A DNA stretch of 64,000 bases, from assembly GCA_963804995.1 (NCBI GenBank), contig CAWDSK010000006.1, positions 832,001 through 896,000 of the forward strand. The letters run 5' to 3'. This document shows, piece by piece, positions 1-64,000 of this stretch. The stretch comes from an uncultured Acidobacteriota bacterium (GTDB lineage: Bacteria; Acidobacteriota; Terriglobia; UBA7540). The position numbers were made by a program, and so were the translations under genes. Numbering within the stretch: the stretch's first letter is position 1; each line of letters starts with the position of its first letter. The notes under the pieces are model-generated. The model saw only the letters and a program-made list of their open reading frames with translations. It was not told the DNA's origin and did no database searches.

Positions 1-386
1 TTGAAGTCCAGCGGGCCATAGCGGAGTACCTCCCGTCCCCACAAGTTAGTCCTGCCGCCCACGGCCCGCAACCGTGTCCAGGTGAACTTGGCGCCGGGAG
101 CGAGCGCGTAAGGATCTTCCTCCGGGATCGTATAGAGGTGGTCGGTCCATTCTTTGATTTTCCACTCCATGCCCAAAGGAACCTTGCCGTATTGCCCCGG
201 CTTTCCATTGCCCCGGTATGGCCACTCGAATGAAAACTTGTGCGTGTAGAAGTCCTTGGCAGGATCCAGCATGCGGCCAGCTTCAAGGCACAGAACGTTA
301 AGTCCCTTTGTCGCCAGGACGTAGGCCGCGATCCCTCCTGCGGCGCCAGATCCCACCACGATCGCATCGTAAACTGGTTCTGCCAT
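1..386 (-). CDS. GMC-family FAD oxidoreductase, N-terminal part (runs off the window; not in ORF track)
   Basis: Manual translation MAEPVYDAIVVGSGAAGGIAAYVLATKGLNVLCLEAGR (GxGxxG FAD motif), later RLRAVGGRTNLWGR; GGAG RBS upstream. Confidence 0.85.
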   Translation of the reverse strand, partial: MAEPVYDAIVVGSGAAGGIAAYVLATKGLNVLCLEAGRMLDPAKDFYTHKFSFEWPYRGNGKPGQYGKVPLGMEWKIKEWTDHLYTIPEEDPYALAPGAKFTWTRLRAVGGRTNLWGREVLRYGPLDF

Positions 387-428
387 CGGAATCTCCTGTA
401 CTTCCTGGCGAGCCGACGCACGATGGCG

Positions 429-2341
429 GTTGCGGTAGGGATACCGGTTACCCGGTACCCCCCGCACGGATCCGTACGTGCGCTGGTTAGCGCATACGGC
501 TCTTATCTCGGATGTGTGGCGGCGAACCGTTGGGATGGCCAAGGATGCACAACGTGCGGAGCAGGCAACCAGCAGGCCGCAAGCTTCCCCAGTCGGTCCC
601 AGTTGAGGCGGTGGCGTTGACTGCGTTGACGCAGTTGCGTTCGCCACAGTCGGGTCAACCGTTCCCGAAAGATTCGCAGGCGGTCGAGGTTTCCCGGTAC
701 CGCGTGATAGTTGAAGTAGCCTTGCACGACCGACCGGAGCCATTTACCCGTATCCGCGATGGGATCGTGCCGACGCTGCCGGAGTTGTTGCTTGAGTTCC
801 TGCAACTTCCCCCGCAGGCGCTTGCTGATCGTCTTCCGCTTCACGGTAAATTGCCCCCTCCGGTTCTTCCCGCTGATATGCGTGAAGCCCAGAAAGTCGA
901 ACGTCTCCGGCTTACCTTCTCCTCTCCGTTTCCGGTAAAGTTCGGCAAACGGCCCGAACTCGATCCGGCGCGTTTTGTCAGGATGCAGTTCCAATCCAAA
1001 CTTCCCCACCCGCTCCCGGAAATCCTCCAGAAAGCGGTCGGCTTCCGTCTGCGATTGGAATCCAAGGACCGTATCGTCGGCATACCGCACCACGACCACG
1101 TCTCCCCGGGCGTGCTTCTTGCGCCACGCCTGCACCCACAGGTCAAAGACGTAGTGCAGATAGATATTCGCCAGCAGGGGCGAGACCACCGCCCCTTGTG
1201 GCGTACCCATCTCCGTCTCCGACCATTCGCCTTCCTCCCTCACCCCGGCTTTCAGCCATTTCTGGATGAGCCGGAGAATCCGGGGGTCGGCGACGCGATG
1301 CTGCACGAACTTGAGCATCCATTCGTGGGATATCGAATCGAAAAATCCACGAATGTCCGCGTCAAGAACGTAGTTCACGTGCTTCACCGTGAGCGCGTAC
1401 GAGAGCGCGTCCAGCGCTTGATGCTGGCTGCGTCCCGGTCGAAAGCCATACGAGAAGCCCAGAAAGTCTTCCTCGTAAATCGCCTTGAGGATGGTGACCA
1501 CGGCCTGTTGGACGATCTTGTCCTCCAGTGCCGCAACCCCCAACGGACGTTGCCGCCCGTCGCCTTTCGGGATATACGCCCTTCGCGAGGGCTTCGCTCG
1601 GAATGCTCCACGGTGGACCCGGCTGTGCAGATCGACGAGTCGACCTTCCAGCCCGCTTTCATACTCCTGCCACGTCATGCCGTCTACTCCCGGTGCAGCT
1701 TTTCGCTTCAAGGCGTAAAAGCTTTCCCGCAGCAGATCGACCGTTAAGTGGTGGAGCAAGGCCGTGAACTTCATCTCCCTGTGTTCCTTCGCGGCTTTCC
1801 GCACACCCGCGAGTCCCTGGGACACGCGTGCCCCGCTCTGTGTCGGGTGCGTGTTAGGCCAACGGGTGTTCTCCTTGATCAGCGGCCTTCCCTCCTCATT
1901 CTCCGCCAACGGCTTCCCGTCTTTGTTCAAATGATTCATCGGTACTGTTCCGCTGTCCGACTCCTCGAGAGCGTGCAGGCGGGCTGTACGGCCATCGCCT
2001 TTTCCCGCCGTCCGGCCACGATCTACGGCGGCCGGCGCCTCCGAGGTCTCCCGGTTCTCGTGCAGAAAGTGTCTAGGCGTGTCTGGGGTCTACGACTACG
2101 CAGGACTGTGCCGGAACTCGCGTTGGCGTCCCGGCCTCATGTTGCCTTCCGTTTAGTCTGAAAACGTCGGCGTCCTGATTGGACATTTTCGAAGCTCAAT
2201 ACCCAGCCCACCTATTCCCCTGTTTACGCTTCACCGTGCGCCTCACGACGCCCAGCGCAAAACTCGGGGCCGAGTGGATCGCTACTCCTTCCTCGTGAGA
2301 AATTTTCATTCTCTGCTTTCTGCCGGTTTATCCCGGCGCAC
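429..2341 (-). mobile_element. Complete group II intron (RT/maturase-encoding, no endonuclease domain)
   Basis: 5' end GTGCG at 2341; domain V GAGCCGTATGCG...CGCACGTACGGATC and domain VI ending CCCTACCGCAAC at 429; EBS1 CAGACT (2160-2155) pairs with 5' exon GGTCTG. Confidence 0.93.
503..1939 (-). CDS. ltrA: Group II intron reverse transcriptase/maturase
   Basis: RT motifs APGVDG, RPLG, GFRPGRS, GTPQG, YADD, FDFLGF; X/maturase domain; stop abuts domain V. Confidence 0.96.
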   Translation of the reverse strand: MNHLNKDGKPLAENEEGRPLIKENTRWPNTHPTQSGARVSQGLAGVRKAAKEHREMKFTALLHHLTVDLLRESFYALKRKAAPGVDGMTWQEYESGLEGRLVDLHSRVHRGAFRAKPSRRAYIPKGDGRQRPLGVAALEDKIVQQAVVTILKAIYEEDFLGFSYGFRPGRSQHQALDALSYALTVKHVNYVLDADIRGFFDSISHEWMLKFVQHRVADPRILRLIQKWLKAGVREEGEWSETEMGTPQGAVVSPLLANIYLHYVFDLWVQAWRKKHARGDVVVVRYADDTVLGFQSQTEADRFLEDFRERVGKFGLELHPDKTRRIEFGPFAELYRKRRGEGKPETFDFLGFTHISGKNRRGQFTVKRKTISKRLRGKLQELKQQLRQRRHDPIADTGKWLRSVVQGYFNYHAVPGNLDRLRIFRERLTRLWRTQLRQRSQRHRLNWDRLGKLAACWLPAPHVVHPWPSQRFAATHPR

Positions 2342-2433
2342 CAGACCCATGTACTTGGAGGTCTGTGCCTCTGGACGAGCTCCCAAAGTCCCTTTGGGAG
2401 CGCAGGCCTCCCAGGGTAGGGGTCTGCGCCATC
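2342..2433. repeat. REP-like inverted doublet (one arm split by the intron)
   Basis: 422-428 joined to 2342-2369 gives GATGGCGCAGACCCATGTACTTGGAGGTCTGTGC; reverse complement of 2400-2433 is GATGGCGCAGACCCCTACCCTGGGAGGCCTGCGC. Confidence 0.7.
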
Positions 2434-2443
2434 CACGCTATGA

Positions 2444-3286
2444 TCAGCTTTTCATGAGCTTTTGCGGACCGCAAGGCCGTAAGAAACAGACCACTCCCCC
2501 CAACGCCTCACCTGATCGGCGAATCACTGAAGTCCCTAATTGAAGGAGCCGCTGCATATTCCCGCCCATAGCCTTGGCTACCTGCTGAGGTGGCAGCTTG
2601 AGCAGTTTGAACGCGTACAATTCCACACGCGCGTCGTGCTCGGGTGCAAACGACCCAAACACGATCTGCTCCACGGGAAGGTCTTGCGCGGCCATTTCGA
2701 GGTATTGAAGACCATCGAGCCCCGAAGCCTCAAGATGGATATTGCTATGCCGCTTCGCGAGAGCGATCGCCTCAAGATGGGCCCCCCAGGGACTGCTTCT
2801 GTAAGCGCCCAGATGCGGCAGGATAAAATTCACGGATGGATAGGTCGCGGCCATGAGGTGATACATCCTGGTCAACTCGGAGCGCCGATTGGGCACGGGG
2901 TAGTAAATTACGGGTATGCCCAACTCGGCCACTACGTCTAAGATCTCGCGGGTGGGATGCCCATCCGTCTTCAGCCCCTTGAGTCCTCTCAACCGCACAT
3001 CTTCGCTGAGTACATCCTTCAAGTGGCCTGCCTCTTTCTGCGGGTTGTGCACGGCAAATCCAATCAACTTACCCGGATGCTTTTCACAAAGACGCGCTAC
3101 GTCTTTGTTCGCCTGCGCGTAGGAATCGTTCCGGGGAGCCATGATGCAAGTGCGGTCGATGCTAGCCTCAGCAGCACGAGCCAGTATCACTTCCACCTGA
3201 TAGTCCACTGGCCTCTCGGGCTCGATCCATGTCGCTCCCTGCCCTACCTGGGCGTGGCAGTCAACTATGAGGGCTTGGTCTCCCAT
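2444..3286 (-). CDS. Amidohydrolase_2-family protein with degenerate metal ligands
   Basis: IVDCHAQ, LPHLG, VFGSF; paralog of the upstream gene. Confidence 0.85.
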   Translation of the reverse strand: MGDQALIVDCHAQVGQGATWIEPERPVDYQVEVILARAAEASIDRTCIMAPRNDSYAQANKDVARLCEKHPGKLIGFAVHNPQKEAGHLKDVLSEDVRLRGLKGLKTDGHPTREILDVVAELGIPVIYYPVPNRRSELTRMYHLMAATYPSVNFILPHLGAYRSSPWGAHLEAIALAKRHSNIHLEASGLDGLQYLEMAAQDLPVEQIVFGSFAPEHDARVELYAFKLLKLPPQQVAKAMGGNMQRLLQLGTSVIRRSGEALGGVVCFLRPCGPQKLMKS

Positions 3287-3298
3287 TCTCGCTCCATC

Positions 3299-4183
3299 CT
3301 ATAAACGGCCTCCGAGAAGGCGCAATATGTTGCCGCCCAAGATCAGCTCCTCCTTTTCTTTCGGCAGATTTTGAACCCGGATTTTATAGACCTCCATACG
3401 GGAGTCAACGTCTGCCCCATCCGATCCAAAGAGGATCTTTTCCGCCGGAAGCTCTTGAAGGGCCTTTTCGAGAAAAGGCGTAATAATCACGGTCGAGGTT
3501 TCGATGTACACGTTCGGGTAACACTTCGTCAGTTGGATACCTGCTAAGTGCTCGCGCCAGTCTCCGGAGTCATCGCTCCCCAAATGACACAAAATGAAAT
3601 TGACTTCGGGATAGTTCGGCACGAAATCTTCGTAAAGGGCCACCCGTTCTGGGTGGTAGAGGAGGGGGATCCCCAACTCCTTTAATGTATCCAGCATCTC
3701 GCGGCTCGGTTCCTCGTGGAGTTCGCCCAGCCCCCTCAATCCCAGATCATGCACCTCGTGAAACATCAAGGAACGAATCCGCCCGCTTTCGCGTTCGGGA
3801 TGATGCCGCGCAAAACCGATGAACTTTCCTGGATAGCGCCGGCAGATCTGGGCGATTTCCTCATTGGCTTCTTCGTAAGTCCAGTTCTCGACAGGAAATA
3901 TGACGCTTACATCAATGCCGACTTCCTCCATATGCCGCAGGGTCAACTCCGGGTCATTGAAGGTGTACCAAGGGTCAGTGAGATCCTCCGAGTTCCCCGC
4001 CATCCTTGCCACACCGGCATGGACATGACAATCAATCACGGGCACCTTCTTTGGCGTTTTGAGTGGAGACGTGGCTGAGGACGCCCCAGCCACTGGTTGA
4101 AACCGGGCAGCGAGAGGGGCGGCGAGCAGCCCGCCACCGGTCTTGATAAATCTTCTTCTCGAAGCATTAAATTTCTTAGTCAT
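3299..4183 (-). CDS. Amidohydrolase_2-family protein, Tat-exported
   Basis: SRRRFIK Tat motif; IDCHVH, LCHLG, LFGSD motifs. Confidence 0.9.
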   Translation of the reverse strand: MTKKFNASRRRFIKTGGGLLAAPLAARFQPVAGASSATSPLKTPKKVPVIDCHVHAGVARMAGNSEDLTDPWYTFNDPELTLRHMEEVGIDVSVIFPVENWTYEEANEEIAQICRRYPGKFIGFARHHPERESGRIRSLMFHEVHDLGLRGLGELHEEPSREMLDTLKELGIPLLYHPERVALYEDFVPNYPEVNFILCHLGSDDSGDWREHLAGIQLTKCYPNVYIETSTVIITPFLEKALQELPAEKILFGSDGADVDSRMEVYKIRVQNLPKEKEELILGGNILRLLGGRL

Positions 4184-4409
4184 GGCACGCGTTTCCTCTC
4201 CCCTCTTTAGCCACGTTCCGTTTAAGTGAAGGCATGCGTGGGCATCCTGAAGAGACGCACATAAGGCTCGTGTTTTGGCAGATCGCTGAAAAGCACCTAG
4301 GCCTTCTTCGCAGCTGCCACCTGGGCGCCGTTACTATCTTGCGTCTTAGGTACTGGGTTGAAGTCCGCCTCTACGAATGGCGTCTAGATCCGGGTTGTAC
4401 CGCGACCCG

Positions 4410-7400
4410 TTAGAATATTACTTTGAGGGCGACCTGACCGATTCGAGGGTCACGCGCCCCAGTAACCAAGCCAAACGCACTGTTGGTAATACTGCCGACG
4501 GGATTCAGGAACTGAGCATGGTCAAAGATATTGAAGAACTCCCCGCGAAACTGTAAAGCGAACCGCTCGGTCAACCTTAAGTCCTTTAGCAGGGCCAGGT
4601 CAAAATTGTTGATCCCAGGACCATGGAAGAACATTCGGTTGGATGTGCCGATTTGGCCCAGAGCACCGCGGCTGAAAAGCTGAGTGTTGAAATATGGAAG
4701 GCCTGCGCGCGGATCGGTGAAGTGCAGATCGCCAGGCGTATAATTCGGGGTATCGACCGCTCTGCCCACGCCGGCTCCCGTGCTGCCCAGAAGCGAACGA
4801 TCGTCCCCCTCACTGAGCCGCACCGGAAAACCCGTCCCAAAATGGGTAACTCCCGCCAGGCGCCAGCCCGCAGTGAGGCGAGGCCGTGCGTTGTGGGCAA
4901 GTTGGTCGAAGGGAAGCATGTAGTTGTAGCTAAACACAAAGTTGTGGGTCATGTCGAAGCCGGAGAGAGCTTTTGAAAGCCGCTGGTTTATCGGATTTAT
5001 GCCATCGTCATTAATGGACGATGCATTGTCCAGCGACTTGCTGTAAGTGTATCCGGCCAGAAACGACAGCCGGCCCGTGGTGTGGCGGAGACTCGCTTGC
5101 AGAGAATTATAGGTGGAGTTTCCAATGGTCACAGCATTAGCATCGTCGGCGAAGAGGGGCCCGAACGGAGCGCGAGTGCCGTTGACGATGGTCCCATCCG
5201 GCCGCGTATAAACTCCGCTTTCCCCGAAGGGGCCGCACGTCGGTGTGCCGGGCGCCACTTCCGAAGGGTCGCTCAAGCTTAGGCAAAGTTGTTGATTTCC
5301 AGGGTTCACCATCTGATTAGTCAACAGTGCATGGGCCTGGCTGCCCACGTAAGCCAATGTAAGTAGATCGTTATTTCCGATCTGCCGCTGCAGCGTGAAA
5401 TGATAGCTTTCCGTGTAGGGCGTGCGGTTGTTTATCGAAATGCCGGGGATGCCGCCCACCGGTATTATGTGTGACCAGTCAAAATTCTTACCGCCCGTTA
5501 GGGCCGGATAAAACGGGTACACGTTCGGGCGAATGTTGCCAGTTGCCCTGTCAGTGAGGGGCGCCTCAAATAAAGGAGGAACCGGCGAAGTGTAAGAGAG
5601 AATATAGGGGGGCTCGGGATCGACATTGTACGTATTCATCCCCTCAATAGTTTGATAGAAGAGGCCCCAGGCGGTTCGAATGCTCGTCTTCCCAGGTCCG
5701 CCCAGTAACCGCCCTAGAAAGCCACCCCCAGCCGAGGGGGAGTAAGAAATTCCGATGCGGGGCGCAAAGTTGTTGTAGGGAGTCCGTGCGCTGCCGCGGG
5801 GTATTTTACCGTACCCCGGAACATTATCACCCGCAAAGACGATCCCTGCTGGGGCGTTAGGAAAGACAGTAGATTGGACACCGGCGACAAAGTTAGTTCT
5901 CTGGTTGAACCTCTCGTACCAGGGTTGGTTCAGTTCCCAGCGCAGTCCGTAGTTGAGGGTAACATTGGTTCGCACACGCCAGCTATCCTGTGCATAGGTT
6001 CCCACATATGTCTTGCGCTCGTCAGTATTTAAGGCGCTCTGCGTTGAGTAAGGGTCCATGGCGCCGATCAAATAGTCGGCAAAGTTGTTTCCGGTCTCGG
6101 CTCCTGAGAACCCCCACCAGCCGTTTCCGCCCGCCACCGGGGTGATGGCAACGAAGTTGGTGTAATGCCATTCGCCGCCAAGCTTGAGAGTATGCGTCCC
6201 CATTATCTTGGAAAAGTTATCCAGTGCCTGAGGAAGAGTTTCAAAGCGGTTATAATCCCAATTAGGAGCTCCAATCCCGACGTTGCCAATATTCATTGAC
6301 GGAAGCGCCTCATATCGAGAATCCGCCACATTCACGCCTCCGGGCACGCCTTCCTTGAAGCCGTAGTCACTAAGCTTTATGCCCCACTCCCCCGACTGTG
6401 CGGGTTTGCCGTGGCTGTCCGGAAAACGCAGAACGCTGAGGCGTAACTCGTTCACCGATGTAGGCGCGGATCGGGTATAGCCTAGCAGCAGGTGCTGAAT
6501 GTGGCCACTATTCGCGGTAGGCAAGCCGGGTACATCGCTGACCCCGAAAGGATTGAGTTGGCTAAAATCCCGAAAAGTGTAGTATGCCGTCATCATTCCC
6601 CATTGGCTATTCCAGTCCAGTCGCACACCTCCCAGGTCATCGCGTGTGCGTTGGATGTTCGCCGAGGACGTCCAGTACGGGCCCACGGTGGGCATGGGAA
6701 CAAACTGGAGAAGGGAGATGCTGGGAGCAGTAAATGCGCTTTTGGGAATGATACCATTCGGGAAAGCGCACTGGGAGGAGGTCGTACACCCCGGAATCCA
6801 GTATGGCTCGTTCGTTGCTACAGCGTAACCGAGTCTCTGCGAAAGGAGACTGGCGAAGTAGGTGCCGTTAACACTGCCCGAGAAGATGCTGGTAAGGTCG
6901 TCTCCCGAGAAGTCTCCATTCCGCTCGGCTGGCGAAGGAACCAGGAGTATGCCTGAGCTTAAGCCATGCTGCTCTCGGGTTCCCTGGTAATCCGCAAAAA
7001 AGAATAGCTTATCGCGCCGAATGGGCCCCCCTAGTGTCCCACCAAATTGGTTTCTTCGAAACACACCCCGCGCTGTGCCAGGAACCTCCGCCCCGGTGAC
7101 TGGATCGTTGCTGTTGTAATCATAGAAGTTCCGGGAGTCCAGTTTGTCGTTCCGCAGGAACTCGAAGCCGTCACCGTGGAAAGCGTTGGTGCCGGATTTG
7201 GTGACCACATTGATCATCCCGCCACTGTAATGACCATACTCCGCGTCAAAATCGCTGGTGATTAGTCGGAACTCAGCGATCGAGTCCAGATTTGGTACGA
7301 CACCGGCTTGGTTGTTGAGTGTTTCCTCAACGTTACCGCCATTCACCTGGAATCCGTTGTTGGACTCGCGCTGGCCGCTGATGGAAACGTTACCACCCTC

Positions 7401-7949
7401 AGTGGTGCCCTTTGTATCTCCTCCCCAATACATTGTCCCGGCCTCGACGGGGACGACCCCCGGCTGAAGACCCAGCAGATTGGTGAAGGTGCGCCCATTA
7501 AGGGGTAAGGTCTCCATGGTCGTGCTGCCGATAACGTCTCCGAGTTGCGTACTGGTGGTTTCCACGTGGGCCGCACTTGTGGTCACCTCAACCCGCTGGG
7601 TCATCTGACCCAGCCTAAGGGCGACGTTTATGCGCAAAGCATCGTTGGCATTCAATATGATCTCGGTCTGCTCGTAAGTCTCAAAACCTGTGAGTGCCAC
7701 TTGCATGCGATATCGGCCGACCGGCAGCGCTAAAAATGAATACGCTCCTAAGCTATCGGTGCGCACGCGTTGGGTGATGTTCGTATTCACCTCGACGACG
7801 GTGACTTCCGCATTGGGCACTGCTGCTCCCGTCGGGTCTGTTACGATACCTGATATCGATCCGGTTATGCTGGCTCGCGCAATGGATGGGAAAATCAAGA
7901 ATCCCATGAGCAAAGCAGGTAAGAGAGAAGCTATCGGTCGGCGGAGCAT
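4410..7949 (-). CDS. TonB-dependent receptor, Oar-like, with N-terminal carboxypeptidase-regulatory-like domain
   Basis: Signal peptide; GSISGIVTDPTGA, LPLNGR, TKSGTN, QFGGTLGGPI; C-terminal PRIGQVALKVIF; start placed at the ATG after a GGAGG RBS. Confidence 0.93.
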   Translation of the reverse strand: MLRRPIASLLPALLMGFLIFPSIARASITGSISGIVTDPTGAAVPNAEVTVVEVNTNITQRVRTDSLGAYSFLALPVGRYRMQVALTGFETYEQTEIILNANDALRINVALRLGQMTQRVEVTTSAAHVETTSTQLGDVIGSTTMETLPLNGRTFTNLLGLQPGVVPVEAGTMYWGGDTKGTTEGGNVSISGQRESNNGFQVNGGNVEETLNNQAGVVPNLDSIAEFRLITSDFDAEYGHYSGGMINVVTKSGTNAFHGDGFEFLRNDKLDSRNFYDYNSNDPVTGAEVPGTARGVFRRNQFGGTLGGPIRRDKLFFFADYQGTREQHGLSSGILLVPSPAERNGDFSGDDLTSIFSGSVNGTYFASLLSQRLGYAVATNEPYWIPGCTTSSQCAFPNGIIPKSAFTAPSISLLQFVPMPTVGPYWTSSANIQRTRDDLGGVRLDWNSQWGMMTAYYTFRDFSQLNPFGVSDVPGLPTANSGHIQHLLLGYTRSAPTSVNELRLSVLRFPDSHGKPAQSGEWGIKLSDYGFKEGVPGGVNVADSRYEALPSMNIGNVGIGAPNWDYNRFETLPQALDNFSKIMGTHTLKLGGEWHYTNFVAITPVAGGNGWWGFSGAETGNNFADYLIGAMDPYSTQSALNTDERKTYVGTYAQDSWRVRTNVTLNYGLRWELNQPWYERFNQRTNFVAGVQSTVFPNAPAGIVFAGDNVPGYGKIPRGSARTPYNNFAPRIGISYSPSAGGGFLGRLLGGPGKTSIRTAWGLFYQTIEGMNTYNVDPEPPYILSYTSPVPPLFEAPLTDRATGNIRPNVYPFYPALTGGKNFDWSHIIPVGGIPGISINNRTPYTESYHFTLQRQIGNNDLLTLAYVGSQAHALLTNQMVNPGNQQLCLSLSDPSEVAPGTPTCGPFGESGVYTRPDGTIVNGTRAPFGPLFADDANAVTIGNSTYNSLQASLRHTTGRLSFLAGYTYSKSLDNASSINDDGINPINQRLSKALSGFDMTHNFVFSYNYMLPFDQLAHNARPRLTAGWRLAGVTHFGTGFPVRLSEGDDRSLLGSTGAGVGRAVDTPNYTPGDLHFTDPRAGLPYFNTQLFSRGALGQIGTSNRMFFHGPGINNFDLALLKDLRLTERFALQFRGEFFNIFDHAQFLNPVGSITNSAFGLVTGARDPRIGQVALKVIF

Positions 7950-8052
7950 GTTGGCCACCTCCCAGGAAGATTTTGCGGGTGTATATACCTTTTATTGTGC
8001 CTTGTCAAGGTGTTTTCTGCCTTGTCGCGATTTTGACGTCATTTTGTCCTGC

Positions 8053-8366
8053 TGTGTCTCGCCAAAATCTCATCCGCGCAGGGAATGGCGCGAGTCGCTT
8101 TGTGCCTCGGATTGAAAAGAGAACCTGGACTCGGTTAAGAGTTGCTTTGAGGAGCGCGAAGGTTCTCTTTAGGCGAAGACCTGGGCAGATGCGGCGTACT
8201 TATATAAGAATGGGCGAAAAGTTGGCCCGGATCAGGCAGCCCGATCGTAACGATGATGCAGCCCGCCAAGTCGATCCTGAGATAGGATGCGCCCCGAGGC
8301 TGTGGAGCGAATTCTGTGGTCGGGGGTTCCCTTCCTCAACCCAAGGTGCGTGCGGTCTTCGTGGTA
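8053..8366 (-). mobile_element. Right end of IS481-like (rve integrase) element, truncated by LSR element
   Basis: Terminal TGTGTCTCGCCAAAATCTC (same as 31132); minus-strand translation YHEDRTHLGLRKGTP...RLGGLHHRYDRAA*. Confidence 0.8.
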
Positions 8367-8708
8367 CAACTCGACAACTCAACACCCATAGTACTGAATC
8401 TCGAGAAGTCTTTTACCCGTGGCATCCGTGGTACGGTCGTTCGGTCTGGACTTATGAAACTCTCGTCAAGAATAGGCAAGCGGTATATCGGTGCGGCATC
8501 GAGGAGAGCCCGGATGCTCGGTGCTTGGACGTGCCGCAATGGATGTTTGATTCTGCAACCTGCTGTCGGATGCGTAAGATGGCAGTTCCCACGGTGTCCT
8601 GCGAAGCATTGCTGGATTTGAAGGACCTGCTTCGAGGTGCCCCCCAGGTCAGCCCAGAGGTTGTGCTACAAGCTCAGCATCATTCCTTGCTAGTCCCAGG
8701 AGGTGCTG

Positions 8709-8900
8709 ATGCGAACGTCAGAGAGCCGACCGACAGCCAATCAATTCAAATTGTTTCATCCGCCCCACCTGAGTCCGTCCTGGCAGAGACTGCCTCAGGA
8801 AATCCAGCAGAAGACCCTGAAGCTGCTGGCGCAACTGCTGCGCGAGCACTTAAGCCCGGTCCTCGCCTCCGGCCATCAGAAGGAGGCGCGGAATGAGTGA
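8709..8900 (+). CDS. Small accessory protein of LSR element
   Basis: GGAGG RBS; PSWQRLPQEIQQKTLKLLAQLL; overlaps the recombinase start. Confidence 0.6.
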   Translation: MRTSESRPTANQFKLFHPPHLSPSWQRLPQEIQQKTLKLLAQLLREHLSPVLASGHQKEARNE

Positions 8901-9153
8901 CAAGATCAAAACGCAGCATCTGGAACGCAAGGCGATCCTGTATGTTCGTCAGTCGTCGGCTTATCAGGTCAGCCATAACCTGGAAAGCCAGAAGTTACAG
9001 TATGCCATGCAGGAACGCCTCGAACAGCTGGGCTGGCGCGAAATCGAAGTGGTGGATGAAGACCTCGGCCGGTCCGCGGCCGGGACGGTGACGCGCGCCG
9101 GTTTCGAACGCATGGTGGCGGAGGTGTGTTTGGGCAAGGTCGGAGCGGTGGCC
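8893..9153 (+). pseudogene. Large serine recombinase, N-terminal fragment
   Basis: AILYVRQSS catalytic motif, DEDLGRSA, RAGFERMVAEVCLGKVGAV; truncated at IS terminal TGT. Confidence 0.9.
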
Positions 9154-10470
9154 TGTCCCTACCAGTAATCTCGTTCAATTTGAAATGATTGATCTTATCG
9201 AGGGCTCTTGTTAACCTTCGTGGCCCATGTTTACTCCTCTCCTTTGCGCCTTTGTCAGCATCCGATCGTGGTTTCGATCTCGTGCAGCGCTGCAGGTTGA
9301 AATCCTCGCTCTTCGCCACCAGCTATCTGTCCTTAAGAGGTCGCAGCACGGCCGACTTCGTCTGAACTCCGCGGACCGACTGCTCTGGGTTTGGCTGTCC
9401 TGCTTCTGGTCGCAATGGCGCGCGGCGCTGCTCCTCATAAAGCCCGAGACAGTTATTGCCTGGCATCGAAGAGGATTCCGCTGGTATTGGAGAGGGAAGA
9501 GTCGGCAGGGCGAACCGGGGATGCCTACCCTCGATTTGGAAGTTCGGGGGTTGATCCGCAAGATGAGTTTGGCGAACCCGCTCTGGGGAGCACCACGGAT
9601 CCACGGTGAGATCCTTAAACTTGGCATCGAGGTTTCCCAGGCCACCGTGGCCAAGTACATGGTTCGTCAGCGAAAATCGCCCTCCCAAACCTGGCGTACT
9701 TTCCTGAATAACCACGCTAAGCAGTTGGTCTCCACGGACTTCTTCGTCGTGCCGACCGTCACTTTTCGGGTTCTATATGTGTTTATCGTCTTGGCGCACG
9801 AGAGGCGGCGTCTCCTCCATTTCAACGTTACCCCGCATCCCACCTCGGAAGGGACGGCGCGACAAATGGCCGAGGCCTTCCCGTGGGAAACTGCTCCCCG
9901 CTACCTGCTGCATGACCGCGATGCAATTTATGGAGATTCTTTTCGTGAAAGAGTTCGGGGCATGGGTATAAAGGAAGTCCTGACGGCCCCGCAATCGCCC
10001 TGGCAAAATCCTTACGCCGAGCGACTGGTGGGCTCCATTCGGCGCGAGTGCCTGGATCATATCGTGATTCTCAACGAGAGGTCTCTGCGGCGATTTCTCA
10101 AATCCTATTTCGATTATTACCTGCGTTCGCGCACTCACCTCGCGCTCGGCAAGGACCCTCCTGAATCGCGCCCCGCGGAGTCTCCGGAGCTTGGTCCCAT
10201 AGTCGAACTTCCTGAAGTCGGTGGACTTCATCACCGATACGAGCGGCGCGCGGGTTGAACAGGCGATCTGTTCGGAAGATTCTCAGTCTCCTTCCGCTAC
10301 GGGCGACCTGAGGTGCTCAACAGGAAGCCCCGCTAATTTGGGTTCCTCCGATTCGTACACTTGGACACATCGGCTATGAACTGAGCGCGATAAGGAATTC
10401 GCCGAACGGGAAGTACTAACTCCCCTCGGCCCTTCCTTCGCTTGGAGTGATCGAGTTTTTGGTATCGACA
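9154..10470 (+). mobile_element. IS481/IS3-like (rve) insertion sequence, complete
   Basis: Ends TGTCCCTACCAGTAATCTCG and CGAGTTTTTGGTATCGACA (imperfect IRs, TGT...ACA); no target duplication because the flanks are unrelated fragments. Confidence 0.85.
9227..10258 (+). CDS. Integrase-core (rve) DDE transposase
   Basis: WGAPRIHGE HTH, STDFF, LLHDRD, PWQNPYAERLVGSIRRECLD, GGLHHRY. Confidence 0.93.
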   Translation: MFTPLLCAFVSIRSWFRSRAALQVEILALRHQLSVLKRSQHGRLRLNSADRLLWVWLSCFWSQWRAALLLIKPETVIAWHRRGFRWYWRGKSRQGEPGMPTLDLEVRGLIRKMSLANPLWGAPRIHGEILKLGIEVSQATVAKYMVRQRKSPSQTWRTFLNNHAKQLVSTDFFVVPTVTFRVLYVFIVLAHERRRLLHFNVTPHPTSEGTARQMAEAFPWETAPRYLLHDRDAIYGDSFRERVRGMGIKEVLTAPQSPWQNPYAERLVGSIRRECLDHIVILNERSLRRFLKSYFDYYLRSRTHLALGKDPPESRPAESPELGPIVELPEVGGLHHRYERRAG

Positions 10471-10676
10471 GGTGTTGCCTTCCCCACATGTACACAGGGT
10501 CGACGCCCCGTATCCCCGATTTTCGAAGCTCAATACCCAGCCCACTGATGCCTCTGTTTACGCTTCAACGGCCACCTCGCGATGGCCGCCGCAAAACTCG
10601 AGGTCAGGATGGTTCGCTACTCCTTTCCTGCAGGACTCTTTCATTCCCGACTACATGCCGGTTTATCCCGGCGCAC
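10471..10676 (-). mobile_element. Group II intron 5' fragment (domain I only)
   Basis: GTGCGCCGGGATAAACCGGCA start identical to the intron at 2341; colinear similarity to 2140-2341; truncated by the IS end at 10470. Confidence 0.85.
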
Positions 10677-10772
10677 GTACAAGATCGGTACAACTTGAGC
10701 GTTCCGAATGTGCATTTGCGTGCTTTTTGGTCGCCAACCGTGCCGCAAAATCAACGAGTTACCTTATTGCTG

Positions 10773-10816
10773 CCAGATTTCTAATCCGAGGGTCGTGGAT
10801 TCCTCCACCCCTACCA
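10773..10816 (+). pseudogene. Degenerate tRNA 3' fragment (Arg-UCU-like), possible att scar
   Basis: CCAGA-TTTCTAA-TCCGA-GGGTC ... CCCCTACCA; T-loop damaged. Confidence 0.35.
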
Positions 10817-10841
10817 ATTTTTCAAGCAGTTAGTGGAAGGC

Positions 10842-11348
10842 ACTTTCCCGATGGCTACATTTTCCGGCTACTTTAAGGGGCAGAAGGTTTGTGCTGCTTG
10901 AGTTGTGAACCTGCTACCTCAAGACTCTTCAAGATTAGCTCTGAAGCCAGCAACTGAGCCTGATCGCTAGAGCCGCCGAGCCCAACACTCGTGCCTTCGT
11001 TCACGTGACCCAGGCGATCCATCCGCGTCTTCACGTCCACCCCTTTGTGCTGCCCCCAGCGCGTTCCGACTGTGCGAAACCCCGTTGAGGAACCTACTGG
11101 ATTGAAAGTTCTAACCGACCGTATGGATCGATTGGCCGCAAGTTGCGCGGTGCGTTTCCGGGCTGTGCTTCCTGCGTTGTTGAGGCAAACACCGTCCCGC
11201 AGGCTGTGCTTCCATTATGCTTCCAATAAACGGGCTGAAAAAGCGGAGCAGAACCAAGCTAATATGCGTTGAATCAACGAGATGGCCTTGGGCGACTACA
11301 GCCCTGAAAAGGCTGGCGTCGGCGGTTCAACTCCGTCCCGCGGCACCA
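10842..11348 (+). repeat. 507-bp direct repeat, copy 1 (tyrosine-integrase C-terminal remnant plus tRNA-Phe 3' fragment)
   Basis: Near-identical, indel-free match to 54367-54873; minus strand encodes DVKTRMDRLGHVNEGT (LGH box). Confidence 0.92.
11299..11348 (+). pseudogene. tRNA-Phe(GAA) 3' fragment, att-like
   Basis: CAGCC-CTGAAAA-GGCTG anticodon arm, GGCGG-TTCAACT-CCGTC T arm, CCGCGGC-ACCA end; no D arm. Confidence 0.8.
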
Positions 11349-11602
11349 TATCTGCTATGTTAGCAATGGCTTCCAACCATCAAAGTCCCTCAAGAACACC
11401 TTTCGCGCCGCCTGTGCTTGCCCTCACTGTAATCAGAGTGATCGCCGTAAGTTTTGCGATATCAAGAAGGTGGAACTTGGTAGAGCGCAGCCCAGAAGGG
11501 CTTGGCGTCGACCGATTGGCGAACTACCTCGGACCATTTAACTAATGAGCACAGGAATTTGCAGCTGCCGTTCGCCAGAATCTCAGCCCCGACGAAACCT
11601 AG

Positions 11603-12500
11603 CCCGGATTTCTCACCAATAAATTGAAAAGGCTGTCTCTTTCTGGCATAAGTGCTCTTGGGAGAAAAACTTGTGCCGAAGAAGGAGGACAGCCTTTTGC
11701 GCACACAGTGTAACCAAGAATCGTTTGAATTTCATCCTCTGGCGGGGCGTGAGGTGAGGGGTGAGTTTGACGGCGGAGCGATCACGAGCGACGCGGGCGG
11801 TCTGCTGCTGCGCGAGGTGGAGAAGCGCACAGGGATCCTCGCGCGCTTTGCGGCCTGCTTTCGGGACTATCGGAAGCCCGAGCAGGTCGAGCACGGGGTG
11901 AGGGAGTTGGTAGCGCAGCGGGGGTATGCCCTGGCCCTGGGCTACGAAGACTTGAACGATCACGACCAACTGCGCGGAGACCCGCTGCTGGCGGTATTGG
12001 CCGAGAAGCCTGATCCGACGGGAAAGAGCCGGGCGAGAGAGCGGGACCGGGGGAAGGCGCTGGCGGGCAAGAGCACGTTGAATCGGTTAGAGCTGACCAA
12101 GGCAGAGGTTGAGAAGAAGGAGCGGTACAAGAAGATCGTGATCGACACGGACGCCGTGGATCGCCTCTGGTGAAGATTTTTCTGGAGGCGTACGCGACGC
12201 CGCCGGCCTAGATCGTGCTGGACCTGGACGCCACGGACGACCCGGTGCACGGGAATCAGGAAGGGCGATTCTTCCACGGTTACTACAGGCATTACTGCTA
12301 TCTGCCGCTGTACATTTTCTGCGGGGACTTTTTGCTGTGCGCGCGACTGCGGACTTCCAACATCGATGGCTCGGCTGGATGCGTGGAAGAACTAAAACGG
12401 ATCATGGCACAGATTCGCCAAGCTTGGCCGGAAGTGAAGATCACGCTGCGAGGCGACTCGGGATTTTGTCGGGAAGAGCTGATGGCCTGGTGTGAGCAAG
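11603..12500 (+). pseudogene. IS1380-family transposase remnant
   Basis: FDGGAITSDAGGLLL, GYEDLNDHD, LDLDATDDPVHGNQEGRFFHGYY, RGDSGFCRE; frameshift near 12170, stop, 3' truncation. Confidence 0.88.
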
Positions 12501-12574
12501 CGGGCCGCAGCATCGACCTGCGAGTTAGTTTGTCCATAGACTCCTCCCATACGAGGATGGATAAGCTCTTAGTA

Positions 12575-14512
12575 TTACTTGATCAAGTGATTCATGGCTG
12601 CAAATTGTCGCCGTATAGTCTCCACAAGCTCGGAGTGATCAGGAATCTGTTCGAGCAGTTGTGCTACGGTTGCTTTGGCCTCGGCAGCTCGCACGCGATC
12701 CTCTTCCGGAGTAGGGTCCTGATAGAACGTGTCCCCCTCCCCCCAACCCGACGCCATTTCCTGATACCCGGGAAACTTTAGCCACCCCGCGTATAACTTG
12801 GCCAATTGCGGATCATTACGTCGGTAGAGCTTCCGGATATAAAGTTCGGCGTACTCGTCAATCGTGAGACGCGGGTTCCAACTGAACTCTTCCAACGCCT
12901 GAACTGCGTTGTCCCAACTCTTGAAAGCGACGACCCGGATTTCCATACACTCTTGTCCGCGTTCATTTAGGATCGAAGCGCCATATTTGTAAGCGAAATC
13001 TGGAAAGCGCGAAATCTCGCGGTGGAGTAGATACCACCTGCTGCGTGGAAGATATTCTCGCCGAGATAGCGCTGCCATCATAACTGACCAGTCGATGTCA
13101 ATGAAATTGGGGTAGCGATCCTGATGCTGAACGATATCCCGTGTCCCCCAAGAATCGTATACCCAGAACTCCATATTCGGGTTGTGCCGTTGTCCGACAT
13201 CCACCATAGCAGCAAAGTACCGCTCGAAGATGGCAAAGTGGTTCCCGCGGCAGAGGTGGCAATTACAGACAAGGTAGTCGTTCTCGGAAAACTCGCCTCC
13301 GATTGCATCCAGTTTGGGATAGTGATCGAGCAGGTCTTCGAGATAGCTGCGCCAGAACTGCATCGTCTTCGGTTCAGAGCCGCACACCCAGCTATATTTA
13401 TTGCTAAGCGACTCGTCCCTTGTTCCTCCCAGCACCCCCTCGCCGAACTTTTGGTAATCCTCCCATTTTGGCCCGTCAGGGATGTCATTCGGATTGAAGT
13501 TCTTTCCTGCCAATTCCGGATATCGCTTGACGACCGCGGTCCACTGGTCGGGAAAGTTGATCATCATAAATACGCGGATGCCGCGGCTGTGGGCGTAATC
13601 GATCAACTGGGTCATGAACTCGTGCTTGACGTTTGGATGATAACGGTTGACGAGGTCCGGGAAGCGCTTCGAATCGTATGCAATGCCAAACCCCACACCG
13701 AAAATCCAGGCATTGAGGATGTTGATCTTGTGGGACACCATCCAGTCGACGAAACCACGCCAGTCGTAACCCGAGCCGTCAGGCTTTGCCCATTCCTTTT
13801 CCCACTGGCCTCCTGCATACCAATCCGGACCGCCGAGGTTCGTGGCGATACTTCGGTATCGGAACGCCGGGAGATTCAAGATTGGCGTCAGCTTCGAGTT
13901 TAACGGGCCCACCAGCACGCCGTCACCTTCCTCGTAGAGCCGATCTGACAGCGTCTCAACGCCATACAGAACGCCTAGTGGCGTGTGTGCCGTGAGCGCC
14001 AGCGTGGGTCTTGCCTCGTAGTCACCGGCGTAAATAGCAAATCCTTGCTCCCCAAGATTTTCCGGAATCAACGCCCTCTTCAGGCTGCCTTTATCATGAT
14101 CCTCAAGGGGCACAATCAAGTGTTTTTCCCGCAAGAATTGCGCAGCCACAAGGTTTTCAGCGAAGGTGCCGACGAGAATTCTGCCACTACTGCCCGAGGA
14201 TTGGCTCCCCGAGACGAAAGGCACTTTCACTCCGGCGACCTCGGCAATGACGGATTGAAGCCGAGAAGCGGCATGCTGGGACATCTCTGACGCCCCAGCC
14301 GGAACGACAATCTCACAGGTCGGCTTCCTTGCCTTGGCCACTAGGAAGTTGACCTGTCCTGCGTGCGTCGGTGGCGAACCCCCGACCAGTTGGGAAGCCC
14401 TCTCGTTAGCAGCTCCTGCGTATGTTGAGCCAAGAAGCGTCGCAGTCACACCACCAAATGCAGCGCCACACGATTCCTTCAAGAACAATCGGCGGTCCAG
14501 TCGTGGCTTCAT
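12575..14512 (-). CDS. Tat-exported putative glycoside hydrolase (GH20/GH67-like N-terminal domain plus TIM barrel)
   Basis: DRRLFLK Tat motif; LGEQGFAI...GVLYGVETL; PAFRYRSI; AAGGAG RBS. Confidence 0.65.
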   Translation of the reverse strand: MKPRLDRRLFLKESCGAAFGGVTATLLGSTYAGAANERASQLVGGSPPTHAGQVNFLVAKARKPTCEIVVPAGASEMSQHAASRLQSVIAEVAGVKVPFVSGSQSSGSSGRILVGTFAENLVAAQFLREKHLIVPLEDHDKGSLKRALIPENLGEQGFAIYAGDYEARPTLALTAHTPLGVLYGVETLSDRLYEEGDGVLVGPLNSKLTPILNLPAFRYRSIATNLGGPDWYAGGQWEKEWAKPDGSGYDWRGFVDWMVSHKINILNAWIFGVGFGIAYDSKRFPDLVNRYHPNVKHEFMTQLIDYAHSRGIRVFMMINFPDQWTAVVKRYPELAGKNFNPNDIPDGPKWEDYQKFGEGVLGGTRDESLSNKYSWVCGSEPKTMQFWRSYLEDLLDHYPKLDAIGGEFSENDYLVCNCHLCRGNHFAIFERYFAAMVDVGQRHNPNMEFWVYDSWGTRDIVQHQDRYPNFIDIDWSVMMAALSRREYLPRSRWYLLHREISRFPDFAYKYGASILNERGQECMEIRVVAFKSWDNAVQALEEFSWNPRLTIDEYAELYIRKLYRRNDPQLAKLYAGWLKFPGYQEMASGWGEGDTFYQDPTPEEDRVRAAEAKATVAQLLEQIPDHSELVETIRRQFAAMNHLIK

Positions 14513-14584
14513 CGATCCGGTGCTCCTTTCGGTAGAATATTTAAAGACATAATGTTTCACAAACTCTCTATCGCTGTTTCCGGC

Positions 14585-17500
14585 TCAATAGCTGAGGTTG
14601 ACAACGTGCTCTCCCTTGGCCAAGTGCGCGAAGGAGATCAATCCTCCGCCCTGCGGAGCCCTCACCAGCTCCTGATCCAGCCTCACCTCACGCGGTGGCT
14701 TCCCCGCATATGCCCTCAGGTCTGTTGTCGCCGAACAAAAGACATGGATTTCAACCGGAGCCCCAGGCTCGCGTATAGCCACATCGGTCGCGGGGTTGGA
14801 AGAGAAAAGCACTTGCTCGCCACGCCGCAAGACCTTCAGATTCCCGCCGAAGATCTCTTCCCCACCTTTCCAATTCTTGATCGCAAGCACGTCGCCATCT
14901 GCCGTCAAGTTGCCCCGGCTCAACTCCCCCGGCTTGCGACGGAAAAGCACCTGTGTAGTCCCGTCTGGCGTTTCGAAGCCTTCACCCGACGTGGTTGAAA
15001 ATACTTGCAAGGGCGCCGCTTCCTGCCCGGCTGCTTGGAAGTGCAGTCCCACCAGAAAACGCCCTTCCTTCTCTCGAGCTCGAATCGAATCGGAACGTTT
15101 CCCGCCGCTTCACCGGGCTTCGGTCATAGTCGCGATAAGTGCCGAAGGAGGGGATCGGCTGCCGCTCCAGGGTCCAGTGGCTGTTCTCCCCTGCGGCGGT
15201 AAGCGCCGCAAAGGCCGCTTTGCCGCGGATCAGCGCCTCAGCAGCATCCATCTCCGCCTGCGCCCCCGGGGGAATATGAAGAAGCCATGCGTAGCTATGG
15301 GGCACGGCGGCCTCAACCCGGTCATGCACGATGAGGATGTCAGGCTTCACAAAAAGGTACTCACGCGTCAGGCGCGTGACCTGGCTGTCGTCTCGGTAAG
15401 CAGGAGCGAGGTTCGCAGAAAGATAATCGATCCCGGGCGAGAGGACGTGTTGCTCAAATTTCGGGAAATTCTGGAACTGCGGCCAGTAGCGGCCGTCGTA
15501 GTCTTTCTGGCTGAAGGGATCGTCATCGAGGATTACGGTATTGTGGGCGGGCGCCTGGGTAAAAAAATCCTGGAAATGCGGGTCCGTCTCGTTGTCGTAG
15601 TGCGCGTAACCCGCCTCGGAAACTAATTCCTCGCCGTAAGCTGCCACCAGAAAATTCCCTTGGTCATGGTGCTCGTGATTGAACCACGGTCCCACACGAA
15701 TTGAGATCACGGCGTCCTGGGGATCCCAGCCGCTTCGTATGACGGCGCTGCCGCGCTCGGGGAAAATGCGGGAAGGCGGGGGCGCCGGGAGGGTCACCCC
15801 GGCACGCGTGCAGCACACCAGGTCCAGAAGCCCGGGTAATCCCTCCCCGCCTGGACCCTTATCCCGCAATAGGAATTCGCTCCTTAGGCTGAGGTCTGTG
15901 GCGGTTTCGTAGAAGGCTTGTAGCGCCGGGTCACCCGCAAATTCCGCTCCCCACGCGTATCCTGAATGCTCCGTCACCTCCAACCCGGTATCTCCCGTAT
16001 CGAGCACCAGATCGGGCCGCACTTGGGCGTAACGAAGCGACCAGAAACCCTGCATCATCTTCGCGTATCCGCGCGGCCGGATGCCCAGGGCTTCGAGCGC
16101 CGCCAACCCCCAGGACATCCCTTCCATACCGAACTCTTGATAGCGTGCGGGCTCGGCCTCGCTGCCATCCCCGGGGAACAGGCCATCCAGCACGCGCTCA
16201 TACGCCACCACGAGCTCCGCCAAAGCTGGTCCGAACCTGGCCGTCCAATCAGGGATGTCGCCATACAGCGCCACGCAGGCCTCGATAGCCCCACCCACCG
16301 AGTGTGCCAGGTGGTTGGTGGCGTTGATCGGCACGTGATCGTACAAGAAGTATGCGTCGACGGCGGGACGGATGGAATTTTTCCAGAAGGCCTCGGCAAT
16401 CTTCGATTTCTCTTCCTGCGAAAGCTCCGCCGCGATCAGGTCGTAGCCGAACGCCACCTCCTGCGTGAATATTCCGATCCCGTAGTGGGTGTGGAGCCCC
16501 TTCGCTATGAACCACGGAGGGGTCCAAGTTGTCCATGCGGAGACGGTCAGCAGCCCCCGTCGGGCAGCCTCCAGCGCCTGCCGGTCACCGCTCATGCGAA
16601 AATCGAGGGCGTTGAAAGCGATAGCGTCGCCGTAACTATAAATGAAGTCATAGAATTCATCTAAACCGGGAAGTGCGTTGTCGGCAGGGAGTAGCTCGAT
16701 GCTCTCTCCTGCTTTGGGATTATATGCAAGGGAACTCCGCAACTCCCTCGCCCGCTTGTGCACAATGCTCAGCAATTCATTCGAGTTGGATTGCGACCGC
16801 AATTGTTCCAGGCGCGAGTCCGTGAGCAGCACCCGAGGATGCGGGGGGACTTTGCCCAGCGCCAGAAACCTAAAATCCGTCCTTGCCTGGCCGCTGGTGA
16901 TTACAGCCTTATAAAGGCCCGGCTTGTCGGGAGCGGCAACCTGCATCATTCGGACTTCCCCTGCCGGAATGCTCTCGGTCCGCGCCAGCCCTCCCTCCTC
17001 GTCATGAACAGCAACTCGCGCCGCCCCGCCCGGCCCCAAGTTCACCTTCAGGGCCTTATCCGCCGTTACCACGTCTCTCGCCACCGCGATATCCTGAACC
17101 GGCGACCGCTCCAGCATAGGCGCACGAACCGGAAGGTTCTCCTCCCTCTCCGCCTCAATCTCCAGAGCATGCAGCGTCAGCCGACTGTGACACCCGTAGG
17201 GAGGCGCCGCAACTTCCGCCTCCAAAATGATCACCTCCGCCTCGCTACCGCCTGCTGGAACTTCCAGTTGCCGGCCCTCGATCTGCACATCGTGCACCCC
17301 CGGTTGGAAGGAGAGTGCGTGGTTGTACCGCCGCCTCTCCCTGTCCCCCAAAACCAGTCGCAGGCTTTGGATCTTCCCGCACGTCTCCAACTCGTAAACA
17401 ATCCGAAAAGAAGATGACGGTCCCATATGGAATTTCAGCGACCGGACCATTCCCACCCGCAGCAGCCGTTCGCCGTATGAAATCACATCCCGGACCAGTA

Positions 17501-17735
17501 CCGGCAACCCGCTCACTTCCTTCGTATAAATTGTGGGGTCATAGCCCACATCCTGGAACAGCGGATAGCTAACCCATCCCGGAATCCCATGGCTGAAATC
17601 TTCCTGGAAGGTCCAGCGAGTCAAATCTGAGGCGCGCTGCAGAGCGTCCTCCGGCATGGGCCTGGGGCGAGCCTCCCCACATACCACTGAGCATAGAACT
17701 ACAAGGACAACGGCAAGTTGCTTTGGTTGGATCAT
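14585..17735 (-). pseudogene. Heparinase II/III-like polysaccharide lyase (frameshift near 15075; real or assembly error)
   Basis: Signal peptide; HPRVLL, IRSGW, NHEHHDQGNF, AHNTVILD; C-terminus continues in another frame (REKEGRFLVGLHF). Confidence 0.75.
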
Positions 17736-18153
17736 GGATGAGACTCCTGCGAACTCTCTTGAAGCTGCAAAAGCGAGCTCGCACGTTGCTGAATTTTCTG
17801 AAAGAGGGCGACAACGCCATCCCCATCTTGATGAGTCTCGAGAAAGATACAGTCTGGAATTTCCATTTTGGCCTTCCAACAGCCGAAAACTCACCTTGAG
17901 GTTAGTCAAAAAAGTCGGCCCGCTCAGGGTGACTCATGGTACGCAATGGCGGGCTTCAGATATTTCGCGAAATCGCACCGCGACGCGCGGTCACGAATCG
18001 ATTTCACTTAACCGGTATCATGGTAGGCATCAAGCAATAAGCTCTCCGCGCCATCATCTGTACATTGGCTGTCATCTGCCAGCTGGTTTCATTCGCAATG
18101 CGCGCGAGTTGTGGACGTAATACGTGCGTGAAACCCGTGGAGCGGCCTTATCG

Positions 18154-19098
18154 CTACGGAACGAGTTTGTCCAATTCCCTCCAACCAATGACGATAATAT
18201 GCTTGCTGCGCAGCGCCTCTTTGAACATCGGATTGCCTAGCACATCAAAGTCCCGTTGCAGCCGCGCTGCGGACCAGCCGGGATAATCACCGATCACGGC
18301 TTGGAGCTCCGGGTCGTCATAACCGAGATGCACAACCATTTCATTGAAGCCCGGCACGACTTGATCCAACATGCGCATGTACGCCTCCAACCATTTAACG
18401 GGGGGAGTAGAATCAGGTACCGTGAGAGACCGATCCTGAATGATGTCCTGCGGCGAGACCATGGAAAGCAATCCCATCTTCTCCAGGTAAGGGCGGCTAG
18501 CTCGGTAGGGCAGATGATACTCATGGGCCACGCTGAGCTCAACGGTGAAAAAATCCTTCCGCAGCTTAGGGACTCCATTGTGCTCGCTCAGGTAAGTCGG
18601 GTGCAAACCCATCCGAATGGCCTGTTCGATCTGCGCGCGAATCTCTCGTTCGACCTCCGCCGGCTGCCCGTGCTCGAGGGTTAAGGACGAACGCCACCAG
18701 AGATAACCATCGGGATCCAGCAGGCTTGGCACTTGGTTGCGCGCTGCCTGAGGCCCCCAACGAAAAGTCTTATAGTCGCTGTTTAACGTCATATGGAGGC
18801 CGATGTCCGCCTCCGGATGTTGCCGGGCATAGTCCACGACTTCCGGGAACCACGGGCACGGCACCATCACGTTAACCGAGCTCACATTATGGGCCTCAAG
18901 CGCACGGAAGCTGGCAAGGTCAATGGAATGGGCAGACGCGAGATCGTCAGCACCAATAATCAGCAGCTTCGCCTCCCGAGGATAACCAAGCCGCTCCGCC
19001 GCGCTCGGGGACTGAGCATATATCGCGGCACTTCCTCCCAATATGCCGAAAACCAACCCTATTGAGGCTATGAAAGAAAAGTTCAGTTGGGTTTTCAT
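18154..19098 (-). CDS. YdjC/ChbG-family carbohydrate deacetylase, exported
   Basis: LIIGADDL, MVPCPWF, IGLHMTL, VVHLG; signal peptide. Confidence 0.85.
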   Translation of the reverse strand: MKTQLNFSFIASIGLVFGILGGSAAIYAQSPSAAERLGYPREAKLLIIGADDLASAHSIDLASFRALEAHNVSSVNVMVPCPWFPEVVDYARQHPEADIGLHMTLNSDYKTFRWGPQAARNQVPSLLDPDGYLWWRSSLTLEHGQPAEVEREIRAQIEQAIRMGLHPTYLSEHNGVPKLRKDFFTVELSVAHEYHLPYRASRPYLEKMGLLSMVSPQDIIQDRSLTVPDSTPPVKWLEAYMRMLDQVVPGFNEMVVHLGYDDPELQAVIGDYPGWSAARLQRDFDVLGNPMFKEALRSKHIIVIGWRELDKLVP

Positions 19099-19426
19099 CC
19101 ACTTTCCCCTTTCCGGCTGGTTCGTGTATTCGGCCCCATTTCCAGTTGATTGGAATAGATCACGCGCGACTGCATGCGTCGGGGAGTCCTCAAATCCGTG
19201 CCCGACCTGATTTACAAGATCATGGCTTAGGTTCGACTGTATAATCGCCACATCCAACCCTTCAGCGGGATGTATCGAAATTTCCATCAACCAATGTGTG
19301 TGGCACCTATTTCAGTAATACGTTAATACTTCAGAATCGCAATTAATAGGAGCAGAAAGCTGCGGTGGCCGCATAATTCCCGTTTACCATCCTGGGTACA
19401 TCCCTCTCCAGGTTAGTATCTTGGCT

Positions 19427-19771
19427 TCAAAGGCCGGGGTAGCGCCCGCTCCAAGATGAGTGCGGAGCATATTTTTCGTCGTCATCCTGTTCTCTAAAGT
19501 AAACGTTAGGGAGGACCATGTAGGTCCCAATGCGCGGAAATATATTACGCCGCGCATATCTTTCTCTGGTGCTAGCGAAGAAGGACGGGTCGCTTCGGAT
19601 GTACGCATGAACCATTGCCTCGAAATTGGGGACGCTGATGACAAGCCTTCCGCCATAGCGCAGGATCCGGTGACACTCCTGTATGAAGAACTTTGCTGAT
19701 CTTGGGTAGTCGAGATGCTCCAGTAAACGCTCTGAGAAAACGAAGTCCGAACATGCGCTCTCCAGCGGCAT
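19427..19771 (-). pseudogene. Class I SAM methyltransferase fragment
   Basis: LLEHL...ECHRILRYGGRLVISVPN; N-terminal motif I missing. Confidence 0.55.
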
Positions 19772-19775
19772 CTCG

Positions 19776-22328
19776 CTACGGTGTCACCTTCAGTATTCCT
19801 TGGAGTACTATCTCTGCCGACGATTTTCCCACCATGATCTCAAAATCGCCGGGCACCACGCGCCAGTGCATGTCGATGTCGAGCAACTGAAGATCCTCCG
19901 GCGTAAGCTTCAGGGTGACGGTCTTGGTTTCCCCAGGGTCCAGCGGCACGCGCTCAAACCCCCGGAGTTGCTTGACGGGGGTTGCCACCGGGGCGTATTT
20001 CTCGTGCAGATATAGTTCGACGGTCTCGACCCCTGCCCGGTCGCCAACGTTTTTCACGTCCAAGGTCACGCGCGCCTCGCCGCCCGGATGGATTTCCGCC
20101 GGTTCTATCCGCAGATTGCTAAACTCAAAGCGGGTATAGCTCAGTCCGTAACCAAACGGGTAAAGCGGCGTTGCTGGCATATCAACGTAGTTTTCACCCG
20201 TCTGGATCCGGTAAGCCTTGCCGGGCTTGTAATTGTAGTAGATGGGCAATTGGCCGGAGCTGCGGGGCACCGAAAGCGCCAAGCGTCCCGTGGGGTTGTA
20301 ATTCCCAAACAGCACGTCGGCCACCGCCTCGCCGCCGCGCTCGCCGGGCAGCCAGGCTTCCACCAGGGCCGGCACATGCTCCAACGTCCAACGCGTCGAA
20401 AGCGGCCGGCCGTTAATGAGCACCACCACAGTGGGAGTTCCGGTTTCGAAGACCGCCTGGATCAGGTCCTCCTGCACTCCCGAGAGATCCAGACTTGCCA
20501 CGTCGTGCCCTTCACCGTCAGTGGGCCCTTCACGCCGGTCGACCTCGTTCCTCTCTTGCCTCTCGCCGACCACGACAATGGCGACGTCCGCCGCTTTCGC
20601 GGCCCGCACCGCTTCCGCAAACCCGCTCTTGTCCGTGCCCGTTATTTCGCAGCCGCGTGCCGTGGTGACTTTGGTTTGCGGTAAGACCACAGCTTTGATC
20701 CCCTCGATCACCGTCGTCACCTGGTGCAACAGGGTCGTCGCCGAATAGTCGCCCAGTTGGTTCGCAACGTCGTCTGCGTTGGGGCCGATCACGGCTACCG
20801 ATTTCAAATCCTTCTTGAGCGGCAGCAAGTTCTTATTGTTTTTCAGCAACACGATGCCTTCGCGGCCCGCGCGCAACGCCAAATCCTGATGCTCCTTCGA
20901 GTGCACGATTTTCATCGCCCGGTCCGGGTCCGCGTAAGGGTTCTCGAAAAGGCCGAGGCGGTACTTCACTCCCAAAATTCTGCGCACGGCCCGATCCACC
21001 AGCGCCATGGAGGTGCGCCCTTCTTCCACGTTCTCGACCAACACAGGGCCATAAGTCACGTAAGAGTTATCCAAATCGATTCCGGCCTTCAGACCCAGTG
21101 GTCCGGCCTCCTTATGGCTGGGAACGATGCCCTCATATAGCAAGGTCTCGAAGCCGTTACCTTCGCTAATGACAAATCCTTTGAAGCCAAGTTCCTGCCG
21201 CAAGACATCGTTGATCCACTTCACCGAGGCGTGCGCCGGCACATCCTCGATTTCCGCGTAACTCGCCATCACCCCCAAGGCCCCGGCTTTGCTGATGGCT
21301 CCGATCCAGGGCGGCAGAAAGTTTTCGCGCAAGCAACGCTCCGATACCTCCACCGCCCCGCGCTCCAGGCCGCTGGCAGGTTCGCTTTGCGTGGGAAAAT
21401 TCGTCAGCAAGGCGATGGTCTTATCCGGAGCCGAAATATCGTAGCCTTGCGCACCACGGACAAGCGCTTCGCCAAGGCGCATAAGGAGGTAGGGATCTTC
21501 GGTGTAGCCTTCCTCGAGTCGTCCCAAGCGCGGATCGCGATTCACTTCCATCACCAGTGAGGAGAGACTGTGAATCCCCACCCCGCGCGCCTCCGCCGCT
21601 GCTGCCCCGTAGATCGCCTCGACCAAATCCATGTCGAAGGAGCTGGCGATGGCGGGACCCTCCGGGAAAACCGTGGCGCCGGAGAACAGAGCGCCATGCA
21701 CGCCTTCTTCATCGGCCATAACCGGTATTTTCAGGCGCGTCTCCGTCAGCGCGGTCTTTTGCAGCTCGTTCAAGTATTCCGCTAGCTGGCGGGTGTTTTC
21801 GGTCGGCATCTCACTGCCGAGCCTCCAGATTCCGCAGGCCGGGCCGATTTTCGGGTCATACGTTCCGGCTATGAATTTCTTGTACGTCTCCAGCTTTAAC
21901 GCAGTGTCTCCTCCTGGTTCATGGGAACGAGAACTCCAGATGCCATAACTTTCAAGTGCCCCATGCGATAAATTGAGCTGCCCGATCTTTTCCTTGAGCG
22001 TCATCCGGCTCATTAGGTCATCGATCCGCTCCTCGACAGGCCGTTTCGAATCAAGGTAGATCGGCGTTTGGCCTCCGGTTTGCACGAGCATCCCCGAGCT
22101 TGACGCCAGCATCGTGCCGGCAGCCACGACGAATAACCAAAAGACTTTCTTCCCCATTATCTTTAACCTCCGAGAGACCAGGCGAACTGGCCACTCTCTG
22201 CACGGAACTGAAGGCCTCTTCTGTTCGCCGGCCAGTGAGATCCAGTCCGGGTGCACTACGGTCGCACCCAAGCCACTGGTCGCAAGACATACAATGCGAG
22301 TGAATTCCTGTCGCGTTGCTTTGCGCAT
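19776..22328 (-). CDS. GH3 beta-glucosidase (BglX-like) with C-terminal Fn3-like domain; alternative start 22157
   Basis: MTLKEKIGQL, RDPRLGRLEEGYTEDP, IVLLKN, VIGPNA, PFGYGLSYT, KQLRGFERV. Confidence 0.92.
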   Translation of the reverse strand: MRKATRQEFTRIVCLATSGLGATVVHPDWISLAGEQKRPSVPCREWPVRLVSRRLKIMGKKVFWLFVVAAGTMLASSSGMLVQTGGQTPIYLDSKRPVEERIDDLMSRMTLKEKIGQLNLSHGALESYGIWSSRSHEPGGDTALKLETYKKFIAGTYDPKIGPACGIWRLGSEMPTENTRQLAEYLNELQKTALTETRLKIPVMADEEGVHGALFSGATVFPEGPAIASSFDMDLVEAIYGAAAAEARGVGIHSLSSLVMEVNRDPRLGRLEEGYTEDPYLLMRLGEALVRGAQGYDISAPDKTIALLTNFPTQSEPASGLERGAVEVSERCLRENFLPPWIGAISKAGALGVMASYAEIEDVPAHASVKWINDVLRQELGFKGFVISEGNGFETLLYEGIVPSHKEAGPLGLKAGIDLDNSYVTYGPVLVENVEEGRTSMALVDRAVRRILGVKYRLGLFENPYADPDRAMKIVHSKEHQDLALRAGREGIVLLKNNKNLLPLKKDLKSVAVIGPNADDVANQLGDYSATTLLHQVTTVIEGIKAVVLPQTKVTTARGCEITGTDKSGFAEAVRAAKAADVAIVVVGERQERNEVDRREGPTDGEGHDVASLDLSGVQEDLIQAVFETGTPTVVVLINGRPLSTRWTLEHVPALVEAWLPGERGGEAVADVLFGNYNPTGRLALSVPRSSGQLPIYYNYKPGKAYRIQTGENYVDMPATPLYPFGYGLSYTRFEFSNLRIEPAEIHPGGEARVTLDVKNVGDRAGVETVELYLHEKYAPVATPVKQLRGFERVPLDPGETKTVTLKLTPEDLQLLDIDMHWRVVPGDFEIMVGKSSAEIVLQGILKVTP

Positions 22329-23733
22329 AGTTGCCCTCCCTGTCTCTAACTGAGCGCAGTCTCAGGTGCACTAGTGCCCCCATCTTGGCGGCTATATGAT
22401 GGCTGGAAGCCGGTAATACGCCTGAAATTACGTCAACACCGAGAACAGTTGCGTCACCGCCCGGTGAGCTTCTTCGATAGACAAATGGTGACCGTTATCT
22501 CCTGTGAGGTCGGTGTGGGCAAAGGCAATCCTGCCAAACGGTGCGTTCCGGAGGATATCACGCGGAGCGGGTTTGCCATCTCTTCCATAATAGAATCCCG
22601 GCTGGGGAACAATAAAATGATGTCCCCACCGGTTGAGGATGATGCCAGCAATATCCCGCCGCGCCTCAAATCCCGTCGTCCGAAACATCTCTGTGAACTG
22701 CTCGCGGACCTTACGTTCGAAATCACGAAATGACGTCGAGAGCAACTCCGCGCGGCCTTTGCTGCACTGTTCCGCTACCGGCAAGCCAGGGTAAAAGAAA
22801 GGTGTGATCAGAGACAGGACCGTGGGGGAGTCTGGTCCAATCGTCGAGCGGTCGGAGCCAAACGTGGCGGTGGTTCGCACTTCGGTCCAAAAGCCGAAGC
22901 CCTCGAACCAGCGCCCGCCGGAAAGGCCCAGATTATACAGAAACTGCCAGTTGCGGACGGCGACGTTAGTCACCACGGCGGCCGAGAAGTTGAACTGGTT
23001 ATAGGCGTTGCGATGCTCGGTGGGCAGGTCGCGCACCACATGCTTGGTGATCCAGCCGCCGCCCGCCATCACCACGGAGCGCGCCTTCAGGCGGTAGACT
23101 TTGCCGTTGCGCGTGTACATGACGCGCACAAAAGCCGACTTTGTCGGCTCGCCTTCGTGTTCCACGCGCACCGCCATGGAGCGCAGCCGGATGCGCACCT
23201 GGTTCGAAGCGCGGTCGAGCGCGGCGAAGTTCACACGATTCCGGCAAACCGCTTGGAGCGTTCGCGGGCCGGGAATGGCGTCAGGCATGAGGGTTTTCAC
23301 AATATGACGTGCGAAGCCCGTGTTTCCGCCGGGAAAACTATGCTGGAGGATGTCAGGGCCGGGGCCGAACACGCCGTACTGGGTGCCGGAGAGGGCATCG
23401 GCCCCAGCCCCTGTCGCGGCCCCCATGTGCGGGGACACAAACATGCGGATGAACTCGCGACTCAGGCCGTAGCGCTCTGCGAGCACATCCTCAGTGGTGA
23501 GAGTCTCGAGGCGCCGCAACTCCGCCTCCGAGTCGTGCGGGGGTGACTCATGATACGCGATGACGGCCTTCAGGTATTTCGCGAAATCGGACCGCAGTTT
23601 CGGCGATAAGGGAAGGCCATCAATATTCCTCCGGGGATCGACCACCCACTTTCCCGGTTGCTGGCCATACTTTGGGCGACAAATCACATGACAAACAATG
23701 GCAGTAGAAGTTGGGTGTTCCGGTCCGCATTAA

Positions 23734-23898
23734 CTAACTGGCCTTCCGGTTGGCACGTCTCTGCTCACGGCCCTGCTTGAGTCGAGCATCAAGCTCTTCT
23801 TTGCCCACCGAAAGCAAGCGCCTGAGCCCCGCCTTAAACTTACGCGGCGATATTTTGACTTTTTCTTCGACGCCAGTTTGTCCCGTGTCTTTATACAT
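23734..23898 (-). CDS. 54-aa basic protein downstream of IS1595 transposase
   Basis: MYKDTGQ...KFKAGLRRLLSVGKEELDARLKQ; overlaps transposase stop; GAGG RBS. Confidence 0.55.
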   Translation of the reverse strand: MYKDTGQTGVEEKVKISPRKFKAGLRRLLSVGKEELDARLKQGREQRRANRKAS

Positions 23899-24844
23899 CC
23901 TCACCTTCTTTTCCGGTCAATTCGTTGTACGTCACTCTCCGACCGTCTGCCTGTTTTAAGGCCGTCTGGAATCTCTCTCCGTCTGTCATCGTGCGAGTAT
24001 TGAATCGGAAGGTAGCACTATCGAGATAGCGGTCAAGGTGAAAAGCGTCAACGGAATGATGCGTCCCGTAAATTGTCCGCTTGAACAGGCTCCAGAAGTT
24101 CTCAAGGCCGTTCGTGTGAACACGGCCCCGGACAAATTCTTCGGCGTGATTGATGACTTCGTGAATGTAATTCTGCTCTTCGATTCCGTCATAGGACTTC
24201 AATGCGTCAGAGTAGATGACGGAGCCGGGAGCAACGTTGCGGCTGATTTGTGCTTGAAGCTCTCCCTTGCGCACAGTCCGTACCTTTTTGGCGCGAATCG
24301 TACCATGCCGCTTGAGAAGTCCCATGACCGCGCACTTGCCGATTGACCCACGGCCAAGATGCTGCCTTTTGCTCGCGTGCTTGAAGCGCTCTTTTCCGCC
24401 GATGAAAGTTTCGTCAACTTCGACTTCGCCAGACAGCGGGTCGCGATCTCCGTTTTCGCGCATCGTGAGCCGGATTCGGTGAAGCATGAACCATGCGGTC
24501 CTTTGCGTCACATTGAGCGCCCGGCCAAGCTGATAGGAACTCACATCTTTTTTCGATGACATCTCAAGCCAGAAGGCGGGAAGCCATTTATCCAAGCCAA
24601 GCGGGGAGTCCTCGAAAATCGTTCCGACCTTGACCGTGAACTGCTTTCGGCAAGTCTTGCAGCGCCAGATGATTCCACGTGTCTTGCTATTGATCGTCCA
24701 GACCTCTGTCCCGCCGCAATCCGCACGCGGGCAAGTGACCTTACCATTGGGCCACCGGACATCTGCAAGAGCCTGATGGCATACTTCCGGGTCGGAGTAG
24801 TATCGAACTGCTTCAAGCAACGTTTCTGGTATGTTGTTAATCAT
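23891..24844 (-). CDS. IS1595-family transposase
   Basis: Zn ribbon CPRADC...CKTC, EVDETFIGG, YSDALKSY, VHTNGLENFWSLFKR. Confidence 0.95.
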   Translation of the reverse strand: MINNIPETLLEAVRYYSDPEVCHQALADVRWPNGKVTCPRADCGGTEVWTINSKTRGIIWRCKTCRKQFTVKVGTIFEDSPLGLDKWLPAFWLEMSSKKDVSSYQLGRALNVTQRTAWFMLHRIRLTMRENGDRDPLSGEVEVDETFIGGKERFKHASKRQHLGRGSIGKCAVMGLLKRHGTIRAKKVRTVRKGELQAQISRNVAPGSVIYSDALKSYDGIEEQNYIHEVINHAEEFVRGRVHTNGLENFWSLFKRTIYGTHHSVDAFHLDRYLDSATFRFNTRTMTDGERFQTALKQADGRRVTYNELTGKEGEDV

Positions 24845-24850
24845 GAGTAC

Positions 24851-24879
24851 AGTTTACGCCACTAATAGTTGTTTGTCAA
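24851..24879 (-). promoter_or_regulatory. sigma70-type promoter of transposase, likely leaderless
   Basis: TTGACA-17nt-TAAACT-6nt-ATG; -35 lies in an internal copy of the IR. Confidence 0.6.
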
Positions 24880-24898
24880 GTACAAAATGAAATTATTT

Positions 24899-25567
24899 TT
24901 AGGGCGCTCCTATGCTTGGGTCTTGAAGGAATTCTTCAAGTTTTTGCTGGTCGCTCATCAATAACTTCCAAGTTTCATAGTATTCGGGTGTCATCCCTCC
25001 ACCAAGGTAGGACTCATTACCTCTCGATTGACTGCGAAATCTCGCGAGGTACACATTCCCCCTGGGAATCGTTTTAAGATAATTCTCGATGGCTTTATGC
25101 CAGCTTTGAACAGACAATGCCCACTCATGCTGGTCCTTGTCTGGATAGACACTTCCCGGAAAAAATCTCGTACGTAGCGAGTTCCCCGTATCTATGTATC
25201 GGCTGATTTTCCCCTGTATGGAGCGTCGCGCCTTCTCAGTAGCTTCATCCGCAGATGACTTGCTACTATTAATCACGGTCGGAGGTGGCATATTGTTTGT
25301 AACTTGAACGGTCGGAGGCTGCTTGGTGTTATGCTCAATCTCAGCCAGTTGCCTACGTATTGCGGATTGGGTCTGCGCGTTCTTAGCTGCCTGAAATGCG
25401 ATCAAGAGCACAGCCACGGCTCCGCAGGCTAAGAACTTGATTTTATAATGCTTCCGCGTGATCGGATCGTCTGTGGGGTGCAAAGTCACATGCACCCCCT
25501 GATAGGCCATATAAATCGTGAGGAGAGCAGACGCGACTGCCAATAACACGGTAATTGTCGTATCCAT
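24899..25567 (-). CDS. IS passenger gene, hypothetical membrane protein
   Basis: Two N-terminal hydrophobic segments, Pro/Thr linker, soluble C-domain; lower GC than flanks. Confidence 0.75.
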   Translation of the reverse strand: MDTTITVLLAVASALLTIYMAYQGVHVTLHPTDDPITRKHYKIKFLACGAVAVLLIAFQAAKNAQTQSAIRRQLAEIEHNTKQPPTVQVTNNMPPPTVINSSKSSADEATEKARRSIQGKISRYIDTGNSLRTRFFPGSVYPDKDQHEWALSVQSWHKAIENYLKTIPRGNVYLARFRSQSRGNESYLGGGMTPEYYETWKLLMSDQQKLEEFLQDPSIGAP

Positions 25568-26558
25568 CGCATAAAACTACTGCCTGTACATTTGTTTGTC
25601 AAGTGATTCATCGCCATACTTTGCTCCAAACCAGAACCCGAAGTTAGGGGGCGGGGGCAACGTGCGCGCGTGGTGATAGCTGTTCCGGCTCAACTCCATG
25701 GGTGGGGGAGGGCCGCCCCACTCCTGATATTTGAACTCGCGCCAGTTGACCCCAATTCGCGCGTAGAACGGATCAATGAGCGGTGAGGGAGGCGGCATCT
25801 GGAACCAGTTTGACCCCTGCGGCACCATCAGCCGCTGGCCATCCACGACGAATTCGTTCCGCCGCGCCTGGCCGCCAAAAATCGGGTGGTTTTCGAGCAC
25901 TAAGCAGGTCTGGTTGGACTTAGCTTGGTCCTTGAAGTAGAGCGCCGCCGCGAGCCCGCTGATGCCTCCTCCCACTACTACCATGTGGAAGACCTCGCCC
26001 GTGTCCACGACCGGTGTCGGGGGAGAGTCGAACACACCATCCCGCACCGCGTGCGCGGCCAGCATCACCTCTAGCGTATGGCCGTTGGCGCCCGCGTAAT
26101 CTCCCTCCCCGGTGTACCCTCCCCAGGAGGATTGCTGAGCCAGAAGCTCGAGCGGAGTTAGGGGCTTCAGCAAAACACTTCCGGAAGCCAGCAAAGCCGA
26201 ATTCAGGAAATCACGCCGGCAGATCCGCGCATTCATGCCCAAGGATTTATCGCCTAGCGGAGAGCTCATGTTTCTGCCTCCGGGGCTGCTGGAGTGAGCG
26301 GGTTAGTCTTGCATTAAACGCGCCTCCGCTCCGCTGCTCGGTTTGAAAATATCAGTTTGAAAATCGTCCAGGCCGAAGCACCGATGGGTGTCAGAGCGCC
26401 GCTTCCCCCTCGTGTCCCGGTGGCACAAAGATCTCATGTTATGCGCTACCCGCTGACGAGTGGTAAGCCCCGGATGGCGAGGTCTTACCCGAGGTCAAGC
26501 GGAGCTTTCTAGTTCCATCGCTCCACTTGACCTCGGGGTATTCCAGTTCAGACCGAAG

Positions 26559-29500
26559 CTAGAAAATGAACTTCATAGCAACTTGCCCGATGCGCGGGTC
26601 CCTCGCGCTGGTCACATAGCCGAAACTCGAGTTTACGATCTTTCCCGTTGGAAGCCCGAATTGGGCGTGGTTGAAGATGTTGAAGAACTCCCCCCGGAAC
26701 TCCAGCTTCTTCGACTCGGTAATGCGGAGGTCCTTCACCAAGGCCATGTCCCAGTTATTGAGGCCCGGACCGTGGAAGAAGCGCCGGTTAGCATCTCCAA
26801 GCTGTCCCAACGCCTCTTTGCTGAACAGGGAAGTGTTGAAGTAAGGATCCGTGTTGGTGGTCGGGTTGGCCAGGCGCGGATCCGTGATATTCAGGGGACC
26901 AGGGAGGCGGTTGGGCACATCGAGGATGCCCACGCCACCCGCATGGAGAGTACCCAGCAGCGAGTTGTCGTCGTACTCCTGGAGGGTCACAGGCAAGCCG
27001 GTGGAGAAATGCGTAATGCCGCTGATGATCCAGCCATTGGTCAATCGGTTGGGGTGCCAGAGCTTTTCGAACGGTACCTGATAGCTGTAGCTCGCCACGA
27101 AGTTGTGGGTCATATCGTAAGAGGACAGCGCCCTACTGATCTCGGGGTTCAGGAAGTTAATCATGTCACCGCCGGTGGGCGAGCCATTATTTCCATAGGA
27201 GGAGGAGTTGTCGAGCGACTTGCTGTAGGTATAGCCGGCCAGGAACTCCATGCGGCCGGAGGTGTGGCGCAAAGAGGCCTCCAGGGCGTTGTAAATGGAG
27301 TTGGCCTTGGTAGTGAACAACCCTTCGGTGCCGAAATTCGACCCGAAGGGGTAGCGCGTGCCGTGAATCACCCCTCCGGTAATGGGGTAAAACGTCCCAT
27401 CTTCAGCGACGGGCCCGCAGGTGGCGGTCCCGGGCATCACTTCGCTCGGCTGGCTGAGACTGAGGCACAGAGCGGCATTGCTCGGATTGACTTCTACGGC
27501 CGCGAGAAGCCGGTGCCCTCCTGTGCCAACGTAACTCAGGCTTGCTAGAGTGTTTGCGCTCAACTGCCGCTGGAGCGAGAAGCTCCAGTGTTCAGCGTAA
27601 GGGACACTGTTGCGGGAATCGATAACCGGCGCACCCACGATGGGCGTGAACTGAGCCCAGTTGAAATCTTTATCGGGGTGACTCGCACTGACATTGCGAG
27701 GCGGGAAAGTAACTGGAAATTTTACGCCCTCGTTTTTGCCGGTTTGCCGATCAATAAAGGGCGTCTCAAGAAGTGGAGGTACGGGACTCGCATAGTAGAA
27801 TCCATAGGGCGAATCTCCCTGTATGGTCAAGTTCATTGCGTTTGTGTCGGCGGTGAAGAAAACACCGAAGGAGGCGCGAATACTGGTCTTGCCGGGTCCG
27901 CCAATAAGCTTACCCAAAAAACCTCCCTGGATACTGGGAGAATAAGCCAAACCAATGCGCGGGGAAAGATCGTGGTGGCGAACCGGGGAGATCGTCCTGG
28001 GAATGCCAGGATCACCGGGCAAGACCCAGCCTGTGGGCGCGCCGGGAAAGACCACCGACTGTTCGCCATATACCAGAGATTCATTTTCGCCGAAAATCTC
28101 ATACCACGGCGATCTGACTGCCCAGTTGAGGCCGTAGTTCACCGTGAGATTGGCCCTGGCGCGCCAACTATCCTGCCCATAAAGGCTATAGTAATATTGG
28201 CGGAAGTGTAGGGTCGGGGCCTGACAATTCTCATAAACACCCGGCGCTCCCAGCAGGTAATCGGCAAAATCAACCCCGGTTTCCGCCCCATAAAATCCAA
28301 AAATCCCCACACTACACTCGGAGCCCCCGGAGTTGGAAATGCTCCCGTCCATATGCGCGCCGCCACCGAACTTCAAGGTGTGAGTTCCCTTCACATGCGA
28401 GAAATTGTCGAGCACCTGATAGGAGTTGTCCCACAACTGGAAGGCGGAAAACGACATACCTATGGTGAAATTATTGAGTTCCATGATGGGAATACCCGTA
28501 AGACTTGCATCATCAACAATGCCCCCGTTGTATTGGTCCCCCGTACCTGCCCCGACCGTGAAACCAAGGGAGCTGAGGCTGGGACCCACTCCACCGACCG
28601 GCGTACTGGTGAAAACGACATCTCGTGTGTAATTGAGGCGGAACTCATTCACAGAGGTCGGTCCAAATGACTTCGTCGCCCCGAAGTTAATGTTTTGCGC
28701 CCGGCCGTTGTTCGTGCTGGAAAATCCCGGAATGCCGCCGTTAGAGTAAGGGTTATTGTAGGTGTAGTCGTCCATAAAATAGTAGCCCGAGAGCAGGCCG
28801 AGACGCGTATTGGCGTCAATCCGATAGCTCCCCTTGTCGTCCCGCAAAGTGTTGTCGAAGGCCGAGGTCGTATAGTCGGGGCCCGAATTGGGATACGGGA
28901 TGTATTTCAGGAGATTTGCCGCAACGGGTGAAAAGGCCGACGTCGGAATAGTCGCATTGGGGAAAACACAGTTCGCCGAGCTGGTGCATCCCGACGTGTA
29001 GTAAGGCTCCCCAGCACTAACCGGGTATCCCAGTCTTTGCGACAACAGGTTGGCCCAATAGCCGCCGGACACAGTGCCGGTGAGGTTGCTTGCCACATCC
29101 GCCAAGTTCCCGGTATGATCGGTAGCGGACGGGACAGGAGTCAGACCGCTGTCCACGCCGGTTACTAGCCGCTGTCCCTGATAATCACTAAAGAAAAACA
29201 ACTTGTCTCGGATGATGGGGCCACCAATGGTCCCCCCGAACTCGTTCTGGTGTAGGGTACCACGCGACGGTGAGAAAAAGTTCCGAGAGTCCATGTCCGA
29301 ATTGCGGAGGAAGTCAAAGACATCTCCGTGCCATTGGTTGGTGCCTGATTTGGTGATGGCATTCACCAGCCCCCCGGAGTAATTACCGTACTCAGCGTCA
29401 GCGTCGTTGGTGATGATTCGGAATTCCGCAATGGAGTCCAGGTTGGGAATGATCGCCGCGCTATTATAGGTCCCCTCTTCCACATTCCCGCCGTTGACCA

Positions 29501-30137
29501 AGAATCCATTGGCCGCTTCCCGCTGCCCGCTGACAGAGAGATTCCCCGAATTCAGGCTCCCAGAGGGGGCATAGCCGCGATAGTCGCCCGACCCAACAGG
29601 AACTACGCCCGGTTGCAGGGCGAGCAGGTCTGTGTAACTGCGCCCGTTCAATGGAACAAGCTCCATCCTGGTGGTTCCAATCACTTCGCCCATCTGCGTG
29701 CTATTTGTCTCGACGTGCACGGCGGTGGCGGAAACGCTGACTTCCTGAGTCACGGCGCCCACCTGGAGCGAGGCGTCAACACGCAGCGCGGTGTTGACGT
29801 CCAGTACGAGGCCCGTCTGGCGGTACTCCTTGAACCCCTGGGCCTGAACGGTTATGTCGTAGTGGCCCACCGGGAGAATCGGAAACGCGTAAAATCCTGC
29901 TGCGTTGGTGTGAGTTGTTTCCTTGATGCCCGTTTCTGTGTTGAGGACCACGACGCTGGCGTTGGGGACCACGGCACCGGTGGGGTCTGAAACAGTTCCC
30001 GAGATGCTTCCTGTGACGCTCGCCCACAGTGGTGAAACGCTAAGCGCCAACACTAACATTGTGATCAACACAAAAACCACTGAAACAAGATGTGTGAACC
30101 ATTCATGAAAACCATTAGCTCGAATTTGGTGCCTCAT
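26559..30137 (-). CDS. TonB-dependent receptor, Oar-like
   Basis: Paralog of 4410-7949; VPLNGRSY, TKSGTN, C-terminal PRIGQVAMKFIF; AGGAGG RBS. Confidence 0.93.
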   Translation of the reverse strand: MRHQIRANGFHEWFTHLVSVVFVLITMLVLALSVSPLWASVTGSISGTVSDPTGAVVPNASVVVLNTETGIKETTHTNAAGFYAFPILPVGHYDITVQAQGFKEYRQTGLVLDVNTALRVDASLQVGAVTQEVSVSATAVHVETNSTQMGEVIGTTRMELVPLNGRSYTDLLALQPGVVPVGSGDYRGYAPSGSLNSGNLSVSGQREAANGFLVNGGNVEEGTYNSAAIIPNLDSIAEFRIITNDADAEYGNYSGGLVNAITKSGTNQWHGDVFDFLRNSDMDSRNFFSPSRGTLHQNEFGGTIGGPIIRDKLFFFSDYQGQRLVTGVDSGLTPVPSATDHTGNLADVASNLTGTVSGGYWANLLSQRLGYPVSAGEPYYTSGCTSSANCVFPNATIPTSAFSPVAANLLKYIPYPNSGPDYTTSAFDNTLRDDKGSYRIDANTRLGLLSGYYFMDDYTYNNPYSNGGIPGFSSTNNGRAQNINFGATKSFGPTSVNEFRLNYTRDVVFTSTPVGGVGPSLSSLGFTVGAGTGDQYNGGIVDDASLTGIPIMELNNFTIGMSFSAFQLWDNSYQVLDNFSHVKGTHTLKFGGGAHMDGSISNSGGSECSVGIFGFYGAETGVDFADYLLGAPGVYENCQAPTLHFRQYYYSLYGQDSWRARANLTVNYGLNWAVRSPWYEIFGENESLVYGEQSVVFPGAPTGWVLPGDPGIPRTISPVRHHDLSPRIGLAYSPSIQGGFLGKLIGGPGKTSIRASFGVFFTADTNAMNLTIQGDSPYGFYYASPVPPLLETPFIDRQTGKNEGVKFPVTFPPRNVSASHPDKDFNWAQFTPIVGAPVIDSRNSVPYAEHWSFSLQRQLSANTLASLSYVGTGGHRLLAAVEVNPSNAALCLSLSQPSEVMPGTATCGPVAEDGTFYPITGGVIHGTRYPFGSNFGTEGLFTTKANSIYNALEASLRHTSGRMEFLAGYTYSKSLDNSSSYGNNGSPTGGDMINFLNPEISRALSSYDMTHNFVASYSYQVPFEKLWHPNRLTNGWIISGITHFSTGLPVTLQEYDDNSLLGTLHAGGVGILDVPNRLPGPLNITDPRLANPTTNTDPYFNTSLFSKEALGQLGDANRRFFHGPGLNNWDMALVKDLRITESKKLEFRGEFFNIFNHAQFGLPTGKIVNSSFGYVTSARDPRIGQVAMKFIF

Positions 30138-30670
30138 TGACAGCCCTCCTTTTGTCAATCACTCAGATCCCGAGCCTGACGTTAACTCGTGGCACTTCAT
30201 AAGCGCGGTAGCAGCCAGAGAGATAGTTCAGGGATGTGAGCTACGGCCACGATCGCCGTCCCAAGCTGGCGGGGGGTACACTCTGAGGGGTTCTCGCGGC
30301 GGCAGCGGGTCAGTGAAGCTGTGAAGGCGATGGCCGAAGGCACGTGCAGCCTTGTATCCATTTCCATCCCTCGCGTTAGTTGCAGAATACTGGTCGCTGT
30401 CGATAGCACGCCATCGCACGAATGTCAAGCAGTAATTGAGCAGTAATTGAGAAGTAATTGAGCTGGCAAACATTAGGTCGGTTTCTAGCAAGGGGGAGCT
30501 GGGAGGGCATGACCGCCACCTTCAACGAGGTCGATATCGGCACATGAGTTGCGGGGAGTAGCCACTCTTGGGGGAACAACAAGGGAACATTAACGCCCGA
30601 ACACCCCGTAAAACCGTGCAACTAGACCGAAGAAAAAGCTAGGCGAGTCAACAAGATAGCATGATTGGAT

Positions 30671-30704
30671 TTGCCTGGCAGCCAAGAGGTCAGGGGTTCG
30701 AGCC
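30671..30704 (+). pseudogene. tRNA-Ala(GGC) fragment cut in the T arm by an IS end
   Basis: TTGC-CTGGCAG-CCAAG-AGGTC-AGGGG-TTCGAGC-C then TGT of IS. Confidence 0.55.
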
Positions 30705-31131
30705 TGTCCATACCAAAAACTCGATCGCAGTAGGAAGATAATCCGAGATGGCTCCGTGTGCCTCCCAGCAGCAGCGCACGATATCCTCACCATCGTTCTC
30801 GCGGAGACGGATCCTGGAATCGATCCGTGGTTCTGTCATCCAACGCCAATCTCTGCTGGCGCCGGAAGGAAACTCAAGACTGTCTCTTGGGGGAATGACA
30901 CTTCAAGCTGCTCGCCGTTCATAACGGTGATGGAGTCCTCCAACTTCGGGGATCTCTGCCACGGCACCGAATTCCGGCCCTTGGATAACCCTCGCTTCCG
31001 GGGCATCCTTCGCCAACGCCAGATGTGTTCGCGAATGTAGGTAATACGCGAAATAAGAATTTAGAAGGCCACGCAGAGAAGACTCGTTGAACACAACAAC
31101 ATGGTCCAGGCACTCGCGCCGGATCGAGCCC
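30705..31131 (-). mobile_element. Right end of IS481-like element; near-identical inverted copy of 53940-54366
   Basis: TGTCCATACCAAAAACTCG end; encodes GSIRRECLD...GGLHHRYERRAA. Confidence 0.9.
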
Positions 31132-31289
31132 TGTCTCTCGCCAAAATCTCATCCGCGCCGAAAATGGCGAACTAGCGCTCCAAAGCAAAACCAGAAGAAT
31201 TGAAGCATAGCCGGCACTTATACCAAAATCCTGGCGAGACGATGGCAACTATGTTGTTTCAAAGTCGGATGGAGTTTTGGCGAACGACA
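31132..31289 (-). mobile_element. 158-bp MITE-like deletion derivative of IS481-like element
   Basis: Ends TGTCTCTCGCCAAAATCTC and GAGTTTTGGCGAACGACA, matching ends at 8053 and 31867. Confidence 0.75.
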
Positions 31290-31867
31290 GGTTTCGGAGG
31301 AAGGCGAGCCAACGTTGGGCTGGCTCGGGATCTCTCGGCGCCCGTTTCATCCAACGCGAGATCGTTCTCTCGCAAAGATCAAAACCGAGCATAAGAAGCT
31401 CGCCGCGTATGCGCGGCGCTCCCCAGGTCGGATTCTCAACAGCCATCCGGAAGATCAACTCTCGAACTCCCTTCGGCGTCGGCTTCCTCCCAAACCGCGT
31501 CCTGACTTTCGAGATCAGTTTCCAGTACAAGCGAAAACCAGCTCGGTGCCAACGAATTACGGTTTCAGGCGTGACGACGATCAGGGCTTGTTCCCATCCT
31601 GACCAGTATCGACGAACGGCGACTCAGAACAATTTGTCGAACGGGCCCAGGCACGGGCGTCGACGCCGCCGCTTTAATACGGCGAGTTGTTGGCGTAACG
31701 CAAGATTCTCAAGGAGGATACTTCGTCGCATGCGAAAGAAGTGAATCAGCGTTCCGACGCACAGGCCGATGGATTGAAGCATGGCGAGGAGTTATAACAG
31801 AAAGCTGATGGGACGGCGGCAGTTATGTCATTGATTTCAGAGTCCGCCAGAGTTTTGGCGAACGACA
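31290..31867 (-). mobile_element. Left part of IS481-like element with transposase pseudogene
   Basis: IR ends at 31867; ATG 31782, LENLALRQQL, nonsense TGA at 31624-31626, NPTWGAPRIRGEL; truncated. Confidence 0.85.
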
Positions 31868-31911
31868 ACGGGTAGAATGCTTGCTGGTTGCAGGATTGGA
31901 AAGGAGCGCCC

Positions 31912-32403
31912 GTGTCAGATGTCATTTACACTTCCAAGGTGCACATCGAACGCCAAGCTGGCCCGCTACGCATCGCTAAATTGCCCGCGGAGCCGCAGCC
32001 CGTCTGGTTCAGCGTGCACGGAGCCATCGCCGAGCACTATAAGGTAGATCCGGCGATTATCAAGGAGCCCCACGCCTCCACGCTGGATTACGTGATTGCC
32101 GCGACCGCCGGTTGAATGATCGGCACCTTCGGGAGCGCGCTGGAAGCGCGTCAAATTGATGCGAGTCATGGCAAGCTCAACGCGGAGGTAACCGGTGAGG
32201 TGGAAAAGGAAGACGGCATGCTGGTCATTCGCCGCATTGATGTGGCCATGCGCTTGGTCGCGGCGGAAGCAGTTCGCGAGACGGTTGAGCGTGTTCACGC
32301 CATGTACGCGATGCGCTGCCCTCTTTATCGAACGTTGCGCAACGCCATTCAGATTACGTCGTCGTACACCTTGGATACCCCGGCGACGGGTACTGAGAAA
32401 TAG
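31912..32403 (+). CDS. OsmC-family protein with in-frame UGA (predicted selenocysteine, residue 68)
   Basis: Two ORF-track ORFs abut in frame at TGA 32113-32115, in the position of the first OsmC Cys (YVIAATAG-U-MIGT); second Cys in RCPLYRTL; AAGGAG RBS. Confidence 0.85.
32135..32151 (+). promoter_or_regulatory. Putative bacterial SECIS hairpin
   Basis: GCGCGCT-GGA-AGCGCGT stem-loop with G-containing loop about 26 nt after the UGA. Confidence 0.6.
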
Positions 32404-32447
32404 TAAGATCAAAACCAAATTGAACAACAAGGAGAGGAGGAACTGTG

Positions 32448-33338
32448 ATGCGGAACCTACTAATTAAATGGGGCGTGTTTGTACTCGGGGTAGTCGTCAT
32501 GCTGGCCTCCACGGTTTTAGTCCCCGCGCAAGGGGGTAAACCTATAAAGGTCTTCATGACCACCGACATGGAGGGTGTAGACGGTGTTTTTGATTTCGAC
32601 CTCCAGTGCGAACCCCAGAAGAGCCTGCTTTGGGAAGAGTCGCACAAGCTGCTGACCGATGAAGTGAATGCGGCGGTCAAGGGGCTGTACGAGGGTGGCG
32701 CAACAGAAGTATTCATATATGACGGCCACGACAGCGGTCGCAGTCTGTCCGTGCTTGACATTGAACCTCGGGCACGGCTCCTGCAAGGGCGTCCGATCTC
32801 CCCTACTGCGGAGCTCGATGCTTCCTTCAACGCCTTTGTCTTCATTGGGCAGCATGCCATGGCGGGCGCGGAAAAGGGGGTGCTTACACATACCGAATCA
32901 TTTGACGTCCAGAATGTCTTGGTCAACGGCCGGCCTACGGGCGAGATAGGTCTTTTCGTGATGCTGGCGGGTCAATTGGGTGTCCCCGCGATCATGCTTT
33001 CCGGTGATACGGCTGCCTGCCGAGAGTTTCATGAACTGGTCCCGGAAGGCGAATGCGCGGAGGTAAAGAAGGGCGTTAGCCGCACCGCCGCCTGGATGCT
33101 TTCCCACTCCGCGGCCTGCGCTTTGATTAACGAAACGGCGCGGCGAGCCATGCAGCGCCTACCCCAGATCAAGCCCTATAAGCTCGCCGGACCTGTGGAA
33201 GTGAAAGTTGAGCACACGGTCCAAGGCACGCCACTTAACCCTCCGCACGAAGGAATCGAACGGTTGAACGACCGAACCTGGGTGTTTCGAGCAAAAGACA
33301 TGCTCGAGATGTGTTCGAAATATTTAGGTTGCACCTAA
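32448..33338 (+). CDS. M55-family D-aminopeptidase (DppA-like) with signal peptide
   Basis: TDMEGV, YDGH, IGQHAMAG, LTHT, GEIG, LSGD motifs. Confidence 0.9.
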   Translation: MRNLLIKWGVFVLGVVVMLASTVLVPAQGGKPIKVFMTTDMEGVDGVFDFDLQCEPQKSLLWEESHKLLTDEVNAAVKGLYEGGATEVFIYDGHDSGRSLSVLDIEPRARLLQGRPISPTAELDASFNAFVFIGQHAMAGAEKGVLTHTESFDVQNVLVNGRPTGEIGLFVMLAGQLGVPAIMLSGDTAACREFHELVPEGECAEVKKGVSRTAAWMLSHSAACALINETARRAMQRLPQIKPYKLAGPVEVKVEHTVQGTPLNPPHEGIERLNDRTWVFRAKDMLEMCSKYLGCT

Positions 33339-33545
33339 ACGTATGGATCGCTTTCGGGCACGTCATGAGCGAGTGGTGGGGATAGAGTTTACAAAAAGAC
33401 ACCCGGCGAGCCATGCCCGCCGGGTAAAACGAGAATGCATGAAAGAGCTATTGGCTAAATGCCACGCCATTAAAGGCAGCGACGCCGATTGAGTTTGACG
33501 TTGCCACAGGTGTGAGGTCGCCGTAAGTGTCGATGGCGAAGATTT

Positions 33546-33923
33546 TCAAATTCTGGCATTCGGGTCCGTGGGCAAGGGCACCCGGGCGATCGCGAGCCCG
33601 CATCGCCGTTCTTGTTCCGTGGCTTTAACCCCCGCGTACTCTGGACAAATGGAGCTGACCTTCATGGCACTCATGGCCTTCGCGATGCCAAGCGGGTAGG
33701 GTGGGTAAAGGATGGCGTGCCAGTGGTCGGGGAGAAAGACCCAGGCGGTCAGCGAGAAGCCATGCTTCTGGCGCATCCGCGCCAGCGCCACGGCCAGCAG
33801 GGTGTAACCGTGATCCGTCAACTTGGTCCTTGAGGGCAGCAACTTGACTGTTACGAAGAAGAAGCGATCGTAAAGGAAGGGGCGCGTATTCTGGACACGT
33901 GATAAATCGTGTTCTTTCGGCAA
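33546..33923 (-). pseudogene. REP-associated tyrosine (Y1/HUH) transposase remnant
   Basis: FFFVTV and AWVFLPDHWHAI (HUH); C-terminal catalytic region absent. Confidence 0.7.
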
Positions 33924-34968
33924 AGCTGCGTGACTTGACCTGACGAAAAGTTGCTAACAGAGGTCTGTTTTCTGCCCAGCGGAGGGTTGAACAGGCTGAG
34001 GGGGTGAGAATCTCGCCAAACCACCTATGTTGTAAGTAATTCTTGAGCGTGCATTGCACGCTCGATGTCGACTGCTACCAATAGCCATCTCATTTGCTGC
34101 ACAATTAGGGTGGTGGTAGACTGCGCCGGACGTAAGGCATACACGCGCTCGACCACTGTGTTCGAAGGTAGCGCATCGAGCCCGAGGAGCTTAACCGTTG
34201 CGTTGTCGCGTACGCCTCGAAATGTCCCGCCTAGAGGAGAAGAGGTGTATACTCGCCCGCGAATTAGGTTTCCCCAATGGGGATCCGAGGGAGAGGAACT
34301 GGCCACACATGGTTATGCGTCTCCCAGACTGGCATGGCCGCGAAGTTGACGCGGTTCGCAGCAGAGGCGGCGTGTGGGCTTTCCCTGACTTTTCTGACAA
34401 CGTCATAAGAAGCGTACCCGGCCACTGGCCGCCCCCAGAACTCGTTCAGAAGCTCTGCCAGAGTAAACAGTTATCTGCCTTCTTGCCTGAAGATCAGTCG
34501 CTTCTGACCCACAAGCTGAACCAACACTCTTTAGCCCTCCAGACAAGCATAGGGAGATGCTGGCGTTGGCCATGGACCTTGACCGGAAGAAACCGCGCAG
34601 AGAGACGCTCGCCAGGTTGGATAGAGCCGATTGCTGAGTTCATGCGAGTGCCGGAAGAGCTCGCTGGCGGGGTAAGTTCATGGATTTGGAGTAATCCGTC
34701 CCGATGTCCAGGGCTCCGACTGCTTCGAGAGATGGGAATGGTGATAAGCCAAAATGCTAGCTACGCTTCGCGGAAGGACGACCTTTTTGACCTACCGCAA
34801 ATACTCGCCATCCCTTACGTAGACGCGATAACGCTCAACAGAACTATGGCCGACTATTTTTCTAGGTTGAAGAGGGCACGCAGAAATCACAGCCCCCAAT
34901 TCGGCCTCCCTTGTAAAGTGTTTAGGAACACCAGCGACCTTCTTCACTGGGTGAATTGAATCTTTTGT

Positions 34969-36120
34969 ATGGACAATGACATGCGTGCCCCCCATCTGTT
35001 GTCAGACCCTACGGAAGCCGAATGCAAGTTCACCATGGATGGCGGGCCTGGACCGGAAGTCGTGATCAACGGGAGGCGGTATCTCTACTTCGGGGGCACG
35101 GGATATTTCAGTTTCCAAACGCATCCCGAGATTGTCCAGACAGCGCAGGCGGGCCTCGCCGACTTCGGGATGTGCACGGCGAGTTCGCGAAGCATCTTCG
35201 GGACCTCTCCCCTCCTCCTGCAAGTTGAACAAAAAGCCCGCGACTTCTTTGGCAGCAAGGACGCGATCTATCTGCCTTCGGGATACCTCATTAACGTCGC
35301 CGGCTTCCAGGCTTTGGTGAAGTTGAATCGCTTTGACGCCATGTTTGTGGATGAACTCGCGCATTGGAGCATCACCGATTTTATATACGCGGTGCAAAAA
35401 TCCGTCTTCACTTTTGCCCACGGGGATGCTGAAGATCTGGACCGAAAACTCAAGTCCAACCTGCAGCCAGGCCAAAGACCCTTGGTGGCGAGCGACGGTG
35501 TTTTCCCAACTTTCGGAGATATCGCCCCCCTGCCCGCGTACTTTGATCTGGTGGAACTTTACGACGGATGTATATGGATGGATGATTGTCATGCAGTCGG
35601 AGTGCTGGGCGAAAACGGACGTGGAACCTGCGAGTATTATGGGATGCGCTCCGATCGAGTGTACTTTGGTGGGACCCTGAGCAAGGCTGTGGGCGCCTAC
35701 GGGGGAATTATTCCGGGCACAGGAGAGTTCGTCCAAGCCATTCGCTCCGGCCATATCGCAAATGGCGCGAATCCATGCTTATCCGCTGCAGCCGCCGCCG
35801 CGGTAAAAGGGCTGGAGCTTATGATGTCCCTGCCGGATCTCCGCCAGCAGCTTTGGCGCAATGCCCGTCGCCTCAAGAGCGGTCTGACAGCCCTGGGATT
35901 CTCCCAGGATGACACACCGGTGCCCGTGGCGGCGTGGGCGCTGAGGACGAGCGAGGACATGGACCGCGTTCATGCCGCCCTGATGGAGCGAGGAATAGCG
36001 ATACAGCGGATGCACTACGTCGGCACGAGCCCAAAGGGGCTTTTGCGCGCTGTTGTGTTTGCCAATCACACGCCGGAACAGATCGATCGTATGCTCAACG
36101 AATTAAGGTCGCTGGTATGA
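34969..36120 (+). CDS. PLP-dependent class II aminotransferase (alpha-oxoamine synthase family)
   Basis: SGY, DELAH, SDGVF, MDDCHAVGVLG, GTLSKA (PLP lysine). Confidence 0.88.
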   Translation: MDNDMRAPHLLSDPTEAECKFTMDGGPGPEVVINGRRYLYFGGTGYFSFQTHPEIVQTAQAGLADFGMCTASSRSIFGTSPLLLQVEQKARDFFGSKDAIYLPSGYLINVAGFQALVKLNRFDAMFVDELAHWSITDFIYAVQKSVFTFAHGDAEDLDRKLKSNLQPGQRPLVASDGVFPTFGDIAPLPAYFDLVELYDGCIWMDDCHAVGVLGENGRGTCEYYGMRSDRVYFGGTLSKAVGAYGGIIPGTGEFVQAIRSGHIANGANPCLSAAAAAAVKGLELMMSLPDLRQQLWRNARRLKSGLTALGFSQDDTPVPVAAWALRTSEDMDRVHAALMERGIAIQRMHYVGTSPKGLLRAVVFANHTPEQIDRMLNELRSLV

Positions 36121-36173
36121 ATTTGTGGCCAGGGACTTCCCTGGCAAGCTGGGGCGTGCGGGAGGAATGTGAA

Positions 36174-37394
36174 ATGACATTACGAAAACGTGACCCCAAG
36201 GGTTCGGGAGGTACGGGGCTAGCCCCGAATCTTGTGGGAGCGGTGGTGCCGGCACTGGCAGAAGCCCAGTGGGCATCCGGCGCGACGCCCAAGCAGGTGC
36301 GGATTTCGGACCTGGAAGTTTTCCCATTCACGATGGAGTCCAAGCAGGAGACTCGAATCGCCCTGGGCACGCTGAGAGCAGAAAACGTTCTGGTCCGCTT
36401 ACGTACCGAAGATGGTCTGGTGGGCTGGGGGGAATCTTCTCCCTATGCTCCAGTAACCGGTGACACACAGGCCACCAATCTGGCAGCGGCGAAAATGTTC
36501 GCCGGTATTGTGAAGGGGAAGGATCCCTTTGATCTGGGCCGCATCGTTGCCGAAATGGAAGCGGCCACAACTAGTGAACCGGGCATCAAAGCGGCGGTTG
36601 AGATGGCAATTTGGGACATCTGCGGCAAATTAGCGAACCGCCCCGTGCGTTGCCTGTTGGGGAACTACCGAGACTCATTCGAAACCGATTTAACGGTATA
36701 CCTGGATGAGCCGTGCGTCATGGCTGAGAAGGCGGTATCTGTCGTGAATCAAGGCTTCAAGTCCGTCAAGGTGAAACTGGGTGAGACCGCCTTGGCGGAT
36801 ATCGAGCGCATACGCTGCGTGCGCGAGAAGATCGGCAGGGAAGCGAGGATTTGCATTGACGCCAATCAGGGATGGAGCCCCAGCGAGGCGGTGCGTACCC
36901 TAAGGGCCATTGATGCCTATGATGTGCAATTCTGCGAGCAGCCAGTGCCCTATTGGGATTGGGAAGGCTTGCGGTTCGTTCGGGAGCATTCTCCCATCGC
37001 CATTATGGCTGATGAGTCGGTGCACAGCCCGCACGACGCGATCACGGCAGTCCGCCGCGACGCCGTCGACATGATAAACATTAAGCTGATGAAGTCGGGC
37101 GGTATCCTTCAGGCGGTATGCATCGCCTGCATTGCCCATGCGGCCGGTATGGCTTGCATGCTGGGCTGTATGAGCGAAACGCGGGTGGCGCTCACTGCCG
37201 CCTCGCACGTCGTCTGCTCGCAGCGGAATGTGCTATGGGCGGACCTGGACTCCTTCATGGAACATAAGGTCGATCCGGTCATCGGCGGCATGGTATTGAA
37301 GAATGGGATAATTCACGCACCCACCACACCGGGGTTGGGCCTGGACATCGATCCGGCGTGGCTGAAAACGCTTCGTGGGGTTCGCATCGCTTAA
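36174..37394 (+). CDS. Dipeptide epimerase (L-Ala-D/L-Glu epimerase-like, enolase superfamily)
   Basis: KVK, DANQGW, EQP, DES, NIKLMKSGG, DLD motifs; GGAGG RBS. Confidence 0.9.
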   Translation: MTLRKRDPKGSGGTGLAPNLVGAVVPALAEAQWASGATPKQVRISDLEVFPFTMESKQETRIALGTLRAENVLVRLRTEDGLVGWGESSPYAPVTGDTQATNLAAAKMFAGIVKGKDPFDLGRIVAEMEAATTSEPGIKAAVEMAIWDICGKLANRPVRCLLGNYRDSFETDLTVYLDEPCVMAEKAVSVVNQGFKSVKVKLGETALADIERIRCVREKIGREARICIDANQGWSPSEAVRTLRAIDAYDVQFCEQPVPYWDWEGLRFVREHSPIAIMADESVHSPHDAITAVRRDAVDMINIKLMKSGGILQAVCIACIAHAAGMACMLGCMSETRVALTAASHVVCSQRNVLWADLDSFMEHKVDPVIGGMVLKNGIIHAPTTPGLGLDIDPAWLKTLRGVRIA

Positions 37395-37469
37395 CCAAGC
37401 TTCCCTTGTTGCCGAATCGGTACCATCGCATGTGCGATAGATGCGATAGAATCGACCGTAGATCAACGC

Positions 37470-38478
37470 TAGAGCGTTTCCATAAATAATATAGCTTGCA
37501 AAGAGCGGACTTCTGTGGCAGAGTGCGCTCATGCGAGCCATACCGATTCCCCTCCGCAAGCGCATTCTGGAACTCTATGAACGCGGCCGGAGTACGCAGG
37601 AGATCGCGCAGTTTTCGGGCTTCTGTATCGCGGCGGTGCGTCGTGTGCGCCAGCGGTTTGGCGAGCGCGGCACGCTGGAACCCCGGACGTATTTATGTGG
37701 ACGCAAGACGTTGCTCACCGAAGAGCGAAAACAACGTCTGCACCAACTTCTATCCGGACAGCCCGACGCCACGCTGGCCGAGTTGGGCGCGGGCTTGGAT
37801 CGCCCCTTCCGCACTTCCACGATCGATCTCTGGCTGCGGCGGCTGGGTTGGAAGTTTAAAAAAAACTCTGGCCGCCGCCGAACAAGAACGTCCCAACGTC
37901 GCCGAAAAAAGGGCGCGCTGGCATGAGGAGTTGGCTGCCGAGCCCACGGCCCATCTGGTGTTTGTGGACGAAAGCGGAGCCAACACCAAGATGACGCGCC
38001 TGCGGGGCCGTGCGCTGGGTGGGCAAAGACTGTTGGCGCGCCTTCCGCACGGACACTATCAGACCAGCACCTTGATCTCCGGCATTCGTCTGGAGGGTCC
38101 CTGCGCTCCTTGGCTTTTTGAAGGCCCCATGAACGGTGAAATGTTTTTGGCGTGGGTGACGCAAGGGCTCGCGCCTACCCTGCGCCCTGGCGAGGTGGTG
38201 ATTCTGGATAATCTGGCCACGCACAAAATCCGGGGAGTCCGGGAAGCCCTCGAAGCCGCCGGCGCCCGACTGCTCTATCTGCCCCCCTATTCGCCGGACT
38301 TCAATCCCATCGAGCCCATGTGGAGCAAGATCAAACAAATCCTGCGCGGCCACGCTCCCCGGACCGACGAACAACTGCTGCGTGCAGCGAAAAAGGCCTT
38401 CCAGTCCATTTCCGTCGCAGACTGCAAAGGCTTCTTTTTTAGTGCCCAATACGCTACATTATAAATGGAAATGCTCTA
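37470..38478 (+). mobile_element. IS630-family element
   Basis: IRs TAGAGCGTTTCCAT / ATGGAAATGCTCTA in CTAG context (TA target). Confidence 0.92.
37531..38464 (+). CDS. IS630 transposase, two ORFs joined by -1 frameshift at A8 run (37858-37865)
   Basis: HTH ORF then FVDESG, ILDNL, LPPYSPDFNPIE; TTTAAAAAAAAC slippery site. Confidence 0.88.
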
Positions 38479-38987
38479 GCATCAAGAGGTCTGCGGGTCC
38501 GAAGAAGGCGAAATCTCGTGCAAGATGGGGCTTTGGGTATGGGCGGATTGGGATCTGGCTCAGCACGCATTGCCAGTCTCAGTCGAGTGTCGGGAACCAG
38601 CTATGCCGCAATACCGGGAGTACCTGAAGCGGCGAGGAATTTGTGTGTTGCTGCCCAGCATTCTGCGGGGATCACCATCGGTGAGTAAGGAACCCTGTAC
38701 ATCGTAAAACTGATGCTTGCTATGAGTCGATAAAGAAGGGAGAGCTGTGCAGGTGGGCTGTCGCCACAGCATCGTCTGGCATCTCCTCACCAGCGATTGT
38801 GCCCTTGGTCCGCATCCTTGCAAGCCGGGGCGTGCTTTCCCCGGCTGTCAAAACATTTGGAAAAATCGCGAGGGGCACGACATCGCGCCACAACAAGAAG
38901 GCTCGTGAAAGAGCGGTGATGCTGCTGAAAGCTGGCCGTTTTCTCAGGCGCCGCCTTTGTGACGACACACATAGGCTTCGTCAGCCC

Positions 38988-39917
38988 TTAGAAGACACTG
39001 CACTTCAGCCAAGCATCGACGAGATCCTTTCCCCGGTATACATAGGTCCGGTCGTCCAACCGCTCAACGCCTTCGCGCTCCCGGTAAACCGGCATGCCTT
39101 GTACTGTGAACTCAACCTTGAATTCCACTGGCCCGGAGACCTTGTAAGGTTTGAACTCTGGGAGTCGTTCTACAGCGCGGCGCGCCTTTTCGCGAATCAA
39201 TGAATACGCGGCCTGATCCGAGAGCGAAATTCCTCCCGTCCGGCTTAAACCTGTCTTCACCGCTGCACACTCGGCATTGGGGACCAGTTGTTGCAGTTCC
39301 TGGCAAGCTGCCGCGTCCCCGGCAAGCATGATTACCGGTACTCCGAAGTAGCCCGCAAACGCCGCTGTGGACCCGATTTCACCGATGATCTGGTTATTCA
39401 ACCACATATTTTGAATCTCAAAAGCATAGCTGTGGCTTATGACTCCGTTTTTGGCGCCTGCCATCGGATGTTGGCCGATGAAGATCATGGCGCTGTAAGA
39501 AGAGTCTAACCCAAGAGTGGCCGGGATACCTACACCCTGAAGTAATCGTGCTCGCGGGTCAATTGTTTCCGTTGAAAGTGAGCGACTACTGTCATGGAGA
39601 TCGGCCACAATGACTTCCGTCGCGCCACCAGCACACAGCCCCTCAACAGCGGCGTTGACCTCACCCGTCAGCAACTTCTGGGACTCTGCCCACCGAGCGC
39701 TCTTGAACGGTTGACACTGGTCTTCCCAGTTGAAAATGCCGTGTACACCTTCCATATCGGTGACCATGTAAACCTTTACCGACTTCGCTTGTGCTGTAGA
39801 CGTTGAGGGCGGTTCCAAAAGACCGCTCGGGTTAGTGGCACCGGCGGCAAGACCAACTCCGGCTACTGCGCTCGTTTTAAAAAATTCGCGTCGGTTTACA
39901 GCGGATTCCTCAGACAT
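38988..39917 (-). CDS. M55-family D-aminopeptidase, Tat-exported
   Basis: NRREFFK Tat motif; TDMEGV, ADLH, IGQHPMAG, SHSY, GEIG. Confidence 0.9.
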   Translation of the reverse strand: MSEESAVNRREFFKTSAVAGVGLAAGATNPSGLLEPPSTSTAQAKSVKVYMVTDMEGVHGIFNWEDQCQPFKSARWAESQKLLTGEVNAAVEGLCAGGATEVIVADLHDSSRSLSTETIDPRARLLQGVGIPATLGLDSSYSAMIFIGQHPMAGAKNGVISHSYAFEIQNMWLNNQIIGEIGSTAAFAGYFGVPVIMLAGDAAACQELQQLVPNAECAAVKTGLSRTGGISLSDQAAYSLIREKARRAVERLPEFKPYKVSGPVEFKVEFTVQGMPVYREREGVERLDDRTYVYRGKDLVDAWLKCSVF

Positions 39918-40082
39918 ATGTTCTCCTCCCTTTGCTGTACTCATCCATTATTGTGGTTTCGAGGCGTCATCTGCGCCCGGTTCGCTGAACCGGTGACGGC
40001 AGGGATCCATCCAACAAACGCTGGCCACGGAGCGAGTTACATTGTATCTCCTTTCCCACCTCCCGCTCGAGATCGGACCATC

Positions 40083-40376
40083 CTAACCCGGGTAGACTAG
40101 AAAATTGTCGCCGGGGGGAAATACGTGTCGGAGTGCCGTCCAGAGCTTGTCGGGCCGACCCGGCGACGCTTTTGGAGCAGATATGCGAGCGCGTCCGCAT
40201 TGGACAGATCGCTCCAGAAGATTGTCGCCGGCCTCGGTCAATCGCTGGATGGAGGTGCCGCCGGCCAGAGCGATCTTGAGTTCTGGAGCATAGGTACTTA
40301 GCGCGGTCATAACGCCGTCCATGGATTCCTTGTCCCACTCATCAAAAGCGATGTAGGTCAACATTTCCGTTTTCAA
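40083..40376 (-). pseudogene. Possible DUF4091/glycoside-hydrolase gene remnant
   Basis: YIAFDE and FPPGDNFLVYPG motifs in a short, apparently deleted ORF. Confidence 0.35.
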
Positions 40377-40790
40377 ATCTCAACCGACGCATAACATACA
40401 CCTGCCTGCCCCTGCATGCAATCGCGCGCCCGCGTCGTGCGGGCGGTTCCGGTATCGACCGCCTCGGCGACGGCTGGAAAAGCCCGTCGTGCTGTTGTCT
40501 GATGACGCTGGGTTGGGAGCTGTGACGAACGTGTCACGGACGATTCCAAACTGCTTAGCGAAGGATGTAGGTTTTCCAGGCAAGCCCTGCACTCGGTCAG
40601 TCCTTTCCCGCCCACCCCAAGGGGTAAGGTCCGTTCATTTGTCACACGATCTCAATGAGAATCACGATGCGACGTGAAAAACTCAAAGCGGCAGGCGCAC
40701 TGTCTTTCTGCGAAGGATGCTGGAGTCCTGCACTACAGGCAGTTTCCCCCCCCAAGGATTTTCGCTCTCTCTAAATCGCCCTTGCGATCC

Positions 40791-41675
40791 TTACTCGGGC
40801 AGGTACTTTAACCAGGCCTCGAGAAAGTTCTTCCCGTGGAAGACCCAGGTTCGCTCATCCAATCGTTCGACTCCGTTGCCGGTCCGCCAGCGGCTGGTTC
40901 CACGTGTAGTGATTTCCACCTTCATGTCCACCGCCCCCGACATCTTGTAGGGCTTCATTTCTCCGAGCCGTTCCATCGCCCGCTGTGCCTTCTCGCGAAT
41001 CAGCTTGCAAGCAGTAGGGTGCGGCAGCATATACCCCGCTGTGCGACCGACGCCGGACTTCACTTCTGCACACTCGGCTTGCGGCGCAGTATCGTGTAGT
41101 TCGCGGCAGGCAGCCGCGTCACCGGAAAGCATTGCGACCGGAATTCCAAACTCTCCCGCCAGCATGTTGGTGGTGCCGATTTCACCCTCCGGCGTACCAT
41201 TCACCCACATGTTCTGGATTCCCAGCGAACTATAGCTGTGGCTCAGAATTCCATCCTTAGCTCCGGCCATGGCGTGCTGGCCAATGAAAACGACAGCGCT
41301 ATAAGATGAATCAAGCCCCATGGTCGGTGGAATGGGGCTGCCTGTAAGCAATCTACATCTCGGATTGATATCAAGCACGGAGAGCGTTTGTGAGCCGTCG
41401 TGCCCGTCGTACACAATGACCTCCGTCGCGCCGCCGGCGAATAACCCATCCACCGCCGCGTTGATTTCGCCGGTCAACAGGTTGCGTGATTCTTCAAATC
41501 GCCTGCTACGGCCTGGCATGCACTGCAAATCACTGTCGAAAATTCCGCTCACGCCTTCCATGTCGGTAACCACGAAGACCTTCTTCGGTAGCGTGGCCTG
41601 CCCAAAACCCGAGCCTACTAATACCGAACTCATCAATAGGCAATATCCGGCGAAGATCCTTTTCTCCTTCGACAT
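40791..41675 (-). CDS. M55-family D-aminopeptidase with signal peptide
   Basis: TDMEGV, YDGH, IGQHAMAG, SHSY, GEIG, LSGD. Confidence 0.9.
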   Translation of the reverse strand: MSKEKRIFAGYCLLMSSVLVGSGFGQATLPKKVFVVTDMEGVSGIFDSDLQCMPGRSRRFEESRNLLTGEINAAVDGLFAGGATEVIVYDGHDGSQTLSVLDINPRCRLLTGSPIPPTMGLDSSYSAVVFIGQHAMAGAKDGILSHSYSSLGIQNMWVNGTPEGEIGTTNMLAGEFGIPVAMLSGDAAACRELHDTAPQAECAEVKSGVGRTAGYMLPHPTACKLIREKAQRAMERLGEMKPYKMSGAVDMKVEITTRGTSRWRTGNGVERLDERTWVFHGKNFLEAWLKYLPE

Positions 41676-41995
41676 GGTTTTGTCACCTCGTTTCAGTGGA
41701 ATGTTGACGCGACTCTGGTTTCCCCAAAAATCGTTTGCCCGCCGCCCAGCCGGGGAAGTGTCAGCGCCACTGCTACGGCTCATTGGCCAAATCTTTACTT
41801 CTCGGGCTCACAACGCGCACGTATTAGGCGCCAACGGCAGCACATTGTACATCTGTTTTTTTCTTCCATAGATGCGCTGTTGACCGGTCCCAGTCACTTC
41901 AGACACAATAAGTGCGCAAGTGGCGTTTGGCTCCGCCGGTGACCGACACCAGCCGGGACCACTTTCCTCTGAACCAGCAGTCATGGCAGAGACAG

Positions 41996-43186
41996 ATGCC
42001 GCGAAAGGTGTATATGGATTCCGTTGGTGTCATTCTCTATTGCTTTTTCGTCGTATTGTTTCCGGCGGGTGGGGGGGCCCAGAAACCCGGACCTGATCCC
42101 AGCGCGCTGTTCGCAGAGGCCCAGCGAGCCCTCCTCGCGCACGACTACGCCAAGGCAGAGCGGGGCTTCCAAGAGGTCCTGAAAATCAATCCGCGGTCCG
42201 CCGGGGCTTATTCGAATCTGGGCGTGGTTGAGATGCGTCTGGGCAGGTACAACTCCGCCATCCAGGCTTTCCAGGAAGCCAAAAAACTCGAGCCTCAATT
42301 GATAGGGTTCGACCTGAACCTGGGCCTGGCTTATTACCGCAAACAGGACTATGCCAATGCTATTCCCGCATTCGCGCGGGTGCTGCAATCCAACCCTGAG
42401 CACGCACAGGCGCGCTATCTGCTGGGCATGAGTTACTTTATGCAGGACGACTTCGAGCGTGCGGTCGCTACACTTGAGCCGCTTTCGGGCGAAGAGAAGA
42501 ACAATCTTGATTACCTCTTCGTGCTGGGCGTTGCCTATGACAAGGTCAAGCGGCCTGCGGACTCCCAGCAGACCTTTGAGCAGATGATTCGCGCAGGAGG
42601 CGACACCGCTCATCTGCACTTGCTTCTGGGGAAGGCCTACCTGGACAATTCACAGACTTCCAGGGCCGAGACTGAACTGGAGAAAGCAGTGGCACTTGAT
42701 CCCAAGCTGCCCTCCGCTCACTACAATCTGGGTGTGGCCTATCAGCGCGAGGGGAAGTTAGATCAAGCGGCAGCACAATTCAAACAAGAAATGCCGCTCA
42801 CTCCGGATCATCCTTGGAGCTTTGAGAATCTAGGCGCTGTCTATCTCGATCAGGAAAAGCCCGACGAAGCCATCGAGGTGTTTCGCAAAGCGCTCGACAT
42901 TGATCCCAAGCTCCCCTATTCGATCGACGGAATTGGCAAGGCCTATTTGCTGAAGGGCCAGCCGGAGAAAGCCCTACCTTACCTCCAGCGCGCGGTGGGA
43001 CTGATGCCAGACAGTGCCCTGATGCACTTCCAATTAGGTCAGGCCTATCTGAAAACCGGTCAGCGCGAAAAGGGCCAGAAGGAAATCGTCGTGGCAGGAC
43101 AGCTCCAAGAGAAGGCTCGGAAGAAATTCGAGGAGACACTATCGGGGAAGTTACCCGCTCCGGAAGCTCCCGGGGAGGACCGATAG
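41996..43186 (+). CDS. Exported tetratricopeptide-repeat protein
   Basis: Multiple TPR units (AYSNLG, NLGLAY, AHYNLGVAY); signal peptide; start uncertain. Confidence 0.88.
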   Translation: MPRKVYMDSVGVILYCFFVVLFPAGGGAQKPGPDPSALFAEAQRALLAHDYAKAERGFQEVLKINPRSAGAYSNLGVVEMRLGRYNSAIQAFQEAKKLEPQLIGFDLNLGLAYYRKQDYANAIPAFARVLQSNPEHAQARYLLGMSYFMQDDFERAVATLEPLSGEEKNNLDYLFVLGVAYDKVKRPADSQQTFEQMIRAGGDTAHLHLLLGKAYLDNSQTSRAETELEKAVALDPKLPSAHYNLGVAYQREGKLDQAAAQFKQEMPLTPDHPWSFENLGAVYLDQEKPDEAIEVFRKALDIDPKLPYSIDGIGKAYLLKGQPEKALPYLQRAVGLMPDSALMHFQLGQAYLKTGQREKGQKEIVVAGQLQEKARKKFEETLSGKLPAPEAPGEDR

Positions 43187-43295
43187 GCAAGTGCGAAGCC
43201 GGACACAGCGTACAGGGGATTTCGTCAAGTCGAACTTGGTCTTCCTGTGGCCCCTATTGACAACCTGAGAAAGGTCTTTTTAGCAAGCTTACAGG

Positions 43296-45111
43296 TTAGG
43301 GCTTCGCGGTGGAGAGCTTCGCCGCAGTCGGGGCTTTTTCTGCCTTGATGATTCCAGCCCCTTCTTTGATGGTAAGGAACTGGTTGGCTTCGATGTTCGT
43401 GAATTTCTCGGCCCGCTGGGTAGTAGGCCACTTCACCTCAATCAGGTCCGCCTGTGGGGCTCGCCCAAGGCCAAAGTGCAGGCGCAAATCACTTTGCGAC
43501 ATCACGCTGGTTCCGGAGTGCACCTCATCGGTTTGGATGTGTTTTCCGGTTACCACTCGCACGCGCGCTCCGATGGCTGTGCGGTTACAGGTTGCGCCGA
43601 CAAGCTTGAGCTTGATCCAGTTGTTTTTATTGCCGCCGTCGTTGCGGAGCAGTGACGGGTAATCGTTCATATTCAAGACCAGCACGTCGATGTCGCCGTC
43701 GTTGTCATAGTCGCCAAAGGCGCACCCTCGAACTCGCAAAGCGCGAGGCTATTCCCGGCCCCAAGTCCTTGGAGACGTCCTTGAACTTGCCATTCCCGAG
43801 GTTCCTGTACACGATCCGCGGTGAAGTAAATTGGGCGTCCAATTCCAGCTCCGCGAGCTCCGGGTAAATGTGGCCGGTGACATGGAAGATATCCTCCCAA
43901 CCGTCGTTGTCGTAATCCATGAAACCCGCGCCCCAACACACGTACTGCTTGTTCAGGGCCAAGCCGGCCGAGCGGGCCACCTCTGTGAACATCCCGTCCC
44001 CGTTGTTATGATAGAGGTCCACCGTATCGTCTGAAAAGTTCGTTTTGAAGATGTCGAGCCAGCCGTCGCAATCATAGTCCCCCACCCCCAGTCCCATTCC
44101 AGCCTGTTCCTCCCCGTCCTCGCTGTAAGCGCATCCGGCACTTATGGCGATGTCCTCAAACGTCCCGTCGTGCTGGTTATGAAACAAAATGCTGGGCTCG
44201 GAATCCACTGCCACGTAAATATCGGGCCAGCCGTCGTTGTCAAAATCGTAGGAGACGGCGCTGAGGGAGTACCGAGGGCCGGGTTTCAGGATACCTGCCT
44301 TTTCCGAAACATCCGTGAACGTCCCGTCCCCATTGTTGTGGTAAAGGATATTCATCGCGCCGGGCAGGCCTCGCGGCCCGCAAATCACCGGATGCTGACG
44401 ATACTGGCAATAGCCCGTCTCTCCTGGCAAGGGCACTTTGTTCAGGTCCAGCTCGATGTAGTTGCACACGAACAAGTCCAGGAATCCGTCACGGTCGTAG
44501 TTGAGCCACGTGCAGCCGGTGCCCCAGCGGACGCGCTCTTGCCATAGCCCCGACTGCTTCGTTACGTCGGTGAAGGTGCCGTCGCCATTGTTGTGCCAAA
44601 GCACGTTATGACCCCAATAGGTACAGAACAAATCATCCCAGCCGTCGTTGTCATAATCGCTTACGCAGACGCCGGTGCCCCATCCCGTACGAATGAGGCC
44701 GGCCTTCTCGGTTACGTCGGAGAACGTACCATCGCGGTTATTCTTGAAGAGGCGCTGGGTGGGAGTCCTGCCGCCCGGATACGGCTCTTCGCCCGGCAAG
44801 CGGTCACCGTTGGGCAAATAGATGTCAAGCCAGCCGTCCTGGTCATAATCGAAAAAAGCCAAGCCGCTACCTTTGGATTCCACGAGGTACTTCTTGCGTT
44901 TGACACCGCCCCAGACATTCGGCACGTTTAAGCCGGCCTCTTTGGCGACATCCACAAAGGTGACCGGGCACGGGTTGTCGGGATGGGAGACCGTTGCCGC
45001 CAGCGCGGGAATTCCGGTCCATCGCCACAGCGGGGTAGTAAGAACTTCCAGTAGTCTTGACCCCAAGAGGATAGCGGAAGAACCCAGAAAATGGCGACGA
45101 GGCAGTCTCAT
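43296..45111 (-). pseudogene. CRTAC1-family (FG-GAP/ASPIC-UnbV) protein, +1 frameshift near 43731
   Basis: Repeated DYDNDGWxD motifs, C-terminal RLHFGLG; removing one base restores SRFASRGCAFGD. Confidence 0.85.
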
Positions 45112-45497
45112 TGATGTCAATTGTAGGCCCCCGTACTATTCCATAGACAACAACTCTATTTACCTCTCCAAGGGTACGCAAGAGAATAAATCCGGTGAGC
45201 AACGACCTGGACCAGCCATTTCTGGGGACTCTGATCCGGATAGGACCCTTCCCGCCAACTAATCCCTTGTGCGATCTTATGGCTTGATGGCTGCGGTCCT
45301 GCGGGTTTCACTAGGGCGGAATGCATTTATCGAATAGAGCTTGCGGTGCGAAATCGAAAACGGTCGGCAAGAATCGAGGACCCTGAGGTCTCGCCGTCGC
45401 GGCTGGCTCACTGCCGCCGCGGCTCTCCACACTAGACGATGGGGGTACAGGAAGATTCTCGCTGCCTCGCTGTACCCCCGCCCCCAGAACATTCACG

Positions 45498-48400
45498 TCA
45501 GAAGGTAAACTTCATAGCGAACTGTAAAACGCGCGGCGTCCATGCCCCTGACACCTCACCCATGCCATAATTGTTGGCGATGCCGCTGCACGGAGATCCA
45601 AAAGGCGTACTGCCGCCACAGCCAGCGTTAATGTTATTCCACTGTGTGTGATTGAAGGTGTTAAACGTTTCGAAGCGGAATTGTAGCGATGAGTGTTCGC
45701 CTCGCGCCCAAGGCAATTGAAAGTCTTTGAGCAGGGCTAAGTCCCAGTTATTTCGGCCCGGTCCAGTGAGGGCGTTCCGTCCCATATAGCCGAACATCCC
45801 CGGTTCACCGCTGGCGCTGAACTGGGAGAGATTCGGCTGGCCGACACTATTTGGATCATACCACATCTGAGTAGGTCCGAATTGAGGGTCGTTGTAAGTA
45901 GATTTCCTGATCTTGACCGGGGCGAGCGAGTTGCAACGCATTCCTTCACTGATACCGTTGCTCATTCCGTCTACACCGCAGCCGAAGTTCACCGGCTCCC
46001 CGCTGTAGAAAGTCGTAATCCCACTCACCGCCCAGCCACCCAGCGCCGTCTTTACTGTGGCCTTAGAGGCATTCTTGAAGAACGGCAGGTCGTACATGTA
46101 ATTCATCACCAGAGCGTGGGTACGGTTAAAGTCCGACGTGGCAAACCAGCGGTTTAGGTTGGACTCGTCCACATACAAATAGCCGTTTCCGCTCTCGTTG
46201 TCAATCCCGTGAGCATATGTGTAGGCCGCCTCGAAGCTCACGCCATGTCCAAACCTATGGCGCAAGTCCGCTTGCAAAGAGTTGTAATGAGAGGAGGCTG
46301 CATATTCGTAATAGTCGATCTGGCTGTAAGCGCGATACGGAAAAAAGAAGATGTTCGGCTGGATCTGGTTCATCAGGATGGACTGGACATCACAGTTGCC
46401 CGAGACATCGCATCCCGTTGTCCCGGCTAGGGCTGGAACGTTCATAGTTCCTACACCATCAGGTATGCGGGTGAGGTTCGAGGTGCGGCTCAGGTGCCGC
46501 CCCAAAGTCCCAACCCATCCTATGCTCAGAACAGTATCCGATGGAAACTCGTGCTGCACCGTGAGATTGTACTGCTGCGACGACTGCCAAGGTCCGGAGG
46601 ATGGATAGGCGGATACATACACCGGAGCTAGAGGGCCCTGCGCTAAGCTCTCGTAACCGTTAATGTTGTACCCGACAGGTTTAAATGACGTTGGCGGATT
46701 TCCAATTCCCACTTCCGAATTCCCGTAGGAAGACAAGTTGTCATAGAAAATGCCATATCCCCCACGGATAGAGGTCTTGCCACTGCCGGTAGGATCAAGG
46801 GCAAACCCGAGGCGCGGCGTAAACATATTCCGCGGCACGTTCCGGCAACCTACGGGAATCCCTGTCGACCCGCATTGTACCAAGCCGTTCCCGAACATCG
46901 TGTAGTTATATCCGGTACCTTGGACTATGTTTCCGTCGATATCGAGCTGAGCTTGTTTCGCCGGATCGTACAGTGCAGGGAAGAAATCCGCGTCGTTGGT
47001 GGGAATGGAGAAATCGTGTTCGGGTGTCGAAGCGTAGTAACGCAACCCCAGGTTGAGGGTCAACCTGCGGTTAACCTTCCAGTCATCCTGGATATAAGGC
47101 TCGTATTGCTGCTTGCGCTCGCGCGTCCAGCCCCATCCCCCCACCGGGACGCCACCAGAAACGGCGGTGCGCTCCGTGTACGAATAGATCCGGCCCAAAA
47201 ACATATCGGCTAAACCATTCTTCGTCGTGAGAGGTCCTCCGCCCGTAAAGACGTAGTTCCCCATCGGGTCGGCATCCGACCCCGGGCCCGAAGTGTGATA
47301 GATCAAAGCCTGCAACCCAAACTTAAGGGTGTGTCTACCCACCGTCCAGGCCACGTTGTCTCTCAACGTATTCACGGGGAACCACTGGCGATAGTTGGTC
47401 AAATGCACGGCCATGGTAAAATGGAAGGGCGTGCCCCCAGAAACCTTGATTCCAGGCAGATAGGGGATCGCAGCGTTGGGAGCGAAGAAGTTTCCCGCGG
47501 TCCAGTTGGAGGGCTTGGTGATCGATCCTGAGGGAGACGTAGGGCTGACCAAAGGAGTGTAAATCTGATCCGTGCGAGAGTACCCATAGATGAACTCGTT
47601 CATCAGGTTGGGCTTGAAGGTGTGGACCAGGTGCAGCCAAGCCATCGGAGTCGGAATCGACCTGTGCGTCTCTACGGTGTCGTAAGTGTTGGAAGAATAT
47701 AGGGCCGGGGCGACGATCTTGGTCCACGACTTGTGTGAGTACTTGACGAAAAGTCTAGTATTGTCACCGATATTCTGATCCACACGCGCGCTGATTTCCA
47801 GCAAATCCGCCGGCACCTTGATAGAACTCACGTAACTGTCAACGCCGTTATTGGGAAGAGGAACGAACGCATCGAGCATCGGCTTTGCGTTGGGATCGAT
47901 AGGCACAGTGTCCCCTGGGAACGGCTGGCCGGTGGCAGGATTTATGGGTAACCTGCAGCCGGAAGCAACCACGGCGTTGTAATTGGCAGACATTGGGTCG
48001 CATTCACTGAAATCCCCCTGCCGCATCCGCAGACTCGGCACACCGCTGGGGCCAATTTCCTTCCCGTCACGATACTTCGCCCAGTACTGGGAATAGTAGA
48101 AAAAAGTCTTCGACTTATCCGTGTTGTAATGGCCGGGAATATAGACCGGCCCGCCGAGGGTGAAGCCGAAAGTGTTAGCTTGCAAGGGGGCCTTTGGAGC
48201 GTTACAAGGTCCGGCAGGGTTTCCGCCACAGTCTGCTTGCACATTTAAGCTGCTCCAAGGTTCTCGGTTAATAAAAAAATCATTGGCGTTGAGGGCTTGG
48301 TTCTTGACGAATTCGAACGCCGTGCCGTGAAAGTCCTTCGTCCCAGACTTCGTGACGACGTTCAATCTGGGCTGCGCCCCGTGAGCCCAGATCTGCGCCA

Positions 48401-49140
48401 TAGTTGGCGGTGGAGACCCGGAACTCGGCAATGGATTCGATGCTCGGAAACTCCACCAGGGTAACGCCGCCGCTGCTATTATCCTCGGCGCTCTGGCCGT
48501 TGAGATTCCAATTGGTGGAATCCTCCCGCAACCCGTTGAAGGACATGTAAGCTCTGTAGCCGTGGCCGATATGCGAAAGGTCTGCACTATTATCGGGGCT
48601 TGCCCCGGGAACCAGGAAGCTAAGCTGCTGAAATTGGCGCCCGGCTAGGGCCAGGGTGACGATTTGACTTCCTGTCACCACGTCGGAAACGGATCCGCTC
48701 TCCGTTTCCACTTTCGTGACGTTCCCAGCGACGGTGATTTGCTGCGTCACCTGACCGAGCGTGAGCTGCATGTCTAACCGGAGCGTCTGGTCGACTTCAA
48801 GCCTGATCCCTGTGCGCACCAACTTCTGGAAACCCGAAACCTCGGCGCTGACGACGTAGTTGCCGATGGGAACCTTATCGGCCCTATATTCTCCCGCTGA
48901 ATTCGTCACCGTATTGCGAACAAAGCCTCGGTCGGGATTTGAAACCACAATCTTGGCTCCTGGCACGATGGCACCTGTGGAGTCCGTCACTATGCCCACA
49001 ATCGTGGCTTGATCCTGCGCCCAAGCCGCGACCGGCGAGAGCAAAACAAGGGCCAATATGAGCAAGCCCAGCTTCCCGATAACGTCTGTCGGAGATAGAT
49101 ACCCCTCTCTCTTGTCAAACCGTTGAGATTTACGCTCCAT
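45498..49140 (-). pseudogene. TonB-dependent receptor, Oar-like, +1 frameshift near 48364
   Basis: N-part (48280-49140) and C-part join at GAAQ/NVVTKSGT; C-terminal PRVLQFAMKFTF. Confidence 0.88.
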
Positions 49141-50543
49141 AAATCACTCTCCTTTACTCTTGTGGGTTCTTCTCAGGAGCGACGCTTATAAATTAACTGC
49201 CATGAGTACTGCAAAACTAGTGGAGAAGGCCTTCCATCGAAAACCCCAAATCCCGCGACCGTCAATTCTTCGACCCATTCCTTCCAGACCCGACGACCAA
49301 CACCGTCGCGGCCCATAGAGCGGATGCACAAACATCCTTGTGAACTGGACGGATTCACTCGCTCCTTCCTTGCGTCAACCTTCTTATTCGGTTAAATGGC
49401 GGGGAATTTGGGAAACTGGCAGGCTCCTCCTTTTTCTGAGGATTCCGCGTTCCTGAAATGAACGGCATTTACCACTAAAGGCGCGGTCTGTCAAGACAAA
49501 TCTTGGGATTTTGCAGCCCGTGATAGAACACGTTGAGGGCTCGCAGGTAAGTCTCTGCTTTCGCAGCAAAGGAGCTAAGTCGGATGAGAATGGGAAAGGG
49601 GTCGACCTAAATTCCGGAAGTTGCACGCATGGCGAAAGTCGGCGTGACAACCGCTTCGCGAGTGATCAACGGTTCGGATCTCACTTGTCCCTACCAATAA
49701 TCTCGTTCATCTTGAAATCATTGATCTTCTCAGGAGACGTTGTTAGCCTTGCTCGTCCATGTTTACTCCACTCCTTTGCGCATTGGTTAGCATCCGAGCT
49801 TGGTTTCGAAGTTGAGCAGTGCTGCAAATGGAGAACCTTGCCCTGCGCCACCAACTGATAGTTCTTAAGAGGTCTCAGCGTGGCCGGCTTCGTCTGGACT
49901 CCGCCGACCGATGGCTTTGGATTTGGCTCGCTCGCTTCTGGTCGAACTGGCGCTCGGCGTTGCTCATCGTCAAGCCCGAAACGGTAATCGCCTGGCATCG
50001 CCAGGGATTCCGCTGGTATTGGAGATGGAAGAGTCGGCACGGCGAGCCGGGAAGGCCTACCATCGAGTTGGAGGTTCGGGAGTTGATCCGAAAGATGAGT
50101 CTGGCGAACCCGCTCTGGGGAGCACCCCGTATTCATGGGGAATTGCTCAAGCTCGGAATCCAAGTGTCACAAGCCACAGTCGCGAAGTACATGGCTCGGC
50201 AACGAAGACCGCCATCCCAGACGTGGCGTACTTTCCTTGAGAACCACGTGCAGCAGTTGGTTGCGACGGACTTCTTCGTCGTGCCGACCGTCACTTTTCG
50301 ACTCCTATACGTCTTTATCGTCTTGGCGCACGATAGGAGACGCCTACTCCATTTTAACGTCACCGCCCATCCCACTTCCGAATGGACGGCGCAACAGCTG
50401 GTTGAGGCGTTCCCTTGGGACAGCGCGCCACGCTACCTGCTCCACGATCGCGACTCGATTTATGAAGGGGCATTCCGTCAACGAGTTCGGAGGATGGCGA
50501 TTCAGGAAGTTCTGACGGCCCCCAGATCGCCTTGGCAGAAGGC

Positions 50544-52637
50544 TTATGCTTCATACTGCACCTCATTGGTATGATTCGAGGGGTCCTCGAAGAATCGCTG
50601 CCTGGCAGCGAGCTTCGTCCCTTGCATCTTGCGCGGCGGATCATCGCCGGGGTGTTCATATAAACACTCGTTTTTCTCGTTGTAGGCTTGAGCTCTTAAC
50701 AGACCATGGTCCCGCCAGACTTTCACCCACCCGGTGGAGATGCCGAGCAGCTTAGCCATCTCTTGCAGGGTCAACAGGCCGGCTCCGCGTAGGCGAGTGT
50801 AACCGCTCTTCAAGGCATAGTTACGCCGTATGCGCGCGACGATGTGAGGGCTGAAGGGCCTGCCTTCGCCCGAGAGCCAGCCGCGTTCATTCAGCAGGCT
50901 AGCGATCTGCCGATCGGTACGTTGATCCAGGAGCCGGTCGATCTCCGCCACCACCTCCGGCTTGGTGGTGCGCTGTTTCCAGGCATTGAGGGGGATGGGC
51001 AAATGCAGGGTCTTTGTAGCTCCCCCCTTGAAGCGGATCTGAAGCGTGATCTCATGGTTGCGGGTCAACGTGACGTCTTCCAATAGAAGGCGGACCATAC
51101 GCTTCCGTTCTCGATGTGGCGTTTTCGCATCGCGCCACAGCCGAGGGAAGTCTGTGGCCAGGGCAAAAATCTGAGCGCGTTCCTCTTCCCGACACAACCC
51201 ACGGTCGACCTGACGTTGACGTTGATACTCTTGCTGAGCCTCTCCCAGAGCACGCAGCTTGTGGTTCCAGTCGGCCTCGAGCGAATCCGCCACGAGCCGG
51301 TTGTCGGGATCGCAACGCAAGTAGCGCCGCTCGGCCAGCTCCGCCTCATACCGGGCGCGCTCAACTTGGGTTTGGCGCAACCGATCCGCTTCTTCCCAAC
51401 GAGACTGAAGTTCTTGCTGCACGCTCAGCGCCACCTCCAGGGCTAACGGAGTGACCACTTCGATCAGCAGTTCCCCGATGGCCTGGTCGATACCCGCTCC
51501 AGGAACCGTCTGGCAGATGGTTTGAGCGTGTTCGATACCGTACCGCTGACACACATAATGGGGGGCCAGGCGTGACCGGTGAACATGATAACGCACGGTC
51601 ATCCGATTCCCACAGCGGCCACAGATCACTAATCCCTGCAGAAGCGCTGGACCTTCCCGCGGAGGGCTTTGACGACGGTCGGGACCCCAAGCTTGCGCGG
51701 ATTCCCGTAACCGCCGCTGATTGCTCTCATATTCTTCCCAGGAGAGGTAACCCGCATGGGCCCCAGGAAGGCAAGTGTCCCACTCCTCGCGAGGCAACCA
51801 CTTCACCGTCACGCCACCCTCCAGCTTCTTGCGCGTCTGACTCCGGCCAAAGACGTAGGCCCCGGCATACCGAGGATTGTGCAAAACGCGCAGGACATGG
51901 CTGTGAACAAGTTCCACCCATACCAACTCTCCTTGGTGGGGCCCCGCCCGCAGGCGGCGGGGAAACAGCAGCCCCTGCTGGCGAAAGGCCTTCACCGTGG
52001 CCAGGGCGGATCCCGTACGACGGAAGGTTTCAAACAAGAGTCGAAGGCCCTGTTGCACCTGCTGGTCCGGATCGAGAACGAGTTGCCCCGAGCCGTTATA
52101 GACCAAGCCGACCGGAGGTGGGATCTCCAACTCACCGCGCCGAGCTTTGCTGAGGATTCCGCCTCGCAACCGGGCTCGCAGCACGTGCAGTTCCGCCTCG
52201 CTCATCGTGCCTTTCAGCCCCAACAGCAGGCGGTCATTAAAGTGCGCCGGGTCGTAGATGCCATCTTCATCCAAAATGAGCGTGTCGGTGAGCGCGCAGA
52301 TCTCCAGCAGTCGATGCCAGTCCGTGGAGTTGCGCGCCAGGCGCGACACCTCGAGACCCAGAACGATCCCTGCTCGCCCCATCCCCACTTCACTCACCAA
52401 CCTTTGAAATCCCTCTCGGTCTACCGCCGAAGCTCCCGACTGGCCTTGATCGTTGTCGATCACGATGATCCGTTCCAAAGGCCAGCCCAGGGCCACGGCC
52501 TGTTGGCGTAACGCGTACTGGCGCTGGGTGCTCTCGGTATTCTCAAAGACCTGCCGAAGCGTGGACTGCCGGATATACAGGTAGGCGTCGCGTTTCAAAT
52601 GGTGGGCTTGAACCTTCTGCGGCATTTCGGTTCTCAT
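50544..52637 (-). CDS. Large serine recombinase (resolvase, recombinase and Zn-ribbon domains)
   Basis: AYLYIRQST, EVSRLARN, LLQGLVICGRCG, DPDNRLVA. Confidence 0.95.
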   Translation of the reverse strand: MRTEMPQKVQAHHLKRDAYLYIRQSTLRQVFENTESTQRQYALRQQAVALGWPLERIIVIDNDQGQSGASAVDREGFQRLVSEVGMGRAGIVLGLEVSRLARNSTDWHRLLEICALTDTLILDEDGIYDPAHFNDRLLLGLKGTMSEAELHVLRARLRGGILSKARRGELEIPPPVGLVYNGSGQLVLDPDQQVQQGLRLLFETFRRTGSALATVKAFRQQGLLFPRRLRAGPHQGELVWVELVHSHVLRVLHNPRYAGAYVFGRSQTRKKLEGGVTVKWLPREEWDTCLPGAHAGYLSWEEYESNQRRLRESAQAWGPDRRQSPPREGPALLQGLVICGRCGNRMTVRYHVHRSRLAPHYVCQRYGIEHAQTICQTVPGAGIDQAIGELLIEVVTPLALEVALSVQQELQSRWEEADRLRQTQVERARYEAELAERRYLRCDPDNRLVADSLEADWNHKLRALGEAQQEYQRQRQVDRGLCREEERAQIFALATDFPRLWRDAKTPHRERKRMVRLLLEDVTLTRNHEITLQIRFKGGATKTLHLPIPLNAWKQRTTKPEVVAEIDRLLDQRTDRQIASLLNERGWLSGEGRPFSPHIVARIRRNYALKSGYTRLRGAGLLTLQEMAKLLGISTGWVKVWRDHGLLRAQAYNEKNECLYEHPGDDPPRKMQGTKLAARQRFFEDPSNHTNEVQYEA

Positions 52638-52939
52638 CCTCTCACCTCCGGCCGACTGTGAAGTACCATGCTCGCCAGAATCGTAACCACTTCCGTGTGC
52701 AGATCGAGAGGAACCCTCTCCTCAGGGCCGGACGGATTCTGGGGTTTCATCGGAATCCCACCCGGCAGGCAGTGGGACCAGGCTTCCATCCAGCCTTTCA
52801 TCCCCTGGCGAATAAACAGCGCCAGGCCCAAGGCTCCGCGCCTGCCGCCTAACTCACCCCGCACTTGTCGCCGGAGTTCCTCATATTGGTTTACGATCCC
52901 CTCCTGGGCCATCAGGGGAGCAACGGGAGGGTCGCTCAA
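52634..52939 (-). CDS. Small accessory protein of LSR element
   Basis: YEELR...GLALFIRQGMKGW; TTGA and ATGA overlaps with neighbours (translational coupling). Confidence 0.7.
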   Translation of the reverse strand: MSDPPVAPLMAQEGIVNQYEELRRQVRGELGGRRGALGLALFIRQGMKGWMEAWSHCLPGGIPMKPQNPSGPEERVPLDLHTEVVTILASMVLHSRPEVRG

Positions 52940-53403
52940 CGTCGTTTTTTTTGCTGCTGCCGAAGCCGGCGCTCCAAGCTGCGAGGATGGACCCGTAGAC
53001 GGAAGGCTTTCTTCACCCGGGCCGCCAGTTCCTCGCTCCGCAAGGAGGGTTCGGCAGCTCGGGCCTGCCGGACGAACTCCATTACCTCGGCCGTGAGCTT
53101 GTGGGCGTGCCGAGGTCCCCGTTTCTGGGGAATCAATCCTGCGAGTCCCCTGGCTACGAAGCCCGCCTGGGCGAGGTAGAAGGAGGGTCTGGAGAAACCA
53201 AAAGCCTCCGCCGCTTGGCTCACCGCTTGGTTTTCGACCCTCACTTGGCGCAGCATCTCGTACTTGACCTGCAGCAAGTCCCGGGGATCGAAGAAGTCGC
53301 TGTCCTGGAACAGGGCGTGGGCCACCTCCTGCGGGCGGGGATTCAAGGTACCTTGGGAGCGCAGGATATGGCGCTTGGCATCGTGGCGTGAGGAAGGGGA
53401 CAT
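52936..53403 (-). CDS. Helix-turn-helix protein of LSR element
   Basis: FFDPRDLLQVKYEMLR, FGFSRPSFY, GLAGLIPQKRGP; GGAGGAG RBS. Confidence 0.85.
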   Translation of the reverse strand: MSPSSRHDAKRHILRSQGTLNPRPQEVAHALFQDSDFFDPRDLLQVKYEMLRQVRVENQAVSQAAEAFGFSRPSFYLAQAGFVARGLAGLIPQKRGPRHAHKLTAEVMEFVRQARAAEPSLRSEELAARVKKAFRLRVHPRSLERRLRQQQKKRR

Positions 53404-53444
53404 GGGCTCCTCCGGAGCAAATCCGGCAAACGAGTGTAATGTTA

Positions 53445-53473
53445 ATTATATACATTCTCTTGCTCCCTGTCAA
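53445..53473 (-). promoter_or_regulatory. Perfect sigma70 consensus promoter for the HTH-accessory-recombinase operon
   Basis: TTGACA-17nt-TATAAT on minus strand. Confidence 0.8.
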
Positions 53474-53623
53474 GCCTTTTCTATCCTCCGACCCGAATTT
53501 GTGTTGCACAATAAGCGGATATTGCACTCACACACCCACCGAAAACTCTGGACTTCGGCTCAAGCTCCGACATAATCCCTTTAACACAAACGGCGTAATT
53601 CCCTTTACAGACCTTCCGGGGCT

Positions 53624-53918
53624 TCAGGACCGTAAACCCTCCACCAAACGCACCAATTCAATCAGGTCCTCAACGCGAAAATACGAGCGGCCTCCCCCTA
53701 TGACCACGAATGGGTCCTCCCCCACGACACTCGTCCACCGCGCCGGTAGCGAGGTCAACTGGCCTCCTTCGTCGTAGAAATACACTCGGTCCTCCCCCCA
53801 GTTCTGGCGGTAGTCCACCCATTCGAATTCACGTTGGAACAGTGGATGGTAAGGGTGAGTTACTCGGAAACGTCGTTTTGAATAGTCTCTATGGTGTGTA
53901 GTTGACAACCTGATCCAA
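53624..53918 (-). CDS. Terminal small protein of LSR element (DUF5372/y4bD-like by recall), 5' end open at element boundary
   Basis: FRVTHPYHPL...WGEDRVYF...SLPARWTS...DPF...GRSYFRVEDL; no RBS plus ATG inside this end of the element. Confidence 0.75.
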
Positions 53919-54366
53919 TCCATACGTCGAGCGCCTAGTGGGCTCGATCCGGCGCGAGTGCCTGGACCATGTTGTTGTGTTCAACGAGTCTTCTCTGCGT
54001 GGCCTTCTAAATTCTTATTTCGCGTATTACCTACATTCGCGAACACATCTGGCGTTGGTGAAGGATGCCCCGGAAGCGAGGGTTATCCAAGGGCCGGAAT
54101 TCGGTGCCGTGGCAGAGATCCCCGAAGTTGGAGGACTCCATCACCGTTATGAACGGCGAGCAGCTTGAAGTGTCATTCCCCCAAGAGACAGTCTTGAGTT
54201 TCCTTCCGGCGCCAGCAGAGATTGGCGTTGGATGACAGAACCACGGATCGATTCCAGGATCCGTCTCCGCGAGAACGATGGTGAGGATATCGTGCGCTGC
54301 TGCTGGGAGGCACACGGAGCCATCTCGGATTATCTTCCTACTGCGATCGAGTTTTTGGTATGGACA

Positions 54367-54873
54367 ACTTTCCCGATGGCTACATTTTCCGGCTACTTTA
54401 AGGGGCAGAAGGTTTGTGCTGCTTGAGTTGTAAACCTGCTACCTCAAGGCTCTTCAAGATTAGCTCTGAAGCCAGCAACTGAGCCTGATCGCTAGAGCCG
54501 CCGAGCCCAACACTCGTGCCTTCGTTCACGTGACCCAGGCGATCCATCCGCGTCTTCACGTCCACCTCTTTGTGCTGCCCCCAGCGCGTTCCGACTGTGC
54601 GAAACCCCGTTGAGGAACCTACTGGATTGAAAGTTCTAACCAACCGTATGGATCGATTGGCCGCCCGTTGCGCGGTGCGTTTCCGGGTTGTGCTTCCTGC
54701 GTTGTTGAGGCAAACACCGTCCCGCAGGCTATGCTTCCATTATGCTTCCAATAAACGGGCTGAAAAAGCGGAGCAGAACCAAGCTAATATGCTTTGAATC
54801 AATGAGATGGCCTTGGGCGACTACAGCCCTGAAAAGGCTGGCGTCGGCGGTTCAACTCCGTCCCGCGGCACCA
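54367..54873 (+). repeat. 507-bp direct repeat, copy 2
   Basis: Matches 10842-11348 at a constant offset of 43525. Confidence 0.92.
54824..54873 (+). pseudogene. tRNA-Phe(GAA) 3' fragment, att-like
   Basis: Identical to 11299-11348. Confidence 0.8.
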
Positions 54874-55090
54874 ACTATCTTGCGGCCACACCTCCCCTCA
54901 GCAAATCCCAATCACACTCCTCAAGATAGAACGGACGGCTTCTTCGCCAGCATACATTCACACCCCTGACGTAGAAGAACCCCAGACCTCAAACGGCAGA
55001 GGTCCGTGCTGTAGTTGCTGAAGCGCTCGAAGCCGCGTAGCGGCGGCAGAATGTGGCCCATGGCGTGAGAAGGTGTGAAAAAATACCATT

Positions 55091-55174
55091 TTCACCGCTG
55101 AGACGCTGAGACGCAGAGAAATGAGCTTTTGGTTGCGGCTCCGCCACGCTGCGTCTCTGCCCCTCTGCGGTGAA
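55091..55174. repeat. Palindromic intergenic element
   Basis: TTCACCGCTGAGACGCTGAGACGCAG ... CTGCGTCTCTGCCCCTCTGCGGTGAA inverted arms. Confidence 0.6.
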
Positions 55175-55402
55175 CCTGCCAATTCTTTCGCAAAGGCACG
55201 AGATCTCCACCACAACCTTGCACCCAGGACCGATTTCGGACAATGTGACGCCCATCGCTTACGATTTGGGCTACCGGTAGCCCAAGTGTACATCTTTTTT
55301 ATATAATTACACCAACTATAAATGTTAATATAAATGTGAAGTGTCAGGCGCTGAGTGCCAAGTACTAGGTGCTTGGGGCTGAGGGCTGGGGAGAAGCCGT
55401 AA

Positions 55403-55546
55403 GCAGCGAGCGTTTTTTGCGAGTCCCGACAAGTCGGGATGGGCAGCGAGCGCTTTTTGCGAGTCCCGACAAGTCGGGATGGGCAGCGAGCGCTTTTTGC
55501 GAGTCCCGACAAGTCGGGAAAGGCAGCGAGCGGGATTTGCGAGTCC
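55403..55546. repeat. 40-bp tandem repeat (3.6 copies) with hairpin
   Basis: GCAGCGAGCGCTTTTTGCGAGTCCCGACAAGTCGGGATGG at 55403, 55443, 55483, partial 55523. Confidence 0.9.
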
Positions 55547-55767
55547 TAGTGGGCCAGGGTGGACAGCATGCTGACTCCTGATTTCCAACTTCTGATTCCA
55601 GAAATCTGACTAGTGCATGAAGTCAACGGTAAGTTGTCGCCTGTGAGCTGTCAGCCCTAAAAGGTAATTCCAACTTCTGGGAAGTCCGCCGCGTCACCAG
55701 CCGGCTGCTGAAAATCATACCCCGAGAGCGCAGAATGGAACCCGTGGAAGCGAGCAGAGAGGACCTA

Positions 55768-56037
55768 CTAACCCATGATATAGTAGAAAACAAAGGTACT
55801 TAGCGGTAAAATGGCAGAAATGTCCAAGCATCTATGTTGCTGAAATTAAATCATATAGCTCGTGCGAACGGCCTGGGAGCAGTGAAACAGGGGGAATTAA
55901 AAATGAAGGATGAACCCATCATGTTGTTGAAAACACATGTAGAAAAAATGTCGGTTTTGCGCTAACCCATGATGTTTATGAAAAATAAGCTAGTTATCGT
56001 CGCTAACCCATGATGTCTATGAAAAGAAAGGGAGTTA
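55768..56037. repeat. Cluster of five ~35-bp AT-rich motifs
   Basis: Consensus CTAACCCATGATGTnTATGAAAAnAAAGnnAGTTA at about 55768, 55826, 55912, 55962, 56003. Confidence 0.75.
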
Positions 56038-56083
56038 TAACTTTTTTTCACCACGGAAGGGGTTGATCCTGACAAGCAGAGAA

Positions 56084-56436
56084 GTGAGTAAGAATGGTTT
56101 CGCAGCGTCGGGCCTTGATGCAGATCTGGCCGTGGTCAAGACGCCAAACGGCCATCCCCCGACCTCAGGGCACTCGCTCATTCTCATTTGCCGGCCACCC
56201 ACACTCCCCCGCATCGCTTATCGGCGGAAGGAGGCAGCGAGGTGAGTAAAGATAGTTCCGCGACACCGGTTCTTGATGCAGCGATGGCCGCGGTCAAGGC
56301 ACCAAACGACCGACCGATCACCGAGCCCTCGCTGCTCCCCCTGCATCGGCCGCCCACACTCCCCTGCATCGCTTATCGGCGGAAGGAGGCAGCGAGGTGA
56401 GTAAAGATAGTTCCGCGACACCAGTTCTTAATGCAG
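56084..56436 (+). repeat. ~156-bp tandem repeat (2.3 copies) encoding coupled 52-53 aa ORFs
   Basis: Units start GTGAGTAA at 56084, 56242, 56397; AAGGAGG RBS and GTGA stop/start overlap. Confidence 0.8.
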
Positions 56437-56614
56437 GGCCTGCGTGCGGTTCGCGGAGCAACTCGACAACCTGCAATCACCGGAGAATCTCGCGGCGCTG
56501 GTGGCTCCCCAGGACGAAAAATCGCTGCTCATGCAAAGAATGGAAGATTCCAACCTGCGCCAATTGTGGCGGCTTACGAACGTGCTATTTAAGGTCCGCA
56601 ACGGAGCGCTGACC

Positions 56615-58559
56615 GGTTCTGTCAAAAGTTTTATGAAAGGTAATGAAGGGTCGGGAGGTGGGTAGAGCTGGGGGATTTGCCCCCAGACCCCCAGGATTTA
56701 TCGCTTTGGTGCCAAGATGGGTCTGGACTGGGGGAGCGAGTGGGGCTCGCTCCCGACCGATCTCGGCCCCGGGGTCGGCGCTCAGGTCGCATCCCTGCGG
56801 AGCCCTATCCTCCGCCCCGGCCACCGCGAAGTTTACTCCCACCGGGCTCAGGCCGCCAGGGCGAGAGCGAGGATCTTGTTCCACTGGCCTTGCAAGGTGG
56901 TGAGGGAACTCAACTCCGGCAAGGGGATGGGTACGCGGTAGCCCAGGGCCAGATGGGGGCGAAGGAAGTTGTAGTGGGTGACGAACAGGGTGGTGAGGGC
57001 CACGGCGCCGTTGCGCGTGGCAAAGCCGCAAGCCGGGCGGACGTGGTATTTGTAGGTGCGATTGAGACGTTCGATGAGTTGCTTGAAGGGGCGGAATTCC
57101 TTGGAGACCGCGTCGAGGTTTTCCAGGCCGATGACCTGCCGCAAGGTATGGGGAGGTTGGGAAGCGGTGCGGTGAGCGTTGAGGAAGTGTACGCCGGCCT
57201 GATAAGCGGGGTTGCCGTCGGTGATGAAACGCAGGGCCTGATCTTCGGGCAAGGTGCGCGCGGCCTCGCCCAGGGCCACGGTGGCGGCCAAGGCATCGCG
57301 CTCCGGCGCCACGTGATAGGACGTGATGCGATGCCCTTGGGGATCGAGAAAGAAGAACGTGTATGGGTGCTTCCCCGCGACGCGAATATAAGTCTCGTCG
57401 CCGGTGGCGGTGGCGCTGAGCGGGGCTTTGTAGCGGAGGTTGAAGGCGTGGCAGTAGTAAGCGGCGGCCTGGGCATAGTTGAGAACGGACTGGTAGCTGA
57501 GAGGCACGCCGAAGACTTGCCGCAGGACCTGGGCGGTCTTGCGGGCGGAGAGGGCGAAAGAGATGTGGAAGGCCAACACCAGGCCCAAGACATCGGAAGA
57601 ACGATGCAGACGGGTGAGGTCGACGGTGGGCGGATCGGGAGCGGTGGGGGCCAGTTGGGCGGGTTGAAAGTGGTATTCGCGATACTGGTAACGCAGCTTG
57701 AACTGCGTGCGGCGCAGCTTCTGGAGCAACTTCTCGTTCCAGTGCAGGGCTTGCTGCTTCTGGAGATAGTGAGGACAACGCTCGCCAGGACATTTGTAGA
57801 TGGTGCAATCGGCACGCTGCTTCCAGCGGAAGAGGGAGCTGCCGCAGTAGGGGCACCAGTAAGGAGTTTTCGTCGGGCGATGACGACGAGCGATTTGCGA
57901 CAGCCGGCCACAGACTTTGCAGCGCAGTTGGCGGGCGTGACGGCCATCGTTGAGGTAGAGGAAGTCGCGCGGTGCGCCGCAGTGGGCACAACGACAAGTG
58001 GGAGGCAGGGGGTGGGCGCCAGAACGCTGAATCGGAGCCAACGGTCGGCGGTGCTGGCGCTGGTACTGAGCCAGCAACTGCCGCCAGTTCCAGGTGCGAG
58101 GTGCCGGAGGCGGCTGGGTCAAGGGAGCCAGAGGGTCAACGTAGAAGTCGCGATAGTGTGGATGCTGCTGGCGAAAGTCGTCGCGGGGTTGAGGCTCGGG
58201 CTGGCGCCCGGCGAGAATCTCTTGCAGTTGCTCGACCAGTTCCTGCAAATCCTGGCGGGTAAATTTCCTACAGAGCCAAAGCACCAATCGTGGTATCTTG
58301 CCCATGGCGGTGAGTCTCTCGGGAACCTGGCGGGTTCCCTACAAGGTGGATTGGGAAAGAGAGACTTCACCGCCCTTTTTGTTTGCCGTCAAGCCCCACG
58401 ACGCAGTTACGTCCAGGAACTTAAGCGCGGCAACCCGACCGCACCTCACGCCAACGTCCTAGTCAAGCGCACCCGGAGGGGGGAGAAAGCAGAAAATCCA
58501 GTTTCTCCCAGCAATTCAATGGGTTATCGCCTTAGGGGACAAAAATTCTTGACACAACC
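56615..58559 (-). mobile_element. IS6-like element (1945 bp)
   Basis: IRs GGTTCTGTCAA / GGTTGTGTCAA; perfect 8-bp duplication CGCTGACC (56607-56614, 58560-58567). Confidence 0.9.
56848..58305 (-). CDS. DDE transposase with multiple Zn-finger motifs
   Basis: CAHC, CKVC, CPYC, CPGERC; GDETYI, ITDGNPAY, IERLNRTYK, YNFLRPH. Confidence 0.9.
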   Translation of the reverse strand: MGKIPRLVLWLCRKFTRQDLQELVEQLQEILAGRQPEPQPRDDFRQQHPHYRDFYVDPLAPLTQPPPAPRTWNWRQLLAQYQRQHRRPLAPIQRSGAHPLPPTCRCAHCGAPRDFLYLNDGRHARQLRCKVCGRLSQIARRHRPTKTPYWCPYCGSSLFRWKQRADCTIYKCPGERCPHYLQKQQALHWNEKLLQKLRRTQFKLRYQYREYHFQPAQLAPTAPDPPTVDLTRLHRSSDVLGLVLAFHISFALSARKTAQVLRQVFGVPLSYQSVLNYAQAAAYYCHAFNLRYKAPLSATATGDETYIRVAGKHPYTFFFLDPQGHRITSYHVAPERDALAATVALGEAARTLPEDQALRFITDGNPAYQAGVHFLNAHRTASQPPHTLRQVIGLENLDAVSKEFRPFKQLIERLNRTYKYHVRPACGFATRNGAVALTTLFVTHYNFLRPHLALGYRVPIPLPELSSLTTLQGQWNKILALALAA

Positions 58560-59037
58560 CGCTGACCCATAGAGATGTTAAAAATGAAGATCGACCCGGG
58601 GATGTGTATGAAAACAAAGGCGAGGATGACAAAATGTCGTGCAATTTACCAGTGTTTTTCCAAGAAAATGCAGAAATTTCACGATAATTCACACCATTGA
58701 ACAGATTTTTGACAGAAATTACGGGTTGCGCGGTAATTCGGGGCAAAGGCAGATGGCTTTTTTTGAAGACAAAAATGAGCATATCGCGCTACTCGCGGGC
58801 AGGGGCATAAATTCGCGCGAATCCAGAGGGTGCAACCCGGGTTGGATTGTGTTGGCGAAATGGCCTTCCAATGGAAAGGCAAATGCCGGAGGCGGACCGG
58901 CCTGTTCCTGCGGTGGCTGCCGCGTCCCTGACGTAGCACAGGGAAAAAATCCGCGCCTGTCATGGGTTGAATTTCGCAGCCTGGCAGGGCCGACCGAGTA
59001 CTGTGGGGTGGCAGGTCGCCCCAAAGCGGAGCAGCAA

Positions 59038-59051
59038 TTGATAAACATCAG
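59038..59051 (+). promoter_or_regulatory. Putative FNR/Crp-type box
   Basis: TTGAT-AAAC-ATCAG, one mismatch to TTGAT-N4-ATCAA, upstream of a cluster that encodes a Crp/Fnr regulator. Confidence 0.5.
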
Positions 59052-59187
59052 AAAACAGAACCCTAACGTGCTTCTTCCTCCCTGGGCATCGAGTACCCCC
59101 CTATTTTTGCAAAATGTCAATTCTGGCAGATAGATTGCGGCAACTCGTACTGGGAACATTCTTAATTCGTCGTGACAGGAGGGGAAG

Positions 59188-59673
59188 ATGACCATACCCC
59201 AACGAATCATCGACTTTTTGGATTCCCAGAACGTCCCTTTCGAGACGCTCCACCACTCGCAAGCCTTCACCGGACAGGAGATCGCTCATTCCCTCCATGT
59301 CTCGGGAAAGAGGTGTGTGAAGGCAGTGGCAGTCGCGGGGGACGATAAGATGGTGCTAGCAGTCATTCCTGCCTCGCACCGGTTGAATTTTCAAGAACTG
59401 AGGGCCGCGCTGGATGTGAGCCAACTGGAGATGTTGCACGAAGGTGAGCTGGTTGGACTCTTTCCGGACTGTGACCTTGGCGCCGTGCCACCCTTCGGTA
59501 ATCTATACGGGATTGAGGTATGGGTCGACCGGGCCGTGGCGGATGCAGAGGAAATCGTGTTCTGTGCGGGAAGTCACGAAGACTGCATTCGCATGCGTTA
59601 CTCGGACTTTTCGAGAGTGACCCTGCCTCGCTTGGGCCGGTTCTCTGAAATGGGAATGGCCAAGGCAGCCTGA
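59188..59673 (+). CDS. YbaK/ProX-family aminoacyl-tRNA deacylase
   Basis: VKAV, LAVIPA, FPDCDLGAVPPFGNLYG, AGSH. Confidence 0.9.
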   Translation: MTIPQRIIDFLDSQNVPFETLHHSQAFTGQEIAHSLHVSGKRCVKAVAVAGDDKMVLAVIPASHRLNFQELRAALDVSQLEMLHEGELVGLFPDCDLGAVPPFGNLYGIEVWVDRAVADAEEIVFCAGSHEDCIRMRYSDFSRVTLPRLGRFSEMGMAKAA

Positions 59674-59797
59674 GCTGGTTTGCGTGAACGTTTGCTTCCA
59701 TTCTCTTCCCCCCTCCGCTGCCCACGCCGGGCACGAGAGGGGTAGTTTGCCCTGCAAAGTTCATACATTGGTTGTATCAAGTTCATAGGAGTGCTTA

Positions 59798-61090
59798 ATG
59801 CTCAGTCTGAAAGAGGAATTGGAACAACAGATCCCCGCACTGCGGGAGGAAGCCCGCCAGCTCATTAAGGAGCACGGGGAGAAAGTCATTTCCCAGGTCA
59901 CGGTAGGCCAGGTTTTCGGAGGGATGCGCGGCATCCGAGGCTTGGTGTGCGATACCTCAGTTGTCGATCCTGACCGGGGATTGTCCGTCCGGGGAATCCC
60001 CATCGGAGAGCTTGCCGACCGCCTTCCCGAAGAGATCTTCTACCTGCTTTGCACCGGAAAGTTGCCCGACGCCAAGGCTCTCGCCTCGCTACAGGCAGAA
60101 TTCCGCAAGCGCGCGCACGTGTCACCTTATGTCTGGAACGTCCTGGAAGCGATGCCGAAAGATTCCCATCCCATGACGATGTTCAGCACCGCCATCCTGG
60201 TGATGGAGAGGGACTCCTCGTTCCGCCGCTGTTACTCCCACGGGATGCCCAAGGACAGCTACTGGCAAGCCACGTTGGAGGATTCCCTGCAACTGCTGGC
60301 CAAGCTTCCCGCGGTGGCAGCGGGAATCTATCGCCTGCACTCGCACCGGGGTACGCCGCTGCCCTCCGACCCCAGACTGGACTGGGCGGCCGACTACGCG
60401 CAGATGCTGGGCTTGACCGATCATAGCGGCGAATTCGCCAACCTGATGCGGCTCTACCTGACCTTGCACTGTGACCATGAGGGAGGAAACGTCAGCGCCT
60501 TCACGTGTCAGACCGTCGGATCAGCGCTTTCCGATCCCTATTATGCTGTCTCCGCAGGCTTGAACGGCCTGGCGGGGCCACTCCATGGACTAGCCAACCA
60601 GGAGTGCCTGCACTTCGTACTCGCCGTCCGCAAGGAGTTCAACGGGGTTCCCAGCGACGAGCAATTGCGCGAGTATGCTTGGAGTACCCTCAAGGCTGGT
60701 CGCGTGATTCCCGGTTACGGCCACGCTGTGCTGCGCATCACCGATCCGCGCTTTGCGGCCTTCCACAAATTCGGCGAACGCGTTTGCGCCAACGATGAAA
60801 TCTTCCGCATCGTCGACCGGGTCTTTGCCGTCGTCCCCGAAGTGCTGCGGGAACAGGGTAAGGCCAAGGATCCCTGGCCCAATGTCGATGCCATTTCCGG
60901 CTCCCTGCTGCATCACTTCGGCCTGACGGAGTTTGATTATTACACCGTTCTGTTCGGAGTCTCGCGCGCGCTGGGATTGTGTGCCCAGTTGGTCCTGAAT
61001 CGAGCCCTGGGTATGCCCATCACGCGGCCAAAGTCGGTTAGCACTGAATGGATCAAGTCGAATTCTCAGAAGGCCCAACAGGCCGCCTGA
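59798..61090 (+). CDS. gltA: Citrate synthase, eukaryote-like type
   Basis: GGMRGI, HPM, LHCDHEGGNVSA, GLAGPLHGLANQE, PGYGHAVLR, PWPNVDA. Confidence 0.95.
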   Translation: MLSLKEELEQQIPALREEARQLIKEHGEKVISQVTVGQVFGGMRGIRGLVCDTSVVDPDRGLSVRGIPIGELADRLPEEIFYLLCTGKLPDAKALASLQAEFRKRAHVSPYVWNVLEAMPKDSHPMTMFSTAILVMERDSSFRRCYSHGMPKDSYWQATLEDSLQLLAKLPAVAAGIYRLHSHRGTPLPSDPRLDWAADYAQMLGLTDHSGEFANLMRLYLTLHCDHEGGNVSAFTCQTVGSALSDPYYAVSAGLNGLAGPLHGLANQECLHFVLAVRKEFNGVPSDEQLREYAWSTLKAGRVIPGYGHAVLRITDPRFAAFHKFGERVCANDEIFRIVDRVFAVVPEVLREQGKAKDPWPNVDAISGSLLHHFGLTEFDYYTVLFGVSRALGLCAQLVLNRALGMPITRPKSVSTEWIKSNSQKAQQAA

Positions 61091-61161
61091 GAATATCGGT
61101 AGGGAAAACTTGTTTCCCCAGGAAGAATTACCGTTTGGGGAGTTTTCCAGAGGAGAATGTC

Positions 61162-61851
61162 ATGGGGCCTGGATGCACCAACTGTCCCGTCTTGAAAACC
61201 TCGCTGTTTCGCAGCATGAAGAGTGACGATATCCAACGACTAGGCTGCGTGTTCCGGCCTGCTCGCTATCGCCGGAACCAGATCCTGTTCTTCGAGGGAG
61301 GGGTGGCTCAACATCTGTTCGCGCTCCACTCCGGTCTGGTCAAGGTCGTGAAATCCCTCGAGAATGGAAAGGATCGGATCACCGGGGTCCTCTTCCCGGG
61401 TGAACTGTTCGGTCTTGAGGCGCTTACCGACGCCGCCTACCCCCTCACTGCCGTGGCCCTGCGGGATTGCGAGATTTGCGCGGCGCCGCGCGAAGAGTTT
61501 TCCACCTTCCTGCAAACCAATCCCGGGGTCGCCATTGGCATGGTTCAGTTTCTGATCGGCGAACTGGAGCGCATTCGGAAGCAAGTGACCGACATGAGCT
61601 TCAAGGATGCCCGCATGAAGGTGGCAACCTTTCTCCTCTCCCTGGTCACTTCCGACACGCCAACCAACAATGGCTCAGTGAACTTGACTTTGCCGCTCTC
61701 CCGCCAGGAGATCAGTGAGGTTCTGGAGCTATCACCGGAGACCGTGAGCCGAACCTTGAGCTCGTTCCGTCGTGAACAGCTCGTGATGGCGCGCGGAAGG
61801 CACCTGGTGATTCAGAATCGCGCTGGCTTGGAGGGCGTGGCGCATCGTTAG
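61162..61851 (+). CDS. Crp/Fnr-family transcriptional regulator
   Basis: N-terminal CTNC, cNMP-binding domain (PGELFG), HTH LSRQEI...PETVSR. Confidence 0.92.
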   Translation: MGPGCTNCPVLKTSLFRSMKSDDIQRLGCVFRPARYRRNQILFFEGGVAQHLFALHSGLVKVVKSLENGKDRITGVLFPGELFGLEALTDAAYPLTAVALRDCEICAAPREEFSTFLQTNPGVAIGMVQFLIGELERIRKQVTDMSFKDARMKVATFLLSLVTSDTPTNNGSVNLTLPLSRQEISEVLELSPETVSRTLSSFRREQLVMARGRHLVIQNRAGLEGVAHR

Positions 61852-62242
61852 GGTTGCCGGTCGCGAAATTGCCCGTCCCATTTTGCCACGATTTGGGTCA
61901 CGAGGATTTTTGGTGGGACTAGGGCCGCTACGCCCCTGTAAGAGTAACATCTGGGACATCCGTGAGGGCCATAATGTCCGATGGAGTCGGGTCTTCACTC
62001 CTGACTTGAGTGGCAAGTGAGCCCGCCGTGGCGGTGGGTTTCGGCATACGGGATACGGAGTTCGGGAGACGGGTTTCGGGATTCGGGACTAACTGTTGGT
62101 TGTCGGCTGTAAGCTGTAAGCTCCCACGCTCCCTTCCTGCCGCGCGATCATGTCCGCAAACAACGGACTTATTGTCATCATCCAACTCTTGGTTTGCCCT
62201 ACTGCATAAACCCCAACCCTAACAAATAAAACAATTACATCT

Positions 62243-62258
62243 TGGCGATTGAGTTGCA
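62243..62258 (+). promoter_or_regulatory. Putative sigma54 promoter
   Basis: TGGCGATTGAGTTGCA (GG-N10-GC) preceded by an AT-rich tract. Confidence 0.45.
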
Positions 62259-62456
62259 GCAGAGTCGTTTATGACAAGTGTCATCGACACTCATCTTGAG
62301 ACCCTGTTACGGTCATTGCTTGCGTCGGGTCTTGGGTATTGGAGACTGATCGTGGGGCCGCCTGGAACCCGCCGAGCCTCATTGCTGTCCCGGACGATGA
62401 GGTACCGCCAAACCGTATCCTCTCCTCCGAGTCCTCTGACCAGGGTTGTGTCACCG

Positions 62457-63896
62457 ATGGGCCAAATTGCACGAGCCTCGCGCCTGATTTTTGTCGCCGC
62501 AGGGGTATGGCTGGTGGTGATGTCAATCCCACGTTGTGCAGCCGCTCAAGCGGGCAGTGCGACAGCGCAGCCCGACCTCGTCATCGTGGAAGCGCCCGTG
62601 GTGCACACTGGGGCACTCGCGAATCGATTCCCTCAAGGGAGCTGCCTGGTACGACTCGCGCAGAAAGGCGCCGCTCCCCTCAACTTGACTCCGGACTTCA
62701 ATGCCGCTTCCGACCCACGCATCTCCTTTGATGGCCTTCGCGTGCTCTTCGCGGGAAAGAGGTCACCGGACGCGCGCTGGCAGATCTGGGAGATGAACGT
62801 CGACGGTACGGGCCAGCGCCAAGTCACCCACTGCACGGACGATTGCTTGCAGCCCGCCTACCTGCCGCGTGGCGAGATAGTCTTCACAGTCGTTTCAGCA
62901 CGCACCACGGGAGCAACTTCGCAGATCTGGGTGTCGAAGGTGGATGGTTCTGACGCCCATCCCATCACCTTTGGGCCAGGTGACTTCCAAGTGGAGACGG
63001 TCCTGAAGAACGGCACGATTCTGACCAGCGCGCGTTCGCCATTGCTTCCCGCCAACGGTCAGCCGGCTGACCGCGAGCTTTACACTCTACGGCCTGACGG
63101 TAGCGGCCTGGCAACGTTGCGCTGCGATCACGAGCACCCCGCAATCCGCAGCCAGGCGGAAGAAATAGACGATGGCTCAGTGGTATTCGTGAAGAGCCCG
63201 CTCCAAGGCGCGAGCTTGGGGGGCGAGCTTGCCTGGATTCGCCGGGGCGCCGTCCACAACGCTTCCCTCACGCCGCCGCAGATCTATGTTTCGTCACCGC
63301 AGCCGCTCTCGGCAGAGGAGCTGGTTGTCGCGCACGAACCGAGTGCAGGCGGCCCGTCGGGAATGAAGCTTGCGCTCTATTCATTTGACACGGCAGACCA
63401 AAAGTTCGGCGCTTTGATCTACCGAGACCCGAAACTCGCCAGCGTCGCCGCCGTACCGGTGGCTGCCCACGAGCCGCCGCGCTGGTATTGGACCACGCTC
63501 AATCCCGCGCTCCAAACGGGCTACTTCGTTTGCCTCGATAGCTACATGGCCCAGGGTGTTCCACACGGGCGGCTCGCGACTGAACTCTCGAAAGTCCGGG
63601 TGCTGACGCTCGACGCCCAAACCCAGCGCGAGGCCAGCCTGGGGGAAGCATCGGTTGAGCGAGACGGTTCGTTCTACATCGCGGTGCCACCTGACCAGCC
63701 CGTGAGATTTGAGCTGCTGGACGGCGCCGGTCGGGTGGTCCGTGCGCAGAAGAGTTGGATCTGGTCGCGTTCCGGCGAAGAGCGAGGCTGCGTGGGCTGC
63801 CACGAAGATCGTGCCCTGGCACCGGAGAATCACTGGCCCCTGGCGCTTCGCCGCTTTGATACGCCCACTCGGTTGGGAGTGGGAAAAGGGAAGTAG
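62457..63896 (+). CDS. Exported TolB-like beta-propeller with hydrazine-synthase-alpha middle-domain-like C-terminus and one c-type heme motif
   Basis: DPRISFDG, WQIWEM, VERDGSF...VP, PVRFELLD, GEERGCVGCHE; start uncertain. Confidence 0.8.
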   Translation: MGQIARASRLIFVAAGVWLVVMSIPRCAAAQAGSATAQPDLVIVEAPVVHTGALANRFPQGSCLVRLAQKGAAPLNLTPDFNAASDPRISFDGLRVLFAGKRSPDARWQIWEMNVDGTGQRQVTHCTDDCLQPAYLPRGEIVFTVVSARTTGATSQIWVSKVDGSDAHPITFGPGDFQVETVLKNGTILTSARSPLLPANGQPADRELYTLRPDGSGLATLRCDHEHPAIRSQAEEIDDGSVVFVKSPLQGASLGGELAWIRRGAVHNASLTPPQIYVSSPQPLSAEELVVAHEPSAGGPSGMKLALYSFDTADQKFGALIYRDPKLASVAAVPVAAHEPPRWYWTTLNPALQTGYFVCLDSYMAQGVPHGRLATELSKVRVLTLDAQTQREASLGEASVERDGSFYIAVPPDQPVRFELLDGAGRVVRAQKSWIWSRSGEERGCVGCHEDRALAPENHWPLALRRFDTPTRLGVGKGK

Positions 63897-64000
63897 GCAG
63901 TAGGCAGTGGGCTGTGGCGGATAGGCGGTAGGTAAAAGCGGAAGGCGATTCCGAGGGAGGGAAGAGCAAGGCAAAAGGCAAAGTGCAAAATGCAAAAGGC

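Follow-up and report, generated by a model that had tools for sequence, protein, structure and literature searches.

Why should two different elements that encode large serine recombinases both lie inside transposase genes on one stretch of bacterial DNA? The window (the whole stretch of 64,000 nucleotides that was analysed) contains two such insertions and, as the initial annotation stated, both run antisense to their host genes. We consider it probable (about 0.8) that they represent one widespread family of compact, cargo-free elements that use the codons of transposase catalytic motifs as attB. Such elements, of 2.6-3.4 kb, would be moved by the large serine recombinase, which would join attP (the joined element ends) to attB (the target) across a 2-bp core. 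For each clade attB would be the codons of a conserved catalytic motif in the enzyme of another mobile element, N/K-x-x-x-E in DDE transposases (element 2) or Y-N-x-x-R-x-H (element 1). The antisense insertion inactivates the host transposase, and excision would restore the host exactly. The relevant features are collected in Table 1.

Table 1. Positions in the window of the two elements, their genes and their hosts.
Feature	Position	Strand	Remarks
Host rve-type transposase 3' remnant (from YHEDRTH) and IS end, target of element 1	8053..8366	-	
TA core of element 1	8365..8366	.	first two bases of host Tyr codon
Element 1 first ORF, without own start codon	8366..8896	+	remote DUF5372-like N-terminal domain
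Element 1 stub, DUF-side end, 787 bp	8367..9153	+	98.9% identity to 2,632-bp copy on contig C1
Element 1 small ORF	8709..8900	+	overlaps recombinase start (ATGA)
Element 1 serine recombinase 5' fragment	8893..9153	+	cut by IS; Pfam Resolvase
Intact rve-type IS	9154..10470	+	transposase 9227-10258; empty AA site at 10007-10008
Host IS left end and transposase 5' part, target of element 2	49686..50540	+	ORF from 49759, ending ...PWQ
Element 2, 3,378 bp (one core counted)	AA at 50539-50540 and 53917-53918		antisense to host gene
AA core, recombinase-side end of element 2	50539..50540	.	
Large serine recombinase, 697 aa	50544..52637	-	Pfam: Resolvase, Recombinase, Zn ribbon, C-terminal HTH
Ribosome-binding site and ATG, 14 bases before core	50552..50564	-	in DUF5372 frame only with ends joined
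Small conserved helical ORF, about 90-100 aa	52634..52939	-	coupled to recombinase start
HTH protein, 155 aa	52936..53403	-	resembles DNA-binding N-terminus of IS630/IS481 transposases
Consensus sigma-70 promoter, 12/12	53445..53473	-	driving HTH, small ORF and recombinase
DUF5372 (Y4bD/Y4pK) ORF without own start	53624..53917	-	predicted SH3/KOW-like barrel and helices
AA core, DUF-side end of element 2	53917..53918	.	
Host transposase 3' part (NPYVER...) and host IS right end	53917..54366	+	

Element 2 contains four ORFs in the order DUF5372, HTH, small ORF and large serine recombinase, none of them Mob. The catalytic domain of the recombinase comprises residues 18-169 and the HTH lies at the C-terminus (Pfam), while the catalytic Ser25 and C339/342/363/375 are unchanged across 37 sequences. 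The HTH protein is, judged by its sequence, a probable regulator. The sigma-70 promoter recurs with at least 10 of 12 positions in 64/78 relatives of the element, versus 0/400 control windows. The small ORF yielded a poor predicted model (pTM 0.31) and no match in an Atlas search, and phage records searched with element 2 gave no match.

The insertion was described in the initial annotation as a split of the motif PWQ|NPYxER with a 2-bp AA overlap. Indeed, the flanks join into one transposase frame, PWQ|NPYVER, and an uninterrupted allele of the host is present in the same genome (G000, C6:298577-299605; 99% and 96% identity on the two sides). Moreover, the empty site is found in contigs of 3/4 public metagenome runs, which skip exactly 3,378 bases, with 2 letters ambiguous. 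The label IS481-like is a loose one, as the intact transposase in the window stays below the NCBIfam cut-offs for both IS3 (92 versus 160 bits) and IS481 (77 versus 224). On these scores the host transposase is best placed as an rve-type DDE enzyme between the IS3 and IS481 models.

The genome carries four copies of element 2 (99.6-100% identical), each in a different DDE transposase gene. As these hosts are four different IS variants, the copies stem from independent integration. All four have a 2-bp AA core and are inserted at the Asn codon that precedes the catalytic Glu by four residues, and element 2 occupies 4/14 of the motif sites in the genome that have AA and 0/6 of those without AA. 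A likeness between the left end of element 2 and the intact transposase copy near 10005 had also been pointed out. The likeness is present but is no common feature of the four occupied sites; mimicry of the target by the left end was therefore given no weight and rejected.

The reported presence of two recombinase elements in transposase genes holds for both insertions, but no more than a stub of element 1 is left, as another IS truncates it at 9154, and its other end and the 5' part of its host are missing within the window. A start at about 8367, just before YHEDRTH, had been proposed, and in fact the alignment of the host remnant to the empty alleles C6:303974 and C6:364003 (96.5% identity) ends at 8366, with the last base of the TA core. 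The full-length copy on C1 has one internal stop and TA at both ends. The first ORF of element 1 aligns to DUF5372 with an hhalign probability of 62% (E 7.6e-5) and, in the C1 copy, is in frame with a start at the far end; plasmid relatives have a hypothetical CDS annotated where the small ORF sits. Element 1 lacks the HTH gene and belongs to a sister clade of the family of element 2 and the NGR234 repeat y4bA-D; the identity to the element 2 enzyme is 45% over 91 aa for the fragment and 35% for the full C1 copy. Within the element 1 clade the TA core falls at the Tyr of Y-N-x-x-R-x-H in 13/13 cases. A search of viral contigs for the element 1 enzyme returned no relative. The end motif that both elements were said to share was retained in part: CAAC/CAAY is common to them and lies in the att arm, but the remainder differs between homologues. 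Elements of the element 1 clade have CAA right after the core in their two arms, and so does one of the target arms.

The proposal that conserved IS codons serve as attB with a 2-bp core was borne out well beyond the copies described above. The targets are broader than IS481. Glu was found at +4 in 63/66 flanks of the GTDB relatives of element 2, 11/11 copies in one complete genome (G279) lie at the conserved transposase codon, and on the NGR234 plasmids 8/8 copies lie in IS21 or IS1202 transposases, each time at the E-4 codon. The relatives of element 2 occupy IS3, IS21, IS481 and IS1202 transposases, and, mapped onto four IS models, the junction falls at a single position (IS3 313|314, IS481 228|229, IS21 225-227, ISNCY_2 235|236). 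Both ends carry the identical dinucleotide in 66/67 two-ended relatives; one relative has CG at both ends and Arg as the host codon there, which is what an exchange of the core with the target would give. Further clades have the motifs of IS66, IstB, intron RT and integrase as targets, and the target class follows the recombinase tree. A relative is present in 448 plasmid records, 273 of which were typed as conjugative, and the DUF5372 family comprises 1,084 clusters at E 1e-10 or better.

Several observations count against the main reading. The end repeats are exactly 2 bp in 14/66 relatives only and 3-9 bp in the others, three of the 66 flanks (L002, L037, L080) do not fit the Glu+4 rule, the flanks of L038, L021 and L023 are unassigned, and the distant relative L169 is inserted in sense orientation. 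The mismatched flanks in the metagenome-assembled loci L002, L037, L050, L073 and L080 could suggest an assembly artefact or a chance neighbourhood of mobile genes. However, codon-exact junctions occur in finished isolate plasmids and the empty alleles are independent; the finished records refute this explanation and reduce its odds to practically nil.

The elements could also have spread mainly as passengers, in line with the travel inside the IS ends that the initial annotation suggested; an intact transposase would then act in trans on the interrupted IS as a whole. In one genome (G401) 7/7 copies of one IS3 are occupied, with intact IS ends and different outer flanks; all seven full matches of this IS carry the element, with no empty copy among the matches listed. 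In addition, two of the NGR234 copies have at least 1,498 and 940 flanking bases in common. Yet saturation, the filling of every IS copy, would look like co-movement, and G000, G279 and NGR234 each have one element in several unrelated hosts, for which independent integration is needed. We regard spread mainly as passengers as improbable.

What, then, confines the insertions to one codon? The DNA motif itself is degenerate. A G at +8 is common to all four att arms (0.92, 0.95, 0.77, 0.64), and in a cluster of 14 recombinases of 85% or more identity only AA, G+2, GA+11/12 and T+18 are common across the targets. By the pooled motif 151 empty sites in this genome score at least as high as the weakest used site, only 4 of them in transposases, and the held-out IS families are outranked by tens to thousands of genome sites. 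Elements whose recombinases have 97% identity or more are found in IS3 and IS1202 targets, or in IS481-like and IS1202 targets. Because the common DNA code is not specific to transposases, it has to be complemented by selection or by an additional targeting factor.

Loose specificity followed by survival, with insertions elsewhere purged and those that kill a transposase kept, would agree with the weak common motif and with a few non-IS targets. Such purging would not concentrate the insertions at a single codon of a 1-kb gene, however, and neutral DNA should tolerate insertions too, while copies that are 99.6-100% identical, and hence recent, are already all in transposases (4/4, 11/11, 8/8). 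Taken by itself, survival is a quite improbable explanation.

An added targeting factor, which could be the DUF5372 protein of the circle, the small ORF or the HTH protein, might instead find the IS by binding the host transposase, its DNA ends or its transcription complex, after which the recombinase would take a nearby weak AA...GAR site. The use of different IS families by near-identical enzymes, the little target DNA that the 14-member cluster has in common and the hundreds of equal sites left by the motif alone are in line with such a factor. The predicted SH3/KOW-like barrel of DUF5372 would be a common interaction module, but fold searches gave generic SH3/KOW matches only (Z at most 5), and Foldseek with the model gave no match at E 0.001. 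Against a factor of this kind, two insertions outside IS genes, one in a GGDEF gene and one in an unnamed gene, keep the DNA motif, with AA and Glu at +4, and clades with the same gene set strike unrelated proteins. Moreover, with a wide matrix (+/-27) that had kin in its training set the sites of this genome come out in the top 0-2, so that a distributed reading of DNA may suffice. We hold a separate factor to be rather unlikely; target choice would rather reflect a degenerate reading of DNA sharpened by selection.

In either clade the first gene lacks a start codon until the ends are joined. The start lies at -14/-11 in 73/75 ends and is in frame with DUF5372 in 60/62, while an internal start with an SD-like motif occurs in only 1/54 DUF-side ends. 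Since joining of the ends completes the DUF5372 gene, the protein would be made only from the excised form, and it most likely acts in re-integration. The circular form and the activity of the recombinase are likewise suggested by sequence. No circle junction was found in any contig of 4 public metagenome runs (assemblies drop rare forms), in a motif scan of one metagenome, in G279 or among 267 DUF5372 proteins. The splitting of a gene by the element ends does not figure in the initial annotation.

The elements are parasites of parasites, the aim of which is set by conserved enzyme motifs, and IS genes may offer them a safe haven. They account for the fragmented state of many IS3, IS21 and IS1202 genes and for the variable N-termini with which DUF5372 genes are wrongly annotated, and they offer a mechanism for a recurring puzzle, the clusters of nested ISs that symbiosis and catabolic plasmids carry. 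A serine recombinase here tracks a protein motif across IS families that have little DNA in common, which is a direct test of how much specificity a degenerate reading can give, and the large family provides many recombinase-attB pairs with natural re-targeting. A bolder and tentative reading, which we think rather unlikely, is that the clades were re-aimed at various catalytic-motif codons (DDE, IS66, IstB ATPase, IS91, intron RT, tyrosine integrase) and that the circle-only protein is a target selector which recognizes the victim. If true, the insertions would form a reversible off-switch of IS activity, and possibly an antisense silencer.

A literature search, with most subscription papers and ISfinder outside its scope, returned no description of the family or its mechanism. 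The closest known system is the repeat y4bA-D / y4pH-K of Sinorhizobium fredii NGR234 (3,320 bp; recombinase 54.6% identical), which has the same core and the same gene order as element 2, DUF5372, HTH, small ORF and recombinase in about 3.3 kb, and likewise has copies inside other ISs. This four-gene repeat is presumably NGRIS-4. All nine copies of NGRIS-4 had reportedly transposed into other ISs, in the account by Perret et al. of 1997 in J Bacteriol, which is said to treat it as an IS and to give neither a recombinase mechanism nor a codon-level target, and no split gene or wider family.

Other systems share single traits. In the IS607 serine transposases, as outlined in PMC4058570 and PMC6188088, the DNA-binding domain is N-terminal to the catalytic domain, whereas the HTH of element 2 is C-terminal. 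The group II intron RmInt1 also has an IS, ISRm2011-2, as its natural target, but according to the relevant part of PMC1802570 it enters this one IS family by RNA-based retrohoming and can splice out. The RIT elements are likewise cargo-free recombinase elements of about 3.5 kb, one type of which lies inside a transposase gene, but they encode three tyrosine recombinases, and a codon-level rule is absent from the section on them in PMC3414803. The large serine recombinases surveyed by Durrant et al. resemble the present ones in their conserved coding-sequence sites and degenerate motifs around a dinucleotide core. In the data given there, transposases are 6/1,069 targets and not enriched, and DUF4368, present in 63% of the multi-targeting clade, is absent from the Pfam matches of element 2 (PMC10083194). 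Finally, Tn4451/Tn4453 (TnpX) and Tn6104 also use a large serine recombinase, with a 2-bp direct repeat that is found at the ends as well as in the circle and the empty site. As described in PMC3158075, they carry mobilisation and cargo genes (21 ORFs in Tn6104), both of which the present elements lack; unlike these transposons, the present elements aim at the catalytic motifs of other elements and have a gene split at attP.

The initial annotation had described two different large serine recombinase (LSR) elements, each lying antisense inside an IS481-like transposase gene, and that description was right for both, coordinates included. Element 2 is present in four copies in the source genome, with an identity of 99.6-100% (protein or DNA comparisons). 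Its hosts are four different rve-type transposase genes, always entered at the PWQ/N codon. An uninterrupted allele of the host in the window is present on contig C6, and exactly 3,378 bases (two ambiguous letters) are absent in contigs from three of four public metagenome runs. The genome has 20 motif sites; 14 have AA, of which four are occupied, and none of the six lacking AA is.

A GTDB scan yielded 512 relatives of element 2; among the best 80 of these, which were analyzed, the four-gene order is conserved. Both ends could be placed in 67 loci, and the dinucleotides at the two ends are identical in 66 of them (the exception is L080): AA on the host strand in 65 and CG in one. The latter, L066, has a host codon for Arg where its relatives use Asn or Lys, and is a natural core swap. 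The direct repeat measures exactly 2 bp in 14 relatives; in 25 it is 3 bp, and in 27 it spans 4-9 bp. We read the repeats beyond 2 bp as a target that resembles the element arm beside the core. Among the 66 downstream flanks of readable length, 63 have Glu four residues past the core codon (E-4), and this Glu is the established third DDE residue of the transposase. The three flanks without it have an IS3 gene on the opposite side and look rearranged or mis-joined. A model scan of 53 of the 116 flank halves, picked to avoid duplicates, gave DDE IS models for 41, GGDEF for two (one locus) and no match for ten, with the junction at one position in each of the IS3, IS481, IS21 and ISNCY_2 (IS1202) models. 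Moreover, all 11 copies of two element types in the single-contig genome G279 sit at the E-4 codon (5 IS3, 4 IS1202 and 2 IS21 hosts, classed by reading motifs), as do all eight identical copies on two NGR234 plasmids (6 IS21 and 2 IS1202 hosts, classed by motif).

One Thermoleophilia element (L027, L028) has a diguanylate cyclase gene and a gene without match as its hosts, with AA and Glu at +4 retained. At L026 and L072 a further recombinase, more distantly related, is situated inside or next to the element, which suggests nesting of family members. The initial annotation had also proposed that such elements may travel inside the IS ends. In genome G401 all seven full IS3 matches carry the element; the multi-host spread in other genomes needs independent integration.

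Element 1 is interrupted at 9154 by a third IS. Its copy on contig C1 (2,632 bp, both ends present, recombinase with one internal stop) has a different transposase as host, at the same Y/H position, and a third copy on C5 is degenerate. The recombinases of the two elements share 35% identity. The relatives of element 1 comprised 12 plasmid loci, picked for taxonomic spread among 40 listed of 201 records, to which the copy on C1 and two phylum matches were added. Those with both ends (n = 11) measure 2,590-2,655 bp, and Y-[N/H]-x-x-R-x-H opens the downstream flank, with a TA core, in all 13 readable flanks (Y-N type). One IS subfamily (FESPWQN...YHEDRTH) is struck by both elements, at separate codons and in different copies.

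A recombinase tree (FastTree, 86 sequences, 653 columns, one short row dropped, midpoint root, no outgroup) united all 54 of the E-4 elements in a single clade (support 0.997), within which three elements that target IS66 TnpB are nested; all 14 Y-N elements form a separate clade (support 1.0). Small branches target IS66 TnpC (three elements) and group II intron RT (two). The Walker A motif of IstB-like ATPases is targeted by four elements that do not form one clade, one host being a non-IS helicase-like gene, while a tyrosine integrase, IS91, IS5, another IS3 site and an IstB C-terminal site are single cases. These small-branch labels come from visual inspection of the translated flanks, and the family names are our assignments save where the record annotation agrees. 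One distant member (L169) has the sense orientation in its host. At L172 a second DUF5372-like ORF directly follows the recombinase, as if the ends were joined or two elements stood in tandem; the core region gave no match to a simple junction.

DNA reading is involved in target choice, considering that G at +8 is common to all four att arms, that CAA is common to element and target arms in the Y-N clade, and that two non-IS insertions still have AA and Glu at +4. What is invariant among the targets is AA plus GAR at +11 to +13, and nothing more. With a matrix trained without the source genome, the four used sites of that genome rank in the top 3-151 of 827,195 AA sites, and of 151 empty sites that score equally well transposase genes hold only four. 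When an IS family was held out of training, its sites, taken from other genomes and set against the source genome as background, were outranked at the median by about 130 (IS481-like, n = 12) to about 3,400 (IS3, n = 20) sites of that genome. Thus, the target code is shared across IS families and is insufficient as pooled. The remaining specificity must come from reading particular to each clade, from selection or from a targeting factor.

At the recombinase-side end an ATG or GTG stands 14 (or 11) bases ahead of the core in 73 of 75 elements, accompanied in 70 by an SD-like 4-mer (a loose test with no shuffle control). Across the joined ends this start is in frame with DUF5372 in 60 of 62 cases, one of the 60 having a stop soon after. 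Internal starts occur at only 10 of 54 distinct DUF-side ends, one of them accompanied by an SD-like motif; a start for the DUF-side ORF comes from the flank in 1 of 40. The split-gene arrangement is likewise found in the element 1 clade. A strong sigma-70 promoter precedes the HTH gene, with a 12/12 match in element 2 and at least 10/12 in 64 of 78 relatives versus none of 400 controls. We infer that in an excised circle the transcript from this promoter would cross attP and reach DUF5372, and that from an integrated element it would leave as antisense RNA across the 5' half of the host. DUF5372 is predicted to fold into an SH3/KOW-like barrel plus two helices (pLDDT 77), and fold searches gave generic matches only. 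No circle junction was found in the contigs of four metagenome runs, in one metagenome motif scan, in G279 or among 267 DUF5372 proteins.

Other features of the window were collected as well. The group II intron fragment at 10471 has 43 matches in the genome. The duplicated 514-bp segment terminates in the final 53 bases of the tRNA-Phe gene located at C6:762374, and its two copies and the comparable remnants look like attachment-site scars of islands.

Coordinates of the elements, other window features and related loci
Feature	Location	Remarks
Element 1, start	window:8367	right after TA core
Element 2, limits	window:50539-50540 and 53917-53918	AA at both; 3,378 bp counting one core
Element 2, genes	minus strand	DUF5372, HTH protein, small helical ORF, 697-aa LSR
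Group II intron 5' fragment	window:10471-10676 (-)	directly after IS at 9154-10470
Second intron domain match	window:2086-2306 (-)	near 2.1 kb
Duplicated 514-bp segment	window:10842-11353 and 54367-54880	97.7%
Remnants of 514-bp segment	C6:815346, C6:303809	
M55 D-aminopeptidase genes	window:32445-33338, 38988-39944, 40791-41783	three in 10 kb
Broken DDE_Tnp_1_4 transposase	window:11652-12781	
DDE_3 transposase	window:37496-38464	
IS6-like transposase gene	window:56848-58305	multi-copy
FESPWQN...YHEDRTH copies	C6:303974-304396, C5:1174982-1175297	source genome
Second DUF5372-like ORF	L172:4252-4554	
Distant family members (1)	L093/L150, L166, L094, L096, L151, L152, L165, L171-L173	
Distant family members (2)	L090-L092, L095, L169, L170	
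Target motifs of distant members (as group)		group II intron RT, IS91, tyrosine integrase, IS66 TnpB and TnpC, IstB/helicase Walker A, IS5

The elements and their pattern are real, and they belong to the same family as the y4bA-D repeat of NGR234, which we take to be NGRIS-4. A 1997 study of the latter reportedly located its copies always in other ISs. In a search of mostly open-access literature, neither the codon rule nor the clades nor the split gene were found described. The accessible portion of PMC10970691 names NGRIS elements, all of them others, and in the available part of Durrant et al. (PMC10083194) transposases account for 6 of 1,069 targets, with no enrichment. The Tn4451/Tn6104-type elements (PMC3158075) are alike in working, whereas their Mob and cargo genes are absent from the present elements. 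Parallels that involve different enzymes are provided by the RIT elements (PMC3414803) and by RmInt1 (PMC1802570).

Follow-up and report, generated by a model that had tools for sequence, protein, structure and literature searches.

A large serine recombinase element whose DUF5372 gene appears to be split by integration and completed when the element ends are joined

The window, a 64,000-nucleotide stretch of DNA from an uncultured Acidobacteriota bacterium, contains at positions 50541-53916 a 3.38-kb element which, by its protein domains and its 2-bp crossover core, is a large serine recombinase element. It encodes a DUF5372 protein, an HTH protein, a small ORF and the recombinase, and it interrupts a transposase gene. 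The features of the locus are the following:

49819..50538, plus strand: 5' part of the interrupted transposase gene (integrase-core type), with HTH_21 and weak IS3/IS481 family matches
50539..50540: crossover core at the right end, 2 bp, TT on the minus and AA on the plus strand
50541..50566, minus strand: right attachment arm, with SD (50564-50559), start codon (50554-50552) and first DUF5372 codons, overlapping the last recombinase codons
50544..52637, minus strand: large serine recombinase, 697 aa, with Resolvase (PF00239), Recombinase (PF07508) and Zn_ribbon_recom (PF13408) above the Pfam cut-offs
52634..52930, minus strand: small ORF orf2, overlapping the recombinase start and without a conserved start of its own
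52936..53403, minus strand: HTH protein, 155 aa, with HTH_32, HTH_29 and HTH_28 above cut-offs
52945..52952, minus strand: A8 run directly before the HTH stop, a candidate slippage/frameshift site
53445..53473, minus strand: sigma-70 promoter TTGACA-17-TATAAT
53569..53608, minus strand: pair of imperfect direct repeats of 17 nt, lying after the DUF5372 stop and ahead of the promoter
53624..53916, minus strand: DUF5372 (Y4bD/Y4pK-type) gene body, PF17342 at 79.8 bits, without RBS or start and open up to the boundary
53917..53918: crossover core at the left end, 2 bp, where identity between copies ends and the host frame is restored
53919..54168, plus strand: 3' part of the interrupted transposase gene, with a weak rve_3 match (E 0.086)

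The genome holds four copies of the element, each antisense and each within a different transposase gene. Sequence identity among them ends at the core on the left side and in silico removal of the element reopens the transposase frame in all four, which places the boundary independently of the ATG in the right arm. An intact paralogue of the interrupted transposase is found at C6:298518-299740; a host-transposase profile derived from this genome proved too short for placing ends alone and was not used. For comparison 85 loci were collected, of which 73 are complete elements (falling into 33 clusters when the recombinases are grouped at 90% identity and into 20 at 80%). The motif model used for finding their ends was masked at positions -14 to -9, so that the ends were fixed independently of the start codon. 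Seven right ends were left out of the counts, among them the low-scoring L023 with CTG at -14, and the junction counts do not cover L089, L093, L095, L096 and L097, to which no ends were assigned; L100, with both ends visible and ATG at -14, lies outside the joined-ORF count. The same core dinucleotide stands at both ends in 72 of the 73 elements (CG at both in L066), and in the window this 2-bp core is common to the two ends without any longer duplication. The targets are nearly all transposase genes that differ widely in DNA sequence and yet are entered at one codon position, four codons ahead of a conserved glutamate, which occupies position +5 in 54 of the 57 distinct flanks, as against 0 and 7 when the frame is shifted. 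The flanks also have a DNA consensus in common.

Residues S25, C339, C342, C363 and C375 of the recombinase are invariant across 49 sequences, and DUF4368 is absent among its Pfam matches up to E 0.1. The HTH protein resembles the DNA-binding part of IS630/IS481 transposases, the matches being partial and below cut-off. The neighbouring orf2, for which neither Pfam, NCBIfam nor the Atlas gave a match, lies in the -1 frame to the HTH gene in 62 of 75 distinct junctions and is fused to it in frame in two; a run of at least six A, mostly eight or nine, is present in 70 of the 75. It is probably the 3' half of a single HTH-orf2 gene that would be expressed by recoding. Profile matches against Pfam and NCBIfam identify no replication gene among the four ORFs. 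The pattern of 17-nt repeats occurs twice in 3 of 64 elements, once in 17 and not at all in 44. The promoter named in the original prediction matches the consensus at 12 of 12 positions, and the best match reaches at least 10/12 in 51 of 64 distinct elements. It is the element's only consensus promoter and, since in the integrated state the DUF5372 body is placed upstream of it, it can transcribe this gene only across joined ends.

At the left end, the terminal ORF (body 53917-53624) had been described as open to the boundary without an RBS and ATG of its own, and these coordinates hold. Among 61 left segments, a stop in this frame occurs in only 1, compared with 44 and 53 for the other two frames, and within codons 1-14 stops occur in 1 of 54 left ends, compared with 13.1 +- 2.3 upon column shuffling and 29 of 63 flanks. 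Nor is an internal start with an RBS conserved among the homologues: 46 of the 61 left ends lack a canonical start, and an internal start is accompanied by an SD-like motif in 1 of 61 segments. Some start is present in 37 of 60 once CTG and ATH are counted, at scattered positions, and in 9 of 57 cases the reading frame finds a start in the host flank, one of them with an SD-like motif. Two alternative starts that had been raised as caveats are not kept even among the four genomic copies. At 53908 two of the four have TCG in place of the internal TTG, which occurs at this position in 5 of 60 segments. Only one copy has the host ATG (53923); copy C1 has instead, 41 codons upstream, a TTG accompanied by an SD-like motif. 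The RBS and start codon of the integrated gene are located at the far end of the element from the gene body.

That far end carries, as originally noted, a GAGGTG (50564-50559) and an ATG (50554-50552) which begins 4 nt further on, hidden in the recombinase tail ahead of its stop at 50546-50544. A start codon in the DUF5372 frame is present in all 46 distinct right arms, either at -14 or, in the four arms where this has been lost, at -11 in the same frame; an SD-like motif is present in 44 of the 46, and the frame is free of stops across all 36 distinct 15-nt right arms. The earlier caveat that frame agreement has a 1-in-3 chance is weakened by this count, as of all the TT sites in the genome only 6.6% have an in-frame start, although the 46 arms are related and do not amount to 46 independent trials. 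In 15 arms the recombinase does not pass through these signals in its usual frame, and start and SD are nevertheless kept in all 15. Symmetry of the attachment site was considered as the whole cause of the motif. The left arm mirrors positions -15 to -22, a stretch for which this cause is accepted, but neither the start codon nor SD positions -23/-24 are mirrored, so that symmetry is rejected as the source of the start codon and, in part, of the SD. The predicted anti-SD pairing is -9.3 kcal/mol for the junction ATG and -6.8 kcal/mol for the TTG at 53908. Codons 1-8 themselves show no amino-acid constraint beyond that of the DNA site (rough pN/pS 1.03).

Recomputing the junction through the core of the window element confirms an in-frame ORF of 306 coding nucleotides, or 102 aa. 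Frame is kept across homologue junctions built in silico, where the joined ORF is whole in 69 of 73 elements (broken in L010, L018, L067 and L080) as well as in all six plasmid elements with both ends, whose recombinase identity is 52-57%, and the same split-gene logic is seen in a distant subfamily (L094, L101). None of the three outcomes named beforehand as refuting the prediction came up; as to the third, which concerned circular intermediates, the joined form is present as DNA in five metagenome contigs of relatives. Four of them keep the frame, with DUF5372 above cut-off, and L082 is shifted by 2 nt; L084 continues into the HTH gene and orf2. These contigs may be free circles or tandem copies, as tandem dimers would look alike. 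On the other hand no junction-spanning joint is among those listed, for contigs only, in four sequencing runs of relatives. One contig from these runs spans the empty site of a related host gene. A strict joined-end pattern matched no viral contig, none of 401 genomes of the phylum and none of 81 integrated loci, which given its strictness is no evidence of absence.

Modelling of the complex places DUF5372 at the junction of the recombinase zinc ribbon and coiled coil, and the product is predicted to bind there. The model scores 0.72, with 0.00 for the best of three controls, on a scale on which 116 of 157 solved pairs and 2 of 215 mismatched ones attain the mark, a calibration that applies only roughly to the custom alignments used here. 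Runs agree in at least 65% of contacts with a partner pLDDT of at least 70; the modelled contacts involve recombinase residues 338-343, 394-413, 482-523 and 533-541 and, on DUF5372, mainly residues 69-95 and 22-26. Known recombination directionality factors (RDFs) bind large serine integrases at the same zinc-domain/coiled-coil junction (PMC12286644). The model is in support of the suggestion that the small protein acts as a recombinase cofactor.

The DUF5372 profile matches 2105 clusters at 50% identity and none of the sequences of solved structures. A fold search returned weak matches to generic SH3/KOW-like barrels (best Z 5.4, rmsd 3.7, 54 aligned) and no viral match at E 0.001, while the Atlas gave only DUF5372 clusters and, for a homologue, one unnamed 199-aa cluster (0.89). 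Annotated starts of the family are inconsistent, and many database DUF5372 proteins begin on a host codon two codons before the core. No fusion to a recombinase occurs among 21 longer proteins, which is weak evidence. A natural fusion of a kinase-domain reading frame with a C-terminal DUF5372 (P0127) was observed.

It is proposed that this IS-sized element, on entering the transposase genes of other insertion sequences, splits its own DUF5372 gene, as the attachment site would sit within the first codons of that gene, and that the gene is completed when the ends join in the attP of a circle or in a tandem. With the start signals at one end and the rest of the gene at the other, the protein would be made only from joined ends, where DUF5372 would become the last gene of the operon with its start overlapping the recombinase tail. 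This core of the interpretation is given a probability of about 0.9, and the recombination-state switch of the original prediction is largely supported by frame conservation and by the joined DNA. What the product does is less certain. Most likely it would steer the recombinase towards integration or block further excision, such that the circle makes the factor needed for re-insertion and loses it on inserting. The HTH-orf2 product, always expressed, would be the candidate excision helper or repressor. The direction is favoured by an argument from logic, namely that a non-replicating circle gains by integrating. The explanation as a whole, re-integration factor included, is the best available, if one that falls a little short of even odds. 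An extended version is more tentative still: a reverse directionality factor, its gene built by excision and dismantled by integration, would be opposed by a second helper, the always available, slippage-made HTH-orf2 product, in a widespread family of transposase-gene-targeting elements with a memory-free, self-resetting switch at translation initiation.

Among the alternatives, the same junction-built gene could encode a classical RDF that promotes excision and inhibits integration, in which case a rare circle would trigger excision of sister copies and be kept from integrating for as long as the protein lasts. The junction has the symmetry of an attP-like site, its motif mirrored as a dyad 15-22 nt from the core on both arms. 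Such sites are typical of recombinases that integrate unaided. The predicted binding site is also where known RDFs bind, and the factors described for it promote excision, not integration (PMC12286644). However, the cycle cannot begin with an excision factor whose synthesis has to await excision, a circle kept free without a replication gene among its four ORFs would be lost, and the canonical 5-bp attP/attB shift, by which the distal motif stands nearer the core in attB, is weak, being best on one attB arm only with negative scores. This role is considered unlikely and is ranked below that of a re-integration factor. Less probable again is a non-directional product of the junction-built gene that captures or selects targets, or modulates recombinase activity or stability on the circle; the diverse targets with their one fixed codon position would suit it, as would a modelled interface that leaves much of the barrel free for another ligand, but the barrel match is weak and says nothing of function, and the recombinase itself could read the consensus in the flanks. 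That the attachment site and the last recombinase codons give rise to the SD and start as a side effect, with DUF5372 translated from integrated copies through internal, non-canonical or host starts, is highly improbable: the mirrored SD part (-19 to -22), the database proteins starting on host codons, the kinase-domain fusion and the window's host ATG are consistent with it, but the start codon is unmirrored, shifts by exactly one codon in some lineages and persists where the recombinase ends earlier, most left ends lack a canonical start, the gene body is upstream of the promoter and natural joined contigs have whole ORFs.

The proposed completion of DUF5372 by end joining is reminiscent of the suicidal integrases of the SSV type (SSV1, pTN3, pT26-2), whose attachment site lies inside their own gene, which is whole only when the element is free, and which are seen as a form of directionality control (PMC8371274). 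Those are archaeal and split the tyrosine integrase gene itself, whereas here the element is bacterial, the serine recombinase is whole when integrated and the loss is confined to the RBS, the start and the first five codons of an accessory gene. Accessory proteins that boost integration are reported for an archaeal integrase in the same source (PMC8371274). In the integration-dependent immunity system of mycobacteriophage BPs, attP likewise lies within a regulatory gene and the recombination state sets the product; there a C-terminal degradation tag is lost and the integrated form is active, in contrast to the removal of N-terminal start signals and the complete joined form proposed here (PMC4557955). 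The split gene is here a predicted recombinase partner rather than a repressor. End joining also turns on expression in Tn4451/Tn4453 (TnpX) and Tn916, and Tn4451 combines a large serine recombinase with a circular intermediate, as the present element may. The same effect is described for ICEclc Pcir and ICEKp1 P3'end (PMC13023037). These circle-junction switches act on transcription of intact genes, whereas here a coding sequence and its translation start would be assembled, in addition to read-through from an internal promoter. The likeness to RDFs of large serine integrases (PMC12286644) lies in the small size and the predicted binding site. They are, however, made from the integrated element on induction, and the DUF5372 gene is complete only after joining and has no solved relative. 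DUF4368 is typical of the multi-targeting Tn4451/TndX-like clade, in which one recombinase cluster occurs in over three clusters of target genes (PMC10083194); the present recombinase lacks it, and its diverse targets are nearly all transposase genes. DUF5372 is absent from the text and eight supplementary files of PMC10083194.

A four-gene repeat of Sinorhizobium fredii NGR234 plasmid pNGR234a (L081), with the genes y4bA-D, belongs to the same family, with the same gene order, ends and core. Its joined ORF is whole (107 aa), pNGR234a has three full and one partial DUF5372 matches, and RefSeq annotates a DUF5372 protein there from an internal start. No paper on the ends or mechanism of this repeat was found, searches for DUF5372 and NGRIS-4 gave no literature match, and those for Y4bD/Y4pK/y4pH/y4bC nothing relevant, with y4bA absent among the matches listed. 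A published description of the split-gene arrangement was likewise not found in the openly accessible literature, the scope of the search.

Directionality control of serine recombinases is a long-standing question, and RDFs share no sequence and are hence hard to find (PMC12286644). The family offers a candidate directionality factor whose very make-up would couple its expression to the recombination state. Attachment sites are defined, the element has three or four genes and its relatives number in the thousands, so that the question of direction is directly testable in vitro. If the proposal is true, it gives DUF5372 a function, explains the inconsistency of its annotated starts and describes an element that disrupts other insertion sequences and may be carried along by them, also on rhizobial symbiosis plasmids. 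A factor that promotes integration would also serve integrase-based genetic switches.

The large-serine-recombinase element measures 3376 nt between its two TT cores (the crossover dinucleotides) and disrupts a plus-strand transposase gene. It comprises the following features:

53916-53624, minus strand, body of the DUF5372 gene
53473-53445, minus strand, sigma-70 promoter
53403-52936, minus strand, HTH gene
about 52930-52634, minus strand, small ORF (orf2)
52637-50544, minus strand, large serine recombinase of 697 aa

The promoter is perfect as originally predicted, matching the consensus at 12/12 positions. Four copies of the element, differing at 3-4 positions, are found in this genome in separate transposase genes at one common codon boundary, and deleting the element in silico recovers the transposase frame in 4/4; the copy at about 764600-768000 of contig C6 (G000:C6) carries a 1-nt insertion in its recombinase gene. 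The closest relative among the loci fetched is L001 from Terriglobia (98%). The four-gene order is also annotated on pNGR234a and other plasmids, and the recombinase has matches at E 1e-80 in 390 plasmid records. Upstream of the promoter, two imperfect 17-nt repeats (53608-53569), similar to stretches after DUF5372 in L082, L083 and L086, are possible candidate binding sites of the HTH protein. Elsewhere in the window, a 485-aa transposase-like ORF lies on the minus strand where long open frames overlap on both strands (56848-58305 and 56585-58572), and a gene at 45498-49140, which we take to resemble a TonB-dependent receptor, is present as two overlapping ORFs (286 and 1029 aa) and is possibly frameshifted.

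The original prediction held that the circular form supplies a ribosome binding site and ATG to the terminal gene, DUF5372. The SD motif, ATG, cores and reading frame are all where it placed them, and joining the ends yields the expected gene of 102 codons. Of the two competing starts it had raised as caveats, the host ATG occurs in 1/4 genome copies and the internal TTG reads TCG in 2/4. The comparison of homologues that it proposed was run on 85 loci, consisting of the 80 top-ranked among 512 genome-contig loci, L081 (pNGR234a) and this genome's 4 copies. Right ends, at the recombinase tail, were located by a motif model with the start-codon positions masked, and left ends, at the DUF5372 body, were sought in any frame; 78 loci gave an accepted right end, 79 a left end and 73 both. 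Right ends were left out in L001, L014, L063, L065, L068 and L071, which have negative scores and are truncated or interrupted, and in L023 (score 3, CTG at -14 from the core). All 46 distinct right arms carry a start codon in the DUF5372 frame, at -14 (GTG 24, ATG 18) or at -11 (ATG 2, GTG 1, TTG 1), against a background of 6.6% of TT sites, or 0.6% when an SD-like motif and the lack of a stop are also demanded. The SD-like motif is present in 44/46 arms and is kept in all 15 whose recombinase ends in another frame or stops earlier. The distance from core to the conserved HP motif is 56, 59 or 62 nt, with L067 (60) as the sole exception. The joined ORF is whole in 69 of the 73 elements with both ends (92-123 aa) and broken in L010, L018, L067 and L080; clustered by recombinase identity, whole ORFs occur in 31 of 33 clusters at 90% and 19 of 20 at 80%. 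Plasmid elements examined at both ends, from Rhodococcus, Aromatoleum, Bradyrhizobium, Streptomyces, Sinorhizobium and Rhizobium all give whole joined ORFs (6/6, 106-113 aa).

The boundaries are located independently of the motif by same-genome copies, whose identity ends exactly at the left core in 5/6 groups and extends 9 nt farther in the remaining one. Right flanks begin to diverge at +2, +2, +5, +8 or +23, or not in the first 60 nt, and in no case within the element. When target sites are rebuilt, the antisense frame is open in 47/51 cases, compared with 27 and 27 when the join is moved by 1 or 2 nt, and a glutamate stands fifth past the cut in 54/57 distinct flanks (0 and 7 in the shifted frames). 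This residue is presumably the catalytic DDE glutamate of the transposases. We take the target motifs to be those of IS3, IS481 and ISNCY; annotated neighbours of some elements are IS21 and IS66. The core of L066 is CG on either side, and its target carries an arginine codon. In L009, L050, L037, L038 and L080 the two flanks look derived from separate targets, a sign that copies recombined or that the assembly is wrong. L051-L058 include several same-genome copies with nearly identical flanks, as if a host insertion sequence had transported the element. L027 and L028 seem to be inserted outside transposase genes. Since main-family elements lie antisense to their target gene (here from 50541 towards 49819), read-through from the element promoter could, speculatively, produce antisense RNA against the host transposase gene.

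The right-end motif is accounted for in part by att-site symmetry, as positions 15-22 from the core are mirrored between both arms. The start codon (positions 12-14) has no mirror image on the other arm, and SD positions 23-24 are conserved on the right arm alone (1.74 and 1.65 vs 0.28 and 0.65 bits). The left end is kept open in the DUF5372 frame: stops occur in 1/61 left segments in this frame and in 44 and 53 in the other two, and codons 1-14 contain a stop in 1/54 cases vs 13.1 +- 2.3 in 1000 column shuffles, while 29/63 of the adjoining flanks have one. Canonical starts of their own are found in 15/61 left segments, at 8 scattered places and once with an SD-like motif; the host flank offers an in-frame start in 9/57, again once with such a motif. 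Set against these arguments for more than an att site are a rough pN/pS that reaches 1.03 across codons 1-8 (0.59 in 9-14, 0.12 in 15-19) and the low modelling confidence of DUF5372 residues 1-11, so the right end appears to give start signals and not structure.

The joined form was sought in metagenomes with a two-motif pattern permitting any frame. In 5 contigs the recombinase tail runs via the core into DUF5372, and 4/5 keep the frame; their ORFs (119, 112, 102 and 103 aa) each exceed the Pfam cut-off, and the chance of at least 4/5 at 1 in 3 is about 0.045. The L084 contig extends into HTH and orf2, that of L086 into a promoter-like stretch, and that of L082 has 2 extra bases and loses the frame. 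These contigs come from relatives of the window element (43-55% recombinase identity for the four that keep the frame), and tandem copies would look alike. Among 280 database proteins with the HP motif, 1 begins with a junction-type start (P0288). In P0127 a kinase-domain frame continues in frame into DUF5372, and P0133 is a TPR-CHAT protein headed by a DUF5372 piece.

A distant subfamily, with recombinases about 35% identical, three genes, no HTH gene seen, and TA, GG and AG cores at other targets (L101, L094, L099), appears from its ends to obey the same split-gene rule. In L094 an IS66 tnpB frame is recovered with the GG core, and joining the ends creates an ORF of 171 aa with a relationship to DUF5372 (hhalign 93.6%, E 2e-7). 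In L101, which lies in this genome (G000:C1 about 122989-125618), the TA core recovers a transposase-like frame and the joint again gives 171 aa, matching DUF5372 in the HP motif alone (29%); L099 is weaker (Pfam E 0.043). As the ends were chosen among four ranked candidates each, these cases are leads.

A run of A8/A9 directly precedes the HTH stop in most elements (52952-52945 here), and orf2 lacks a conserved start across relatives. Of 75 HTH-orf2 junctions, 62 are in the -1 frame, 11 in the +1 frame and 2 fused in frame (L092, L098), the rows for L018, L024 and L089 being unreliable; AAA makes up only 40% of lysine codons in the recombinase genes. The sequence pattern suggests that HTH-orf2 may be a recoded fusion made by transcriptional slippage or frameshifting. 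In L089 the annotated recombinase (822 aa) is possibly fused to the small ORF upstream of it, and DUF5372 was not found in that locus.

In the DUF5372 model (mean pLDDT 79), helices at the C-terminus follow a small beta barrel whose likeness to SH3/KOW folds is generic (best Z 5.4), and a sequence search of solved structures found no relative. Its complex with the recombinase scores 0.72 (best of 3 controls 0.00), above a mark attained by 116/157 solved and 2/215 mismatched pairs, with at least 65% contact agreement between runs and partner pLDDT of at least 70. The modelled contacts involve the zinc ribbon and both feet of the coiled coil, the feet being assigned from sequence. Known recombination directionality factors (RDFs) bind at the zinc-ribbon/coiled-coil site (PMC12286644); since a recombinase-RDF structure is already solved, this likeness may raise the score.

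It is proposed that in the integrated state the promoter would transcribe HTH, orf2 and the recombinase, leaving DUF5372 without promoter or start; the right-end start then opens a 64-aa frame in the flank and nothing longer. After excision the transcript could cross the joint, as no minus-strand terminator was found, and DUF5372 would be translated from the start codon overlapping the recombinase tail. The protein would bind the recombinase and alter its action until re-integration broke the gene apart again. We tentatively favour a role in promoting integration (probability roughly 0.45). A classical excision factor, as the shared RDF site might suggest, is rather unlikely for a protein that would be made after excision, and a targeting or other role is more doubtful still. 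That there is no real switch at the junction, the start motif reflecting att symmetry, is very improbable given the unmirrored start codon.

Elements with an att site inside one of their genes (PMC8371274, PMC4557955) and transcription created by a junction (PMC13023037) are already known, and the papers reached by literature searches contain no description of a recombinase cofactor whose translation start is assembled by end joining. Unlike those systems, the joint of this element would assemble the translation start of a predicted recombinase cofactor.
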